Of a stretch of 64,000 nt of DNA, positions 1 through 64,000 are shown piece by piece (the first letter of the stretch is position 1; each line of letters starts with the position of its first letter). This DNA is from a bacterium (GTDB taxonomy: Bacteria > Hinthialibacterota > Hinthialibacteria > Hinthialibacterales > Hinthialibacteraceae): contig CAXXMV010000002.1 of the NCBI GenBank assembly GCA_963662285.2, forward strand, positions 1,784,150-1,848,149. Reading direction: 5' to 3'. The position numbers were made by a program, and so were the translations under genes. Below the pieces are notes generated by a model that saw only the letters and a program-made list of their open reading frames with translations, had not been told where the DNA came from and made no database searches.

Positions 1-412
1 GGATGAGTTGGCCAGGATCGGTCGCGATTATCAGGAAAAAGGCGTGGCCATTGTCGCCATTAGTTCAAACAATGTGGAAACCCATGCCGCCGACAGTCCC
101 GCTTTGATGGCTGAAGAGGCCAGGAGCGCCGGATATAGTTTCCCTTATCTCTATGATGAGTCGCAGGAAATCGCCAAAGCCTATCAGGCCGCCTGTACGC
201 CTGATTTCTTTCTGTTTGATGGCGACCGTAAGTTAGTATACCGTGGGCAGTTGGATGACAGCCGGCCCAACAATGGCCTTCCCGTAACCGGGGCTGATCT
301 TCGCGCTGCGCTGGACGCTGTAATTGCTGGAAAACCTGTCTCGGCTGAACAGAAATCCAGCATGGGCTGCAATATTAAATGGAAGCCCGGTAATGAGCCG
401 AAGTATACATGA
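1..412 (+). CDS. Thioredoxin-like/redoxin (AhpC/TSA-type) protein, 5'-truncated by window edge
   Basis: Frame is open from the window start; motifs AISSN, FPYLYDESQ, AACTPDFFLFD, YRGQLDDSRP and SMGCNIKWK are typical of this family. Confidence 0.85.
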   Translation, partial: DELARIGRDYQEKGVAIVAISSNNVETHAADSPALMAEEARSAGYSFPYLYDESQEIAKAYQAACTPDFFLFDGDRKLVYRGQLDDSRPNNGLPVTGADLRAALDAVIAGKPVSAEQKSSMGCNIKWKPGNEPKYT

Positions 413-453
413 TGGGATTGGGTGTGGTGGTTTGATTTTTGAGGTGGTTCTTT

Positions 454-506
454 GATGGGTCGGTGAAGCGCTGACCCATCTCATTAGCGGTCTTGCCCTT
501 GGCGCC
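454..506. repeat. REP-like hairpin followed by a partial copy of the CAAGGG hairpin family
   Basis: gatgggtc...gacccatc at 454-480; gcggtcttgcccttggcgcc at 487-506 matches part of 34157-34199. Confidence 0.5.
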
Positions 507-687
507 TCTCCCGTCCTTGGCGTCCGTTATTACTTCCGTCATTTTTTGGATGAGATGCCATGTTAATTCTTATGGGAATCATTCTCAGTAGGAATTACAT
601 ATTTGATAAAACCGAATATAATCAATATAGAGAGGTCTTTATTAAGATCATAATTTCTCAAAAATAACCTTCGACGAAAGGCTTTTA

Positions 688-2190
688 ATGCTTCCCGCGA
701 TTACTTTACGTAACCTACCTTTAAAACTCAACTTGTTTGTACTAGAAACCATCTTTTCCACTAATCGAATTCAATGGAAAGATGCGGTTTTATGCCCTGA
801 TTCAGATGATTCACTCATTGCTTTTGTACTATTAAAAAGCGCGAAATCCGTTAAATACGCCATGCAGAAAATGAATGAATGCGAAATATCTGACAGGATT
901 ATTGAAATATTACCTTCAACCGAAGAAGAAATTGCGCGATTAGAAGAAGAACTCGAAAAAACGCGCCAAAAAGAAAAAGAGACTTCCCGCAGTTCTAATA
1001 ACATTAATTCTTCATCTGAAGATAAACAATTACCTAAAGATAATAAATTGCCTGATGAGGATGAAGATGAAGACAAAGAAGAAGTCGATAATATTGAATG
1101 TCTTCCATTTTCTTCAATGGGCTTATCTGATGCGGTAATGCGGAATTTGGAACGTTTAAAGTTTGAAACAGCAACCCCGATCCAGACGTTGGCTATACCC
1201 CCGGCTTTGGAAGGGTGTGACATTATCGGTCGCGCCCAGACCGGAACAGGGAAGACGATGGCTTTCGGCATCCCCATAGTGGAACTGTTATTGAAACATC
1301 CCGGAAAAGGTCTACGCGCCCTGGTTATTGCGCCTACCCGCGAGTTGGCTGTTCAAATCAAGGATGTCATTGCAGACATCATTGTTGATACAGGTCTGAA
1401 AACACTGGTGGTTTATGGTGGAGACAATATCCTTGATCAAATGCTCACTTTGCGTGACGGTATAGATATACTGATCGCTACTCCGGGACGTTTGTTGGAT
1501 ATTCAGAGCCGCGGCCGCTTACGGGTTGATGCGGCGGAAATTCTGGTATTGGACGAAGCGGATCGAATGTTGGATATGGGATTCCTGCCTCAGATGACCA
1601 AAATTTTCCATTGTTTCTATGAACATCCCCAAACCATGCTGTTTTCAGCCACTATACCTACGGAACTGGGTAAACTGACAGGCATAAACTTAAAGAATCC
1701 CGTATTGGTTGATGTGGGAGCCACTGATTTAACTCCACTCGAAGCCGTATCGCAAAAGGTATTATACCTCTCTCCTGAAGAGAAAGAGCACTATCTTTAT
1801 GATCTGCTGGATCATGAAAGCGGCCCGGTTCTCGTTTTTGCCAAAACCAAGCGTTCTACCGAGCGGCTCGCTCAAACGTTAAAATCCAAGGGTTACTCGG
1901 CGACGCGGATTCATGGTGATATTGATCAGAGCATACGTACCCGCGCTGTAGAAGCATTCCGCAATGGAGAGTATAAAATCCTGGTGGCAACCGACGTCGC
2001 TTCGCGGGGATTGGATATAGATGGCATCGCCCATGTGGTTAATTTCGATCTACCCATGGCGCCGGAAGATCATCTGCACCGCATAGGCCGCACTGCCCGC
2101 GCCGGAGCAACCGGCAAAGCCACTACCTTCATAACTCACAAAGAACGCCGCACCATCAAACCATTCAACGTTGTGCTTGGACAGGGATAA
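688..2190 (+). CDS. DEAD-box RNA helicase with N-terminal RRM-like domain and acidic linker
   Basis: Q-motif (TPIQ), AQTGTGKT, PTRELA, TPGRL, DEAD, SAT, RGLDI, HRIGRTAR; first ~78 aa follow an RRM pattern. Confidence 0.92.
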   Translation: MLPAITLRNLPLKLNLFVLETIFSTNRIQWKDAVLCPDSDDSLIAFVLLKSAKSVKYAMQKMNECEISDRIIEILPSTEEEIARLEEELEKTRQKEKETSRSSNNINSSSEDKQLPKDNKLPDEDEDEDKEEVDNIECLPFSSMGLSDAVMRNLERLKFETATPIQTLAIPPALEGCDIIGRAQTGTGKTMAFGIPIVELLLKHPGKGLRALVIAPTRELAVQIKDVIADIIVDTGLKTLVVYGGDNILDQMLTLRDGIDILIATPGRLLDIQSRGRLRVDAAEILVLDEADRMLDMGFLPQMTKIFHCFYEHPQTMLFSATIPTELGKLTGINLKNPVLVDVGATDLTPLEAVSQKVLYLSPEEKEHYLYDLLDHESGPVLVFAKTKRSTERLAQTLKSKGYSATRIHGDIDQSIRTRAVEAFRNGEYKILVATDVASRGLDIDGIAHVVNFDLPMAPEDHLHRIGRTARAGATGKATTFITHKERRTIKPFNVVLGQG

Positions 2191-2256
2191 ACCACGTTTA
2201 ATCATTAACCATTGGCGCCTGTTCATATTAACCTCGTTTTTTTTACGCAGGTAATT

Positions 2257-2302
2257 ATTATCAACCCTCACCTAACCTCTCCCAATCTTGGGAGAGGGAT
2301 AT
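2257..2302 (-). repeat. CCCTCACC/GGGAGAGG hairpin repeat, inverted relative to the copies at 26.1 and 30.4 kb
   Basis: ttatcaaccctcacctaacctctcccaatcttgggagaggga is near the reverse complement of 26129-26169. Confidence 0.7.
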
Positions 2303-2428
2303 TCGCCTTCCGTTTTTACATGACAAAATAAAAATTGTTTCATACATAGAAATCCAACTCCATTTCATGTTATGTTAGGTATATTATTAGATCAATTCTG
2401 ATAGTATTTCACTCACAGGAGACATAAC

Positions 2429-3712
2429 ATGATTAGGCGTGATTTTATCAAATATTCTTCAACCGTTGCCGGAACATCACTGATAGGCAACTCAAAAAGC
2501 TGGGCTGGCGCCAACGATAGAATCCGCACCGGCATCATCGGCATGGGCGGTCGCGGCGGTTATCACATGCATAGCGCCTCGAAATTCGACGGCGTTGAAG
2601 TGGCCGCTATCGCTGATCCCGATCAACGCCGCATTGATAAATGGGCGGCTGAACTTAATGAAAAAACCGGCAAAGCGCCAGCCAAATATCAAGACTTGCG
2701 AAAAATTATTGAAGATAAGAGCATCGATGCGGTCATGATCGCTTCCAGCAACCATTGGCATGCCCTAGCCGGGATATGGGCTTGTCAGTCGGGCAAACAC
2801 GCATATGTTGAGAAACCTGTTTCACACAATATGTTCGAGGGACGCAAACTGATTGAAGCTGCGCGAAAGTATAATCGCTGCGTACAAGGCGGAACCCAGC
2901 GCCGTTCTTCGGGTTTGTTCCGCAAAGCGGTTCAACTGTTGCACGACGGGATTATAGGCGATATCTACATGGCGCGCGCTATAGTGTATGGCGCCCGTGA
3001 TTCAATCGGCTTTAAACCGCAAGAACCGATTCCTGAATGGTTCAATTGGGACGTCTGGCTTGGACCGGCGCAGGACCAACCCTATCACGGCAATATGACT
3101 CATTATAACTGGCACTGGTTCTGGGACTTCGGCAATGGAGAACTGGGCAATAACGGAAGCCACATTCTTGATGTAATCCGCTGGGGATTCAACCGGGGAT
3201 TGCCGGACAAAGTCAGTTCCAGCGGAGGCCGCTTCGGATATAAAGACCAGGGCGAAACCCCCAATACCCAACTGTGCAACTTTGAATATGATGACGGCAG
3301 TTATATCTCCTGCGAAGTACGCGGGCTTCCCACCAATACTGAAGCCGATGGAAAAGAGTGGGGCGGATTCTTCTATGGTACAAAAGGTTATATGGCGATT
3401 GATGACAAGAATTATCAAATCTTCCTGGGAAGGAACAAAGAACCTGAACCGGATCAGGGACAATTGGAACGCATCCAACATCAGGAGAATTTCTTTAACG
3501 CCATCCGGGCGGATGACCCCAAATTGCTGACGGGCGATATAGAAGAGATTCATCAATCATGCGCCTTCTGCCTCTTGGGCAATATCGCTTACCGCTTAGG
3601 GCGCGAACTTAAGTTCGATCCGGTAAAAGAAAAATTCATCGGCGACAAAGAAGCGGATCGTCTGCTGACCCGCGATTACCGTAATCCATTCATCGTTCCT
3701 GATAGGGTATAA
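2429..3712 (+). CDS. Tat-exported Gfo/Idh/MocA family oxidoreductase
   Basis: MIRRDFIK twin-arginine signal; GIIGMGGRG, HWH, YVEKP, WDVWLGPA, GELGNNGSH. Confidence 0.9.
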   Translation: MIRRDFIKYSSTVAGTSLIGNSKSWAGANDRIRTGIIGMGGRGGYHMHSASKFDGVEVAAIADPDQRRIDKWAAELNEKTGKAPAKYQDLRKIIEDKSIDAVMIASSNHWHALAGIWACQSGKHAYVEKPVSHNMFEGRKLIEAARKYNRCVQGGTQRRSSGLFRKAVQLLHDGIIGDIYMARAIVYGARDSIGFKPQEPIPEWFNWDVWLGPAQDQPYHGNMTHYNWHWFWDFGNGELGNNGSHILDVIRWGFNRGLPDKVSSSGGRFGYKDQGETPNTQLCNFEYDDGSYISCEVRGLPTNTEADGKEWGGFFYGTKGYMAIDDKNYQIFLGRNKEPEPDQGQLERIQHQENFFNAIRADDPKLLTGDIEEIHQSCAFCLLGNIAYRLGRELKFDPVKEKFIGDKEADRLLTRDYRNPFIVPDRV

Positions 3713-3715
3713 AAA

Positions 3716-4675
3716 ATGAAAAATTTTACTCTGAAACATATCACACTAATCATTTCTATGTTTATCATATTGCTTGCGCCGGGAAGCGGCAAACTCCAGG
3801 CGCAAGACGTCAAGCCTGCGTTCAAGCCGGTTCCGGAGATGCAGGTTATACCACAGCCCTATGATCAGACATCGATACACCGTAATGGCGTTGAAATCGC
3901 GCGTTATCATTTCGGGCCGCAACTGAACCGCCCCTTTATCTTTCCCATAATCGGTCCATCTGGTTTATCGTTGGTCCGCATGGCGCATCCCCGTGACCCC
4001 AATGGACATAGCCATCACAATGGAGTCTGGATATCGCACAATATTATCAATGGCATAGACTTTTGGGCTGATACAGGCGAAGGCAGGATCGTCCATAAGG
4101 GCATCGTCAAATATATCGATGAAGGCGGCGATGCTGCAATCATCGCTGAGAATCATTGGCTGGATGGTGATAAGAAAGCGCTATTGCAGGAGACGCGGGG
4201 CATGACCGCGCATCCACTGCCCGACAAGGAATGGCTGCTTATCATTGATCTGCAATTCAAAGCGTTGAATGGCGACGTGAAATTTGAAGATACGCCGTTC
4301 GGTATGATCGGCGTGCGCATGGCCAAAACAATCGGCGTACATGACGGCGGAGGCATGATCCGCAATGCTGAAGGCGCGGTTAACGAAAAGGCCATTTTCC
4401 GTAAAAAAACGCGCTGGGTGGATTATAGCGGACGCATTACCAATGATGCGGTTGAGGGAATCACTCTATTCGATCACCCCATGAATCCGAACCACCCCGC
4501 GCCATTCCATGTGCGCAATGATGGATGGATGGGCGCCTGTCTGAATCACGAGGCGCCGTTCACTCTCAAAAATGGCGAGTCGCTCAAACTGCGCTACGGA
4601 TTATATATCCACAGCGATTTGAAACCGCTTGCTGATATTGAAGAGCATTGGAAACAATTTACGCAGATGGATTGA
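3716..4675 (+). CDS. Secreted PmoA-like (PF14100/DUF6807-type) protein
   Basis: Signal peptide; RPFIFPI, HSHHNGVW, GVRMA, WVDYSG, FDHPMNP, FHVRNDGW. Confidence 0.75.
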   Translation: MKNFTLKHITLIISMFIILLAPGSGKLQAQDVKPAFKPVPEMQVIPQPYDQTSIHRNGVEIARYHFGPQLNRPFIFPIIGPSGLSLVRMAHPRDPNGHSHHNGVWISHNIINGIDFWADTGEGRIVHKGIVKYIDEGGDAAIIAENHWLDGDKKALLQETRGMTAHPLPDKEWLLIIDLQFKALNGDVKFEDTPFGMIGVRMAKTIGVHDGGGMIRNAEGAVNEKAIFRKKTRWVDYSGRITNDAVEGITLFDHPMNPNHPAPFHVRNDGWMGACLNHEAPFTLKNGESLKLRYGLYIHSDLKPLADIEEHWKQFTQMD

Positions 4676-4689
4676 TGATTGTTATTGGC

Positions 4690-4960
4690 GATTATAAATC
4701 CTCTATCAGATTAGCTTTGGTTATATCGTAATGGCGGGTGCCAAGGGCAAGAGCGCATTGCGCTCAGCCCTTGATCAAACCACCAACGATAGGATGATAT
4801 TCCTTAACTTAATGACATTGCTTTTGTCGGCGCTCGATATGTCAGGCGACCTGGGTGCCGGAATCATTGGCGGGTTCTATCCATCGGGCAACCACAAGGG
4901 ATTGCCCCTACGGTGATTATAAATCCTCTATCAGATTAGCTTTGGTTATATCGTAATGGC
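4690..4960. repeat. Perfect 46-bp direct repeat (4690-4735 and 4915-4960) duplicating the 3' end of the ytxJ-like gene around a 179-bp insert
   Basis: gattataaatcctctatcagattagctttggttatatcgtaatggc occurs twice; the insert carries hairpins at both ends. Confidence 0.9.
4886..4911 (-). repeat. GTAG-type REP hairpin
   Basis: Reverse complement reads gtaggggcaatcccttgtggttgccc. Confidence 0.7.
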
Positions 4961-5270
4961 TGTAGTCGCCAACCGCGCTGCCATCTTTGACGCATATTAC
5001 TTGCGGGCTTTGATGGGTCACGCCTAACCGATCAGCGATTTCGGCAGAAAGATTGCGCTGCTCCTGGACGATAACCAGATATACCGTTGCGCCAGTCTCT
5101 TTGATGAATCCATTAACCTGGTTCTTTGCTGAACTGGAAATTGGACAGATAGTGCTATGTTTCAAAATAAAAACCGTTTCATCCCGGCTTCTCTCCAGAC
5201 ATTGATCCACATTTTCCATTTTGGAATATAGTTCATCCCTATCATCGTTCATCAAATTAAAAAGACTCAT
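4917..5270 (-). CDS. ytxJ: YtxJ/BrxC-like monothiol thioredoxin-fold protein (DUF2847)
   Basis: LKHSTICPIS, GVTHQSPQV and SHYDIT motifs; AGGAG upstream of ATG at 5270. Confidence 0.8.
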   Translation of the reverse strand: MSLFNLMNDDRDELYSKMENVDQCLERSRDETVFILKHSTICPISSSAKNQVNGFIKETGATVYLVIVQEQRNLSAEIADRLGVTHQSPQVICVKDGSAVGDYSHYDITKANLIEDL

Positions 5271-5414
5271 GCTGCATAATCTCCTATATATTTCGCATAA
5301 ACATTGATTTTCATTATACCCAATTATATCAGTGTAATCACTCTGTAAGAGTATATGATTGACTGATTGTTTTCTATAATTTTGGATATTAAACATTAAG
5401 GGGCGAATAAGAAA

Positions 5415-6926
5415 TTGGGCGGAATCACTGATCCTATTGTACTTTCCATTGATATTGGAACTTCTTCCATACGTAGCCAGCTGTATGACGCAGCAGGCCG
5501 GGTGGTGGAGAATGCCGGCGGGCGGATTAAGTACGCTATGTCTAATACTGATGACGGCGGCGCATTTATTGATCTAAATGAACTATGTGAAATGGTTTAC
5601 AAGGTTATCGACGTTGCGGTTGATGATGCGCAACGGCTAGGCGTCTCCATCGCCGCCGTGGCCTGTTGCACCTTTTGGCATAGTCTGGCTGGCATCGACC
5701 ATAACAACGATCCCTGTACTCCAATGATAAACTGGAATGATACCAGACCGGAAATTATCCTGGATGATTTACATAAACGGCTCGATGCTGATGCATACAC
5801 CAGCCGCACCGGCTGCCCGGTGCACGCCAGTTATCACCCCGCTAAAATTACATGGATGCATCAATCCATGCCCGAAATCGCCTGTAAAGTGCGACACTGG
5901 ATGTCTGCTGGCGAGTATCTGATGCACCAAATAACCGGACGACGCGCCTGTTCTTATTCAATGGCTTCAGCCACTGGATTGCTCGATTCCGCCAATCTGG
6001 TGTGGGATCAAGCCACCCTGGCGCAGATTCCCGCTGAGGTTGAAAATCTCTCTCCATTATGCGATGCGGGTGATGGAGTGCAGAACCTTACGCCGCAGTT
6101 CGCCCGACGCTGGCCTGCGTTGCAAAACGCCATCTGGCATCCGGCGCTGGGCGATGGAGCATGCAGCAATATCGGCTGCGGCGGCAGCGTCGCCGAACGG
6201 ATGGCGGTTATGATCGGCACTTCCGGCGCCATGCGCATCGTATGGCGCGGCGAGTACCGCAAACCCCCGGCAGGACTTTGGTGCTACCGCGTTGACGGAC
6301 AACGCCCCATTCAAGGCGGGGCGCTAAGCAATGGCGGCAACCTGTTCGGTTGGATGAAGGACGCTATCGATTTTTCGACTCAGGGAATTGATAAGAACCA
6401 ATCCGAAGGCCTGCGGAAACTGGATCGTTTGCTGCATGAAGCAAAACCGGATGGACATGGTTTGACCTTTCTGCCATTTCTGGCCGGGCAACGTAGTCCA
6501 CGCTGGAATCCGCACAGCACCGGATCAATCCACGGTTTGCGGTTATCAACTAAACCAGCTGATATTGTTCAGGCCGGGCTGGAAGCGGTGGCTTACCGGT
6601 TCAAGATGATCCATGATCTGCTGAGCGGCGTAGTCTCAGAGGATCACTCGATCATAGCGACCGGCGGGGGACTGCTGCAATCACCGGCCTGGGTGCAGAT
6701 ACTGGCTGATGTCCTGGGGCGAACGGTATATACTTCAACCATTACAGAAGCATCATGCCGGGGCGCAGCATTGCTGGCGCTGGAGTCTCTGGGCGCCATT
6801 AATGACGTCGCAGAAATCGACGCCGGATTGGGCGATAAGGTTACGCCCGACATGGATGCGCATTTGATATATCAATCCGCATTGCAGCGCCATATTGATT
6901 TCGAGAACCGTTTGAGAAATGATTAA
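5415..6926 (+). CDS. gntK: FGGY-family carbohydrate kinase, probable gluconokinase
   Basis: DIGTSS, WHSL, RTGCPVH, ASATGL, GDGACSNIG, GTSGAMR, LWCY, GGALSNGG. Confidence 0.8.
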   Translation: MGGITDPIVLSIDIGTSSIRSQLYDAAGRVVENAGGRIKYAMSNTDDGGAFIDLNELCEMVYKVIDVAVDDAQRLGVSIAAVACCTFWHSLAGIDHNNDPCTPMINWNDTRPEIILDDLHKRLDADAYTSRTGCPVHASYHPAKITWMHQSMPEIACKVRHWMSAGEYLMHQITGRRACSYSMASATGLLDSANLVWDQATLAQIPAEVENLSPLCDAGDGVQNLTPQFARRWPALQNAIWHPALGDGACSNIGCGGSVAERMAVMIGTSGAMRIVWRGEYRKPPAGLWCYRVDGQRPIQGGALSNGGNLFGWMKDAIDFSTQGIDKNQSEGLRKLDRLLHEAKPDGHGLTFLPFLAGQRSPRWNPHSTGSIHGLRLSTKPADIVQAGLEAVAYRFKMIHDLLSGVVSEDHSIIATGGGLLQSPAWVQILADVLGRTVYTSTITEASCRGAALLALESLGAINDVAEIDAGLGDKVTPDMDAHLIYQSALQRHIDFENRLRND

Positions 6927-6964
6927 TTCAAAATATTTCAATATACTTTTATGTTTTCTACTCG

Positions 6965-9619
6965 TTAAATCACAATTTTTTTTATTTCGTTTGTATTTGG
7001 ATTAAACAATGCAAATTCTGTTTCTCCTGGTATTTCTAAAAGGTCGTTATAGGCGATCAAAATTGAATCATCCCCAGAATCCCAATTTTTGTATTGTCCA
7101 TTATAGACAAATCCATATTTATGATGATAAAAAAAATTAGAAACAAGAAATTCTTTATTTGAGTTTTTTTGGTTTATACCAATTGATCCCGGAGCAATTA
7201 TTTTAATTTCATCATCACTTACTATAATTTCATCTTGATCAGAAAATATATCTTCTTCTCTCCCAACTTTTAAGCAATGATCTATATTAATAATCGCATC
7301 CCTCGATTGTGTAGTTAATTCATATTGAATCTCACTGTTTGCCAAATCTTCCATTTTCCTGACAACTCTTTTGAATATTTCTTCATCTAATAATCTAGAA
7401 GATAATCTTAAACTACCATAATTCTGATCTAAGAGACAGATGAATTTTTGACCTTGACACAAGATTTCCTTACTTTTTTTTAATTTACCGAAACCGAAAT
7501 TCAAATCATTACGCTCGAATGGAATTGTTAATAAGAAGGCTTCATACAAAATATCTGAAAGCAAATTGTATTGAGCATAAGTCTCATCAAAAGATGGGTG
7601 AAACAAGAGAACTCCAGTTGTAAAGAATGTATTTGAAAAATATTTTTCTTTGTAATATAGGGATTGTTCGCCAGTTAATGGAAATGAGAATTTTTTTTCT
7701 TTATTTCCTCTCTTTTCTAAAAAACCTATGATTGTTTCATGAACTTGTAAATCACATTCGATGAGAACCAGATCGTTATATCGAATACTTTGTTTTATTC
7801 TGGTATTATCTAAATTAGGATATATTTGAGTTGGCAGAATTATTGGTTTAGTAAAAATATATTTCTCTGGACGTACTTCAACCAAATGTTCTTTACGTCT
7901 TACTTTTGTGACACGGTAGGGTTTTGTTGCATAGTAATAAACTGCTCCAGGATATGCTTCTCTCATAAGTTGTGAAAGAGATAAGTCTCCTTTGTCATCG
8001 TTATTCCCTGGCATATTTACTTTTATACGATATTGTTGACCTATATCTCTAAGTGGAAAAATAATATTAGGATTATCCGCACATTGAGATTTCATCATTT
8101 GGAGATTTGCTGGAATTGAACCCGATTCTTCTTTTTCACAAAGTTCTATAAATCCTTTAGGCCATATAATTTGGCTCTTGAAATTTAGTTCTTTATCAAA
8201 TCCAAGATAATCATTAACTTTTTGATGTTCGCCTTCTTGTCTACATAAACACATAGCATGAATATATTGAATGTACTCATTTTCTAAATAAAGAGCACTT
8301 TCATTCAAAGGTAGATTTAATAAATTTTCAGGATTTCTGAAAACTGATTTTGAAGCAATAGTCTTATTATTAATTATTAAAACAGTACCTTTTTGTTTTC
8401 GTCCAATTCGCCCAATCCTCTGATAAAAGCTAGTTGATGAATAAGGTACGCCTACTAGAACCGCGATAGAAAGATTGGGAATATCTAATCCTAATTCTAA
8501 TGCACTTGTACTAATAACACCAGAAATATCACCACAGGTTAGTTTTTTTTGGATTTCTTTACGGTCGTTTTCTTCATATCCCGCTCGATAAGGAAGAATT
8601 TCTAAATTGTTAATCGTTTGTTCTTTATCATATATTATAAATTCATCATCTAGTTCATTGGGTTCTCTATTAGTATGTTTTTGTGTACGAGATAAGATTG
8701 TCGAAATGTATTCAGTTTGTTTTCGGCTATCAACAAAAGTAATGAATTTTTTTGAAGTAGATTGGGAAATTTCACGTAGTAAATTTGAAATACTCGTCAT
8801 TATGTCTGTTTCTTCTAGTGGATTGAGTAAATATATATCAATTGGGTATTGCGGAGACGCGTCGTACTTTGAATCGATAATAAGGAAAGATATTCCAAAA
8901 AGATTTTGAAGGTGGATTTCAGGGTTACTAATAGTAGCGGAAGCTGTGATATATTTATACTTTGAATTTAACATATTCAAGAAATGGTTAAGACGACGAA
9001 ACAAAAAAGAAGAATTACTACCAAAAACACCACTGTAATGGTGAACCTCATCAACGACCACAATCTCAAGGTTTTGTAGGAAATTAATAACCGTAGGATC
9101 AGAAATATTTCGGAATAACCAAGCGTGAATTATATCAGGTGTCATTATCAAAACATTGGATGTTTTTAATATATTGAGTCGCTCTTGCATATTTATATTA
9201 CCATCAATTCTACCTGCTTTCATATTTAAACTGCTTTTATTCAAAAATTCTTGCCAACGCTCAGTTTGTTCAAATCCCAAAGATTTTAAAGGATAAATAG
9301 CGAGGATTCTTGCTTTTGGATTCTGTATTAGTCTCTCAATGGACAGAATGTAAAAAATTAAACTTTTGCCTGATGCAGTACTAGTTGATATGCAAATGTT
9401 ATTGCCATCTTTAAATTTCTTAATGGCATATGCTTGATGAAGGAATAATCCATCAGGAAAGAGAGATGATAAATTTTGGCAAATGTTTTCTGATATATCG
9501 CTTTGATCAAAAGGAAAATACTTAGGCCATTTTTTACCAATAGATAAAGTGTGGGTTATTTGATAATCATGTTTTAGGATGATTTTTTTAATGTCGTTTA
9601 TTGAGTTTTCCATTATCAT
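6965..9619 (-). CDS. SF2 DExH helicase, MrfA/Hrq1(SftH)-like, AT-rich
   Basis: TSTASGKSL, YPLKSL, TPDIIH, DEVH, SATI, YRAGY, STSALELGLDI, QRIGRIGR, EAYPGAVY; degenerate DUF1998-like segment. Confidence 0.85.
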   Translation of the reverse strand: MIMENSINDIKKIILKHDYQITHTLSIGKKWPKYFPFDQSDISENICQNLSSLFPDGLFLHQAYAIKKFKDGNNICISTSTASGKSLIFYILSIERLIQNPKARILAIYPLKSLGFEQTERWQEFLNKSSLNMKAGRIDGNINMQERLNILKTSNVLIMTPDIIHAWLFRNISDPTVINFLQNLEIVVVDEVHHYSGVFGSNSSFLFRRLNHFLNMLNSKYKYITASATISNPEIHLQNLFGISFLIIDSKYDASPQYPIDIYLLNPLEETDIMTSISNLLREISQSTSKKFITFVDSRKQTEYISTILSRTQKHTNREPNELDDEFIIYDKEQTINNLEILPYRAGYEENDRKEIQKKLTCGDISGVISTSALELGLDIPNLSIAVLVGVPYSSTSFYQRIGRIGRKQKGTVLIINNKTIASKSVFRNPENLLNLPLNESALYLENEYIQYIHAMCLCRQEGEHQKVNDYLGFDKELNFKSQIIWPKGFIELCEKEESGSIPANLQMMKSQCADNPNIIFPLRDIGQQYRIKVNMPGNNDDKGDLSLSQLMREAYPGAVYYYATKPYRVTKVRRKEHLVEVRPEKYIFTKPIILPTQIYPNLDNTRIKQSIRYNDLVLIECDLQVHETIIGFLEKRGNKEKKFSFPLTGEQSLYYKEKYFSNTFFTTGVLLFHPSFDETYAQYNLLSDILYEAFLLTIPFERNDLNFGFGKLKKSKEILCQGQKFICLLDQNYGSLRLSSRLLDEEIFKRVVRKMEDLANSEIQYELTTQSRDAIINIDHCLKVGREEDIFSDQDEIIVSDDEIKIIAPGSIGINQKNSNKEFLVSNFFYHHKYGFVYNGQYKNWDSGDDSILIAYNDLLEIPGETEFALFNPNTNEIKKIVI

Positions 9620-9910
9620 GGCCCTTATCAGTACAATTTACAATACTGTTTTGGTTGGGAATACAATTATTACAATCTTCTTTCCTATTGATTAATAAAC
9701 AGGTGGATTGTTATGTATCAATACATTTTATATAAATATCAAATATATTGATATGTGTCAATAGTGTAAATAGATTATTATTGCTGAATTAGCTAAATTA
9801 TTATGGTATGTTGCATCTTAGAGTATTGGGAGATTTAATGAATAAATATTCATGAGGTCAAAGTACTTCCCCTCCACGACAAATGAAGTTGCTGTTGGTA
9901 TAATGCATCC

Positions 9911-11137
9911 ATGGAAATCATCATTGATACAGTTAATATAGGGAAATGCTATCGCATCTATAGCCACCCGCTGCACCGGATCAGGGAATTCTGTGGTCTG
10001 GGGAGGAATTTGCATCGTCAGTTCTGGGCGTTGCGCAACGTTAGTTTACAAATCCCCAGGGGAACGGCTTTTGGCATTATCGGTTCCAATGGGGCTGGTA
10101 AATCCACCCTTTTGAAACTACTGTCGGGCATATCTCATCCTACTGAAGGAAGCCTGAAAGTGCGGGGATCAGTGGCATCGATCCTTGAACTGGGGGCTGG
10201 TTTTCATCCCGATTTTTCCGGTAGGAACAATGTATTCCTCAATTGCGCCTTGCAGGGATTCACCCGCGAAGAAGCGGCGGCGCTGATTCCTGATATTGTC
10301 GAGTTTTCCGAACTGGGGAATTTTATCGATCAATCGGTAAGAACCTATTCGACGGGAATGTATTTACGGCTGGCCTTTGCGGTGGCGACGGCGGTTGATC
10401 CTGAAGTGCTGATCGTAGATGAAGCGTTATCGGTGGGTGATGAATATTTCCGCAATAAATGCCTGGATCGGATGAATGAATATAAACAAAGCGGCAAAAC
10501 CATCCTGATGGTTTCACATGACCTGGCTACAGTACGCCATTTCTGTTCTCAGGTTGCATTAATGGATGGCGGCGTTCTCAAAGCGGTGGGTATGCCGGAT
10601 GAGGTTTTGGATCAATATCTGGAGATGTCGCATAAGGATAAACTTGACCGGGTGCAACAGCCCATATCTTCTGATGGAAGCCCGCGGTGGGGTTCGGGAG
10701 AGGTGGCCGCCAGCCGCGTCATCATGATGAATAATGATGGCGTCGAGCAAACCCTTTTTGATACGGGCGATGCTGTTAGGATACAAACGGACTATACAGT
10801 TAAGTCTCCCGTTAAAGGGGTTGTATTTGGATATCAGATTTTCCGTGCGGATGGCGCTTATGTTCACGGTTCAAATCATTACTGGCATGAGCAGAAAACG
10901 GCTTTGGATTTTGATCATGCTGGAGAAGAACATAGCGTAATATGCGATATCCCCCGGCTGCCTTTACTGAAGGGACAGTATTATCTGACGCTTTGTTGCT
11001 ATAATCGCTTCAATGGATTTCCACAACCAGTGGATCATTGGGAGCGGGCCTATGCTTTCACCGTGAGCGAACGGGTAAGCGATCAACACGGAATATGCGC
11101 AATAGATACGCATTGGACATTTTCAAAAGGGGATTGA
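9911..11137 (+). CDS. wzt: Polysaccharide ABC exporter ATP-binding subunit with C-terminal Wzt_C domain
   Basis: FWALRNVS, GSNGAGKST, LELGAGF, YSTGMYLRLAFA, DEALSVGD, VSHD; C-terminal beta domain after RWGSG. Confidence 0.9.
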   Translation: MEIIIDTVNIGKCYRIYSHPLHRIREFCGLGRNLHRQFWALRNVSLQIPRGTAFGIIGSNGAGKSTLLKLLSGISHPTEGSLKVRGSVASILELGAGFHPDFSGRNNVFLNCALQGFTREEAAALIPDIVEFSELGNFIDQSVRTYSTGMYLRLAFAVATAVDPEVLIVDEALSVGDEYFRNKCLDRMNEYKQSGKTILMVSHDLATVRHFCSQVALMDGGVLKAVGMPDEVLDQYLEMSHKDKLDRVQQPISSDGSPRWGSGEVAASRVIMMNNDGVEQTLFDTGDAVRIQTDYTVKSPVKGVVFGYQIFRADGAYVHGSNHYWHEQKTALDFDHAGEEHSVICDIPRLPLLKGQYYLTLCCYNRFNGFPQPVDHWERAYAFTVSERVSDQHGICAIDTHWTFSKGD

Positions 11138-11147
11138 TGTTCTCAGC

Positions 11148-13643
11148 ATGAACGATCAAAGTATAACACTAAAATCAAAAGAACTCGACAGCCGTTATGA
11201 TGAAGGCTATTTTCACGGCTCTGGCAGTGGGTATGGCGCAGAGGGCTACCAGAACGAATACGCTGATTGGAGCGGTTTGATCGAATGGATTAAATCGAAA
11301 ATTAGAGGTTCGGTGCGCTGGTTGGATATTGGCTGCGCTTATGGCTACCTGGTCGAACAGGCCCGTATTCTCGATGTAGAAGCTTATGGCGTTGATATAA
11401 GTTCTTTCGCGCTCAGGCAGGAAAAATCAGTAAGAGATTATCTGATTCAGGGCTTGGCCGATGCTATTCCTTTTGTTGAAGATTCTTTCGATGTCATTTC
11501 GTTGTTTGATCTTATTGAACATGTAGAGAATCCCGGCTTGGTTTTGGATCAGGTGGAAAAGGTGCTGAAGCATGAGGGATTCTGCTTTTTATCGACTCCG
11601 GATCCGCTCAAATTCTCCCGTGAAGAACCAACTCATATTCATGAGAGACCTCCTTCGTTTTGGGTGCGCCTGTTTCAGCAGAGAGGTTGGTATGTTGCTC
11701 TGCGCTTCGGCGGTAGTGAATATGAATTTGAATTAATGGCCACCCGCAATCCCGGCGCCGACTGGGATGAATTCAAACATGATTATCAAAAACTGAATTG
11801 TGAATTAATAGATTGTATAGATGCCAGTGGAGAGCATTTAGAAGTCGCTCCACGCATCTCCAGCGCCAAGGCGACTATCAGCGAGGAAGCCAGCCTTTAT
11901 ATTCTGAATTCCTCTGATGAACCGCAATACTTTACATTTTCTGCGGCCACTAAGGGTGAGCAGCATCCCGACCTGTTTGTCGGCGACCTGAAGCTGCGTT
12001 ATCGATGCACTGAACCGGAAGATGGCCGCTTTTCCCATAAGTGGGGTGCAATTCCCCTGGCGCCCGGCGGACATAATTTAAGCATCCGGGCGGCTGGCGA
12101 ACCTATCACCTTTGAAAAGATTATTATCGATGCAACGCCCTATGACCGGGACCGTTTTCTGGAAGAGCTGCCTTTTGATCACTATCAGCGTTATCAGATC
12201 GTCTCATCGCTATTGAATCAATTTAACGGCGAATCCCTATCAGTATTGGATATAGGCGGCGTATTGGGTTATCTACAGCTATTTACGCCGCAGCACCAAG
12301 TGACGGTGCTGGATCGCACCTGGGAAGATACCGCTCAATCATTACAATATGACGACGACCATGCGCCGTTTGATGACCTCAGTTTTGATGTGGTTATCGC
12401 GGTCGATACGCTAGAGCATGTCCCTCAAGATAAGCGTGAAAAATTTGTGGCCGAATTAGGTCGATTGGCGCGTAGATCGATTATTCTATGCGGTCCATTT
12501 GATGAACCGGAGGTGGCTGAAACTGAAGCGGCGCTGCGTGATTATCTGACTGGTAAATTAAACCGTTCAGACCGCTTTCTGGATGAACACGCTCTGTATG
12601 GTCTGCCCAATTGTAATGCAACCTTGAATCAGATAGAGCAGCAGGGATTTCAGATCGCCGAATTTCCCAATGGGTATCTGCCGCGCTGGCTGGCCATGCA
12701 GATGGCTACCTTTGCTTTGAGCGGCAGCCCTGAATTAGCTGAAGGATCGCGGCAACTTAACTCTTTATACAATCGCTATTATTTCGCGCATGACAATAGA
12801 AACCCCTCATACCGGATTCTGGTGGCCGCCTTCCGTGATGAGATTCCTGAAAGGATTCGCATCGAAGGACGCCATAAAGAATATGAAGATCCTTCGGCTA
12901 TGTGGCCGGTAGCCAGTTTGATCTCATCATTGTCGATGACTGGCGTCTTGCAAGAGAAGGATGCATTGTTGGTCAACCAGGGGCAGCGTTTGGAGAGTTT
13001 TCTGGCTCATCTCAGTAATCTTGAAAAAGATATTATTGAGCGCGACCGTCATGCCGCCAATCTGGATGAACTGTTGAAGAAACAGACTGTCAGATTGGAT
13101 GACCTGCAAAAACATGGCGACAATCTTGAAACATTGTTGAATGAGCAGAAGCAGGAACGCAAAAATTTAGAGCAACTTCTGGAAAAGATGCAATCTCAAA
13201 ATGAAAAACTCATCTTGCATGGTTCCAATTTGGAACAACGCGAAAAAGAACTGCACGATATGCTAACATCGCTGCAGCAGCATAGCGATAACTTGGAAAA
13301 CATGCTGAGTGAAAATCAAAAACATACCCTTAATTTGGATAATCTGCTGAACGAAAATCGAAAACATACCCGTAATTTGGAAAATATGCAAAAAGATCAG
13401 GAATTAAATTTCTTGAAAGTCATTCCCAAATTGGGATTGAAGCCCGTCAACTCGATAGCAGATGGTCTGCCGCATATAGAGTCACGGGTAAAAAGTTTAG
13501 TAGATGATAACCAGGCATTGGCGGCGGATAATCAAAAATTGTATGATGATCTCGAGACTATAGCCAGTACTCGCGTATATCGTTTCATGAGAAAACTGGG
13601 GTGGTCGCCGTTTAAGAAGCAAAAGGAGTCAACTGAAGAATGA
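11148..13643 (+). CDS. Two class I SAM-methyltransferase domains plus long coiled coil (WbdD-like glycan terminator/ruler)
   Basis: LDIGCAYG...DLIEHV and LDIGGVLG...DTLEHV; heptad coil; basic amphipathic tail STRVYRFMRKLG; lies between wzt and a GT. Confidence 0.75.
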   Translation: MNDQSITLKSKELDSRYDEGYFHGSGSGYGAEGYQNEYADWSGLIEWIKSKIRGSVRWLDIGCAYGYLVEQARILDVEAYGVDISSFALRQEKSVRDYLIQGLADAIPFVEDSFDVISLFDLIEHVENPGLVLDQVEKVLKHEGFCFLSTPDPLKFSREEPTHIHERPPSFWVRLFQQRGWYVALRFGGSEYEFELMATRNPGADWDEFKHDYQKLNCELIDCIDASGEHLEVAPRISSAKATISEEASLYILNSSDEPQYFTFSAATKGEQHPDLFVGDLKLRYRCTEPEDGRFSHKWGAIPLAPGGHNLSIRAAGEPITFEKIIIDATPYDRDRFLEELPFDHYQRYQIVSSLLNQFNGESLSVLDIGGVLGYLQLFTPQHQVTVLDRTWEDTAQSLQYDDDHAPFDDLSFDVVIAVDTLEHVPQDKREKFVAELGRLARRSIILCGPFDEPEVAETEAALRDYLTGKLNRSDRFLDEHALYGLPNCNATLNQIEQQGFQIAEFPNGYLPRWLAMQMATFALSGSPELAEGSRQLNSLYNRYYFAHDNRNPSYRILVAAFRDEIPERIRIEGRHKEYEDPSAMWPVASLISSLSMTGVLQEKDALLVNQGQRLESFLAHLSNLEKDIIERDRHAANLDELLKKQTVRLDDLQKHGDNLETLLNEQKQERKNLEQLLEKMQSQNEKLILHGSNLEQREKELHDMLTSLQQHSDNLENMLSENQKHTLNLDNLLNENRKHTRNLENMQKDQELNFLKVIPKLGLKPVNSIADGLPHIESRVKSLVDDNQALAADNQKLYDDLETIASTRVYRFMRKLGWSPFKKQKESTEE

Positions 13644-15433
13644 AAGTGCTTCAGGTGATTCACGATTTCCTGCCCAGGCATCAGGCTGGTTCGGAATTGT
13701 ACTGTTTTCATTTAAGCCTTGAATTAAAAAAACTTGGTCATGACGTACGCATGTTTTATAGTGAAATTGATCATGAGCAGCCTTCCTTTTCCATCCGCCG
13801 GGGAGAATATCAGGGGTTGCCATTTTGGGAGATGGTCAATAATCACGGCTATAGAAATTTCGAAGAGACCTACCTGAACCCCCAAGTGGATCATGCCTTT
13901 GCTCAATGTCTGGATGAGTTTAAGCCGGATGTGGTTCATTATCAGCATCTACTGGGATTGTCTTACGGATGCATTGCGCTGTGTAAAGAGCGCGGCATCC
14001 CCGTGGTGTTTACTCTGCATGATTATTGGTTGACCTGCCCGCGAGGCGGGGGGCAGCGTTTTTGCGGAGAGGGTAAGGTATGCAATGAGGTTGATTCAGA
14101 TTCGTGCGCCTCATGCATATCCGGTTATTCCTTCGGCGCATCAAGAGGAAGAGGACTAGTTAAAAGAATACTGTCTCTGATCGAAAACCGGAAAGATGAC
14201 GGGCTTGTCTCTGTTATGCGTAAAGGTCGCATTGAAGCGCCCAAGAGATCATTTGTAAAACCGGGTCAATGCATGATTGGAAACGATAAACGCGATGTTA
14301 TATTCGCGCATCCACCTGCCAGTATATCATTTCAATGCGATGTCGGCGCTAAAGCCGTCTTGACTTTCGCTGTAGCCATGGACCCTGGAACCTACGAACA
14401 ATCCGGCGATGGAGTGCGCTTTATCGTTCGTTGCGACGATGTTGTGATATATGATCGCTGTTTGAATCCAAAACAGAACCAGGATGACCGGGGATGGCAT
14501 GATGAAATAGTATCGCTCGATAAATTCGTTGGAGAGCAACGGCGTTTTGTGTTTGAAACTCAAGCCCACCCATCGGGAGTGATTGATTTCTGCACCGCCT
14601 GTTGGGCTGAACCGAAACTGGTCTGCCAGGACAAGCATGTTTACCGGGAGTCACTGAAATCGAAATTCCAGAAGCAGGCCGAAGGTATATTAAATTATCT
14701 GCAACACAGACCCTTAAAGAAGCAAGCTGAAAAGAGGCGCCGCCGTACTCTGGAACTTTTCGCTGATGTGGATTTATTCATCGCGCCATCGAAATTCCTG
14801 CGGGAAAAATTTATGCAGTTTGGCATGAATCCTGATAAGATCATTTTTTCGGATTATGGCATTGACGCGCAAGGCTACAATTCAACCTATCAAAAACCCG
14901 AAACTCCCATCCGCTTTTCTTTTATCGGAACGCTTGTGGTTCATAAAGGATTGCATGTGCTGATAGAGGCCTTCAACCGTCTGCCGCATGATTCCGCGAT
15001 TCTCAATGTCTATGGCGATACGGGTGAATTCACCGATTATGTCAAGCGTATCAAATCAATGATCGGCCATCCGGGAATCCGGTTGAAGGGCAGGGCGGAG
15101 AATCATGATATACCGGATATTCTGGCGCAAACTGATGCTTTGATCGTGCCCTCAATCTGGTTCGAAAATTCTCCCATTACCATACACGAAGCCTTCCTGG
15201 CTCAAACTCCGGTGATAACATCGCGTTTCGGCGGGATGGCTGATCTGGTGCAGGATGGTTGCAACGGGATACTGTTCAAGATGGGCGATCCGGATTCGTT
15301 GTACCGCGCTTTGCTCAAATGCGTCGAACAACCTGAGTATCTCGAATCAATCCGTCCCGATCCACTCAGCGTTAAAACAATTGAGTCGGACTCTGAGTGG
15401 ATGGAAAAAACTTACCGCGAATTGATAAAGTAA
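13640..15433 (+). CDS. GT4-family glycosyltransferase with inserted beta-sandwich domain
   Basis: AGSELY, TLHDYWLTCP, IAPSKF, HKGLHVLIEAF, PSIWFENSPITIHEA; overlaps the upstream stop (ATGA). Confidence 0.88.
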   Translation: MKVLQVIHDFLPRHQAGSELYCFHLSLELKKLGHDVRMFYSEIDHEQPSFSIRRGEYQGLPFWEMVNNHGYRNFEETYLNPQVDHAFAQCLDEFKPDVVHYQHLLGLSYGCIALCKERGIPVVFTLHDYWLTCPRGGGQRFCGEGKVCNEVDSDSCASCISGYSFGASRGRGLVKRILSLIENRKDDGLVSVMRKGRIEAPKRSFVKPGQCMIGNDKRDVIFAHPPASISFQCDVGAKAVLTFAVAMDPGTYEQSGDGVRFIVRCDDVVIYDRCLNPKQNQDDRGWHDEIVSLDKFVGEQRRFVFETQAHPSGVIDFCTACWAEPKLVCQDKHVYRESLKSKFQKQAEGILNYLQHRPLKKQAEKRRRRTLELFADVDLFIAPSKFLREKFMQFGMNPDKIIFSDYGIDAQGYNSTYQKPETPIRFSFIGTLVVHKGLHVLIEAFNRLPHDSAILNVYGDTGEFTDYVKRIKSMIGHPGIRLKGRAENHDIPDILAQTDALIVPSIWFENSPITIHEAFLAQTPVITSRFGGMADLVQDGCNGILFKMGDPDSLYRALLKCVEQPEYLESIRPDPLSVKTIESDSEWMEKTYRELIK

Positions 15434-15448
15434 ATCCGCAATAAATTC

Positions 15449-15547
15449 GTAGGATGGGACAAAGCAAAAAAAACTATCGGTGTTTAATCCGCCACAGCAG
15501 CGTGTCCCATCGGTATACAATCAACACCATAGCAGCGTGTCCCATCG
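15449..15547 (+). repeat. Split and partly duplicated REP-like element (GATGGGAC family)
   Basis: gtaggatgggacaaagc followed by two copies of cca(c/t)agcagcgtgtcccatcg (15492-15512, 15527-15547). Confidence 0.65.
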
Positions 15548-15549
15548 AA

Positions 15550-16989
15550 TTACTGTTTTGTCACCACCACCGCGAAATATCCCTCTTTAGCAGGAGCAAT
15601 AGTCAGTTTCTCTTTAGCCTGAATTATCTTATCAGAAGTCCATTTTGAGGAGAGTATATCCAGTTGTTGGATGCGGTAGTTTGACTGTTCGGCATTCAGT
15701 TTTAAGTCAACTGATCCACCATTAGGGAAAAACAGGGCGTATTGTTTTTCTTGGTTGTGGGTAAGAAAGGCTTCATTCTCTTGGCGCTCTGCGAGCAGCT
15801 GGCTTTTTGCATCAGGCGTACATTTTTCAATATCAATCTGCTCCAGCAGCATTCTCATACTCTTGATATGGGCTTGCGCCGTCTCGCTTAATCCCAGGCC
15901 GCTGTCAGGGCGGTGAAAACGGGTGGCAGCCATGCCGCCGATAATGTTGCGCCAGAATCTTTCCTGACCATCACGGCTGTTTCCAAATCGCCCGGTATCG
16001 GCGCCATAAATTTTAACCGTGTTCAAAGGGCGGATAGCTTTGGATATATAATCGCGCACCCACTGGATGTTATCCCAATGGACGTCTTTTTTATTATGAT
16101 TATTCTGCGATACGTCGATAAAATCATAGATGCCGGGATTGTTATATACCACATGATGGTCTTCTGATTTGATATCCCAGGCGTCAAACATGTCGGTGAC
16201 CATGACTTCTACATTGGCCGCCTTTGCTTCTTTACGGATGAAATCCATCCAATATTGTCCCCATACCGGGGGAGCGTTGGTTTCGTTGTTCATGCAATAG
16301 AGGACGTTGTCATATTTCAGAGAATATGACAACATTTTTCGCACTTGGGCTTCCTGGAATTTCCGGAAAACATCATATTTAGGATCATACTGTTTCATGC
16401 CCGGCGCTGAATAGAAGAAATGCTGCTTGTTTTGCCCAGGATGATCCCTGTATTCTTTGGCGAATCCGGATTGCTCATAGGTGTAATTGATATTGTTTTT
16501 GGGATTATAAGGATGAATTTGCCAACGGTTTGCATTGCCGACGCCGGAATAATCGAAACGGTCCCATACCTCGATCTGTACAATGATGCCGCGTTCTTTA
16601 GTCAATTGCAGCATGTTTTTGAAACGCGACCAATATTCAGGATTCCACTTGCTTAGATCGTATTTACCATTCTTTAACTGTTTGAACGCATAAACTTCAA
16701 AGCCCTTATCTTTCCGGTCCGACATGGTGTTGCGGATATAATTGCCGCCCACAGAGGCCAGCAGATCAAGATGTTCTTTCAGGTTAGGCCATTGAAATGG
16801 ATTGTCATCATCCGTGCCGCCCAGCAGTATGGTCAATTGATTATTGTATTGCCAATAGCGTGGATTCTCCGCATAAGGCTTAATTGCATTATCACCGGCT
16901 GACGCCTGATTAGTTATAACAAATGATGAAGCGCAAACTAAAGTAAACGCCATGAACAGGAAACTAAATAATGAACAATGTTTTTTCAT
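15550..16989 (-). CDS. Secreted glycoside-hydrolase-like protein with C-terminal beta domain
   Basis: Signal peptide MKKHCSLFSFLF...ASA; GGNYIRNTMS, QIEVWDRFD, CMNNET, RFWRNIIGG; start reassigned from 17178. Confidence 0.6.
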   Translation of the reverse strand: MKKHCSLFSFLFMAFTLVCASSFVITNQASAGDNAIKPYAENPRYWQYNNQLTILLGGTDDDNPFQWPNLKEHLDLLASVGGNYIRNTMSDRKDKGFEVYAFKQLKNGKYDLSKWNPEYWSRFKNMLQLTKERGIIVQIEVWDRFDYSGVGNANRWQIHPYNPKNNINYTYEQSGFAKEYRDHPGQNKQHFFYSAPGMKQYDPKYDVFRKFQEAQVRKMLSYSLKYDNVLYCMNNETNAPPVWGQYWMDFIRKEAKAANVEVMVTDMFDAWDIKSEDHHVVYNNPGIYDFIDVSQNNHNKKDVHWDNIQWVRDYISKAIRPLNTVKIYGADTGRFGNSRDGQERFWRNIIGGMAATRFHRPDSGLGLSETAQAHIKSMRMLLEQIDIEKCTPDAKSQLLAERQENEAFLTHNQEKQYALFFPNGGSVDLKLNAEQSNYRIQQLDILSSKWTSDKIIQAKEKLTIAPAKEGYFAVVVTKQ

Positions 16990-17160
16990 GATTATCCCCA
17001 TTTTTTGTTTTGAAAATCCTTCTATGCTGACTAATGATATATCATAACTTTTTTGATTATAGTAGTCTTGCAGCGCTGTAATTGGATGCCGATGATTCGT
17101 GAAGTTCATAATGATAAGATGATGTTGCCAGGGAGATTGTGGAGTGAATTCAGTGGTGTT

Positions 17161-17194
17161 TGGTGGGCTACGCTTCACTTTTAGCCCACCCTGC
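17161..17194 (-). repeat. REP hairpin (GGTGGGCTA family) supplying the stop codon of the 75-aa gene
   Basis: tggtgggctacgcttcacttttagcccaccctgc is the reverse complement of 20967-21000 with 2 mismatches. Confidence 0.8.
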
Positions 17195-17408
17195 CTTTTT
17201 CTTTATGTGCATTAATGATATTTGTCAGCAAGTCATGATCTGATACCCACAAAGAATATTCCTTCAAAGTCATCCCCAAAAAATCATGAAGCGGTTTTGA
17301 TGAATCACTCTCATGCCAGGAATCGATGTAGTCATCAATATCCTCAAGTAAAGTTTTACCTTGTAGGCATAATTCTATAAAATTATTAGAATGGTCATTA
17401 AACATCAT
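17181..17408 (-). CDS. Small acidic hypothetical protein
   Basis: Starts 2 bp after the rsbW-like stop; DIDDYIDSWH...LHDFLGMT..EYSLWV looks like a folded helical protein. Confidence 0.65.
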   Translation of the reverse strand: MMFNDHSNNFIELCLQGKTLLEDIDDYIDSWHESDSSKPLHDFLGMTLKEYSLWVSDHDLLTNIINAHKEKGRVG

Positions 17409-17410
17409 TC

Positions 17411-17863
17411 TCAGCTGCTGGTTAAATACTTAGTAAGAATAAGTTTATTGCCGATCTCTGGTTCGTGGCTGTAATGCACTTCATCCATGAAGGTTTTTAT
17501 TATTTGCAGACCGTATCCGCCTCTTTGGGTTCGGTCGGTGCGCTCGTGGAACGGGTTGGCTTTATGGTAATGTTCTGAGAAATCATTGCCGCAATCGGCG
17601 ATGACCATCTTTAGATACTTATCGTGGATGGATATTTCCAGGCGCAGTTTGGCGCTGGCTGCTTCGCCCTCTTTTGCTTGCACAGCCAAAATAGAATTAG
17701 AGCAGGCTTCGTCAACCGACATCTCTAACTGAAGTATATCTTTTTCAGTAAAACCCATAGTGGTGGATATAGAGTTGATGATCTTACGGATAATAACCAG
17801 TTGAGACAGGCGAGGAGTGATTTCAATAGTTATATCAGGATGAAAATCAGTTGGATGATTCAT
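17411..17863 (-). CDS. Anti-sigma factor / Ser kinase, RsbW-like
   Basis: VDEACSNSI (N box), IADCG, RGGYGLQIIKTFMDEV, GNKLILTK. Confidence 0.85.
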   Translation of the reverse strand: MNHPTDFHPDITIEITPRLSQLVIIRKIINSISTTMGFTEKDILQLEMSVDEACSNSILAVQAKEGEAASAKLRLEISIHDKYLKMVIADCGNDFSEHYHKANPFHERTDRTQRGGYGLQIIKTFMDEVHYSHEPEIGNKLILTKYLTSS

Positions 17864-17880
17864 GTCGTTGTCCTTCCTGA

Positions 17881-19140
17881 TCAGGCGCTTGGTTTTTCTC
17901 TCTCCAAAGCCAGTAGGGTTACATCGTCATCAAATCGATTACTGCCAGTCCATTGGGCCGTGTTAAGTAATGCGGTTTGAAGCGAATCGTGCAATGAGTA
18001 AGGATATGTCTCCCGCATTGCGGATGCCAATCGTTCATAACCGAATTCTTCATGATTTTTCATTGCTTCAGTGATTCCATCTGAATAAAGGATAAACCGG
18101 TCGCCCGGTTCAAGCGTCAAGCGGCCGATCTCCAGATGTTTTCCGTTTGATAGCAGTTTACAGATGCAAGCGCCGCCCGGCTCATGTAAATAGGTGGAAT
18201 GATTTTCAGATTTAACCACCAGAGGAGGTTCGTGCCCGGCTCTTACCCAGCTGACGCTGAAATCTTCTGTATTGAGTATTGCATAAAGCATAGTGCAGAA
18301 CTTGCTGGGGTCTTCGGGAAACCGGTGGTTCAACATACGCACTACTTTACGGGGATCGAAGAATTCACCTGAGACCGCTCCCCTCCCGGCTTCATCGTCC
18401 AATGCTTCCTGGGTAATGGGAGATGGATCGAGTATACGACTAAGCGAGACGGATAGCAGGGCGGCGGGAACTCCATGACCCGATATATCCAGGATGTAGA
18501 AGGCCCACTTTTTTTCATCAAGCCGAAATACGTTGAGCAGGTCGCCTCCAACATATTCAGAAGGTTCAAAAAGCCAGGCAAAATTGAAATCGGGAATCTC
18601 AGGAGACTTTTTCGGGATGAAGCCTCTTTGAACTTTGGAGGCGGCGATCAGATCATGCTTCATGCGGTTATTGGCGTTCTTGAGCTCTTCTTCGGCTTTT
18701 TTGCGCTTTGTAATATCCCAAAAAATGCCCTGCATACCGATGATTGTTCCTTCGGCGTCGTGAATGGGTGTTTTGACGACGTGGACGTACTTGGTTTCAT
18801 GATTAGAGACTTTATTGGCTTCTATATCTTCGAGGGTTTCATTTTTAGAAATTACCCGGTGATCATCATCAACGTATTTCTGCGCAAGATCCCTGGGGAA
18901 AAAATCAAAATCAGTTTTACCGATTATTTCTTCAAAAGGTTTCTCCAGCAGATTGCAAAAACGTTGATTAACGAAGGTGAAGCGTCCTTCAATATCTTTA
19001 CAGAAAATAAACTGGGGAATATTTTCAACCAGCGAATAATAAAACGCTTCGGAATGTTTAAGCGATTCCATCTGTGCGCTGGGAATGATTCTATCCGCCG
19101 TATGAGCATTTTTTATATTAAGATCGTCCATGATAACCAT
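17881..19140 (-). CDS. PAS-domain PP2C (SpoIIE) phosphatase, RsbU/RsbP-like
   Basis: PAS (KDIEGRFTFVN...GKTDFD), VGGD, DISGHGVPAAL, RAGHEPP, YSDGITE, DDVT. Confidence 0.9.
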   Translation of the reverse strand: MVIMDDLNIKNAHTADRIIPSAQMESLKHSEAFYYSLVENIPQFIFCKDIEGRFTFVNQRFCNLLEKPFEEIIGKTDFDFFPRDLAQKYVDDDHRVISKNETLEDIEANKVSNHETKYVHVVKTPIHDAEGTIIGMQGIFWDITKRKKAEEELKNANNRMKHDLIAASKVQRGFIPKKSPEIPDFNFAWLFEPSEYVGGDLLNVFRLDEKKWAFYILDISGHGVPAALLSVSLSRILDPSPITQEALDDEAGRGAVSGEFFDPRKVVRMLNHRFPEDPSKFCTMLYAILNTEDFSVSWVRAGHEPPLVVKSENHSTYLHEPGGACICKLLSNGKHLEIGRLTLEPGDRFILYSDGITEAMKNHEEFGYERLASAMRETYPYSLHDSLQTALLNTAQWTGSNRFDDDVTLLALEREKPSA

Positions 19141-19526
19141 CCTCGGAACGTATTATGATTTATCGATATTGTTATTTTTCTATTTATAGATAGATTCTAC
19201 CATAATATAGGATTTTAAGTAAGAAAAAAAATAAGGATTCAAAATGGGGCGCGATAATTATTTATAAAAATAAATAATTATCGTAGAAAGACAGCCAAGG
19301 AAAATAAATACCGATGAGAATATTGCTATAGCAGTAATATTTCCAGATGGTAGGACAATCAATCCATGCAGTATGGCGCTTATGAACCAGACTAGAAAAT
19401 TGCTGGCGCACATACTGAATCGCATTCTCTTTCTAAGAAAAATATAAAGAGGAAAGAAAAGATACTTCCTGGGGGGATAATTATGCATTATTCGTTTGAT
19501 GTTCATATTATCAAGAGTCAATCAAC

Positions 19527-20894
19527 TTAATTCAATCTCATTATTGTTCGGATTTCTCCTGCCAGATAGAGTGAACCTGCGATGCAGATCACGTCTCTTG
19601 GTGATGCCAGTGATTCAGCTTTATCGAGTGCATCGGATGGTTGCTCGATCAAGTGGAGTTCAATTATGGTTGAACCATGCATGTTATTATGAATATTCAA
19701 CTTACGGAATTCTTCTTCCAGATTATTAAGGGGAACGCCTCTGGGGCTGGGCGCTCTAGTAAGGATCACTCTATCATCCGGTCGGATCAGATTATTTAGC
19801 ATCTCCTTGATTTTCTTGCCCTTAAGAAATCCTAGAACCAAAATACGCCGCTGATTGGGGAACAACTCATCCAATGATGTCCGCAAAGATAGGGCGCCTT
19901 TGGCGGTATGGGCTACATCGATTATAGTCAGCGCTCTATCCTGCCGCTTGATAATTTCAAAACGCCCCGGCCAATGTACTTTTTTTAGGCCTTTATCCAA
20001 AGCAGTCGCCGATAAAGGCGCTATTATTTCATCTCGCGTAAGAGCATCAATGGCCGCAACTGTCGTGATGGTGTTCTCCAGCTGGTAATGACCGAATAGT
20101 GGAATGCATACGCTGCGCAATGTTGAAGGACTCTGTTGAGTTGTTATATCAAGAGTTCGATATTTTCTGCCGTTTTTATGCGACTTGATTTGATATTGAC
20201 TGTTGGTATAAACCACTGGCGCCAAGTGATTTTTTAAGCGCTTTTGGAAATGGGGAAGCAGCGCCTTGTCCTGGTTTCCAATGATTACCGGAACCGTGGG
20301 ACGGGTGATGCCCAATTTTTCATCGGCGATGGCTTCCAGCGAATCGCCTAATTGTTCAGTATGTTCCAACGATATATGGGTAATGACGTTCAGAATGGGA
20401 TTCATTACATTGGTGGTATCCAGCCTCCCGCCCAGTCCGGTCTCGATTACGCCGAAATCGATTTTCTCATGCTGGAAATAAAGAAAAGCCATAGCGGTTA
20501 TCATTTCAAAGAAGGTGACGAACCCGGTCGGCAGAAGTGGTCGTTGGCCATTGATTTTACGTAGATGTTTAACCCAATGAGCGAAGTCTTTTTCTGGTAT
20601 CCATTGATTATTGATGGTGATGCGCTCGCGGATGTTTTGCAGGTGAGGTGAAGAAAACACCCCTACGCGGTATCCCCGGCTTTGTAAAACCGAAGAGATC
20701 ATGGCGCAGACTGAGCCTTTTCCATCACTTCCCGCAACATGAATAGGTTTGAATCCAAATTGAGGATCGCCCAGTTCTTTCAACAAGTCTTTGAAACGGT
20801 CAAGGTTCAGTGTTTTGTTGGAGTATGTCCAATTGGTCTTCCGTTCATAAGATATGAACGAATCGAGATATTTGATCGCGTCTTGATAGGTCAT
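19527..20894 (-). CDS. folC: Folylpolyglutamate synthase/dihydrofolate synthase
   Basis: HVAGSDGKGS, SPHL, TFFE, ETGLGGRLDTTN, WPGRFE, DVAH, GSLYLAG. Confidence 0.93.
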   Translation of the reverse strand: MTYQDAIKYLDSFISYERKTNWTYSNKTLNLDRFKDLLKELGDPQFGFKPIHVAGSDGKGSVCAMISSVLQSRGYRVGVFSSPHLQNIRERITINNQWIPEKDFAHWVKHLRKINGQRPLLPTGFVTFFEMITAMAFLYFQHEKIDFGVIETGLGGRLDTTNVMNPILNVITHISLEHTEQLGDSLEAIADEKLGITRPTVPVIIGNQDKALLPHFQKRLKNHLAPVVYTNSQYQIKSHKNGRKYRTLDITTQQSPSTLRSVCIPLFGHYQLENTITTVAAIDALTRDEIIAPLSATALDKGLKKVHWPGRFEIIKRQDRALTIIDVAHTAKGALSLRTSLDELFPNQRRILVLGFLKGKKIKEMLNNLIRPDDRVILTRAPSPRGVPLNNLEEEFRKLNIHNNMHGSTIIELHLIEQPSDALDKAESLASPRDVICIAGSLYLAGEIRTIMRLN

Positions 20895-20925
20895 TATGAT
20901 ATATAGAGGTTAGATAATCATTCCC

Positions 20926-21000
20926 GTATGGTGGGCTACCACCAGGTATGGTGGGCTATCCACCAGGTAGGGTGGGCTAAAAGCGAAGCGTAGCCCACCA
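20926..21000 (+). repeat. Tandem REP cluster: two truncated units and one full hairpin
   Basis: gtatggtgggctaccaccag / gtatggtgggctatccaccag / gtagggtgggctaaaagcgaagcgtagcccacca. Confidence 0.8.
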
Positions 21001-21026
21001 CAAGCCACCTATGATGATACCCCCGC

Positions 21027-22097
21027 CTAAATAATCTTTTCCTGTTTCAAATATGCACGTAATTCTTCTTTGGATAGCGTGTTGGAACTGGTTACGTATC
21101 CATCGAAACTATCCAGTTTTTGCAGTTTATATTCTTCATGGCGGTGCGCGGGTGCGATAACGGCCAGTTCATCATCTACGGTGTATGTTCTGGGCAGTTC
21201 GTTGGGGGCGACCAAGTCTTCGTCCAGTTTTTCACCCGGTTCGGCGCCGGTGATTTTGATCTTGATTTCAGCGGGGTTCCGGCCGTATGTAGGCGCCAGT
21301 TCTTCAATAAGGATTTCGGCTAGATCGCGGATATGGGCTGATTTCATGCGTAAAATATAAATCTCTCCGCCGGTTGCATGGGCGGCGGATTTTAATACTA
21401 AACTTACGGCGTTGGGTATGGACATAAAGAAGCGCCGCATATTTGGATCAGTCAGGGTAACAGGGCCGCCGTCTTTGATCTGCTCGCGCCACAGCGGGAT
21501 AACTGAACCGCGTGAATCGAGCACATTGCCGAACCTTACCGAGGATAATGTTTTATGGGGAATTCGCCGATAAAAAGAAGCCCAGGTGACCAGGCGCTCA
21601 GCCAGCAATTTGGTTGCGCCCATGGTCGAAGTTACGTTGACCGCCTTGTCGGTGCTGATAGAGACCACCCGCTCGACGGTATTGCTTTCCAGCGTGGCGG
21701 TTATGATGTTCTGGGTGCCCAGCACATTGGTTTTAACTGCTTCGAGGGGATCGTATTCGGTGGCTTCCACCCGTTTGAGAGCTGCTGTATGAAACACAAT
21801 ATGCACGCCTTCAAAGGCCCGTGACAAGCGTTCGTAATCGCGTACGTCTCCCAGCAGATAGCGGATGAAATCGTATTCTCTGAATTTATAACGCAGAAGG
21901 GATTGTTTATATTCATCCCGGCTCAGGATTCTGATAATCTTGGGTTTGAGCGGAATCAGCTGATTGACGATCTCGCTGCCAATCGTCCCGGTTCCGCCGG
22001 TGACTAGAACGGTTTTACCTTCGACCAGACTCCGCAGTTTATCCTGAGTAGGCTTCTCCACTTTCTGTTTTCCTTCCACGTTCGATGACTCTAACAA
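21027..22097 (-). CDS. UDP-N-acetylglucosamine 4,6-dehydratase family protein (PseB/FnlA-like); start uncertain
   Basis: TGGTGTIG, SRDEYKQ, GDVRD, HTAALK, STDKA, MGATK, RFGNVLDSRGSV, MRRFF, PGEK. Confidence 0.88.
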   Translation of the reverse strand: MLESSNVEGKQKVEKPTQDKLRSLVEGKTVLVTGGTGTIGSEIVNQLIPLKPKIIRILSRDEYKQSLLRYKFREYDFIRYLLGDVRDYERLSRAFEGVHIVFHTAALKRVEATEYDPLEAVKTNVLGTQNIITATLESNTVERVVSISTDKAVNVTSTMGATKLLAERLVTWASFYRRIPHKTLSSVRFGNVLDSRGSVIPLWREQIKDGGPVTLTDPNMRRFFMSIPNAVSLVLKSAAHATGGEIYILRMKSAHIRDLAEILIEELAPTYGRNPAEIKIKITGAEPGEKLDEDLVAPNELPRTYTVDDELAVIAPAHRHEEYKLQKLDSFDGYVTSSNTLSKEELRAYLKQEKII

Positions 22098-23169
22098 TCA
22101 GAATAGATATTTCGTACAGCATATACATGGGCAGGGCGCATGTAATCTGTGAAATTGGGTCAGGCGGCGTAATCAGCGCCGATAGAGAAAACATTATGAC
22201 GATAGCATAGGGACGGAACTTTGATAGTCCACTTGCTGTAACGATGCCTATTTTGGCCAGCAGGGTAAAGACTACCGGCTCTTCAAAGATCAAGCCGAAG
22301 GCCAGCATGAAACGGGTGGTGGTGGAGATGTAACTGCTTAGAGACCATATAGTTTGCACTGATTCCGGCGTAAACAGAACCAGGAACTGGAGGATAAAAC
22401 TATAAATAATGAAGTAACAGAAACATCCTCCCAGTATAAAGCAGAACCATGCTGAAATTATCAAAGGAAAGACAATCTTCTTCTCTCTTTTATATAAACC
22501 GGGGGCGATAAACATCCACGCTTCATAGAATAAAAATGGAAATGCCAGAAAGATGCCTGCGATCAGTGATATCTTCACATAAGCTAATACGCCTTCAAAT
22601 GGAGAAAGAGCTGAAAGTTGAACGTTCATTCTTCTTTTTGGTTCAATTTCAGTGGAAGCGGCTAACTTTTCATTATCTTGGTCAACAGGTGTTGCTGCGG
22701 CAATAATATTGCCGGTGGCCGAGTGTATTGTATCCGTGGCGCTGCCTGGACTTGCTGTGCTGGATGGATTCCAGAAACTTAGATTCCAGAAATGGGCAAT
22801 CTCTTCTGCTTGAGCTTTTTTGTCGGTGGGAAGAGGTTTCACCAGAATATTTAGGATAGTATCTGAAAAGGTGAAGCAGATGACGACGCAAACGGCGAAA
22901 GAGACCAGTGCGCGGATCAATCTCTCGCGCAGCTCGCCTAAATGTTCCAAAAATGTCATCGAACCGCCCAAGCCTTCTTCGCCGCTCAGGCCATTTTCAA
23001 AGAGCGAGTCTCTTCTAGATTTTTCTTTAGATTTGCCTGTCGATTCGTCTACCGTTTCATCAGTGGATTCGTCAGTTGATTCATCTACTGTTTTATCAGT
23101 TGATTCGTCAGTTGATTCATCAATGTCATTTATATCTTCGTTTTTGTTGGCGTCTTTATCTTGAGTCAT
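22039..23169 (-). CDS. tatC: Twin-arginine translocase subunit TatC with acidic repetitive N-terminus
   Basis: MTFLEHLGELRERL, WMFIAPGLY, FGLIFEEP, ITPPDPISQ, LYEISI. Confidence 0.95.
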   Translation of the reverse strand: MTQDKDANKNEDINDIDESTDESTDKTVDESTDESTDETVDESTGKSKEKSRRDSLFENGLSGEEGLGGSMTFLEHLGELRERLIRALVSFAVCVVICFTFSDTILNILVKPLPTDKKAQAEEIAHFWNLSFWNPSSTASPGSATDTIHSATGNIIAAATPVDQDNEKLAASTEIEPKRRMNVQLSALSPFEGVLAYVKISLIAGIFLAFPFLFYEAWMFIAPGLYKREKKIVFPLIISAWFCFILGGCFCYFIIYSFILQFLVLFTPESVQTIWSLSSYISTTTRFMLAFGLIFEEPVVFTLLAKIGIVTASGLSKFRPYAIVIMFSLSALITPPDPISQITCALPMYMLYEISILIVRVIERGRKTESGEAYSG

Positions 23170-23234
23170 TTTATTATTAGTCCAAATTTATCAATATGTT
23201 ATTATCATGTATAAAATGTAAGATGCGAGAGAGG

Positions 23235-23702
23235 TCAGTCGGTCATTTCACGCACGAAACGTTGTGCGTCTTCTACTTTATCGGGATCATCTATCGGCTT
23301 TTGGTTAGCATTGGTTGATGACGCAGCCTCATTTGATGAATGGGCCTCTTCTTCGCTGGAATAACCATACTCATCCTGGTTTTCGCCATATTCCGAATAA
23401 TCGCTGGAGTTACTGCCGCCCTCTGCCGCATCCGTATCTTCATTACCAGTATTATAGGGATCATGCTGGTATTCAGGATCACCATAAGTATCATCGCTGG
23501 TATAGGAACTGGTCTTGGAACTGGGTTTATCCCATTCGCTCATATCCAGCTGTCGTTGCAACTCGTTGCTGGCTTCCCGGAACATCTTCATCGCTTTGGC
23601 TATATACCGCGCTAATTCGGGCAGCCGGTTGGGTCCGAAAACGATCAAAGCCACTCCAAGAACAACTACTAATTCAGCGGGTCCAATACCTAAAAAATTC
23701 AT
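23235..23702 (-). CDS. tatA: TatA/TatB family subunit with long acidic tail
   Basis: IGPAELVVVLGVALIVFGPNRLPELAR; directly upstream of tatC. Confidence 0.85.
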   Translation of the reverse strand: MNFLGIGPAELVVVLGVALIVFGPNRLPELARYIAKAMKMFREASNELQRQLDMSEWDKPSSKTSSYTSDDTYGDPEYQHDPYNTGNEDTDAAEGGSNSSDYSEYGENQDEYGYSSEEEAHSSNEAASSTNANQKPIDDPDKVEDAQRFVREMTD

Positions 23703-24003
23703 AAGCGGTTTTCTCTTAATTAAGACATTAAGTCAAGTATTATGTGGGTAGTCAATAATATGTTCTTTATACATAACGAAGCCGGTTTCACAATAGTTTA
23801 GTCGCGAAACGGGCAGGAAAAAGATAATATTCAGACTAACGCTCACAAGCAGTTTATTATCTAAACGCTGATTGGGCAATGCTTGGCGAATAGAACAAAC
23901 CTGATCTATGCTCACATTCTGGTTTTTTGGTTCATTTCAGAGTATAACCTATATTCTTAATGGTGTTATTATCCTGATAAGTTGTTTAATAAGGAAGATA
24001 TCA

Positions 24004-25086
24004 ATGACTACTGATTGTTCAGAAAAATCAAATGAGATTTCCGATAGTTATCAGAGACTAGCGCTGAAATTAGATCAGTTGCCTAATGGTTTCCCCCGGA
24101 CTTCTTCAAATATTGAAATCGATATCCTCCAGAAAATCTTCTCTCCTGAAGATGCTGAATTGGCCAGCCATCTGACGGGAACCCTGGAAGCGCCTGAATT
24201 GATAGCCCAACGGGCGGAATTGCCGGTTAAAAAAGCCACCATTAAATTACTGAGATTAGCCAAACGGCGCCTGGCCTGGATGGGTGATGATAAAACTAAA
24301 CCAACTTTCAGATTGGCGCCATTCGTGGTGGGGATATACGAAGCGCAAGTGGAAAGCCTGGATCACGAACTGGCACACATGATTGAAGACTATATGAACC
24401 AGGGCGGCGCTGAAGGCATGATGCGCTATGAACCTGCTTTGCACCGGGTGGTTCCGGCTCATGGAACCGTCAATCCCGAATGGATTCTGCCCTACGACGA
24501 CGTGCGCAGCATGTTGCTTAATGCCAAATCATTCAACGTCTGTGACTGCATCTGTCGTAAGAAGATGAAATTGCTCGATAAGGGCTGTGATTTCCCCATG
24601 AAGAATTGCTTATCATTTTTCGCGCAAGACAATCCACCCCGACCTTCATCAATTACCAAAGAAGAGGCGCTCGCCATCCTCGATCAAGCCAAAGAGGCGG
24701 GCTTGGTGCATACCGTAAGCAACATCGCCCAAGGCGTCTTTTATCTATGTAATTGCTGTGGTTGCTGCTGTGATCTTCTGCTGGGCATTAATCAAAGAGG
24801 CATTGCAAAATCAGTAGCCCGCGCCAACTATTCAGCCGCAATAGATCAAGAGCAATGCGACCAGTGCGGGCTTTGCCGGGAACGCTGCCAGGTAAACGCC
24901 ATTATAGAGGATGATGTAATGCTGATTGACTCCCTAAAGTGCATCGGCTGTGGAGTTTGTGTCAGCGCATGTCCCAACCAGGCGATGACTCTTAAACCGA
25001 TAGCCCAGGCTGACATGGTGCATCCACCAGAAGATTTCGCCGCCTGGGAACGGTTGCGTTTGCAAAACCGGGGATTGGTTTCATAA
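24004..25086 (+). CDS. 4Fe-4S dicluster (ferredoxin-domain) protein
   Basis: CDCICR, CNCCGCCC, CDQCGLCRERC, CIGCGVCVSACP; start moved to ATG 24004 after aagga. Confidence 0.85.
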   Translation: MTTDCSEKSNEISDSYQRLALKLDQLPNGFPRTSSNIEIDILQKIFSPEDAELASHLTGTLEAPELIAQRAELPVKKATIKLLRLAKRRLAWMGDDKTKPTFRLAPFVVGIYEAQVESLDHELAHMIEDYMNQGGAEGMMRYEPALHRVVPAHGTVNPEWILPYDDVRSMLLNAKSFNVCDCICRKKMKLLDKGCDFPMKNCLSFFAQDNPPRPSSITKEEALAILDQAKEAGLVHTVSNIAQGVFYLCNCCGCCCDLLLGINQRGIAKSVARANYSAAIDQEQCDQCGLCRERCQVNAIIEDDVMLIDSLKCIGCGVCVSACPNQAMTLKPIAQADMVHPPEDFAAWERLRLQNRGLVS

Positions 25087-25088
25087 CG

Positions 25089-26045
25089 ATGAATTTTGAA
25101 AAGAAGATGGGATTGGGGGGGGGTAATGTGATTGAAGATAATTTTATATCGCAACAGAATAATCTAAACAGTGGACGCTTGCCGAAGAGCGCTGGACTTC
25201 TTTTAGTACTGCTCTGCTTCCTGTGGGGTGCTCAATCGGTGAGCATTAAATTCAGTAACCAGGGTATGCCGCCGCTTATGGCCGCCGCTTTGCGATCTTT
25301 GGTAGCAGGCGTCTTGGTTTTTGTTTATGCTGCTTTTAATCACCGAAAGGCGTCCTTTCCTCTTGGGCAGACTCGACATGCTGTTATGATCGGTATTTTA
25401 TTTGGTCTTGAGTTTCTTTTTTTATATTGGAGTTTGGTTTATACTCCGGTTTCTCGTTCGCTTATCATCCTTTACACTCATCCGTTTTGGGTAGCTTTGG
25501 GAGCGCATTTTCTATTAAGAAATGATCGTCTGACCTTTGTCAAACTGATTGGATTGATCCTGGCTTTCGGTGGAGTCGTAGTGGTGTTTCAGACCCGTTC
25601 GCCAAAACTGCCATCCCTATATTGGATAGGTGATATGATGGCATTGACAGCCGCAATATCCTGGGCCGCCACAACACTATATATTAAGTATATTACAGTA
25701 AATGTTAAACTGGATCATATACAGACCTTGTTTGCTCAGCTCATCTACTCATTTCCTCTGTTAGCCTTGGGTTCGGTGTTATTTGAATTGCCCGCGAGCC
25801 TGGACCTCAATGGAGTAGTATTAGCATCGCTGTTTTTTCAAAGCGTCGTAGTGGCTTTTGCCTCTTATTTGGTTTGGTTCCGGCTAATTCAACGGCACAC
25901 GGTAAGTCGCTTGGCGGCTTTTACCTTTTTAACTCCGTTTTTTGGAGTGATCCTAGGTGGCATAATCCTGGATGAGCCGTTGACGTTATTGGTTTGGATT
26001 GGGCTGGTTTGTGTAGCTGGAGGGCTATATGCAGTAAACCATTGA
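25089..26045 (+). CDS. DMT/EamA family transporter
   Basis: About 10 TM segments; LCFLWG, YTHPFW, FTFLTPFFGV, EPLT. Confidence 0.88.
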   Translation: MNFEKKMGLGGGNVIEDNFISQQNNLNSGRLPKSAGLLLVLLCFLWGAQSVSIKFSNQGMPPLMAAALRSLVAGVLVFVYAAFNHRKASFPLGQTRHAVMIGILFGLEFLFLYWSLVYTPVSRSLIILYTHPFWVALGAHFLLRNDRLTFVKLIGLILAFGGVVVVFQTRSPKLPSLYWIGDMMALTAAISWAATTLYIKYITVNVKLDHIQTLFAQLIYSFPLLALGSVLFELPASLDLNGVVLASLFFQSVVVAFASYLVWFRLIQRHTVSRLAAFTFLTPFFGVILGGIILDEPLTLLVWIGLVCVAGGLYAVNH

Positions 26046-26097
26046 TTTATCAACACCTATCAATGCAGAAATTTAGAAGGTGCAAATCGGCAGCGCA

Positions 26098-26180
26098 TCC
26101 CATCAGGTCCATGTCACCACCCAAAAATTCCTCTCTCAAGACTGGGAGAGGTTAGGTAAGGGTTGATAACCACCACCCTA
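26098..26180 (+). repeat. ~83-bp imperfect direct repeat, left copy
   Basis: tcccatcaggtccatgtcaccaccc...ctctctcaagactgggagagg...gataaccaccacccta, matches 30397-30479. Confidence 0.85.
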
Positions 26181-26389
26181 TTTATCCATTAATCGTTTCA
26201 CTATCTCTTCATTATTATTCTCTTTAGCAAGATCAAGCGCGGTCTTGCCATCATTGTTTTACATCTGTTTATTGAAAAATACAACATTTTACATAATAAT
26301 TAGTTTGTAAAATCTTAATTGTGATATCAATATAAGAGTCAGGAAATTTATTTATTCTACTGTTGATAATATTTAAGGAGAAATGTCTA

Positions 26390-28165
26390 ATGAGGATTAT
26401 TTTTGTTATTTCAGCGCTATTGGTATCTTTCAATTTGACGGTAATTGCCCAGAATATAAATACTACTGATAATTTTCCCGACCCGAATTTCAAGGCTTTT
26501 GTGGAAGATATTATGAAGGTTCAGAAAGGTGGAGAATTCACCGCAGCTGATGCGGCAGAACATTCGGCCCTGATTTTTAATTGTAATAATAAAAGAATAG
26601 AGGATTTAACAGGAATCGAATATTTCAAAAAAATCGAGGAACTGGATTTTTCATATAATCAGATAACTAATGTTGATTTATCATCAAATAAATCTCTAAC
26701 ATCATTGACTTGTTATAATAATCAATTGGAGGGATTGGATGTAACCTCAAATACGATTTTGAAGTCTATAACCTGTTACAAAAATAAATTGAAGGAACTG
26801 GATTTATCTCACAACAAGGATTTGACATCATTATCATGTGGTCTAAACATGTTGGCCACTATGGATGTATCAAACAACCCGGAACTTAGTTATTTGTCTT
26901 GCTTCAATAATAAGATATCCAAGTTGGATTTATCATCTAATACGGCTTTGACATCCTTGCTTTGTTACAATAATCAATTAACCGAACTGGATACGTCATC
27001 TAACCCGTCTTTAGAAATCTTGCATTGTAGTAATAACCTGCTGCAGAATTTGGATTTATCATCTAACGGGGATTTAACTGAATTATGGTGTCACCGTAAC
27101 CAGTTGAAGACCCTGAATCTTCCCCCTAATACGGATTTAGTATATCTGCTATGTGATGATAATCAATTAACGGAACTGGATGTATCGGGCAACACGGCAT
27201 TGGAAAAATTTGATTGTTCATATAACCAGTTAACGCAGCTGGATGTATCGTCCAATACAGCGCTGACAAAATTATCCTGCGGCGCCAACCAATTGACATC
27301 ATTGGATATTACCAATAACAAGGCTTTGCGCTATGCGTCGTGCGGCAATAATCAACTGACGGAGTTGGATGTATCGGCCAACAAGGAATTAGTGGATTTG
27401 AATTGTTACAACAACCAATTAACCAATCTTGATTTATCCTCAAATGAGTATTTATCCTGGCTGCATTGTCAACATAACCAGTTAACCGGATTGGATGTTT
27501 CGTTCAATCCCATATTAAAAGGTCTGATGTGCAATCATAATAAGTTATCGCAAATAGATTTCTCCATGAACGGTCTAATGTTTTGGCTGAATTGCGCTAA
27601 TAACCTTTTAAGGGAATTGCCTTTGTCATCAATCATTAACTTGCACTGGCTGTATTGCGAAAATAATTTATTGACAGAATTGGATTTGTCGTTATCCCTT
27701 AATTTACAAAGAGTGATATGCCATAACAACCAATTAACCGAGCTGGATTCATCTAATATCAGACACCTGATTTGGCTGGATTGCCATGACAATCTGTTAT
27801 CCGAACTGGATGTTTCATCGCAGGTGAATCTGAGCAGATTGATTTGCCATAACAACCAATTGGCAGAATTGAATTTGAAGAATAATACTTTTCTTCGGTT
27901 TTTGGATTGTAAAAATAACCAAATCAATGATATTACAAGTTTTCATTCTATACGTGATTTGAGGGCTGCAAATCTTTCATACAACAACCTCGATTATGGA
28001 GATCGAAACGATATTCAATTGCTCAAAAATCATTTGGGCGATCCCGCCTTTTCTGACACTGTAACTGATTGGTTGATATACGGCCTGGAGTATTCTCCAC
28101 AGAATAATATCGATCCTTATGAACTGGATACAAACGTTTATGATTGGATGCTGCATGAGGAGTAG
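26390..28165 (+). CDS. Secreted IRREKO-type (21-aa) leucine-rich repeat protein with C-terminal tag
   Basis: aaggag RBS, signal peptide, FPDPNF cap, about 20 LxxLxCxxNQLxxLDxSxN repeats, ends TNVYDWMLHEE. Confidence 0.9.
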   Translation: MRIIFVISALLVSFNLTVIAQNINTTDNFPDPNFKAFVEDIMKVQKGGEFTAADAAEHSALIFNCNNKRIEDLTGIEYFKKIEELDFSYNQITNVDLSSNKSLTSLTCYNNQLEGLDVTSNTILKSITCYKNKLKELDLSHNKDLTSLSCGLNMLATMDVSNNPELSYLSCFNNKISKLDLSSNTALTSLLCYNNQLTELDTSSNPSLEILHCSNNLLQNLDLSSNGDLTELWCHRNQLKTLNLPPNTDLVYLLCDDNQLTELDVSGNTALEKFDCSYNQLTQLDVSSNTALTKLSCGANQLTSLDITNNKALRYASCGNNQLTELDVSANKELVDLNCYNNQLTNLDLSSNEYLSWLHCQHNQLTGLDVSFNPILKGLMCNHNKLSQIDFSMNGLMFWLNCANNLLRELPLSSIINLHWLYCENNLLTELDLSLSLNLQRVICHNNQLTELDSSNIRHLIWLDCHDNLLSELDVSSQVNLSRLICHNNQLAELNLKNNTFLRFLDCKNNQINDITSFHSIRDLRAANLSYNNLDYGDRNDIQLLKNHLGDPAFSDTVTDWLIYGLEYSPQNNIDPYELDTNVYDWMLHEE

Positions 28166-28211
28166 TGATTCTCCAATATATATTAATACAAAATTTTAGG
28201 AGTATTACTTA

Positions 28212-30320
28212 ATGAAACCTGTTATAGGAATTATTGTGGTGTTTCTTACTTTAAACGTGAATGGCTTTGCTCAGAATATCAATACGACTGAAAATTTTCC
28301 AGATGCCAATTTTAAGTCTTATGTTGAACAATATATGGGAATTAATTCAGGTGGAGTATTTACAGCAGCAGAAGCGTATGTCATGACCGACTATTTTAAT
28401 TGTGAAGGAAAAGAGATAAGTGATTTAAGTGGAATAGGTTATTTTAAGAATATAACTAACCTGAATTGCTACAATAACAAATTATCGTTACTGGATGTGT
28501 CGACCAACACAGCTTTGACTACTTTATCATGTGGAAATAACCAGTTAACGGAGCTGGATATATCGTCCAATACGGCTTTGACTCATTTATTGTGTGGCAA
28601 TAACCAGTTATCAGAGCTGGATGTATTTAATAACAAAAGATTGACTTTTTTAAATTGTAGATATAACCAATTAAGCGAAATAGATGTGTCATCCAATACG
28701 GCTTTGACTTCTTTATCGTGTGGAGATAATCAGTTAACAAATTTGGAATTGTCATCCAACTCTGCATTGGCTGCATTATCATGTGAAGAAAATGTGTTGA
28801 AGGAATTGGATATATCGTTTAATACTGTTTTGAATAAGGTGAATTGTAATAATAACCAGTTAGCGGAATTGGATGTGTCGTCAAACACGGTATTGTCTTC
28901 CTTGTCGTGTGAAGATAACCAGATAACTGGACTGGATATATCGTCAGCGACAGGATTAATATACTTGAATTGCGGTTGTAACCAATTGAAGGAATTGAAT
29001 GTATCGACTAACACCGATTTGGAAAAATTGTATTGCTTTAAAAATCAGATAGCAGTACTGGATACTTCGTTCAATGAATATTTGTATTTGCTGGATTGCT
29101 ATGATAATGAATTAAGTGAACTGACTTTATCGTGCAACAGAGCTTTAACATATTTAAATTGCTCTCAAAACATGTTAAAGGATTTGGACTTAAGGTTTAA
29201 CATAGAATTGCGTAGGTTGTATTGTCATAATAACCAAATATCTGATATATCAAGTTGGGCATCCCATCCTAATATTAAAATCGTAGACGTAAGGAATAAC
29301 AGCCTGGATAATGGTGATTGGGCGGATATAAGATTGATGCTAAATCTATTGGGAGATCCTGCGTTTAATAATGAGAGGCTTGTATCTGGATTTGCTTATT
29401 CTCCTCAAGATTATTTTGATCCCAATGATTTAGTAAATATCAATACAATGGAAAACTTTCCTGATGCAAATTTCAAGGATTATGTTGAAATATATATGGG
29501 AGTTGCTCCAGGTGGACAATTTACCACTGCAGAAGCTGCATCAAAAACAATTGAATTTTTTAATTGTAGTAAAAAAGAAATAAAGGATTTATCTGGAATT
29601 GAGTATTTTGTGAATTTACAACCTCTATATTGTAATGATAATCCGTTAACCATGATGGATTTGTCGTCTAACACGGCTTTGACTTTTTTATCATGCGAAA
29701 ATTGTCAGTTAACGGTTTTGGATGTATCGTCAAATACGGCTTTGGAATCATTGTATTGCCACTATAACCAATTATCAGTTTTAGATATATCGCAGAATAA
29801 GGCTTTGGATTCATTGGTTTGCTCAAATAACCGGTTAATTGAGCTGGATGTGACTTCTAATCGGGATTTGACTTTTTTATCGTGTGAAGATAATCAGTTA
29901 AAAGTTCTGGATGTATCGTATAACACATTTTTGGAAATATTGGTTTGCTCAAATAACCGGTTAGTTGAACTGGATGTGACGGCTTGCAAGAATTTACATT
30001 CTTTAAGATGCGACAGTAACAAGATATCGCAAATCGATTTGTCAAATAATAATAATTTAAAAATATTTGATTGTAATAATAACCAAATACAAGATATATC
30101 AAGTTTGCTTTCTCTAAGTAATCTAATATCTGTAAATGTAATTAATAATAACCTGGATTATAGTGATTGGGATAATATACAATCACTGCTTGAAAAATTG
30201 GGATATCCAGATTTTTTAGATAATGGTAATCTTCGAGTTGGTTTGGCTTATTCTCCACAAAACAATTTCGATCCCTATGTACTTGATACCAGCGTTAAAA
30301 ATTGGATGTACCATGAATAA
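28212..30320 (+). CDS. Secreted LRR protein with two complete cap-LRR-cap modules and C-terminal tag
   Basis: NINTxENFPDANFK and AYSPQ each occur twice; ends TSVKNWMYHE. Confidence 0.9.
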   Translation: MKPVIGIIVVFLTLNVNGFAQNINTTENFPDANFKSYVEQYMGINSGGVFTAAEAYVMTDYFNCEGKEISDLSGIGYFKNITNLNCYNNKLSLLDVSTNTALTTLSCGNNQLTELDISSNTALTHLLCGNNQLSELDVFNNKRLTFLNCRYNQLSEIDVSSNTALTSLSCGDNQLTNLELSSNSALAALSCEENVLKELDISFNTVLNKVNCNNNQLAELDVSSNTVLSSLSCEDNQITGLDISSATGLIYLNCGCNQLKELNVSTNTDLEKLYCFKNQIAVLDTSFNEYLYLLDCYDNELSELTLSCNRALTYLNCSQNMLKDLDLRFNIELRRLYCHNNQISDISSWASHPNIKIVDVRNNSLDNGDWADIRLMLNLLGDPAFNNERLVSGFAYSPQDYFDPNDLVNINTMENFPDANFKDYVEIYMGVAPGGQFTTAEAASKTIEFFNCSKKEIKDLSGIEYFVNLQPLYCNDNPLTMMDLSSNTALTFLSCENCQLTVLDVSSNTALESLYCHYNQLSVLDISQNKALDSLVCSNNRLIELDVTSNRDLTFLSCEDNQLKVLDVSYNTFLEILVCSNNRLVELDVTACKNLHSLRCDSNKISQIDLSNNNNLKIFDCNNNQIQDISSLLSLSNLISVNVINNNLDYSDWDNIQSLLEKLGYPDFLDNGNLRVGLAYSPQNNFDPYVLDTSVKNWMYHE

Positions 30321-30396
30321 ATCGGTAATCCAGCGAAGTAGATGTTACAAAGCGCCAGCATGTACCATCAAAGCCACTGATGAATCAGCGGAATAG

Positions 30397-30479
30397 TCCC
30401 ATCAGGTCCATGCCGCCACCCAAAATCCCTCTCTCAAGACTGGGAGAGGCCAGGTGATAGTTGGATAACCGCCACCCTA
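30397..30479 (+). repeat. ~83-bp imperfect direct repeat, right copy
   Basis: Matches 26098-26180. Confidence 0.85.
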
Positions 30480-30708
30480 ATTCACAGTATCATTTGATAT
30501 AACATCTATAACTTCAACCATTTGGCAGTGGTCTGATTAACGCTTCTGCATCTAAAATAAGACTTGCCACCCATGCGTAAGTGGGTTAGAGTAGTCAAAC
30601 AGAGGCAAATATCATGGAAACCTTCTGTGCATATTTTGGCAAACTTGAATATCTTGGTGAAAAATGCAATACTTTGTTGATTCAATATATAAAAGGAGAA
30701 GGTGTACA

Positions 30709-33552
30709 ATGATTGCTACAACTCCAGTTCGTTATTTGGCATCTATTCGGGCGTTACAGATCAGGATTCTATTCCTGGCGGGGTTCTTAATTTCACTCTC
30801 TGCTGTTACGGCTTCGGCCGGGGATGTGATGATCGACTTCAATTCCTTGGGGTCATACCTGGGTAAGAATACATTCAACTATCAGGGATTCCAATGGGTT
30901 AATTTCGCGAGCGGTCCCGGGTATTACGGGAATCCCGGACGGGACGTATATACTGGAAACACCTATCATGATTCCTATACGATTAGATGGCTCGGAAGCA
31001 ATAATTATTTTTTAAAGAGTATGCAAATATGTTGGTTCCTGCCGAATACGTCGCAACCAGTTGCCGTATTCACGGGATATCGCGACGGAGCGCAGGTATA
31101 CACAAAATCGGTTGCCCTAAGCGGTTATAGATCATTTAAGACGCTCAGTTTTAATTGGCTGGTTGACACAATAGTAATCACGGGCAACCGGGGCAACAAC
31201 TCCGGCGACATGAACGGCGTTGCGATTGATATCGATAATTTTTCCTATCGCGATCTAAGCGATAATAAGGCCCCGGTGATCAGCCAAGGCGATTCGACTA
31301 CAGTCGACATGTCTGAGGATGGATCCCCAACACTCTTCAGCCTTACACTGAACGCCGCAGATCCCGAAGGGGACGCGATCAACTGGAGTCTCGCTTCGCC
31401 CGCCGCCCATGGCGCAGCCGAAGTCAATGGCTCAGGCGCCAATATATCTGTCAAATACACGCCGAACGCCAACTACAACGGCGACGACAGTTTTCAAGTT
31501 CGCGCGGATGACGGCTTTGAAGCCTGGGACACGATTACCGTTCAGGTAAATATCGCTGCCGAGCAGGATGCGCCTGACGCTGTGGATGACCAGATTTCAA
31601 TCCCCGCAAACGCATCCGCAACGATTCCTGTGCTCGATAACGATTCCGATATCGATGGGGATACGCTTACGATTCAGACATTTACTCAGGGCGTATACGG
31701 ACGAGTTTCCATAGATGGGACAAATCTGATTTACACAGCTAATCCCTTTCACCGGGGAGCCGATGAATTCACCTATACAATACAGGATGGTAATGAAGGC
31801 GTCGACACGGCTACTGTGTTTGTGGATGTCACCGCGCCTGTTTTCAATATCATGGCGTCTCTGCCGAAAACCGGTATTGTGGAGAATTATGGCCGGGAAG
31901 TGAATAACGGAGTGCTGTTGGCCCTGGAAGACATCAACAATCAGGGCGCAATGCATTTGGATCTGCAAATTGAGGACAATGAAAGTTCCTTAACGAATGA
32001 GGAGGACTCGTTCAATGCGGCAACCGGCAACCAGGAAATACTGGCGGTTGTGGGAGGAGTTATTTCGGCTCATGCGCTTGAGATGGGCAAGATCGCCAGC
32101 AACATGGAATTGCCCCTCTTTTCGCCTACGGCGACTTCCCAGATCCTCAATTCCAGCCAATACAATCAATATGTGATCAAAATTTCGCCGCTGGATAATT
32201 ATCAAATCGAGGCGGTTCTATCTCAATTGGAAAGTTTGAACATACAGAAAATCGTCCTGCTCAACGAAGACTCCCCCTATGGAGAAGGATTCTATGATGG
32301 GCTTTCCGCCGCGGAGGAAACGATCCAAGTACTCGAGCATTATGCCTTTCCTTATGGTGAATTGGACTTGGAGACGGCGATTCCTATTATTCGGGATGCC
32401 AGCGTTGCGGGCGCCCAAATCGGCGTAATCGCCGCCTATGATCAGGATGCCAATCGCTTATTGAAACGGCTGTCCGAAATCCCGGAATTGATGAATTTCG
32501 GCTGGATTATGACCGATGGGGCGGCCATAGAAGCGACGCTCGAGGAGTTGCCGTTCGATAATGAACTCTATGTTCCCCGGTTATATGGCCTGACTCCCAG
32601 CATTGCGGATAATTTGGATAAATCGCAAGATTTCAAATCGAAATTCGTAGCTCAGTTTTCCGAAAAACCCGAATGGCTTTCGTATTATGGATACGATTCC
32701 CTGATGGCTTGCGCGGCCGCGCTGAATCGGGCGACGGAACAAACCCGGGCGGGTATTTGGGATGCCATCAGCAATCTACAATATGATGGAGCAACTGGAC
32801 AAAAATGGTTCGATGAGAAGGGATTGCTTCAAAGCGCCGTTTATGATGTTAAAAAAGTGATCAACGGCGAATTTGTAATTTTGAGCGAATTACGGGTAAA
32901 ACAGCCGGGCGTACAAAACTCTTCCGCCGGGAAGGTGCAAACCAGATCGATGGAGCCATTGAACGGTGAATCCGATCTCCTTTTCGAGGGATTCAGATAC
33001 ACGCTGCCGGGCGCCGATCAACATATCGGCCATATAGCGGGCGGCGCAGGGCCGGATGGCTCGTGGATCGCCCAGTCGCGGGATTATAACGAGGGCCAGG
33101 TTCTGATGGCGTTTTATGAAGACGCCGTGCGGGGACTGACAGACAATGGCGAGCCTTTCGGTTTTCAAGATGGGATTACTTATAATCTAGCCTTCGATAT
33201 GAACCGTACAACTGTGGTAAGACAAGTACCGTCGGGCGATTCCATTTTGGAGGTGAAAGTCACCTTGGTGTGCCGGTATCGTGATGGAAACGGTGTTCAG
33301 CGTTTCGCCAACAAAGACCTGGTTGAAAAGGCTGTAACCTTTGCAGAATGGCCGCAGGAAGGCCCGTTTCTGCTGGATATACCGGTTCCCTACAGTTCAG
33401 TGGCCCCCGTCGGCGCCGATTACGCCGCTGAGGATCAACTGTTGAATTGGGAAATCAGCCTATTAAATGCCGCACATCAGGCAATCACCCTGAAATCCGT
33501 ATCCATCATCCAGGGGGATACAACGGATATCAAAAATTACATGCTGTATTAA
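30709..33552 (+). CDS. Secreted modular protein: beta domain, two cadherin/Big_9-like Ig domains, type I (LivJ-like) periplasmic-binding domain, C-terminal domain and tag
   Basis: aaggag RBS; YTPNANYNGDDSF, APDAVDD, VLDNDSDIDGD; GVLLALEDIN, FSPTATS, YGEG, YGYDS, YDGATG; ends TDIKNYMLY. Confidence 0.8.
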   Translation: MIATTPVRYLASIRALQIRILFLAGFLISLSAVTASAGDVMIDFNSLGSYLGKNTFNYQGFQWVNFASGPGYYGNPGRDVYTGNTYHDSYTIRWLGSNNYFLKSMQICWFLPNTSQPVAVFTGYRDGAQVYTKSVALSGYRSFKTLSFNWLVDTIVITGNRGNNSGDMNGVAIDIDNFSYRDLSDNKAPVISQGDSTTVDMSEDGSPTLFSLTLNAADPEGDAINWSLASPAAHGAAEVNGSGANISVKYTPNANYNGDDSFQVRADDGFEAWDTITVQVNIAAEQDAPDAVDDQISIPANASATIPVLDNDSDIDGDTLTIQTFTQGVYGRVSIDGTNLIYTANPFHRGADEFTYTIQDGNEGVDTATVFVDVTAPVFNIMASLPKTGIVENYGREVNNGVLLALEDINNQGAMHLDLQIEDNESSLTNEEDSFNAATGNQEILAVVGGVISAHALEMGKIASNMELPLFSPTATSQILNSSQYNQYVIKISPLDNYQIEAVLSQLESLNIQKIVLLNEDSPYGEGFYDGLSAAEETIQVLEHYAFPYGELDLETAIPIIRDASVAGAQIGVIAAYDQDANRLLKRLSEIPELMNFGWIMTDGAAIEATLEELPFDNELYVPRLYGLTPSIADNLDKSQDFKSKFVAQFSEKPEWLSYYGYDSLMACAAALNRATEQTRAGIWDAISNLQYDGATGQKWFDEKGLLQSAVYDVKKVINGEFVILSELRVKQPGVQNSSAGKVQTRSMEPLNGESDLLFEGFRYTLPGADQHIGHIAGGAGPDGSWIAQSRDYNEGQVLMAFYEDAVRGLTDNGEPFGFQDGITYNLAFDMNRTTVVRQVPSGDSILEVKVTLVCRYRDGNGVQRFANKDLVEKAVTFAEWPQEGPFLLDIPVPYSSVAPVGADYAAEDQLLNWEISLLNAAHQAITLKSVSIIQGDTTDIKNYMLY

Positions 33553-33556
33553 AAAC

Positions 33557-33637
33557 CTGAAATAGTTCATCCTCCGCAAGATTTCGCTGCATGGGAACAA
33601 TTATGATTGCAAAACCGGGGGATGGTTTGAATAACGA
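33557..33637 (+). pseudogene. Diverged remnant of the 3' end of the 4Fe-4S gene (25010-25089)
   Basis: Translates IVHPPQDFAAWEQL*LQNRGMV* versus MVHPPEDFAAWERLRLQNRGLVS*. Confidence 0.85.
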
Positions 33638-33638
33638 A

Positions 33639-33672
33639 GTAAGATGGGACAAATCGAAAGATTTGTCCCATC
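33639..33672 (+). repeat. REP-like hairpin (GATGGGAC family), may act as terminator between convergent genes
   Basis: gtaa gatgggacaaatc gaaa gatttgtcccatc, perfect 13-bp stem. Confidence 0.75.
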
Positions 33673-33747
33673 GGCTATCTATTCGCCTATTCAATTATCA
33701 ATAATTACTTAGGTATCAGCCAAACAAAAAACTAAAACGTTTATCAA

Positions 33748-34077
33748 TTATTGTTCACAATCTTTTTTCAAATACAGTTTGTAATACCAAAAAGAAAAAA
33801 GTGTGAATAATACGAATGAAACATCTAATAAGGATATACCCTCAAATCGAAAAACACATAGGCACCAAATAAACAAAGCGTTATAAGCGCTCCAGACTAC
33901 AAGGGTATTATCATATTGCTTTAAAGTCATATATTTACGATTTTTCCATATATAAACCGCCATAAAGACTACATACGCAACATTCAATCCGATGTAAGCG
34001 GAATAGGCTGATTTGAAAATCAGCAAAAATAATCCCACAAAACAAATGATAACATTATTCCAATTTATCATATCCAT
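33748..34077 (-). CDS. Small hypothetical membrane protein (about 4 TM)
   Basis: aaagga RBS before MDMINWNN; hydrophobic segments; AT-rich. Confidence 0.55.
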   Translation of the reverse strand: MDMINWNNVIICFVGLFLLIFKSAYSAYIGLNVAYVVFMAVYIWKNRKYMTLKQYDNTLVVWSAYNALFIWCLCVFRFEGISLLDVSFVLFTLFSFWYYKLYLKKDCEQ

Positions 34078-34156
34078 TATTCCTTTTGAGTTATTCTTTA
34101 TGTTATGTATGTCCATGCGGGTAACTTGAGTTTTTTTTAAATACTTAGGTGATCGC

Positions 34157-34199
34157 ATCAAGGGTTGATCGCTTTGCGGTCTTGCCCTTGCCACCCGCC
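34157..34199 (-). repeat. 43-bp CAAGGG...CCCTTG hairpin repeat
   Basis: Reverse complement matches 4733-4775 at 37 of 43 positions. Confidence 0.8.
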
Positions 34200-34200
34200 C

Positions 34201-34570
34201 GCTTTTCGGGATATCAAGTCCTTTGTGGAAGTGGCGACGGTTTACGTCTGGACAGAGGCTCATGTCAAAGCGCACTACACCGTTTGTGTTCTATCTCATC
34301 TGATTAATCGTACACTCACTTTTGCGTCTTCACGACCATGAGGGGATAACGCGAGATGTGGTTTCTCATGAAAAACTTTTTGCTAAACTGGAAGATTGTA
34401 AAATCGATCGTATCGAAATTGTAAATGTGCAGCAGTCAACATTGAACAGAACGCTGCCAACAAGTGAACAAAAAGAGTTATTGAAAAGGATTTACTTAGA
34501 ACATCTGCTTTCCTGTGATATCATCCAACGGATTAAATCTGTTGTTTTACGTCTAATGAAATTTCTGTAA
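34201..34570 (+). mobile_element. IS1634-like (IS4 superfamily) transposase C-terminal remnant, frameshifted
   Basis: AFRDIKSFVEVATVYVWTEAHVKAHYTVCVLSHLINRTL, extra base near 34321, then LRLHD...TLPTSEQKELL. Confidence 0.75.
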
Positions 34571-34625
34571 CATCAATATTATCTATATGTTTACCTATTC
34601 AAGTAGTAATCTTGGGATTGAACTA

Positions 34626-37600
34626 TTAATGAATTGGCGTTGGCAGCGAATCGCGATCGAAAAAGATCATGGATTGATCGCAGGGTTTGTTCCATTCATC
34701 CAACGGATTGGTGAATTGGGCCCGGTCGAGAGCGCCGCGGTTCTGATATTCGGCGAAGACTTCATCAGTCAAGATATCTATGAATGAAACTTTCTTTACG
34801 CCGCGCGGAGTTGTGATGTATGTGTAGATATCGCAATGATACAAGAACGGGAGGTCGGCGGATGCGCCGATCAACGTTCCTTCCTTGATGGTATCGCCTT
34901 CTCGTATGCTTGGAACGACATCGATATGTTCAATGGCGACGATGACCGAAGGGACGTCCAAAGAACGTAAATACAGTCCACCGTTCTGATATCCGCTTTC
35001 CATCGCTGTCCGGTAATAGATCAATTCGCAATCGAAAGGCGCGTAGATTTCTGGTTTATGACTCAACGCGTCTTCAATTCGTGAAAAATAGTAATGTTTT
35101 TGCTTTCCTGCGTAATTGAAATCGTCAGGAACTGGCGGATGTCCGCAGATCGAAGCGATTTTGGATATCCCCTCTATACGATCCAAGTTGGCGATATTGT
35201 GGTTGGCGAAATGGGGAATCCCTTGATTGAAATAATCGAAGATATAATCACCTCCCCGGTCTTCGGCGAATTCATCGGGGAGATATGTAATACGTTTAAT
35301 ATACAGAGGAGACTGATTTTCTACGTGAATCAATTGAACGCCTTTGTCGCTTCTCATCCTCATCGTCTCAAGGAAGTTGGATGAGACGATAGGTTGAATT
35401 GAACCATCCGAACCGCAGAATCTACCTTCACCTTCTGCGCGATATTCGACATCAAAAACGTGACTGGGGCGTTGTTTGTATGCGATAGTGACGGCGGGGC
35501 CATATAGGATAAAATTATCCACTTGCCTTGATTGCGACCAAGGTATTTTCACTTCCATTTCGCCATCGCCATCAAGATCGACGATATCCAGCAAGACTTT
35601 TTCATCTTGGTCGTTCAGGCCACAACTGATCGTAAACGGCCCGCATTCAATCCGTTCCAAGCCGGTTTGTGGTTCGGTGAAATAATCGGAGAAGGAAATG
35701 GTGACAAGATCACTGGGTGAATATTGATATTCCTGATTTGGAGGAAAATCGGCTTCAGTCACCCAGTCACCGATGGTATCCAATTGCGAATACCAGCCGC
35801 CATTGCAGGTCAATGGATTTTGATCTCTCTCTTCTTTCGAAATTACGAACCGATCCTTATGAACGTTTCCGAATTGACGAAAATACCCATAATCGTCTTT
35901 TATTCTTGGATCGCACTTAAGGAGAGAGACGTATCTTACACCCGTCAGTGTATTAACATGTACGGCGATGTCCATGTCTTTGGGGATGATTCCTGGTTCG
36001 GTATCAGAAATATGAATGTAACCGAGAGGATCTCCGGCTTCAAAATAATCGCCGACTTTAATACCGGCATCCAAATCGATATGAGAGATGATTACTCGAT
36101 AGCCTTGATTGTATACCGAAGAGAAGGATATCTGTACATCCTCCAAAGCGTTGGGATTAGCCGGGTCGAATGGAGTGATATCCGTGACGATGCCTCCGCC
36201 GAAAAGAGGCGATAAGACTCTCACTTCGCCGGGAGAGCGATATTCCGGCTTGACGGAGAAATAATGTTTCATGGTCCGGCAGGATTCGAAATCGTCGGAG
36301 TAGTCGTTGACGACTCCGGCGCGGAACTTGGAAATTCCCCAGATTTTGTCGTATTCAACCAACCAACGGGCCTCGATAAATGGAAACTCGCCAATTTCAT
36401 CATAGGGATCCGTTTCGTAGTCTTGGGGATATTGCATAACGTATTCCTGATTGCTCCAGGCGATTTTTTTAACCAATAAATCTTTGCAATAGAATCGTAT
36501 GGTAGAAATGCCGTATTGATTCGATAGTGTGATGATTTGATAATCCACGGAGCCTCGTTTCGTCGATAACGACGTGAATATGTCCCCCGTAGGCAAGTTC
36601 GGGAAATCTAATCCATTGGTCCAGGTTTCAATCCGTATGTCGTAAGATGATTGAACTAAAAATTGCGCAACAGTCGGCGCTTCATTAGTGAAACGCCATT
36701 CCACGAGATGATTCAGACCGTCCGACACTCGAAATGAAAATGGAATTGACAGTTCTTTTTTCCCATCATTATCGCCGTCGACGATCGACAGAGGAACATC
36801 CCTGCGTTGTGACGAGATGTAAAAATGGTTGCATTCAAACTGGGTATAGGAGTCCATTGGTCCGGCAACATCCTCGTCAAAGTCAAATACAGTAAAATTG
36901 GGATTGTCGAATCGGGGATAGTCGGGTAAATCTTGCGCTGTTACCTCACGTTTAGGTGTCAATGTGGGCTGAATCGGAGTTGGTTGCACAGTTGGAGTAG
37001 ATGTCGGTGTGAGTGTATTTTGAGAAACGGGAGTATGACCTTGATTTGGAGTATTCCCTGGTACCGGTGTGACTTCATGAATGTCATTCATATAAAAGCC
37101 GATTTGTTTAATGTAAAAATCCTCACCGAAGATATGTATCCAGCGTACGCCGAATTCTGGTTCGAAGACAATCCATTCTTCAATAAAGTCCGATGAACTC
37201 TGTGTGGTATAATCAGATTTGGAGATGTTTCCGAGCGGCGAGTATAAATTAAACTGAATGGAATCGCGGTGTGCGACCAGAAAGCGCAATTTGTTGAACG
37301 TCATATTCAGTTCGAGACCCTGATAGCCGTTGAGATTAGGAGCCGCTTTTTTGACATGGATTTCCACCTCGCCATCCTGATCGAAATCGACGATATCCAT
37401 ATCCGCACCGGACGCGTCGGAGGAGGTGTACCAAAACGAACCGTCTTTAATGTTGGAAAGTCTAAAATCAAACCGGGTGCGTCCTTGAGCCGATGTGTCG
37501 TAGAAATCACCGGGTTTGATGTAGATAACGTCATTTAACCATACTGGTGGTTGGGTGGGTGAGGGTAATGGAGTGTGAGTCGGGGGCGGTGGCGAAGGTT

Positions 37601-38774
37601 GCGCCGTCCTGGTTGGAGTTAAGGTTGGTGTATGTGTCGGTGTCGACGCCGGTCGTGGCGTATTGGTTGTCGTCGGCATGATAGTCGATGTAGGCGTTGG
37701 TGTTGGTTTACCTTTCCATTCCAATATATTCGTTGACTGAAAGGTTCCGATCATCGTTTCGGTATCCTCATTGACTGGAGCCAGATAAACTTGGTACGCC
37801 CCTGCGTCATATAAATCATCGAATATATAGAAACGCGTATTGCCTTCTGTATCAATGTTTTCCTCATTGATTGCAAATCTTTTTAAAAAAGTTTTGTCTA
37901 AATAAATATGCAATTCCCACCGGTCTGGCGTATCATAATTCCAATACCATTGAAGTTGTAGATCATCGTTGGTATTGGGTTCCAGTTTGAGCCATTCCGG
38001 TTTCCGTTCCTTATATGGAACCGGTGTTTTCGTATTGGTCGGTGTTGCGTTAGGATCAGTCATCGTGGGTGTCGGTGTTTTTGTAGATAAAGGCGTCGAC
38101 GTTGGCCGAATTGTTGATGTAGGTTGCGGTGTGTTGGTCGCGATAGGTTGTGGTGAAACATGCATTTCGATCTGGTCCGGATCGGTTTTGGCGCCACTTA
38201 AAAACATCCCGCTATAATACTGGTTTGGATCAAACGGCATGATTTGCAGATTGTCGATATAAACCGTTAGTGGTTCAGATGCGCTCGTATTGATAACCTG
38301 AATGATTGCTTTAAATTGGATGGAAGACGGGACGCAGAAGGTCATAAGTCTCTTAAATTGCCGATCGAAATATCCACCGTTGTTTGGCGCGTTGGTGGAA
38401 ACAAAAATGTTGGGGCCGTTATCGAGTGTGGCCAGAGTGATCGCCGCATTGGGACCGGACGACCGGATCGAACAACGGACAAGCGCGGCTTGTTGTTTTT
38501 CGACAACCGGGCTTAGGATCATTGAGCCTTCGCCCGGTTGCGCGTTTATCACGATTCCCCAGCCATCCGTCGCTTCGGGAAAAGCGTCGTCGGTTGGAAT
38601 GTTACCTAACGATACAGACGCAGACGGGAACGTTCCAAAACCCGCTCCCAACACGGTAAATCCCTGCTCGGTCAACGATGAACCTGTAAAGTCAAATGGA
38701 ATAAGATCGCTCGTAGCAATAATCGGATGTATCAATAAAACAATGGATACGATCGAAGAGAAGGGAATTTTCAC
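34626..38774 (-). CDS. 1382-aa secreted modular protein: shared N-terminal domain, Pro/Thr linkers, beta domains, two M23-like hybrid-motif domains
   Basis: Signal peptide; PT-rich linkers; repeated DxDxDGxxE loops; KHYF...HIDLDAGIKVGD and KHYYF...HIDVVPSIREGD. Confidence 0.8.
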   Translation of the reverse strand: MKIPFSSIVSIVLLIHPIIATSDLIPFDFTGSSLTEQGFTVLGAGFGTFPSASVSLGNIPTDDAFPEATDGWGIVINAQPGEGSMILSPVVEKQQAALVRCSIRSSGPNAAITLATLDNGPNIFVSTNAPNNGGYFDRQFKRLMTFCVPSSIQFKAIIQVINTSASEPLTVYIDNLQIMPFDPNQYYSGMFLSGAKTDPDQIEMHVSPQPIATNTPQPTSTIRPTSTPLSTKTPTPTMTDPNATPTNTKTPVPYKERKPEWLKLEPNTNDDLQLQWYWNYDTPDRWELHIYLDKTFLKRFAINEENIDTEGNTRFYIFDDLYDAGAYQVYLAPVNEDTETMIGTFQSTNILEWKGKPTPTPTSTIMPTTTNTPRPASTPTHTPTLTPTRTAQPSPPPPTHTPLPSPTQPPVWLNDVIYIKPGDFYDTSAQGRTRFDFRLSNIKDGSFWYTSSDASGADMDIVDFDQDGEVEIHVKKAAPNLNGYQGLELNMTFNKLRFLVAHRDSIQFNLYSPLGNISKSDYTTQSSSDFIEEWIVFEPEFGVRWIHIFGEDFYIKQIGFYMNDIHEVTPVPGNTPNQGHTPVSQNTLTPTSTPTVQPTPIQPTLTPKREVTAQDLPDYPRFDNPNFTVFDFDEDVAGPMDSYTQFECNHFYISSQRRDVPLSIVDGDNDGKKELSIPFSFRVSDGLNHLVEWRFTNEAPTVAQFLVQSSYDIRIETWTNGLDFPNLPTGDIFTSLSTKRGSVDYQIITLSNQYGISTIRFYCKDLLVKKIAWSNQEYVMQYPQDYETDPYDEIGEFPFIEARWLVEYDKIWGISKFRAGVVNDYSDDFESCRTMKHYFSVKPEYRSPGEVRVLSPLFGGGIVTDITPFDPANPNALEDVQISFSSVYNQGYRVIISHIDLDAGIKVGDYFEAGDPLGYIHISDTEPGIIPKDMDIAVHVNTLTGVRYVSLLKCDPRIKDDYGYFRQFGNVHKDRFVISKEERDQNPLTCNGGWYSQLDTIGDWVTEADFPPNQEYQYSPSDLVTISFSDYFTEPQTGLERIECGPFTISCGLNDQDEKVLLDIVDLDGDGEMEVKIPWSQSRQVDNFILYGPAVTIAYKQRPSHVFDVEYRAEGEGRFCGSDGSIQPIVSSNFLETMRMRSDKGVQLIHVENQSPLYIKRITYLPDEFAEDRGGDYIFDYFNQGIPHFANHNIANLDRIEGISKIASICGHPPVPDDFNYAGKQKHYYFSRIEDALSHKPEIYAPFDCELIYYRTAMESGYQNGGLYLRSLDVPSVIVAIEHIDVVPSIREGDTIKEGTLIGASADLPFLYHCDIYTYITTPRGVKKVSFIDILTDEVFAEYQNRGALDRAQFTNPLDEWNKPCDQSMIFFDRDSLPTPIH

Positions 38775-38944
38775 GTAGAGTTCTCCCGAATAAAAAATTT
38801 GGAAATTTTATCAAATGAGCCTTTTGTAAAATAGAGAGAATCAAAAGATTTACAAGAAAGTAAATCCGTTTAAATATAAGAAAAGCCAATTCTGATCTAA
38901 ACAAAGTTTGCGAAAAAAAACTAGAAAAGAAGGAACTTTTCATT

Positions 38945-39296
38945 AAAGTAGTATCGCAGATTTGGGGAACAATTCAAGTGTATCTGTTTCCATTTTTGGA
39001 ATGGATATCTAGGGTCTTTAACAGACAAAGTCAAGCAGGTCGTGCGAATTTTAGAATTAGTGCTGATAGAGGAGTCCATCGGTGAAAGCCACAATCTACG
39101 AGGTAGAAAACGGAAGAATCGCAAAGCCTTAGCGAGAGCCTTTGTGACGAAAGCGGTTTACAATTTGAATTCAACTTGTTTGTTAATCGATCAATTGAAG
39201 AATGCGCCGAGTTTGCGTCGGATTTGCGGTTTTGAAACGATACGCGAAATTCCAAATGAATCGACGTTTTCACGGGCCTTTGACGAATTCAGCGAA
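38945..39296 (+). mobile_element. IS5/IS1182-like transposase N-terminal remnant, frameshifted and truncated
   Basis: QIWGTIQVYLFPFLE, then GRKRKNRKALARAF...LRRICGF...PNESTFSRAF; ends at a REP. Confidence 0.75.
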
Positions 39297-39336
39297 GTAG
39301 GATGGGACGCGCTTTCGCTTTGTCCCATTCTACTTC
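39294..39336. repeat. GTAG-type REP hairpin (GATGGGAC family)
   Basis: gaagtaggatgggacgcgctttcgctttgtcccattctacttc. Confidence 0.8.
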
Positions 39337-40720
39337 ACTGATTCAAGGATGCTGCAATCCGAAATCCAAAGGTGGACATCGCCATGTCAGGGCGCCAGAA
39401 TTGACGAGAGGCAGACCGGCATGATTTGTCATTGTCGTCATAACTACCTCCCCGTAAAACACGGTGAGCGCCAGATTGTTTTCCAATTGGGTCAATTTCT
39501 GGTTCCGATGAATAAAAATCATACCAATCTTGACACCATTCCCATAAATTTCCGCTCATATCAAACAATCCAAAATCATTTGGCAATTTCGTTCCTACTT
39601 CATGAATATGGCGTTCTGAATTGCCTAAACCCCAGGTATAATCAGAATTACCTGAATACCAGGCATAATCACCAACATTTCCATATCCCCAATAATAATC
39701 TGTAGTTGTTCCTGCCCGGCAAGCATATTCCCATTCGGCTTCAGTTGGTAATCTAAATGTCCCCTGGCCCATCTTATTCAGATTGGAGATGAACTTCTTA
39801 CAGTCGTTCCATGATACTTTTTGTATGGGTAAATTATCCCCTATCCAATCCGAAGTATTAATCAGATCATCACCCATCAATGTCTGCCATTGAGCTTGGG
39901 TAACTTCATATTTACCTATATAAAAATCTTTTGAGATTGTAACTTTATGAATCGGTTTTTCATTATAACCTCCAGGATCGCTACCCATCTCGAAAGTACC
40001 CGCAGGGATTTTAACCATGACCAGTTCGATTGAGCCTTCGGGGAGATCAAGTTGGACGGTTTCGGTTTCGCCGTTGAAACTGGATTGGGTCGGAGTTGGC
40101 GTTGGAGTAGGGGTATTCTCTGGGATAGGAGATTTAGAACCAACCAGATCCTCAATTGAAACATTAATTCCATCCGGCCCCATTTCAATTATTTCAAAGT
40201 TATCAATATAAACAGTTAATCCTTCAGCATCACTAGTATTGACAACTTGAATAATTCCCTGGAATCCGGTAGATGGGGGAAGAAAGAAATCAGCGATTCG
40301 TTGATACTGATTGACAAATGACATTGGATTACTTGGCGTGATCGTTGAAACAAAAGTACTTTCACCTTGATCAACCGACGCTAGATAGAGCGATGCATGA
40401 GGAGCGCTCAAACGCACAGAGCAACGTAATAAAGCGCAATTGGATGTTGATATCAGCGTAGTTTGGATCATGGCGCCTTCGCCCGGATCAGCTGTAATAA
40501 TCATCCCCCTGCCATCAGTTGCGCCTTCAAACGCGTTATCACTTGGGATATCACCAAAAGTCACATCCGGCATGGGATACTCACCAAATCCCGCCCCTAT
40601 GAGCGTGATGCCATTGGCTTCTGCGCTGTCGCCGGAAAAATCTATTAAATTAGTATTTTGCGCAACTGAATTCAAACCCAATGCCATAGCGAATAGAAAA
40701 GTAAACGCGAATAGTTTCAT
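39335..40720 (-). CDS. Secreted FGE-sulfatase (SUMF1) domain protein with shared N-terminal domain and PT linker
   Basis: AGGAG RBS; IPAGTFEMGS, KYEVTQAQW, FRLPTEAEWEYACRAG, GLFDMSGNLWEWC, RVLRGGS, GFRI. Confidence 0.9.
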   Translation of the reverse strand: MKLFAFTFLFAMALGLNSVAQNTNLIDFSGDSAEANGITLIGAGFGEYPMPDVTFGDIPSDNAFEGATDGRGMIITADPGEGAMIQTTLISTSNCALLRCSVRLSAPHASLYLASVDQGESTFVSTITPSNPMSFVNQYQRIADFFLPPSTGFQGIIQVVNTSDAEGLTVYIDNFEIIEMGPDGINVSIEDLVGSKSPIPENTPTPTPTPTQSSFNGETETVQLDLPEGSIELVMVKIPAGTFEMGSDPGGYNEKPIHKVTISKDFYIGKYEVTQAQWQTLMGDDLINTSDWIGDNLPIQKVSWNDCKKFISNLNKMGQGTFRLPTEAEWEYACRAGTTTDYYWGYGNVGDYAWYSGNSDYTWGLGNSERHIHEVGTKLPNDFGLFDMSGNLWEWCQDWYDFYSSEPEIDPIGKQSGAHRVLRGGSYDDNDKSCRSASRQFWRPDMAMSTFGFRIAASLNQ

Positions 40721-41005
40721 TAAGTTTCTCCTAATAAACGACATATTATGAGATACAAATAACGCCGAATCTGAAACGCCTGATTGTATATGTAGCACAG
40801 TTGTTAAATTCCGTCTACAAAATCATCTAAATAGTATTATGGAAGGATAAGTTTTCGTTTTGCATAATCTTTTTTTATAGATAGCAGAAACTATGAGGGA
40901 TATTGATGAAAAATTATAGAAATAAAAGAAGGAAGTGTACTCAATCAAGGGCAGATAATACTGTCCTTGGCGCTCGTGTATTTCATAATATATGAAATAA
41001 AGAAC

Positions 41006-41038
41006 CTATGGGACACGCTTTCGCTTTGTCCCATCTAC
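41006..41038 (-). repeat. GTAG-type REP hairpin immediately after the pyrC stop
   Basis: Reverse complement gtagatgggacaaagcgaaagcgtgtcccatag. Confidence 0.8.
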
Positions 41039-41040
41039 TT

Positions 41041-42357
41041 CTATCCCTCAAAAACAATCTTCCCGCCGATGATGGTTTTGGCGACGCGGCCTTTTACTTT
41101 CCAGCCGTTGAAGGGGGTATTGCGTGATTTTGATAGGAAGGCGTTTTTGTCTATGGCGTATTCCGGTTCGGGATTCCATAGGGTTAGGTCGGCGGGGGCG
41201 CCTACGGCGATGCGGCCGCATTTTAGGTTTAGCACTGATGCTGGTTTATCGGTAACCGTCCGCAGTAGGGCCAGCAAATCCATACCTGAGCGTTCCAGTA
41301 TCTGGTTCATCACCAGGGGAAGCAGGGTTTCCATGCCGATTACGCCGGATGGCGCTATGGGGAACTCGGCGTTTTTATCTTCATCGGTGTATGGGGAATG
41401 GTCTGAGGTTATGCAGTCTATAGTTCCATCACGCAGTCCTTCAAACAGGGCTTCCTGATCTTCTTTGGTGCGAAGTGGGGGAGTGACTTTGGCGTTCGTA
41501 TTGAAATCTTCGGTCGCTTCGTCGGTTAGCAGCAGATAATGAGGCGCCGTTTCGCAGGTGACATTTACGCCTTTTGCTTTATAGAAACGTATAAGATCGA
41601 CCGAATCGGCGGTTGAAATATGGGTTAAATGAAGGTGCGCTCCAGTCTTTTTGGCCAGCAGAAGATCGCGGGCGACATGGATGCTTTCCGCTTCCGGCGG
41701 TTGTCCGATTAGACCAAGTTTTACTACCATCTGACCGTCGTTGATAAATCCATCAGAAGTTAGAGAGTGATCCTCGGCGTGAGAGAAGACCGGAATCTTG
41801 AATATAGTGGAGTATTCCATTGTCCGGCGCATGACCTGTGCATCATTGATGCCTTTTTCATCGTTGATAGCGATAGCGCCCGCTTCCACCATTTCACCCA
41901 TCAGCGCCAGTTCCTGGCCTAACATGCCTTTAGTTATGGCGCCGACTGGATAAACCCTTACAATCCCCTTAACTTTAGCGCGTTCGACAATGAATTCGAT
42001 GCCGGTTTTGTTATCGGTGGGGGGATTAGTGTTGCCCATGCAAGCCAGTGATGTGATGCCCCCGGCTGCGGCGGCTTGGGTTCCACTGGCGATAGTTTCT
42101 TTGCCTTCGTATCCCGGTTCGCGTAATTGAACGTGGATATCGATCAATCCCGGCATCAGCCATAAACCTTTAGCGTCAATCGTTTCAGCGTTGCTTTTTG
42201 ATATGTTATTACCGATTTCGGTGATGACGCCATTTTCAATCAATACGTCCGTGGTATTGTCGCCGCCATCAGCTGGATTAAGCACGCGTGCATTCTTGAT
42301 TATGATATTCGGATTGTTTTGACCGGATTGGTTGCTCATTTGGCCGGATGCTCCCAT
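41041..42357 (-). CDS. pyrC: Type I dihydroorotase-family protein with substituted active-site residues
   Basis: PGLIDIHVQLREPG, AAAGG, HAED, HIST, PPLR, SDHSP, SKSRNTPF; follows pyrB. Confidence 0.88.
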   Translation of the reverse strand: MGASGQMSNQSGQNNPNIIIKNARVLNPADGGDNTTDVLIENGVITEIGNNISKSNAETIDAKGLWLMPGLIDIHVQLREPGYEGKETIASGTQAAAAGGITSLACMGNTNPPTDNKTGIEFIVERAKVKGIVRVYPVGAITKGMLGQELALMGEMVEAGAIAINDEKGINDAQVMRRTMEYSTIFKIPVFSHAEDHSLTSDGFINDGQMVVKLGLIGQPPEAESIHVARDLLLAKKTGAHLHLTHISTADSVDLIRFYKAKGVNVTCETAPHYLLLTDEATEDFNTNAKVTPPLRTKEDQEALFEGLRDGTIDCITSDHSPYTDEDKNAEFPIAPSGVIGMETLLPLVMNQILERSGMDLLALLRTVTDKPASVLNLKCGRIAVGAPADLTLWNPEPEYAIDKNAFLSKSRNTPFNGWKVKGRVAKTIIGGKIVFEG

Positions 42358-42390
42358 ATTTTTTCGTACTGGTTGGCATTCAAATGCAAG

Positions 42391-43377
42391 TTATTCAAAT
42401 AGTGTTGGAGAATCTTCAGAATTTCTCTCTGGTTGCTCTTTGTCGCTGCTGAGAAGCAAATAAAGCAGCGCCATACGCACCGCCACACCATTGGTTACCT
42501 GTTCGAGAATTACTGAACTTTTACTGTCAGCTACGTCCGACATAATTTCCACTCCCCGGTTCATTGGTCCGGGGTGCATTACTAAAATGTTGGGATTAGC
42601 CCGCTTGAGCCTTTCCATATTAAGCCCGTAAATTTTACTGTATTCCTTAGGATCAGGGAAGAAATTACTGGTCATGCGTTCGCGTTGAATGCGAAGCATG
42701 TTAAGAACGTCTGCGCCTTCAATGGCTTCATCCAGGTCATGATATACCTCGACGCCGAAGTCCCTGACTTCTTTGGGGATAAGGGTGGGCGGCCCGACAA
42801 AGCGAACTTTGGCGCCCATAGTAAGCAGACCCCACATGTCGGAATGGGCTACCCGTCCGTGCAGCACATCTCCCACGATAGCTACCGTAAGTCCTTCCAG
42901 TTGACCTTTGTGTTCACGGATAGTGAACATATCAAGCAAGGCCTGAGAAGGATGTTCGTTGGTTCCATCGCCGGCGTTGATGACGGGTATATCGATATTA
43001 CGCGCTAAATGGTGCGGCGCGCCGGATAGGTTATGGCGTATGATGATGACGTCGATCCCCATAACCCGTAAGTTGTTGGCTGTGTCAATTATGGTTTCAC
43101 CCTTGACCACGCTGCTGGTGGATGGGGATATCTGCACCACATCAGCTGACAGGCGCGTGGCGGCCAGTTCGAATGACGTACGGGTTCTTGTACTGGGTTC
43201 ATAGAATAGGGTTACGGCGACTTTACCGCGAAGAGTTGGCACTTTCTTGACGGATCGGGTATGAATTTCCTTCATGGATCGGGCGGTATCCAATACCAAC
43301 TCGATCTCTTCCCGTGATACGTCTCTCAACCCTAAACAATCTTTACGCCGCCATTTGGTTTTGTTTTTGTTTGTCAT
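42391..43377 (-). CDS. pyrB: Aspartate carbamoyltransferase catalytic subunit
   Basis: FYEPSTRTRTSFE, KGET, NAGDG, HPSQALLD, RIQRER, HPGPMNRG. Confidence 0.97.
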   Translation of the reverse strand: MTNKNKTKWRRKDCLGLRDVSREEIELVLDTARSMKEIHTRSVKKVPTLRGKVAVTLFYEPSTRTRTSFELAATRLSADVVQISPSTSSVVKGETIIDTANNLRVMGIDVIIIRHNLSGAPHHLARNIDIPVINAGDGTNEHPSQALLDMFTIREHKGQLEGLTVAIVGDVLHGRVAHSDMWGLLTMGAKVRFVGPPTLIPKEVRDFGVEVYHDLDEAIEGADVLNMLRIQRERMTSNFFPDPKEYSKIYGLNMERLKRANPNILVMHPGPMNRGVEIMSDVADSKSSVILEQVTNGVAVRMALLYLLLSSDKEQPERNSEDSPTLFE

Positions 43378-43536
43378 AATAGTTGAACCATTGTTGAGAA
43401 ATTATGAATTATTCTAAAACGAAACGGCGAAAAGTCTGAAACTGTTTTTATCACCACAATACTTAGTAGATTCACAAGAGTGATATATACAAAATATTGC
43501 GTAAGTTTCGTCTTTCTTGCACTTTTTACCGAATCA

Positions 43537-44082
43537 TTATTCCAAAATAGTGATTACATCATCTTTCCCATCATCTTCTTCCAGATGAACCACTACTGTT
43601 TCTTTTGAATAAGTTGTTACTTCTTTACCGGCAAAGTCAGCCTGGATGGGCAATTCGCGCAGTCCTTCTCTATCGATCAAGGTTAATAATTCAACACTGT
43701 CGGGACGTCCTAAATCCATTAGCGCATTCAGGGCAGATCTAACAGTTCGTCCTGTATAAAGGACATCATCAACCAGAATGATCTGCATCCCTTCTATATC
43801 AAAGGGAATCTCTGTGCTGCGCACTTCCGGTGCGATGGAATTGAATCCGATGTCATCCCGGTATAAAGCGATATCCAGTATACCGAAAGGAATTTCATAA
43901 CCGGCCATCGAATCTAGAATTACCTTCAGTCGTTTAGCCAGGGTCGCTCCACGGCTGCGGATGCCGACCAGCCCCAGTTTTTCTCCGGCATTTCGTTCCC
44001 ATAGTTGATACGCCATGCGTTGAATGGTGCGGGAAATATCTTCCGAGGTCATTATTAAACGGTGTCGTTGGGTTTCAGGCAT
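43537..44082 (-). CDS. pyrR: Pyrimidine regulatory protein / uracil phosphoribosyltransferase
   Basis: LDIALYRDD, LVDDVLYTGRT, RELPIQAD. Confidence 0.95.
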   Translation of the reverse strand: MPETQRHRLIMTSEDISRTIQRMAYQLWERNAGEKLGLVGIRSRGATLAKRLKVILDSMAGYEIPFGILDIALYRDDIGFNSIAPEVRSTEIPFDIEGMQIILVDDVLYTGRTVRSALNALMDLGRPDSVELLTLIDREGLRELPIQADFAGKEVTTYSKETVVVHLEEDDGKDDVITILE

Positions 44083-45017
44083 GTTAGTTTATCCACTACA
44101 GATTTTAATAGTTGCGGCAAAGGCGCTTGGAACTCCATTATCTCATCAGTCGCCGGATGAGGGAAGCGTAGTTCATGAGCATGTAACGCTATCCCCGGAT
44201 ATCCTTCAAAAAGTCGCGCCAGCCTTCCCTTGCCATAATGCTTTTTTAGTCCGTAAAGAGCGTCTCCTACAATAGATAACCCTAAATGATGGAGATGAAC
44301 TCTTATCTGATGAGTACGACCTGTCCTAGGATAAACTTTTACTAATGATCCGCCTAGTCCTGTACTGGTAATTCGATACCTGGTGAGTGAATTTCTTCCA
44401 TCTTCACGGATTGTCATACGCTTGCGGTCGGAAGGATGACGCCCGATAGGCAAATCAATCTCTCCTTCTTGTTTTGTTATAATGCCATGAACAATCGCCC
44501 AATAGATCTTTTTGATGCGGCGAGTTTTGAAGCATTCGCTAAGTTTTCGGTGAGCTTCATTGTTTTTGGCGATAACAAGTATTCCACTGGTTACCCGGTC
44601 TAGCCGATGGACGATGCCTGGACGCAATACGCCTCCTATACCTGATAAATCATGAATTTTATATAAAAGACCATTCACTAAGGTCCCGGTTTTGATATGA
44701 TCGGTCGGGTGAACGCATAGACCAGCTGGTTTATCTATTACTGCGACGTGTTCATCTTCGTAAAGTATTGAAAAATCAATATCTTCTGGTTCTACTGTAC
44801 TGGGCTGCAGCGGTGGTAGACATACCCGGATATGGTCGCCGGGCGCCACCTTGCGCTTGGTTTGGCAGATCGGCTCATCGTTTAAAAATACTTGTTTTTC
44901 TTCAATTAACTGTTTTATTCGATTACGGGATATATCTTCTGTCTGAGAAGCAATAAATTTGTCTATCCGGGTGGGCGAGGTAGTCTCTTCGACGGTAAAA
45001 TTCAATTCAGTTGTCAT
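44055..45017 (-). CDS. rluD: RluA-family pseudouridine synthase with S4 domain (RluD-like)
   Basis: RIDKFI, DKPAGL, RPGIVHRLD, TGRTHQIRVH, LHA. Confidence 0.9.
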   Translation of the reverse strand: MTTELNFTVEETTSPTRIDKFIASQTEDISRNRIKQLIEEKQVFLNDEPICQTKRKVAPGDHIRVCLPPLQPSTVEPEDIDFSILYEDEHVAVIDKPAGLCVHPTDHIKTGTLVNGLLYKIHDLSGIGGVLRPGIVHRLDRVTSGILVIAKNNEAHRKLSECFKTRRIKKIYWAIVHGIITKQEGEIDLPIGRHPSDRKRMTIREDGRNSLTRYRITSTGLGGSLVKVYPRTGRTHQIRVHLHHLGLSIVGDALYGLKKHYGKGRLARLFEGYPGIALHAHELRFPHPATDEIMEFQAPLPQLLKSVVDKLTCLKPNDTV

Positions 45018-45325
45018 ATTATTTTTTAAGTTAATCTCTTGAGAAATGGGGATACAATAGGATATTGTTATTAATGTTATGCGAATTATAGATAAGTATG
45101 ACTCCTTATTCCGTTGTCTAATTACTAGGTATTATATATAATATACGGGAAAGCGAACTTCTTCAGCTTTATACTAGTTATTTTAGCGCATAGTTCATTA
45201 AAGAATAAGATATAGTATGGTGGATTTTTTTTGCATAATTGTTCACATTTTTTACAATCCACTTTGACGCCTTAAAAAATGCAGCCAAAATCCTAAAACG
45301 AAAAACGAATGCGCGGGAGGCATCA

Positions 45326-46255
<930 letters not shown>

Positions 46256-46351
46256 ATTTCAGTAAATTTCTATTAGGTGTATTTTAGTTAGATCAAAGTA
46301 TCTTCTTTTTCGAATCGCGAATCATAACATTATTATGAAAACCAATATAAA

Positions 46352-46381
46352 GAGAGGGCGGATTAAACGATCCGCCCTCTC
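46352..46381. terminator. Hairpin terminator between convergent genes
   Basis: gagagggcggat-taaacg-atccgccctctc, 12-bp stem in AT-rich flanks. Confidence 0.75.
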
Positions 46382-46428
46382 AATTATGCTATGGTTGATT
46401 TTATAATATATATAAAATCAATTATTGA

Positions 46429-48066
46429 TTAATACAAACTCCACTGACCGACGCTCGTGTTTTCAACTACGGAAGAAACGACAAAATTGTCGAAAGCGAT
46501 TCCTCCGGTGTCGCCAACATCAGTACCGGCATTAACCCAACCAAAGAGTCCTACCTGTCCGGCGGCATGCGTATCGTCTTCAACAACTGCATGAATCTCA
46601 TCGTCAAACAGCAGATAGAAAACATTTCCTTTTATAATAACTTGGAATTTCTGCCATACATTCAAGACTTCATCATAATCTTCGGCATGAAGTTCTGATC
46701 GGGTTCCTCCAGAATACAGAATCATATCCAAACCGGCATTAACAAATTGCCATGAATAAAAATTGTTTATGTCTGTACCCCGGAAAACGATTCCCCAATC
46801 AGCGTCTGCAACAAATCCCATTCCTTGCACCGTGATGGCAATATCTGTTAGATCGGGATCTCCTGTAAGCGAAACCAGCGGGCCGCCGGCATCTTCATAT
46901 TCGACAAAATAGCCGTCTTCATTCACATCCCAGAATCCGGCTAAATCTTCCCAGTCATCATATTGGCTGGCATCGTCAAAATCGAAGGAGAATATTTCTT
47001 CTCCAACAGTAAGATTGAAATAGTATATGTTGGACGGTCCTTTAATTTCTGAGGAACCGTCGCCACCTGACCATTTGGCGCCATAACCTGTAACCGACGG
47101 ATCGTAATCCGCTGGCGCCGTCACTTTGTAGGTTAACTTAGAGGCTCCTGGATTAGCTGAGTAATTCCAGGTTATTACGCCGCCGCTATCCGTTCCGCCA
47201 TCGCTTATGTCGCTGATGACAAATCCAGCCGGGACTGTTTCTGTAATGGTTAGATCAGTTGCTGAACCTCCCGAATAAAAAATGTCCAGCGCTGCATTAA
47301 CTGTCTGTCCTCCTACAAATGTGATCGCATCCAACGAACGGGTGATATTGGTGATAGGCGGCGCCTCTTCGAGTACAACATTGTCCACTTCAGCGATTGC
47401 CAGAAAATCATTATCGTCATGATTGGTGATTGCCAATCCATAAGCAACGCTGTCGGCCCATCCATCTATTGTTGTGCTATGGGCGATGATCCATTCGTCG
47501 CCATCATAAGAATATTCAGATAAGAACATGCCGATAGCAGAAACCCGTGTTACGCGAAGCCAGATTCCATCACCAGTAGCTTCGACCGCAATTGTGTTAT
47601 CAGGAGCATCTTCAAAAATCTGAACGTCGCTCGATCCTCCGCCTTCATTGACTCGCCATTGCGCGTCGATCTGGTCGCCATAGTCCGCGCCGCGCAGATC
47701 TAGAGAGTAATGGCTAGATTCGGGCATTGCGGGTTTGTTGCGAATTGAAACCCCGATCTTCGCCCATTCGTTTGCGCCTGGATCAATCCAGCTCACGCGG
47801 GCGGATAGACGCCAGTCACCGGTTTTTTCAGTGTAAACGAAAAAACCTTCATCGTCATTGCCCCAAATGTCATCTCCGTTGCCTTCGATTGTATAGATGC
47901 CATCTTCTTCGACGACGCTGCCCGCGACTTTGGTAGTTCCCCTTGGATTGTCAGGCGAATACCAATCCACCGCATTATCAAAAATACCATACTGAGCGAA
48001 CGCTGGACTACCCATAATCAGCAACGCCATACTCATTAAACCCCATAAAACAATTTTTCTGTGCAT
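46429..48066 (-). CDS. Secreted acidic protein with two ConA/LamG-like domains around an Ig-like domain, with C-terminal tag
   Basis: Signal peptide ending AFA; GDDIWGNDDEGFFVY, WAKIGV, WLRVTR, GQVGLF, FDNFVV; ends TSVGQWSLY. Confidence 0.75.
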   Translation of the reverse strand: MHRKIVLWGLMSMALLIMGSPAFAQYGIFDNAVDWYSPDNPRGTTKVAGSVVEEDGIYTIEGNGDDIWGNDDEGFFVYTEKTGDWRLSARVSWIDPGANEWAKIGVSIRNKPAMPESSHYSLDLRGADYGDQIDAQWRVNEGGGSSDVQIFEDAPDNTIAVEATGDGIWLRVTRVSAIGMFLSEYSYDGDEWIIAHSTTIDGWADSVAYGLAITNHDDNDFLAIAEVDNVVLEEAPPITNITRSLDAITFVGGQTVNAALDIFYSGGSATDLTITETVPAGFVISDISDGGTDSGGVITWNYSANPGASKLTYKVTAPADYDPSVTGYGAKWSGGDGSSEIKGPSNIYYFNLTVGEEIFSFDFDDASQYDDWEDLAGFWDVNEDGYFVEYEDAGGPLVSLTGDPDLTDIAITVQGMGFVADADWGIVFRGTDINNFYSWQFVNAGLDMILYSGGTRSELHAEDYDEVLNVWQKFQVIIKGNVFYLLFDDEIHAVVEDDTHAAGQVGLFGWVNAGTDVGDTGGIAFDNFVVSSVVENTSVGQWSLY

Positions 48067-48353
48067 AAAGCACCTCCCGGAATAATATTAAATGCATCCG
48101 AACGATTGATGAATCGAACTAATTATAATCTAGTATTATTGCATCTCGGTCAATGGATTATGGTTAATTTGTCTGTTTTATTTTGAACTGAATATCATGT
48201 CTAGAATCACGAAAGTGAATTTAGCTAGTAAATATTTGCTGATTATTTAGTAAATATTCGGCCAATCTATATATATCTGAACATTGGAAGATATTCACTC
48301 CCCATTTAATATATAAATGATACTCTATAGAATGAGACATCTTATCTGGAAAG

Positions 48354-49718
48354 GTGATTATCGTGACAAACCTTGGCTTGCCTGATTTTTCTATCGACCG
48401 ATTAGGAAAACCGAAACTGGATTCACCTATGCAACTCTCTCATGTAATGGACGATTTTATCGCCAATTTCGTGGAGGATGATGAGCGAATACTGTTCGAT
48501 AGCACTTTATCCGCAATCCGGAAATCATTGAATAATGATAGTGGTATTCCCGCTTTTGAGGCTGCCGGTCCTAGAGATAAAATTTACTTTGATCCCAAAA
48601 ATTCAACGGCGGCAATCGTAACCTGCGGCGGATTGTGCCCCGGTCTCAATGACGTTATCCAGGGATTGGTTCAATCTCTATATTTTCATTATGGCGTAAG
48701 GAATATTTTAGGCATTAGATATGGTTATAAAGGTTTGGTTGAACAGTCGAATATAGAGCCGCTGTCGCTTTCGCCAACCGTTGTGGCGGATATTCATGAC
48801 CGGGGCGGAACCTTTCTCGGTTCTTCCCGCGGCCCTCAGCCCATAGATGAGATTATAGATTTTTTAGTAAAGCGCAAAATTAATATCCTGTTTACTATAG
48901 GCGGAGATGGCACCCAAAGAGGGGCGTTGGCTCTTCGGAATGAAATACGTAAACGGGGATTAGAAATATCTATCGTCGGAATTCCCAAAACCATTGATAA
49001 CGATGTGATGTATGTGGATAAAAGTTTTGGATTTGAATCGGCTTATTCCATAGCAGCCAATACCCTGCTTAGCGCTCATGCCGAAGCTTATGGCGAATAT
49101 AATGGAATTACCATTGTTAAATTGATGGGGCGGCATTCAGGTTTTTTAGCTGCTAATGCCACCGTGGCCAGTGGAGAAGTGAATTTCTGCCTGATCCCTG
49201 AAATCCCCTTTGATCTTGATTCACCCAAAGGATTCCTGGCGGCTATTGAGAAAAGAGTTTTGCAACGGCATCATGCGGTAGTGGTAGTGGCTGAAGGGGC
49301 TGGTCAGGAATTGATGAGCAATGATGTTAGCATCCTACAGACTGGCGTACATGAGACTGATGCCTCGGGGAATGTAAAATTATCTGATATTGGACTCTAC
49401 CTCCATCAAAAAGTTAAGCGTCATTTTGAGCAAAAAGGCATCCAAGCCGGAGTTCGTTATATTGATCCCAGTTATATAGTCCGGTCATTAAAAGCCACGG
49501 CGGTGGACCGCATGTTCTGTTTGCGATTGGCCAATAACGCCGTCCATGCAGCCATGAGCGGCCGGACGGGAATGATTGTCGGGCATTGGAATTCTTTCTT
49601 TACCCATATTCCCATTGAAGCGGCGGTTTCTCAAACAAAGCAACTTGATCCGGAAAGCGACCTCTGGTTGTCGGTTTTAGAATCCACCGGTCAACCCAAT
49701 AGGATGATTGATAGTTAG
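48354..49718 (+). CDS. pfkA: 6-phosphofructokinase, probably ATP-dependent (group X type)
   Basis: TCGGLCPGLN, GGDGTQRG (Gly variant), PKTIDND, MGRHSG, AEGAGQ, YIDPSY. Confidence 0.92.
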   Translation: MIIVTNLGLPDFSIDRLGKPKLDSPMQLSHVMDDFIANFVEDDERILFDSTLSAIRKSLNNDSGIPAFEAAGPRDKIYFDPKNSTAAIVTCGGLCPGLNDVIQGLVQSLYFHYGVRNILGIRYGYKGLVEQSNIEPLSLSPTVVADIHDRGGTFLGSSRGPQPIDEIIDFLVKRKINILFTIGGDGTQRGALALRNEIRKRGLEISIVGIPKTIDNDVMYVDKSFGFESAYSIAANTLLSAHAEAYGEYNGITIVKLMGRHSGFLAANATVASGEVNFCLIPEIPFDLDSPKGFLAAIEKRVLQRHHAVVVVAEGAGQELMSNDVSILQTGVHETDASGNVKLSDIGLYLHQKVKRHFEQKGIQAGVRYIDPSYIVRSLKATAVDRMFCLRLANNAVHAAMSGRTGMIVGHWNSFFTHIPIEAAVSQTKQLDPESDLWLSVLESTGQPNRMIDS

Positions 49719-49728
49719 GTTGCAGAAC

Positions 49729-49824
49729 GTATCCGGTGGATCGCGTTTTATGACCCACCGGATCAAACTGTTTTTGATGCATAATTTTATACAAAAAAAT
49801 GGTTGGTGATGGCGGTCACCAACC
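49729..49824 (+). repeat. Hairpins downstream of pfkA (REP-like and/or terminator)
   Basis: atccggtgg...ccaccggat and ggttggtga-tggcgg-tcaccaacc. Confidence 0.5.
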
Positions 49825-50113
49825 AAATACGAGGTATATAACATTATCTCAGCCAGAGATAATTCTTTAACGATTCTTTGGAAAACTGGAGAATCGTGTT
49901 TTTCTTTATTTCTCAAATGTACTAACAAAATTCACAAAAACACTTTCATCGATTTATGGATATGGTCTTAAGAAAGAATTTTGTAAATCACGTCAGTTTA
50001 GTATCCCATTGCTGCTTATATGATTATTGATGACATTGGCTTTGGGTGATTCTATGAGAGATGGAATAGTATCTGGCGTCCCACCTCTCATAAAAAAACT
50101 AACGAATAATCAT

Positions 50114-51607
50114 CTAATATATTTCCCAACCTGCAACGGCTGATGGTTCGCCAATTTGGAATTCAATGCCGTTAATTGTCCATAATCCATCTGAAAGAGT
50201 CTCCAGTGGTTCGTCGAAATAGAATTCAAAACTGCTTGTTCCTGCATCAATGTTATCACTCAGAACGTATCTGTTAGCCGAACTGTCCACGGCCGGGTCA
50301 TATAATGGACTAAGGACTACTAGTAATTGAGTTCCTCCAATAAATGGTTCGGCGAATGACACTTTGACGTAATCATATGTGATTTCATCGATTGTGAGGA
50401 ACTGGCCTTTGATGGTTATTTCAATCTCAAAGGGAATCATGGTGTTGCCCGCGTCGTCTCCTGCGCCAGAGAGTTGCAGTAGCCATTGACCTGGTGACAG
50501 ATTCTCTTTTGGATATACCCAATGCCAGCCGAATTCACGGGATTGTTTTATTTTGTGGAATTCGTCGAAAATATCGACATCGTATTGATGTAGGTAATCG
50601 GGATCGACGCTCGATTCGGTAGTCAATCCTTCCGGCCATAAGCAATTCCATCCGAAATATCCGCCATCCACTTCGATGCCGGAAACAGACGTCCCGTCAG
50701 GATCCTGTTGCTTGATATACTTGACTTGAAGAATAGAGACTTGCTCTTCAGAAGCGACTGGAGTAAATCCTCCTGCGCTGTTACTCATTTCTCCGTCGGA
50801 ATCAATTATCTGCATTGGTTCATCAAATGCAAAGCGCATAACGCCCGTTGGGTAGTCTGAATACTCACCAAGTCCTTGCACCATTAATTCACGGTAAACA
50901 ATTGTAGGTTGGCGTACATCTTCGGTTAGAGTAATATCTTGTGTAGCGGTGATTTCACCTAAGGGTTGGTCGAATTGATCAGTGAGACCTTCAACAACCA
51001 AACGAATGGGATTGAAGCGGGCATCCCAATAGTTATAACCGGTTTCTGAAGTATTAAGCAATCTGGTCCAGTCGACGGTCAATTCCAAAATGTAACTTTT
51101 GTATAGTCCTAATTTAAAATCGTCATCTTTTCCACAGGCGTTGGTTCCAAGGAAGATGATTCCTTTTTTTTCTGGATTTAACTCACCACCAGGAACCAGA
51201 GGCAGCATTTCTTCAGGAGTAGAATTATCCCATTTTCCGCTGATTTGACCCAAGCATCCTTCGCCATAAGGATCGTCGTTATTGTTATCAGGTACAATGA
51301 TTACGAATTCCGCATTATCCGGTTTGACTGATTTACTGAAAATCGCTATGAATTGTTCAACGGATTCATTTGCGCCGTCAATGTCCCGGCTGAAATCTCC
51401 ATCGTTGTACCAGATCAGACTTGTGGTTGCTGCTTGTTGAGCATTACCCAATGTTTGATGGCTGCTTGTTTTGCTATGTTGCTCATGGAATATATCATCG
51501 AAACCGACTTCCTCGGCTGCATGAGAATATATTCCGAGTCCCAATACGATGGCGGCTAGAAATAAAAGCATACATGTTTTTCTAACCAGTTTTTCTGTTT
51601 TCTTCAT
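50114..51607 (-). CDS. Secreted acidic beta-rich hypothetical protein with C-terminal tag
   Basis: AGGAG RBS, signal peptide, His-containing N-terminus (FHEQHSKTSSH), ends SAVAGWEIY. Confidence 0.8.
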   Translation of the reverse strand: MKKTEKLVRKTCMLLFLAAIVLGLGIYSHAAEEVGFDDIFHEQHSKTSSHQTLGNAQQAATTSLIWYNDGDFSRDIDGANESVEQFIAIFSKSVKPDNAEFVIIVPDNNNDDPYGEGCLGQISGKWDNSTPEEMLPLVPGGELNPEKKGIIFLGTNACGKDDDFKLGLYKSYILELTVDWTRLLNTSETGYNYWDARFNPIRLVVEGLTDQFDQPLGEITATQDITLTEDVRQPTIVYRELMVQGLGEYSDYPTGVMRFAFDEPMQIIDSDGEMSNSAGGFTPVASEEQVSILQVKYIKQQDPDGTSVSGIEVDGGYFGWNCLWPEGLTTESSVDPDYLHQYDVDIFDEFHKIKQSREFGWHWVYPKENLSPGQWLLQLSGAGDDAGNTMIPFEIEITIKGQFLTIDEITYDYVKVSFAEPFIGGTQLLVVLSPLYDPAVDSSANRYVLSDNIDAGTSSFEFYFDEPLETLSDGLWTINGIEFQIGEPSAVAGWEIY

Positions 51608-51720
51608 TTTAATTCTCCTATATTGATTAGGTTATTTTGCCAGCAATATGCTAAACAAAATTGAATACTGCTATTGATACTGCGTTGGGGATTCAGGGGA
51701 TAATAATTCCAAGGATATTT

Positions 51721-52308
51721 TCATGGTCCCCACAGAACGATGTCGCCATAAGAGACGATGCCATTGGTTACGTCATATGGAAAAGCATCATTTCGTTCCT
51801 TGTTTGGGCCATGACTCCTGATATTCCATTTGTAATTGGAGAAAGATACATTAAACTTGATGGAATTGAAGAAAATCCATTGATCTAATAGTAATCCCTC
51901 TTCATCTGTTGCTGCGGTGTAGCGGTAGTAGAGATCTGGTGACTTGGTTCTATTGCACAAGCATTCAGAAAAATCCTCTAAATCTCCTGGAGCGAAGGGA
52001 TCATAAGGACAGAGTGATAAAAATGAAATTGGAGTAGTTAATTCATGAAGTCGTGGATTGTGAGGTACATTGCCGCTATGAGGATACATGTTGTAATCCA
52101 TATGATAGGATTCCAATGCATGTCTTTGGGAATGTAGTTCCTCTTTTACCCGCGCTATCTTGGCCCGGATTTGTGCTCCATAAAAATTTGGTACAGCAAT
52201 AGCTGCAAGAATTCCAATAATTGCAACAACGATTAGTAACTCAATCAATGTAAATCCATGTTGATATAAAGGATGATCTTTTGATGAATGATTTGTAGTG
52301 TTTATCAT
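51721..52308 (-). CDS. GspG-like pseudopilin / type IV pilin-like protein
   Basis: G|FTLIELLIVVAIIGILAAIAVPNF prepilin site; LESYHMDYNMYP; SHGP; YDVTNG..SYGDI. Confidence 0.9.
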   Translation of the reverse strand: MINTTNHSSKDHPLYQHGFTLIELLIVVAIIGILAAIAVPNFYGAQIRAKIARVKEELHSQRHALESYHMDYNMYPHSGNVPHNPRLHELTTPISFLSLCPYDPFAPGDLEDFSECLCNRTKSPDLYYRYTAATDEEGLLLDQWIFFNSIKFNVSFSNYKWNIRSHGPNKERNDAFPYDVTNGIVSYGDIVLWGP

Positions 52309-52350
52309 CGTATTGGTCTTTCGGTTTTGTAGCGTTGAAATATAAGAATG

Positions 52351-53082
52351 TTATTTGATATTCTTGAGTAGTTCTCTGAATGATTTCCTCAACATGTTCG
52401 CCGATTCTTTCAAATTACTAGTATTCTTTTCTTGGACTGCATTCTCCATATTGTTTAAAGCTTTTCTTGCGCGTTGAATCAAAAAAGTTCTTTTCTGATT
52501 TTCTTTTTCTTCCAAACCTTTGGACATAGTCTCAAGAAGGCTTAAAATATTAGAAGCTCGATTGATTGAGTCAGAACCTGTCGCCCATTGCTCATCAGAA
52601 TACTTTGTGGCTGGCTGGCTATGGCGTCCCATGTGCATGGCGGGATGAAATGCTTCATGAAAAATCCAAAGGAAATCGTTAGAACAAATGTATCCTTTGG
52701 ATAATCGCATTCCTGCTAATTGGAGCCGCAATAATTCGAGTGATTCATGAACTCTATGAACCTCATACTTGGTACTAACGTGCGAAGAAATTTTCTGCAT
52801 GTAATCAGATAATTTCTTGATCTCCTTATACGAAAAAACCGGATTCTTTTTTCCCTTGATCTCAACCAGGGCATCGGCCATATTTTTTTCAATATCTTTG
52901 AGAGCGTTAAGTACTTTTGGTTTATCTGTTACCGGAACGCCGCAACCTGTAGAGAGAATTGCCGTCTGTAATGGTTCATTTAATGAACACAGAGGAACGC
53001 ATTCTGTTGCGTATGTATTTATGGTGAATATAGAGAAACTCAATAAACTTAATAAACTTGATAAAAAACTATTCGGCAGCAT
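52351..53082 (-). CDS. Exported helical His/Cys-containing hypothetical protein
   Basis: Signal peptide; HRVHES and FHEAFHPAMHMGRH. Confidence 0.7.
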   Translation of the reverse strand: MLPNSFLSSLLSLLSFSIFTINTYATECVPLCSLNEPLQTAILSTGCGVPVTDKPKVLNALKDIEKNMADALVEIKGKKNPVFSYKEIKKLSDYMQKISSHVSTKYEVHRVHESLELLRLQLAGMRLSKGYICSNDFLWIFHEAFHPAMHMGRHSQPATKYSDEQWATGSDSINRASNILSLLETMSKGLEEKENQKRTFLIQRARKALNNMENAVQEKNTSNLKESANMLRKSFRELLKNIK

Positions 53083-53110
53083 ATTTTTAAGCCTTTCAAA
53101 TTGCCTTATA

Positions 53111-53170
53111 ATCCAGAAGAGTTCTAACCTTAGATGATTGAAAACGAAAATACATAGAACTCTTCTGGAT
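53111..53170. promoter_or_regulatory. Perfect 16-bp inverted repeat inside the putative operon
   Basis: atccagaagagttcta-N28-tagaactcttctggat. Confidence 0.6.
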
Positions 53171-53198
53171 ATTTAGTGGCATATACTGAATTTCTAAT

Positions 53199-54095
53199 TT
53201 ATTTGGTATTCGTAATATCCCCAGCGGTTTCCACCAACCACTGAACCAAATTGGGATCGGGTAGAAAAGCGCGTTCGGAGAAGACTACATCTAGTTTGCT
53301 TAATGCTTTTCCCATGTGTTTTCCCGATTGTTTAATTACCCGGTCATGGATACTTTTCGGGGAAAGCGAGACGTACAAACCGATTACCAGAACCCGTTTT
53401 TTATAGTCCGATGCATGGTTGATGGTTGGGACGCCTTGGTTTGCATAACTTTGGCCAACCTCTACAAATGACCAGTCAGCGTATTCGATGCCCGTTTTGG
53501 CGCAGATGTAGTTAGCCGTGCGCCGCGCCAGGTTTTCCCAGGTTCCCTGGATGCCGTGGTCGCCGTGCAGCAGAATAACGACCGCTTCTTCTTCAGGGTT
53601 GGTTGATATCTCTTTGACTCTCTGTACCGCCGATTTCAGCAACAGGTCGCCTTCCGACAGGGGCGGTCCCATAACGATGGGCACGGTATCCGGGGCGATT
53701 TCGGCGCCTTCTTCTTTCAGTACTTCCAGGATTGATTTACTGGCGTACTGACCCAGGACGGCTGGGATATCGAAGATTACGTGAGAGGAATGAGTGATGA
53801 ATAGCGGCATTGCCGTAATTTTTTTGCATCCGGCGTCGATCAGTTCTTTTACTCCGGTCGCCGCTGAAGGTTCCTTGAATTCCAGGTTGACCACTTTGGA
53901 TGCTATGAATGGCGTTTCATTATTTTTGATATACTCATCAATCCCGTTTTGCAGTTGCGTCATGGGTTGATTCCATGAGGGGCTGGGTGAGCCATGCACT
54001 ACAACCAAAAGTCCGGCGTTTCCGCCATCGGCCATTGCGGTGATAGAACAAAGGCATAAAATGCCAATTGTCATAATACTGAGCGTCTTCTTCAT
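53199..54095 (-). CDS. CbiX/SirB-like class II chelatase with export signal peptide
   Basis: MKKTLSIMTIGILCLCSITAMA; VVVHGS, LEFKEPS, PLFITHSSH, LLHGD, PDPNLVQW. Confidence 0.8.
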   Translation of the reverse strand: MKKTLSIMTIGILCLCSITAMADGGNAGLLVVVHGSPSPSWNQPMTQLQNGIDEYIKNNETPFIASKVVNLEFKEPSAATGVKELIDAGCKKITAMPLFITHSSHVIFDIPAVLGQYASKSILEVLKEEGAEIAPDTVPIVMGPPLSEGDLLLKSAVQRVKEISTNPEEEAVVILLHGDHGIQGTWENLARRTANYICAKTGIEYADWSFVEVGQSYANQGVPTINHASDYKKRVLVIGLYVSLSPKSIHDRVIKQSGKHMGKALSKLDVVFSERAFLPDPNLVQWLVETAGDITNTK

Positions 54096-54152
54096 TTGTT
54101 GGTCTCTACTTTCGTGTTTTGATATTTATAAAACGTGCTGCGTATTCGTGAA

Positions 54153-54749
54153 TTAATTCCAACCTCCAGTCATGCCCCCGCCTTCATAACGGATAATATC
54201 TCCAGATGAAAATAGTCCATTTGTAGCAAGGTAATAATTGTGGCCGCCATTGAAATGGTGATCGGGGCCGCGGCTTTTAAGGACGTATCCTTTACTGCTC
54301 ATATTGAAATTCACTTGTGAGAAGGCTTTGAAACTGGTGTAATCGTAAGGCCAGTAGCCAGTTTCACGATCCGCTCCGTCATACATAATTCCACTGCATA
54401 TTCCCGGCGAAAAAATATCCTGGGGAATGCCGCCCATGTATGAACAAGGCGTGGTTATCACTTTTAGTTCATACCGATTCTGTTCCCAACTGCCATACTC
54501 TTTAACTGGCGGAGGGGAAGAGTTAGTTTCCCAGCGGCATAAGTAAAAGTAGGGGTAGTTGTTGTTATCCACCCGGTATAGTTCCATGGCGGCGCAAATA
54601 TTGGTCAGGTCGGCTTGCGCCCGCGCCACCTTGGATCTGATCTGCGCGGATAGAAAATTGGGTATGGCGATTGACGCCAGTATGCCGATAATCGCCACCA
54701 CAATCAGTAACTCGATTAGTGTAAAACCTTTGGGGTATTTACGGTTCAT
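54153..54749 (-). CDS. GspG-like pseudopilin / type IV pilin-like protein
   Basis: KG|FTLIELLIVVAIIGILASIAIPNF; MELYRVDNNNYP; SRGPD; TNGLFSSGDI. Confidence 0.9.
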   Translation of the reverse strand: MNRKYPKGFTLIELLIVVAIIGILASIAIPNFLSAQIRSKVARAQADLTNICAAMELYRVDNNNYPYFYLCRWETNSSPPPVKEYGSWEQNRYELKVITTPCSYMGGIPQDIFSPGICSGIMYDGADRETGYWPYDYTSFKAFSQVNFNMSSKGYVLKSRGPDHHFNGGHNYYLATNGLFSSGDIIRYEGGGMTGGWN

Positions 54750-54773
54750 AATACTTTTCCTTACGATGGAATT

Positions 54774-56099
54774 TTAGTAAATCGACCAGTCATATACGGG
54801 TGTGGTTTCGTTCCCGGCGACCATCATCCGACTGAACCAAACCGCCCCGCCATCGCTGTAATTGGAATCGCCTGACTGTATTTTTAATACCAGATTATTA
54901 GGAGCATCATGCCAGACGTTACCTTCTTCATTGGCTTGATCTCCATCTACTGATACTGTTAATTTATCAAGCGTCTTGTTGAAGATAATTCTATGCCACC
55001 CCTGCGAACGGGCAGTTTCATGTGATTGGCCATGTCCCGTGAGATGAGTCGCGGCGTAGTAATTAGTTGATACGTTATTCATCAGGATCGAATACATCTG
55101 GACGCGAAGGTATTCCTCGGGATTATTAGCGTTGTAAAGCGCTACGATATTTTTGTATCGTCCTGTCTCGTAATATGGATCCCAAAACCAGAGTTCTATC
55201 GTTCCTTGTTCAACATTCCAGGGAGTGCTTAATTCCATATCTGATGCAGTGAAACGGCTAGCCTGAGTTGTTTGGGGAAGCGGGATAAACATGTCGTCTA
55301 TGGCGTTGTTAAATTCAATATCCGTTCCTGTTGAAGCCGTAAGCCAATCTGGAATGGTATCCATTGTTGAAGAGAACATTTTGGGCATGACGCTGATATC
55401 GTCCCACTGCATGATTTGAGCATCGCCGCCGCGGGTGAGATACCAGCCTGAACGGCATAGTAGTTCTATATGAGCTAAAGGCGTTGTCACTTCGTTGTCT
55501 GCGAAACTTCCATTTACGCTGACCGTAGCTATACCGTTGTCCAATAAAAACGAGGCTTGGTTCCATGATTGGGTGACGCGGGGAATACTTTCGGAAGAGA
55601 TGATATCTGTACCAAAGTAAACGCCCATAGCGTTGGCATCTGAGGGATTGCAAACATAATATGTATTGATTAGGTCGCTGCCGTGGCCGGTTTTTTGGCC
55701 TTTTAAGTCAACTGTCAAAAAATCTGCAGGCCATCCTTTAAATGATTCATCATCTTCTTTCGAGCGTAGTCGAATAGAATTTGAGTTTGGGCCATTATAT
55801 CCATCATCCTTGAACCAGATGGTGACAATTCCTTCGGCTATTCCCAGTTCCCGGTATGCGCCATCCCAGGATTGATCAAGATAAACTGATGTCGTGTTAT
55901 TGAATCCAGCGTTATCAACGGTCTGCTCAAATTTTTGGGTTAATCCATAATCCGATCCCCGGTCTATACCTGTAAAACCGAAGAGAGGCGCGCCATCTTC
56001 AAAATCCTCGATCCAACCTTGAGCGGAAATATTTGTTGTCAGTACCAGAACGGTAATGATAAAATAAGTCGTTCGTAGTAAATGCAGTTGAATGTTCAT
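54774..56099 (-). CDS. Secreted protein with two LamG/ConA-like domains and C-terminal tag
   Basis: AAGGAG RBS, signal peptide; GIVTIWFKD/GTIELWFWD and SWNQ/GWHR paired repeats; ends TPVYDWSIY. Confidence 0.78.
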   Translation of the reverse strand: MNIQLHLLRTTYFIITVLVLTTNISAQGWIEDFEDGAPLFGFTGIDRGSDYGLTQKFEQTVDNAGFNNTTSVYLDQSWDGAYRELGIAEGIVTIWFKDDGYNGPNSNSIRLRSKEDDESFKGWPADFLTVDLKGQKTGHGSDLINTYYVCNPSDANAMGVYFGTDIISSESIPRVTQSWNQASFLLDNGIATVSVNGSFADNEVTTPLAHIELLCRSGWYLTRGGDAQIMQWDDISVMPKMFSSTMDTIPDWLTASTGTDIEFNNAIDDMFIPLPQTTQASRFTASDMELSTPWNVEQGTIELWFWDPYYETGRYKNIVALYNANNPEEYLRVQMYSILMNNVSTNYYAATHLTGHGQSHETARSQGWHRIIFNKTLDKLTVSVDGDQANEEGNVWHDAPNNLVLKIQSGDSNYSDGGAVWFSRMMVAGNETTPVYDWSIY

Positions 56100-56164
56100 T
56101 TTGTTCTCCTTCTTTAATAGTATTTTTGCTGTCTTTGTGATTGCTATACAATCTTATGTTATGC

Positions 56165-56192
56165 ATACTAAACAAAAGACAAGAAAAGTCAA
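56165..56192 (-). promoter_or_regulatory. Putative sigma70 promoter of the 56099-50114 gene string
   Basis: TTGACT-N16-TAGTAT on the minus strand, ~65 bp upstream of the start. Confidence 0.45.
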
Positions 56193-56645
56193 TATATATT
56201 GGCAAGAAAATCATAAATTTATTATAAAAATTATTTGATTGATTGATAAATCTAATAATTTACAGATTTTGGATGTATTTTGTGATGGAAATCAATTATT
56301 AAGTATGTAATCAAATCGGGTACAATAATGATTAAGATGTTTAAATTTTTTGATGCGGCTAAGCTGTCATTCAATTGATTGGAAATCATTTAATTGTCAA
56401 GAGAAGATAATAAGCAAAATATTCTGCTGGAAATTGAAGGTTCATTGATTTTACCTTTCCGTCATTGGCATATGGTTTTTATTTGAATGTATTTATAATA
56501 AAGAAGATGGATTTTATTGCATTTATCTGATTTTTAAGATCATTGGGCGGTTTGAGCGAAAACTAAATAAGTTAAATATTGAAATCAATTTTGTTTCTGA
56601 AGAAGCACTTTTAGGGTAAATAATAAAGATCAAAGGGATATCTAA

Positions 56646-57692
56646 ATGATTGCAGATGGTAGTGGATTTGACGAACATGATGATCAGGAAAATACGCTCT
56701 CCCAACTCTCTATTGCTGTAATGGCTGCCAAAGTATTAGAGCGAAGTAGAGAAGATGGCGTTCCTATGAATGAACTCTCTCTTGATACCCAGGGAGGCAA
56801 GATTCGTGCGGTAACTCAACGGGAGAAGAAGGCTTCAGATGAATTGCGCCGGCAGGAATTAGTCAAAAAATTACGGCAAAGAACCGTTCGAGGTGACAAT
56901 AGTCTCTCGGATGATGTAACGAATCGGTTGAAGCGTTGTCAGGAATGGATAGATTATATCAGCCGCTTCTCTTCAGCCTCTGAAAAAGATCTGGTTACGA
57001 TTCGCCGAAATTTAGAAGGCATGAATAATCGCGCCTCTAGTCTGATAAAAGAAGTAACCGTGTTGGAGATGGCGATCCAGCGTAAGAAAGAAGAAGACCC
57101 CATAATCTCTAAGGTTGAAAACGCTTCCCGTGAAATTATGGAAGCTATGAAAAATAAAGATTTAGAGAAGGTTGCCGAACTTCGGCTGTTTTGCGAACAA
57201 AATATTCCGGCTTATAATTCACGTAAAAAACGCCTTAAACCTTATTTGAATCAGGCCAGACAAGCCCGGCTGAAATTTCTAACGGAAAAACGACAGGTTA
57301 TGCGTATGCAGTTCGATACTGGCGGCCAGGTTGTTGAATTGCTTGCTAATGACTTATCGACTGGAAAATTTTCTCAATTTGATCAAGAAGCTTTACAATA
57401 TGTCACGGAATTGATTCATTCTCTCCGATCTTTGAGGTCTAGCGGAAAAGTGAAAATGGACATACTCGCCAGGCCGATTGGCAATGTCGCTCTTTCCTTT
57501 ATTAAAGATATTGAAACAGAAATGAGAGATGTTGATGATACCATTCTTCTTATGTTAGAAGAAAAAATAGACGCATTGATGGCTGCTATAGGCATTGCTT
57601 TAAGGCAATTGCGTGAACAGGGTGAACAAGGATCGCGTAAGGAAAAAGATGAAAAGCGAATGGCTTTTCAACAAAAAAAAGATAGTAAATAA
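56646..57692 (+). CDS. Coiled-coil hypothetical protein
   Basis: 348-aa charged helical ORF with no recognised motif. Confidence 0.7.
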   Translation: MIADGSGFDEHDDQENTLSQLSIAVMAAKVLERSREDGVPMNELSLDTQGGKIRAVTQREKKASDELRRQELVKKLRQRTVRGDNSLSDDVTNRLKRCQEWIDYISRFSSASEKDLVTIRRNLEGMNNRASSLIKEVTVLEMAIQRKKEEDPIISKVENASREIMEAMKNKDLEKVAELRLFCEQNIPAYNSRKKRLKPYLNQARQARLKFLTEKRQVMRMQFDTGGQVVELLANDLSTGKFSQFDQEALQYVTELIHSLRSLRSSGKVKMDILARPIGNVALSFIKDIETEMRDVDDTILLMLEEKIDALMAAIGIALRQLREQGEQGSRKEKDEKRMAFQQKKDSK

Positions 57693-57768
57693 GATTTTGA
57701 TATTATCGTTATAAGAAATTCATTCTTAATGATTTCTTCATGTTTATATATAGCAGCGGGGTATTATA

Positions 57769-59514
57769 GTGACGGCAGATGTTCATTCTGGACAAAATGG
57801 CTTATCCTCAGAAACTGAATCGTTACAACAGGCAATTCAATATATTTTAGATGGTACGCAGGAGTTAGCAGGATCATTATCTTCTGATGACAAGGTAGCA
57901 TCGTTGCGGGCGGAATTATTGGAATGCAGTAGATTCGCTGGCCGCATAATGGATTGGTGCGGGAAAATTCCCGCTCTACGCGTCAAAGAAGCCCTCTTGT
58001 CATTGATCAGAAAATTACAACTTGAAATTAAAACCGCTATTCAAGAAAAACGTTTTATTCCTCCTCAGAATAAATCAGATGCTTGTGATTACGCTATGCC
58101 TTTCATGCGGAAGGCGTTAATTGAATTGGGATTTGGAATTCAGATCAGTAATGATCGAATGGCCGCATTTATTTCTATTCCTTCAGATTTTGCCTCCTTG
58201 TTGTCTGCTGAAGATATCAAACAAGGCTTGAAACAGCAAGGCGTTATTTATGGGATTGATGAATCGATCATCCATGCTATTTTTGAAAATAAGAATTTTG
58301 ATTGTTTAGTTCGCGTTGCTGTAGGAAAAGATCCAGAGATTGGAGAAAATGCCCGTCTGGAAGATCCGCTTAATCTCTTAAAATATTCAAGTCATCTTTT
58401 CAATAGTCAAAACAGTAAGACCAGCCGCAAAAGCAGTAATTTGTTTAAACCGGTCGCTGTAGGTGATTTGATACTCAAAAAAATACCTGCCAGTCAAGGC
58501 GCTGCCGGATGTGATGTTTTTGGCGGAAAAATAGAATGTCCTGCTGGTATGGATGTAAAGATGCCAAGCATTAAAAATTGTCAAAAAGATGAATCAGGTC
58601 TGAGGTTATTGTCAAAAGTTGATGGATGCGCTTATGCCGAAAAAGATATAATATTCGTTACCCAAGCCTTAACTATTAAAGGAAATGTCGATTTAGAGAC
58701 AGGCAATATTGACTCCAAGGTATCAGTCATAGTGCGTGGAGATGTTTTGTCTGATTTCAGTATAAGTTCCGGCCAGGATGTTGCCGTCAACGGCGTCATT
58801 GAAGGCGCCGAAATTCGTGCTGGCAAATCGGTATTTTGTAAAAGAGGGATTAATGGTAAAGAAAAATCTGTTATTAATGCGGGAAAGAATGTTGAATGCG
58901 CCCACATTAACAGCGCTGAAGTCTATGCCGGCAACGATGTGATAAGCTCCGGACCAATTATAAAATCTAAAGTTGCAGGAATAAGAGTTAGAGCCAAGGG
59001 CGCTAATGGGCAGATTATGGGGGGGTGCATCAATGCCTGGGAAGATGTATGCGCCCTGGAAATCGGTTCGGAAATGGGCGTAAAGACCGAAGTGATCCTC
59101 GGCGCGGAATTGCATAATTTGCAAGACCGGGTATATAAATTTGTTGAAGAACTAAAATCAAAAAAGAAACAAAAAAAACTAGCCCTACAGACCATGAATA
59201 CGTTAAAAAATTCTGGCGGCGACCAAGAGAAAATAAAACAAGCGGTTAATGTTTTACAACGGTTAAATCAAATTGTTCTGAAAATGCAGAACAAACTGGA
59301 TAATGCAAAGCGCGATTTATCTTATAGCGAAACCTGCATCCGAATGGTTCGTGCGGAAAAAGGTATTTATGAGGGCGTTGCCATTCGGATAATGGATAAG
59401 ACGCTTGTTGTTAAGAAGCCTTTAGGTCCCACTAATGTGGTATATTCGAATGGCAAATTGTTGACTCTCCCTTATAAGGAAAGAGTATTCGGTGAAGAAG
59501 AGGGAGAGGGATGA
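57769..59514 (+). CDS. DUF342/FapA family protein
   Basis: ISNDRMAA, GVIYGID, VAVGKDP, GNVDLETGNID, GDV, GGCI, GSEMGVKT, coiled coil, IYEGV. Confidence 0.85.
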   Translation: MTADVHSGQNGLSSETESLQQAIQYILDGTQELAGSLSSDDKVASLRAELLECSRFAGRIMDWCGKIPALRVKEALLSLIRKLQLEIKTAIQEKRFIPPQNKSDACDYAMPFMRKALIELGFGIQISNDRMAAFISIPSDFASLLSAEDIKQGLKQQGVIYGIDESIIHAIFENKNFDCLVRVAVGKDPEIGENARLEDPLNLLKYSSHLFNSQNSKTSRKSSNLFKPVAVGDLILKKIPASQGAAGCDVFGGKIECPAGMDVKMPSIKNCQKDESGLRLLSKVDGCAYAEKDIIFVTQALTIKGNVDLETGNIDSKVSVIVRGDVLSDFSISSGQDVAVNGVIEGAEIRAGKSVFCKRGINGKEKSVINAGKNVECAHINSAEVYAGNDVISSGPIIKSKVAGIRVRAKGANGQIMGGCINAWEDVCALEIGSEMGVKTEVILGAELHNLQDRVYKFVEELKSKKKQKKLALQTMNTLKNSGGDQEKIKQAVNVLQRLNQIVLKMQNKLDNAKRDLSYSETCIRMVRAEKGIYEGVAIRIMDKTLVVKKPLGPTNVVYSNGKLLTLPYKERVFGEEEGEG

Positions 59515-61241
59515 ACGATAATCCACTGTCTAATTTTAAGTATGATTATGGCGATGCCAGCGAACGTGTTGATAAATTACGCAAAGGATCGCATCTGAAG
59601 GACGTCGCCCAGAAAATTCGTTCCACGGTTGTGGAATCCGTTGATAATCAAAGTATCCAGCAGCAACGATTCGAACGCATGATGCGTGATGGGGTGGCGG
59701 TTGAAATACGCAATGCCATCTTGGAGGTGCGCCGCGAACTCGATCAGCATGAAAAAATGGGGCGTTTTTCCAAGACCAGTCTGGAGATGGCGAACGAATT
59801 CCGCCGATTCGGAGAGGGTTTTTTACAACGTAAAATCCTGTTGGAGAAAGTGGAAAACGGCATCGAAGAATTACGCAGCAAAATTAGCAACGGTTCGACT
59901 CCATCTCTGGAATTGAAATTGAACCAAGCTGTGTATAACGCCAATAAAATAAAAGATGAATGTATAATTATTTCAGATAAGTTGGTTGTTTTACGGGAGA
60001 GAGTAGATCAGCAGGTTAGTAAAGATCAGATCCAGGAACAGACTCTTAAACAAACCATGGAGCGTTGTCTCAATCAATTGCCCAAACAGGAACGGGGCAA
60101 ACTTATGGTTAATATTAACCATAAAATTGAAAAATTACCTATCGAAAACAGGCTTACTTTTTTCTCTCAATTAATTCAACAATTTGCCAGAAAAATTCCC
60201 GCAATACGCGAAGAAGAGGTCGAGCGTTTATGCTACAGAGCGAAACAACTTGCCAAAACACGCTCTAAAGAAGCGCTTCATTTGATTGATAAAATTTTTC
60301 AATTTGATAAAGAATATATTCCCGCTCACCGGCTTCGCGCCGAAATCTTTCATGAAATGGGTAATAAGATTGCCTATATTTGTGAATTAAGAATGATTAT
60401 TAAAATCGATCTCGCTGAAGCGAGAGATTTTAATGTTTTGGGAGAGGTCTTGTATGCAAGCGGACAGATTGATGAGGCCTATGGATTATTTGAAGATACT
60501 GTTTCTAAAGACCCATGCCCAAAATTTTTAGAACGACTGGGCGATGTGGCCATGGAGATGAAGCGCTGGTTCAGGGCTATTCAGGTTTATCAACAGATTT
60601 TGAAGCAAACGCCGCACCTCGCTCGGGTGATGCATAAGTATGGAAAGGCCCTGTTGGAGAATAGCAGAGAGGATGAAGCTTTCGATGTTCTGCGTGAAGC
60701 TATCCAGATCAAAGACGATAGCGCTGAATCACGAGTTTGCGTTGGACGAATATATCGACGCCGCTCAGCTTATCAGGAAGCATACGATTCCTTCAAGAAA
60801 GCGGTGGCATTGGATGATCATAACATAGAAGCTTATTACTGGTGGGGCGCCATGCTGCTGGATCGCGGAGAGTTTGAAGACGCTTTATCCAATGCGGAAA
60901 AATTAGTTGAACTTGATTCCAAGCGCACCCGCAATCGTCTGCTTTTAGCTCGATGTATGGCATCGTTTGGCCGTCATAAGGAAGCTTGTGAGACATTGGT
61001 TCCATGTCTATCAGCCAAAACTCCATCTGTTGATCTGTTATTGACCTATTCGGAAATGTCCCGCAATTCAGGGAATGAAGAGAAAGCCATCGAAATATTG
61101 GGTGAGTTCGTTAAACGTTTCCCCCGGCAACCTCAAATTCGCGCGGAATATGGAGTACTGTTAGTGCAGGTAGGGCGGTTCGAAGAGGCTAATCAATATC
61201 TTGAGCCGGGAAGCGCATTTGGCGCCAAGATAAGCGCCTAG
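59511..61241 (+). CDS. Tetratricopeptide-repeat protein with N-terminal coiled coil
   Basis: Multiple TPR-like units (LGEVLYASGQIDEAY, YGKALL, VGRIY, WGAMLLDRGEFEDA); overlaps the upstream stop. Confidence 0.85.
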   Translation: MNDNPLSNFKYDYGDASERVDKLRKGSHLKDVAQKIRSTVVESVDNQSIQQQRFERMMRDGVAVEIRNAILEVRRELDQHEKMGRFSKTSLEMANEFRRFGEGFLQRKILLEKVENGIEELRSKISNGSTPSLELKLNQAVYNANKIKDECIIISDKLVVLRERVDQQVSKDQIQEQTLKQTMERCLNQLPKQERGKLMVNINHKIEKLPIENRLTFFSQLIQQFARKIPAIREEEVERLCYRAKQLAKTRSKEALHLIDKIFQFDKEYIPAHRLRAEIFHEMGNKIAYICELRMIIKIDLAEARDFNVLGEVLYASGQIDEAYGLFEDTVSKDPCPKFLERLGDVAMEMKRWFRAIQVYQQILKQTPHLARVMHKYGKALLENSREDEAFDVLREAIQIKDDSAESRVCVGRIYRRRSAYQEAYDSFKKAVALDDHNIEAYYWWGAMLLDRGEFEDALSNAEKLVELDSKRTRNRLLLARCMASFGRHKEACETLVPCLSAKTPSVDLLLTYSEMSRNSGNEEKAIEILGEFVKRFPRQPQIRAEYGVLLVQVGRFEEANQYLEPGSAFGAKISA

Positions 61242-61317
61242 ATCAATTACTGAAAAAAGTTAGTATAATATTAGCTTGGTATATAGTTGATTTTGTCATC
61301 CGGACGGGATAGGCAGC

Positions 61318-62574
61318 ATGAAACAGTATACGCCAACCATATTACGTAATACCATCACTCTCATTCTTGCGGGGGGACAGGGTGAGCGACTCTTTCCATT
61401 AACCAAGGATCGTTCTAAACCTTCCGTACCTTTCGCTGGATCGTATCGCATCATCGATTTTTCTCTCTCGAACTGCATCAATTCCGCTTTGCGCAAGATA
61501 TTTGTTTTAACCCAGTATAAATCTCAATCGCTTAACCGGCATCTGAGGGATGGTTGGGATTTATTAAGCCGTGAATTGAACGAGTTCATCGAAAACGTTC
61601 CTCCGCAGAAAAGGATTCATTCGCATTGGTATGAAGGAACCAGTGATGCAATTTATCAGAATGTTTTTCTTATAGAACAGTTCAAACCAGAGCGCATTTT
61701 AGTCTTGTCGGGAGACCATATCTACCGGATGGATTATCGGGAACTGATTGCTTATCACCTGCAGAAAAACGCTGATGTAACCATTGCCAGTTATGAGTAT
61801 CCCAGTGAAAAAGCGCGTTCCTTTGGCGTGATGAAGGTAAACCAGAATGGCCGCGTTCGTGATTTCTTAGAAAAACCAGATAATCCGCCTGAAATTCCCG
61901 GAAAACCGGGATGCTCTCTGGTCAACATGGGTATCTATATTTTCAACACTTCATGTTTAGTACGCTCAGTTATTCAGGAACACAAAAATCCCGCGTCTAA
62001 TCATGATCTCGGAAAAAACGTATTTCCACGGCTGGTCAAGGACGAAAAATCTGCCGTTTATGCATTTCCATTTAATAATCAAGATAGTCACAAACCTTAT
62101 TGGCGTGATGTCGGCAGTCTTTCCAGCTACTATAATTCCAGCATGGATTTACTTGATGAAGATCAGGCTTTCGACCTTTTTTCCAGGGATTGGCCGTTTC
62201 GAAGCGCTACTGTGCAATTACCGCCTAGTCAGCTGAATTTGAATAATAGTAATGTTAGTATAAGTCAATCATTAATATCTCTTGGATGCCGGATAGAAGG
62301 CGCCTTGAATAAATGCATCATCTCTCCAGGCGTTAATATTGGCGAGGGTAGTCAATTAGATGGCTGCATCGTTTTCAATGGCGTTGAAATTGGTCGTAAT
62401 TGCAGAATTAAGAATACCATTATCGATAAAAACGCCCATATCCCGGATGGTTGTGAAATTGGATATGACGCAGAGATGGATAGCCAGCAATTTATGGTGA
62501 CTAATAACCAGCTAGTTATTATCCCCAAAGGTATGGTCGTTGAAAAAGAGATTGCGGAAATTAAAAAAAAATAG
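61318..62574 (+). CDS. glgC: Glucose-1-phosphate adenylyltransferase
   Basis: LAGGQGERLFPLT, KPSVPF, LTQYKS, GTSDAIYQN, LSGDH, FLEKP, YWRDVG, C-terminal beta-helix. Confidence 0.96.
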   Translation: MKQYTPTILRNTITLILAGGQGERLFPLTKDRSKPSVPFAGSYRIIDFSLSNCINSALRKIFVLTQYKSQSLNRHLRDGWDLLSRELNEFIENVPPQKRIHSHWYEGTSDAIYQNVFLIEQFKPERILVLSGDHIYRMDYRELIAYHLQKNADVTIASYEYPSEKARSFGVMKVNQNGRVRDFLEKPDNPPEIPGKPGCSLVNMGIYIFNTSCLVRSVIQEHKNPASNHDLGKNVFPRLVKDEKSAVYAFPFNNQDSHKPYWRDVGSLSSYYNSSMDLLDEDQAFDLFSRDWPFRSATVQLPPSQLNLNNSNVSISQSLISLGCRIEGALNKCIISPGVNIGEGSQLDGCIVFNGVEIGRNCRIKNTIIDKNAHIPDGCEIGYDAEMDSQQFMVTNNQLVIIPKGMVVEKEIAEIKKK

Positions 62575-62625
62575 CAAAAGCTCCTTAAAATGCTTCAAAA
62601 TAACGTTTGTTTTAATATATAAAAT

Positions 62626-64000
62626 ATGGAATATCAAAAAATATTTGCGCAAAACCTTTCTTGCCTTCGTAAATACCATCCAGATATTTATTCGCTTATT
62701 CAAATTACATCTTTATGTAAGTCGGATGTTGTTTCTGCTGATATCGAATCTTTCGTAGGAAGCGTCAGGTCATCTTTAGAATCCGGTTCGGATTACTTTT
62801 ATTGGATTGGCTTAGGTGACGGGAGTGCGTTCGAGCAATGCGCGGATGAAATCGTAAGCGGAAATAGGGGCGTTATGGTGCTCGAACCATCGCTGGATGA
62901 TTTTATATCTGTTCTATATACCCGTGATATGCGGGCATGGTTCAAAAACTTGAAGATCGAGTGGATCATAGGCCATGATTATAAAGCGCAGGTCGAACGA
63001 ATATGGCGCCTCAGTCTTTGTTACGCCGCCGCCAATCCTTCATTTCTTATCACTGCATCAGCTATTTCAGATGATAGATTAACCTTGCTTAAAGAAATGC
63101 TCGATTATATACGCATAGAGTGCATCAAGCGGAAAAAAGAATTAACCGCGAGGATCAAGAATTTACCTGCAATTTTGAAAGATAGAAAAGATGGCCCCCT
63201 ACGGATTTGGACCTTTGATGATTTTCGCGGGAGAGCGCGTTTTTCGACCATTCAAAGCGTTTTGATCCGTAACATATTTCATGGTCTCCGCAGTAAAGGA
63301 TGTCAGACTGAATATACGGTGCTGCGCGATGGTCATTATTATCCCCCCTATTACCGGGTTTTTAAGATGGCTCTCTTTGAGCCGGACATTATATTTATGT
63401 GCAATCAGGGATCGGCTTATGATACGGCGCTAGGCGCGGAATTAAGCCGCTCGCTGGATATTCCCAAAGTGATCTGGTTCGCAGATGATCCGGTTTATGC
63501 AGAGCATTTGATTCTGCGCAACAAGACCTCCGCCGAAGAGACTTATCTGGTGGCGGATTATGAATGGGGCGATCCACTAGTTGAGAATGGCGCCGCGCCG
63601 CCTCAATTTATGCCGGGAGCGGCCACGCGAATCCGCCGGGGCAAGAAACGGGGATCGAGAAAATGTGATTTGGTTTTTGTCGGACAAGTGCGCGATCAGC
63701 GCGCCTTTTTTCAGTCTCTATCTCCTGCCTGGAGAGATTATTGTCAGAAGGTGATTCAGGAGAAATTACGCTTTCCACGCAAGAAGGTGCGTGAGGTAAT
63801 GGCGCAGTTTCCCGCGCCGGGAATGCTTGAAGCGGATCGCACTGATGAACTGCGCCAGAAGGTGTTATGGGAAGCCAATACCCGTTTCCGGCTTAAGGTT
63901 ATTGAATCACTTACAGATTATGATCTGCGTATTTACGGTAATGATGCATGGCTGTCACTATTACCTCCCCTAATCGCTGGACGTTGTTTTAGGGGATTGC
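62626..64000 (+). CDS. CgeB-like glycosyltransferase with Maf-like N-terminal region, 3'-truncated by window edge (absent from ORF track)
   Basis: Frame read by hand from ATG 62626: MEYQKIFAQNLSCLRKYHP, WIGLGDG, VLEP, EPDIIF, IPKVIWFADDP, DLVFVG; no stop seen before the edge. Confidence 0.75.
   Translation, partial: MEYQKIFAQNLSCLRKYHPDIYSLIQITSLCKSDVVSADIESFVGSVRSSLESGSDYFYWIGLGDGSAFEQCADEIVSGNRGVMVLEPSLDDFISVLYTRDMRAWFKNLKIEWIIGHDYKAQVERIWRLSLCYAAANPSFLITASAISDDRLTLLKEMLDYIRIECIKRKKELTARIKNLPAILKDRKDGPLRIWTFDDFRGRARFSTIQSVLIRNIFHGLRSKGCQTEYTVLRDGHYYPPYYRVFKMALFEPDIIFMCNQGSAYDTALGAELSRSLDIPKVIWFADDPVYAEHLILRNKTSAEETYLVADYEWGDPLVENGAAPPQFMPGAATRIRRGKKRGSRKCDLVFVGQVRDQRAFFQSLSPAWRDYCQKVIQEKLRFPRKKVREVMAQFPAPGMLEADRTDELRQKVLWEANTRFRLKVIESLTDYDLRIYGNDAWLSLLPPLIAGRCFRGL

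Follow-up and report, generated by a model that had tools for sequence, protein, structure and literature searches.

Exported proteins of this bacterium share a short C-terminal tail with the consensus (P/G/E)-T-x-V-x-[D/N]-W-x-[L/I/M]-[Y/F/H], which forms the very end of the protein or is followed by one polar residue. It is present on about 4% of all proteins and on roughly one in nine of those exported by Sec. The tail sits at the true terminus of proteins with unrelated folds, is conserved among orthologues, and occurs in two bacterial phyla, the Sumerlaeota and the organism's own phylum (apparently Hinthialibacterota). Judged from these sequence features, it is probably a lineage-specific C-terminal sorting tag, with PorU-like C25 peptidases as the preferred reader. 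The tail was first described in an earlier note on a single stretch of 64,000 nucleotides, here called the window, as six near-identical endings of signal-peptide proteins.

Translation of the window agrees with that description in the sequence and position of all six tails. The six proteins each have an N-terminal signal-peptide-like region, and their tails score 19.2 to 26.4 bits against a 12-residue genome-wide profile. Three of the tagged genes lie on the forward strand, where translation and Pfam matches define their products. The first (26390..28165; 24.9 bits) encodes an exported LRR protein of 591 aa from an ATG at 26390, with a Pfam LRR_4 match, that ends in TNVYDWMLH followed by two trailing residues, EE (28130-28165, stop included). 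The second (28212..30320; 20.4 bits) encodes a paralogous exported two-module LRR protein of 702 aa that ends in TSVKNWMYH and one trailing E (30288-30320). As the earlier note had observed, the first module of this protein is untagged; it ends AYSPQDYFDPNDLV at residue ∼410 and continues directly into module 2. The third exported protein (30664..33552; 19.2 bits) joins Big_9/cadherin-like repeats to a periplasmic-binding-protein (ANF_receptor/Peripla_BP_6) domain and ends in TDIKNYMLY (33523-33552). The remaining three genes are on the reverse strand and encode exported proteins without a Pfam family (E <= 0.001), one of which has only a sub-cut-off match to SpaA_4 (E 0.005). They are 545 aa (46429..48066; 23.1 bits; tail TSVGQWSLY at 46429-46458), 497 aa (50114..51607; 23.3 bits; tail SAVAGWEIY at 50114-50143), and 441 aa long (54774..56099; 26.4 bits; tail TPVYDWSIY at 54774-54803), and the last is predicted by its model to be a tandem ConA/LamG/galectin-like beta-sandwich. 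The 35 other called genes of the window all score 0.0 bits or less, and the tail occurs in no cytoplasmic window protein, as first reported.

Genome-wide scans place the motif overwhelmingly at protein ends. Among 7509 stop-to-stop ORFs of at least 120 aa, totaling 2.52 million residues, the earlier note's regular expression matched 84 C-termini (0 to 2 residues from the end) versus 34 other places. Profile scores of the same C-termini were bimodal, with 186 at 12 bits or more; the maximum at random internal positions (n = 12000) was 10.0 bits. Scoring every position of a non-overlapping set of 4867 genes, with 2.03 million internal positions, gave 221 profile matches, of which 186 fell within 3 residues of the end and 35 were internal, a roughly 500-fold C-terminal enrichment. 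Because regular-expression and profile matches alike concentrate at C-termini and internal positions rarely match, a chance origin of the tail is excluded. Among 183 tagged proteins, conserved residues include W at −4 (168 proteins), L/I/M/V at −2 (173), and Y/F/H at −1 (169); position −3 is S/M/E and position −5 is D/N. Tag codons vary from copy to copy, and V and W stay unchanged in orthologues as distant as 35% identity, which indicates that selection acts at the protein level. For example, orthologues of the 54774..56099 protein (35–80% identity) keep the tail, with V435 and W438 invariant.

Tagged proteins are exported proteins. Of 1371 predicted secreted proteins, 155 carry the tail, as do 6 of 858 membrane proteins; among the 2638 proteins with no detected signal peptide there are 22 (odds ratio 15, p = 2e-51). 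On inspection by eye, most of these 22 do have a signal peptide, in one case twin-arginine-like. In all, 161 of the 183 have a predicted signal peptide or an N-terminal hydrophobic region, unlike T1SS substrates, whose C-terminal signal is not accompanied by an N-terminal signal peptide. The earlier note had proposed a lineage-specific signal on exported proteins, to be checked by a motif scan and a test for enrichment; this enrichment, together with the phyletic restriction described below, supports the proposal, and each of the three refuting outcomes that the note had named was looked for with a negative result. The tagged proteins are mostly adhesin-, lectin-, lyase-, phosphatase-, kinase-, and cytochrome-like, and the tag thereby yields a catalogue of probable surface or secreted proteins that would include adhesins, polysaccharide-active enzymes, and outer cytochromes.

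The sequences preceding the tail are highly diverse. The 120 residues upstream of the tag fall into 116 BLAST clusters among the 183 proteins. In a set of 60 representatives, Pfam recognizes complete CotH, Laminin_G_3, Y_phosphatase3, Beta-lactamase, FGE-sulfatase, ANF_receptor, 3keto-disac_hyd, Cohesin, CBM9, FG-GAP, and LRR domains ahead of the tag, and 30 of the 60 C-terminal regions have no Pfam family. In two AlphaFold models, the last ten residues have a pLDDT of 55–58 (residues 437–441 are below 50) and the adjacent domains reach 90 or more; in one of these models the tail comes after an alpha-helix (CotH helix 292–317). These data bear on the reading that the tail is no signal, being either the final strand of a fold that these proteins share or a product of chance or composition. 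Such an origin might be suspected from the 16 of 183 tagged proteins in which a ConA-like final strand ([hydrophobic]-D-N-[hydrophobic]-x-[hydrophobic]) lies a few residues ahead of the tail, and from the several C-terminal regions that are LamG, 3keto-disac_hyd, or CBM9 sandwiches. However, the same tail follows alpha/beta and all-alpha ends (Beta-lactamase, Y_phosphatase3, and the CotH helix), and it is a low-confidence, detached appendage in the models. Taken with the upstream clusters and the C-terminal enrichment, these observations refute a shared-fold or chance origin, to which we give next to no credence.

Comparison of homologues further supports the view that the tag tracks the true terminus rather than the domain, because it moves with the protein end in CotH homologues and is missing from the first LRR module in the window. 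CotH homologues of the own phylum all end LPxxVxDWx[LIV][YH], and distant homologues stop where the tag would start. One CotH homologue with an additional C-terminal module has the tag at its new end. The tail forms the very end of 149 of the 183 tagged proteins; the other 34 carry trailing residues (33 carry one and 1 carries two), mostly polar (E 13, N 5, R 5, D 4), and a reader that needs a free carboxylate at a fixed place is therefore unlikely. This count also bears on whether the tail might be a stability or turnover signal, either a degron or a protective cap for a periplasmic tail-specific or PDZ protease, and not a sorting signal. Short C-termini of non-polar or aromatic character are the ligands of tail-specific and DegS-type PDZ domains, and the terminal position of most tails would suit such a reader. 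However, the trailing residues do not, and the residues at the PDZ-read positions 0 and −2, here Y/F/H and a variable S/M/E, depart from the known Y-x-F type. A degron on 4% of the proteome that is conserved to 35% identity across two phyla would also be hard to explain, and we consider a turnover signal very unlikely.

The tail differs from the known C-terminal signals with which it was compared. In the tripartite systems (LPXTG/sortase, PEP-CTERM/exosortase, GlyGly-CTERM/rhombosortase, and MYXO-CTERM/myxosortase), a short, lineage-restricted C-terminal motif likewise marks dozens to hundreds of exported proteins per genome. There, however, the motif is followed by a TM helix and a basic cluster, whereas the tail is itself the end, with at most two trailing residues. 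None of the NCBIfam CTERM models matched the six window proteins (hmmscan, E up to 1, with filters that may drop very weak short matches), and neither NCBIfam nor Pfam holds a family for the tail itself. Thus the earlier distinction from LPXTG, PEP-CTERM, GlyGly-CTERM, and the T9SS C-terminal domain (CTD) stands, and NCBIfam, the T9SS CTD, and Pfam provide no already described sorting signal that matches. Among the matches listed in a search of the CTERM and sorting-signal literature, all concern tripartite signals. The main text of the Ca. Hinthialibacter description does not mention ‘C-terminal’, ‘secretion’, or ‘sorting’, and none of the listed Sumerlaeota papers that touch on C-terminal features deals, by title or abstract, with protein sorting.

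The tail also recalls the beta-signal read by BamA, the terminal barrel strand with alternating hydrophobic residues and a final aromatic residue. Both have a C-terminal aromatic residue and hydrophobic residues among the last ten. However, the alternating hydrophobic pattern is missing in the tail, where −3 and −5 are polar, and the beta-signal ends barrels, whereas tagged proteins are soluble multi-domain folds that may carry trailing residues. The tail shares only the tripeptide W-x-L with the Gram-positive WxL domain, which is about 150–200 residues long and has two W-x-L motifs. We considered whether the tail, like that surface-anchoring domain, might be a non-covalent retention peptide that is kept unprocessed after export, with its Trp, Leu, and Tyr side chains sticking to outer-membrane lipid or LPS, a surface layer, or a partner protein. 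Its aromatic, amphipathic composition, its exposure and flexibility in the models, and the surface function that is common for the adhesin, lectin, and enzyme types that carry it would agree with such a role. Conversely, nine residues are few for specific glycan or lipid binding, no WxL domain or other common family was found in the 60 tagged C-terminal regions, and the invariant T, V, and D/N positions suit a protein groove better than unspecific membrane affinity. Retention of this kind is thus a doubtful explanation.

A close counterpart is the T9SS type A CTD (TIGR04183/PF18962), which likewise marks many unrelated Sec-exported surface or secreted proteins at their true C-terminus. The cargo kinds are alike (lectin-like, beta-helix, CotH, and adhesin repeats), and PorU-like C25 peptidases are conserved in tag-bearing genomes. 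T9SS CTDs are about 70–100 residues long. The CTD is a folded domain with a 72-position model, whereas the tail comprises 9–10 flexible residues. Moreover, the C25 proteins here fall below the PorU cut-off, and neither the CTD nor PorV, SprA, or GldM was found, with the SprA, GldM, and CTD searches being weak. Specifically, a model set covering PorV, SprA, and GldM/PorM (NF033710, TIGR04189, and TIGR03517) gave 0 matches to PorV in the genome, which is 92.5% complete. The equally empty results for SprA and GldM, and for the CTD with TIGR04183, are weak zeros, as the same searches matched nothing in 14 control genomes. PF18962 is not among the Pfam matches of the 60 tagged C-terminal regions, and T9SS CTDs are almost absent in Sumerlaeota (single weak matches in 10 of 75 genomes). 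The T9SS core is therefore likely, but not proven, to be absent.

Phyletic distribution was assessed with a DNA assay, and the tag could also be traced with a simple peptide assay. Matches were found in 32 of 35 genomes of the own phylum. Of the 75 Sumerlaeota genomes, 33 gave matches; 22 had at least two, 11 had one, and 42 had none. Reversed-pattern controls gave 1 and 2 matches in all in the two sets, respectively, and five genomes of other phyla had 1–2 matches each, which is chance level. To our knowledge, neither phylum has cultured members. A collection-wide DNA scan found at least 115 loci. Among the matches listed, 53 terminate a long open frame: the record titles name Sumerlaeota for 16, Hinthialibacteria for 1, Omnitrophota for 5 (4 of them from a single record set), other phyla for 2, and nothing more specific than ‘bacterium’ for 29. 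Another listed match is ambiguous, and 61 in other taxa end frames no longer than 62 codons. The scan supports, but cannot prove, a restriction of the tag to the two phyla. A pattern-negative Sumerlaeota genome held three variant tails in a 400-kb sample (FASVGDWSLY, YTAATDWSLYE, and STAAHDWQLFQ), so pattern-negative does not mean tag-free, and phylogenetic profiling of readers was dropped for this reason.

The tag points to a short list of candidate readers: two PorU-like C25 peptidases, several T2SS-like systems, and a large pilin-like family. The earlier note had suggested a possible T2SS-like reader on the basis of two tagged genes beside pseudopilins, and the neighborhood itself is real. 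One pilin-like gene (54153..54749, reverse strand) encodes the prepilin N-terminal methylation motif GFTLIEL and lies 24 bases downstream of the tagged gene 54774-56099. A second (51721..52308, reverse strand) is directly upstream of the tagged gene 50114-51607, itself the last in a minus-strand gene string containing two pilin-like genes. Both assignments draw on Pfam N_methyl, sub-cut-off NCBIfam GspG/PilA N-terminal matches, and clustering, which places the two genes in the same 114-gene family. Across the genome, 24 of 183 tagged genes have a pilin-like neighbor, compared with 79 of 1618 other signal-peptide genes (odds ratio 2.9, p = 6e-5), and such pairs are often co-oriented with short gaps (e.g., 54153-56099). 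The genome holds 8 secretins, at least three T2SS-like clusters (with GspD-type N0/Secretin_N domains, GspG, J, K, E, F, and PilM/N/O), and a Tad system. Of the 114 pilin-like genes, 102 form one family with a conserved C-terminal SNGxxSxGDI motif, which could be a common docking site. Pilin-like genes are expanded in both tag-bearing phyla, with 28–208 matches per genome in the own phylum and 10–131 in Sumerlaeota.

These features would fit a linear targeting or docking signal for a T2SS-like machine, in which the tail binds a secretin, a GspC-like part, or a pilin-like protein, and the pseudopilus pushes or displays the cargo. However, 87% of tagged genes have no pilin neighbor, and pilin-like counts do not follow tag counts across the 35 own-phylum and 75 Sumerlaeota genomes. 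For example, one own-phylum genome has 0 tag and 168 pilin matches, and two Sumerlaeota genomes have 0 tag with 80 pilin and 12 tag with 58 pilin matches. We rejected a relation between the two counts, as there is none across the 110 genomes. We also know of no linear T2SS signal. The gene neighborhood and the secretins lend the original suggestion weak support, and we think a T2SS-like reader unlikely. If true, it would provide the first portable T2SS signal, a useful secretion tag, and would bear on how folded proteins are chosen for outer-membrane passage in T2SS-type export.

By analogy with PorU, our preferred reader is the pair of conserved PorU-like C25 cysteine peptidases, a tentative choice that is more apt to prove wrong than right. 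The two C25 proteins of this genome match the PorU model over positions 5–743 and 159–734 of 1095, at sub-cut-off scores (232 and 193 bits versus 420). PorU-like C25 proteins are present in all 35 own-phylum genomes, usually as a longer copy of about 1820 aa alongside a shorter one of about 1260 aa, and the C25 family occurs in 73 of 75 Sumerlaeota genomes, regardless of the tag-assay outcome. All 35 homologues retain the catalytic His motif Y-x-G-H-G, and in this genome's copy a Cys lies 39 residues downstream of it. C25 proteins also occur in many phyla without the tag, and their co-presence with it is therefore weak evidence. Likewise, tagged and C25 genes are not neighbors as a rule; in a comparison of twelve long-C25 loci from both phyla and the two loci of this genome, a tagged gene lies within 20 kb of the C25 gene in 3 of 14.

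We read the tail as a flexible peptide appended after the last folded domain of Sec-exported proteins, and as a probable address label that directs periplasmic intermediates to the cell surface or exterior, or retains them at the surface. A dedicated factor would presumably read it as a linear peptide. The pair of C25 peptidases would then remove the tail and might attach the protein to a surface glycan, in the way that PorU processes the cargo of the T9SS. Because the T9SS core was not found, we propose that tagged proteins may cross the outer membrane via one of the T2SS-like secretin systems. PorU-like peptidases as reader would imply sortase-type surface attachment outside T9SS.

A more specific arrangement may be likened to the PTS1 tripeptide of eukaryotic peroxisomes, which is read by the TPR receptor PEX5. 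There, too, a soluble receptor binds a very short C-terminal stretch as a linear peptide, on folded proteins from many families, although kingdom, compartment, and motif all differ and no homology is claimed. By this analogy, a dedicated receptor in the periplasm or outer membrane would recognize the nine-residue peptide on folded Sec-exported proteins and pass the cargo to a secretin-based (T2SS-like) channel or to PorU-like sortases without T9SS. We regard this system as unlikely. Its existence would give diderm bacteria their first linear signal for export across the second membrane, possibly a minimal relative or a precursor of the signal on T9SS cargo. The gene after the long C25 gene encodes a TPR protein in 8 of the 12 long-C25 loci, in three BLAST-unrelated forms; this genome's version shows no clear membrane anchor or signal peptide. 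These conserved neighbors of the long C25 gene are a lead, not a result. In one of the TPR-gene families, an O-antigen-ligase-like gene (Wzy_C) and a GT4 gene follow.

Translation of the window recovers all six C-terminal tails listed in the earlier note: TNVYDWMLHEE (gene 26390–28165, + strand), TSVKNWMYHE (28212–30320, +), TDIKNYMLY (30664–33552, +), TSVGQWSLY (46429–48066, −), SAVAGWEIY (50114–51607, −), and TPVYDWSIY (54774–56099, −). The six proteins were said to carry signal peptides, and all six N-termini are ordered as in Sec substrates, with basic residues first and then a hydrophobic segment. The tail was also said to be missing from the window's cytoplasmic proteins; among the 41 window genes called, none but these six exceeds 0 bits against the tail profile described below (19.2–26.4 bits). 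The first two tagged proteins, paralogues of each other, contain Pfam LRR_4, and the third combines Big_9/cadherin-like repeats with a periplasmic-binding-protein domain. The remaining three match no Pfam family at E ≤ 0.001; one has a sub-cut-off match to SpaA_4 (E 0.005). The 54774–56099 protein, one of these three, is predicted to fold as two ConA/LamG/galectin-like sandwiches. The first module of the two-module LRR protein indeed lacks the tag: it ends AYSPQDYFDPNDLV and runs on into the second module, which ends AYSPQNNFDPYVLD and is followed by the tail.

The same tail recurs at C-termini throughout the genome containing the window (7.29 Mb, 8 contigs, 92.5% complete). Across 7509 stop-to-stop ORFs of ≥120 aa (2.52 million residues), the regular expression from the earlier note has 84 matches at the end or up to two residues from it, versus 34 elsewhere. 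A 12-residue position matrix, refined until it converged, resolves the C-termini of these ORFs into two populations, with 186 at ≥12 bits; of these, 151 stop with the aromatic residue, whereas 34 run on for one residue and one for two. Random internal positions (n = 12000) reach a maximum of 10.0 bits, and an all-position scan of 4867 non-overlapping genes returned 186 terminal matches versus 35 internal ones in 2.03 million positions. In the 183 tagged genes of the latter set, counting back from the terminal aromatic residue (−1), the most frequent residues are T (119), V (30) and S (24) at −9; V (133) and I (40) at −7; D (65), N (42) and E (26) at −5; W (168), F (10) and Y (4) at −4; S (56), M (41) and E (37) at −3; L (111) and I (38) at −2; and Y (107), F (36) and H (26) at −1. 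The tail is often preceded by P, G or E. Its codons vary among copies, indicating that the peptide is what is selected, rather than a repeated DNA element.

Tagged genes encode exported proteins. We assigned genes to classes with a rough export classifier (n-region, h-region and AXA-like site required, any additional hydrophobic segment disallowed), giving 1371 secreted proteins, 858 membrane proteins and 2638 without a signal peptide. The tagged genes fall into these classes as 155, 6 and 22, respectively, so that the tag is carried by approximately one in nine predicted secreted proteins. The enrichment among signal-peptide proteins on which the earlier note had staked its reading is thus strong (odds ratio 15, secreted versus no signal peptide, p = 2e-51), and most of the 22 tagged proteins classed as lacking a signal peptide plainly have one that the classifier missed. 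Among these 22 is a protein at G000:C3:377292 (elsewhere in this genome) with a twin-arginine-like signal, RRSFF, suggesting that the tail may not be confined to Sec substrates; the window itself contains TatC and TatA genes at 22039–23702 (−). Lipobox-like sites are not enriched among tagged proteins (9/172 versus 171/1866). The window also encodes an exported protein of 1382 aa (34626–38774, −) that has neither the tail nor a Pfam or NCBIfam family.

Could the tail simply be the last strand of a fold that these proteins share? The 120 residues upstream of it, taken from the 183 proteins, form 116 BLAST clusters, 87 of them singletons. We scanned the last 330 residues of 60 of the 183 proteins against Pfam, taking one member from each of the 29 multi-member clusters plus 31 singletons picked at random. 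Half of the sample (30/60) matched no Pfam family. In the remainder, complete or near-complete domains precede the tail, including CotH (reaching profile position 322 of 322), Y_phosphatase3 (240/240), FGE-sulfatase (254/255), 3keto-disac_hyd (186/187) and Beta-lactamase (322/329), along with Laminin_G_3, ANF_receptor, Cohesin, CBM9, FG-GAP and LRR domains. In these proteins no more than ∼10 to 35 residues separate the end of the domain profile from the tail. In an AlphaFold model of the 54774–56099 protein (7 sequences, mean pLDDT 75.6), the final domain strand stops at residue 428; T-T-P-V then makes up a short strand, and pLDDT is below 50 for residues 437–441 (D-W-S-I-Y). A model of the C-terminal half of a CotH protein (51 sequences, mean pLDDT 87.1) closes the domain with a helix at 292–317 (pLDDT 94–98), and pLDDT falls to 55 over the last ten residues. 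Because both models end at low pLDDT, the tail appears to be a flexible appendage that can follow helices and strands alike. The unrelated preceding folds, the 116 clusters and the models together rule out the last-strand explanation.

The tail is also retained among homologues and follows the terminus when it moves. Seven orthologues of the 54774–56099 protein keep it down to 35% identity, with V435 and W438 invariant. For the CotH family we found 51 homologues and read 18 of them. In 15 of these, the closer relatives with identity as low as 37%, the C-terminus reads P-x-x-V-x-[DEQGNA]-W-x-x-[YFH] or nearly so, in some cases with one to three residues after the tail, and the three distant ones (36–37% identity) end exactly where the tail would start, with no other C-terminal domain. 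In the CotH homologue P0054, the CotH domain is followed by an extra lamin-tail module, and the tail sits at the new end instead. In one relative (L214:4471–5484, contig G020:C12), two paralogous beta-helix proteins follow a long C25 gene; one ends in ASVKNWSLF and the other has no tail. The tail is real, strongly selected, confined to exported proteins, and independent of the fold that precedes it.

It does not fit the definition of any C-terminal sorting family tested. The LPXTG, PEP-CTERM, GlyGly-CTERM and MYXO-CTERM signals include a helix and a basic cluster, whereas the tail has neither, since it is itself the end of the protein; the distinction from the first three drawn in the earlier note holds. 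A comparison with NCBIfam that allowed E values as high as 1 found no CTERM-type family in any of the six window proteins. The T9SS CTD model has no match in the genome, and no such Pfam family occurs in the 60 tagged C-terminal regions; PorV, SprA and GldM models likewise find nothing in this 92.5% complete genome, but the zeros for CTD, SprA and GldM carry little weight because control genomes for these models gave no matches either. The outer-membrane beta-signal is not matched, as positions −3 and −5 of the tail are polar and tagged proteins have soluble folds. At the level of titles and abstracts, we found no paper that describes the tail, and the main text of the Candidatus Hinthialibacter description contains no mention of ‘C-terminal’, ‘secretion’ or ‘sorting’. 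On balance, these sequence patterns favor an undescribed short sorting tag that would direct proteins to the cell surface or exterior.

As far as seen, the tail is limited to two candidate phyla, consistent with the lineage restriction proposed earlier. A DNA-level assay (T-x-V-x-[D/N]-W-x-[L/I/M]-[Y/H/F]-stop, with the reversed pattern as control) gave 31 matches in the window's own genome and none for the control. Within its phylum, matches occur in 32/35 genomes (one control match in total), including all 18 with ≥90% completeness and ≤5% contamination. The Sumerlaeota set, a separate group of 75 genomes defined as the phylum to which one Sumerlaeota-titled genome belongs, has matches in 33/75 genomes, 22 of them with two or more (two control matches in total). 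A pattern-negative member of this set still has three variant tails in a 400-kb sample, so the tag is probably general in that phylum as well, with fewer copies and a less strict front half. A narrower pattern, run over one genome per prokaryotic species, matched at least 115 loci. Among the matches listed, 53 close a long open frame (by title, 16 Sumerlaeota, 1 Hinthialibacteria, 5 Omnitrophota, 29 ‘bacterium’, 1 Gemmatimonadaceae and 1 Chitinophagaceae), one is ambiguous, and 61 close frames of ≤62 codons in Bacteroidota, Bacillota, Pseudomonadota and others; these short-frame matches look like chance. Five genomes reached by chance matches (Omnitrophota, Zixibacteria, Pirellulaceae, Verrucomicrobiales and Ignavibacterium) have 1–2 matches each, the finding match included. 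Two proteins encoded in this genome have their nearest named homologues in Candidatus Hinthialibacter (61% and 43% identity), so the window's phylum is probably Hinthialibacterota (OLB16).

If the tail is a sorting tag, PorU-like C25 peptidases are the leading candidate for the factor that reads it, by analogy. The PorU model has two sub-cut-off matches in the genome; both are exported proteins with Peptidase_C25 and CARDB domains, 1831 and 1267 aa long (L001, G000:C8:485880–491375; L002, G000:C2:500515–504318). The longer aligns with PorU positions 5–743, well past the catalytic domain. PorU-like matches occur in 35/35 genomes of the phylum, exactly two in 27 and one in 8, typically as a conserved pair of one ∼1820 aa and one ∼1260 aa copy, and the C25 family occurs in 73/75 Sumerlaeota genomes. 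The ∼1800-aa form is sharply bounded, with ∼34 proteins at E below 1e-150 and the next at 6.5e-67. All 35 C25 homologues examined contain a Y-x-G-H-G motif, followed in the two copies of this genome by a Cys 39 and 41 residues further on, in a gingipain-like context. Of 12 long-C25 loci drawn from both phyla, 8 have a TPR gene directly after the C25 gene, and in two loci of one family (L217 and L218) the genes that come next encode a Wzy_C O-antigen-ligase-like protein and a GT4 protein. A sortase working with a glycan would fit, an idea based on analogy and on co-presence only of C25 and the tag.

The main rival is docking of the tail to a T2SS-like or pilin system. The genome encodes 8 secretins, a Tad system, and at least three clusters with GspD-type N-domains, GspG, J, K, E and F, and PilM/N/O. 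A prepilin motif occurs in 114 genes (∼180–240 aa), 102 of them in one BLAST cluster with a near-invariant N-terminal helix, FTLIELLIVVAIIGILAAIAVPNFLNAQIRAK, and a conserved C-terminal SNGxxSxGDI; the family resembles the expanded prepilin-like families of Planctomycetes and Verrucomicrobia. Two members lie in the window (51721–52308 and 54153–54749, both −), forming the two pairs of tagged gene and pseudopilin that had suggested a T2SS-like reader. Genome-wide, tagged genes have a pilin-like neighbor more often than other signal-peptide genes (24/183 versus 79/1618, odds ratio 2.9, p = 6e-5), which speaks for the suggestion. However, FTLIEL matches in a DNA assay (28–208 per genome in the 35 genomes of the phylum, 10–131 in the 75 of the Sumerlaeota set) bear no relation to tag counts, which argues against docking.

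Several further features were seen at these loci. An I-P-C-[K/R/H]-like motif, placed a few residues from the C-terminal end, is common to many long-C25 orthologues. In one single-contig Sumerlaeota genome (L213, G105:C1:588000–607999 and 610038–614903), the long C25 gene is divergent and adjoins two pilin-like genes. Two ORFs no more than 20 kb from it resemble, by eye, PilT-type and GspE-type ATPases in their N- and C-terminal sequences. At G000:C1:564048–566761 (L206:8049–10762) and G000:C3:300296–302606 (L211:8797–11107) there are an apparent GspD-type split, with N0 and Secretin_N in one ORF and the Secretin domain in another 18 bases away, and, apart from it, two short secretin-domain-only genes in tandem. 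Finally, the window gene at 53199–54095 (−), flanked by two pilin-like and two tagged genes, encodes a CbiX-like chelatase domain (Pfam CbiX; sub-cut-off NCBIfam sirohydrochlorin chelatases) behind a clear signal peptide; export is odd for a tetrapyrrole-chelatase family whose members are normally cytoplasmic.
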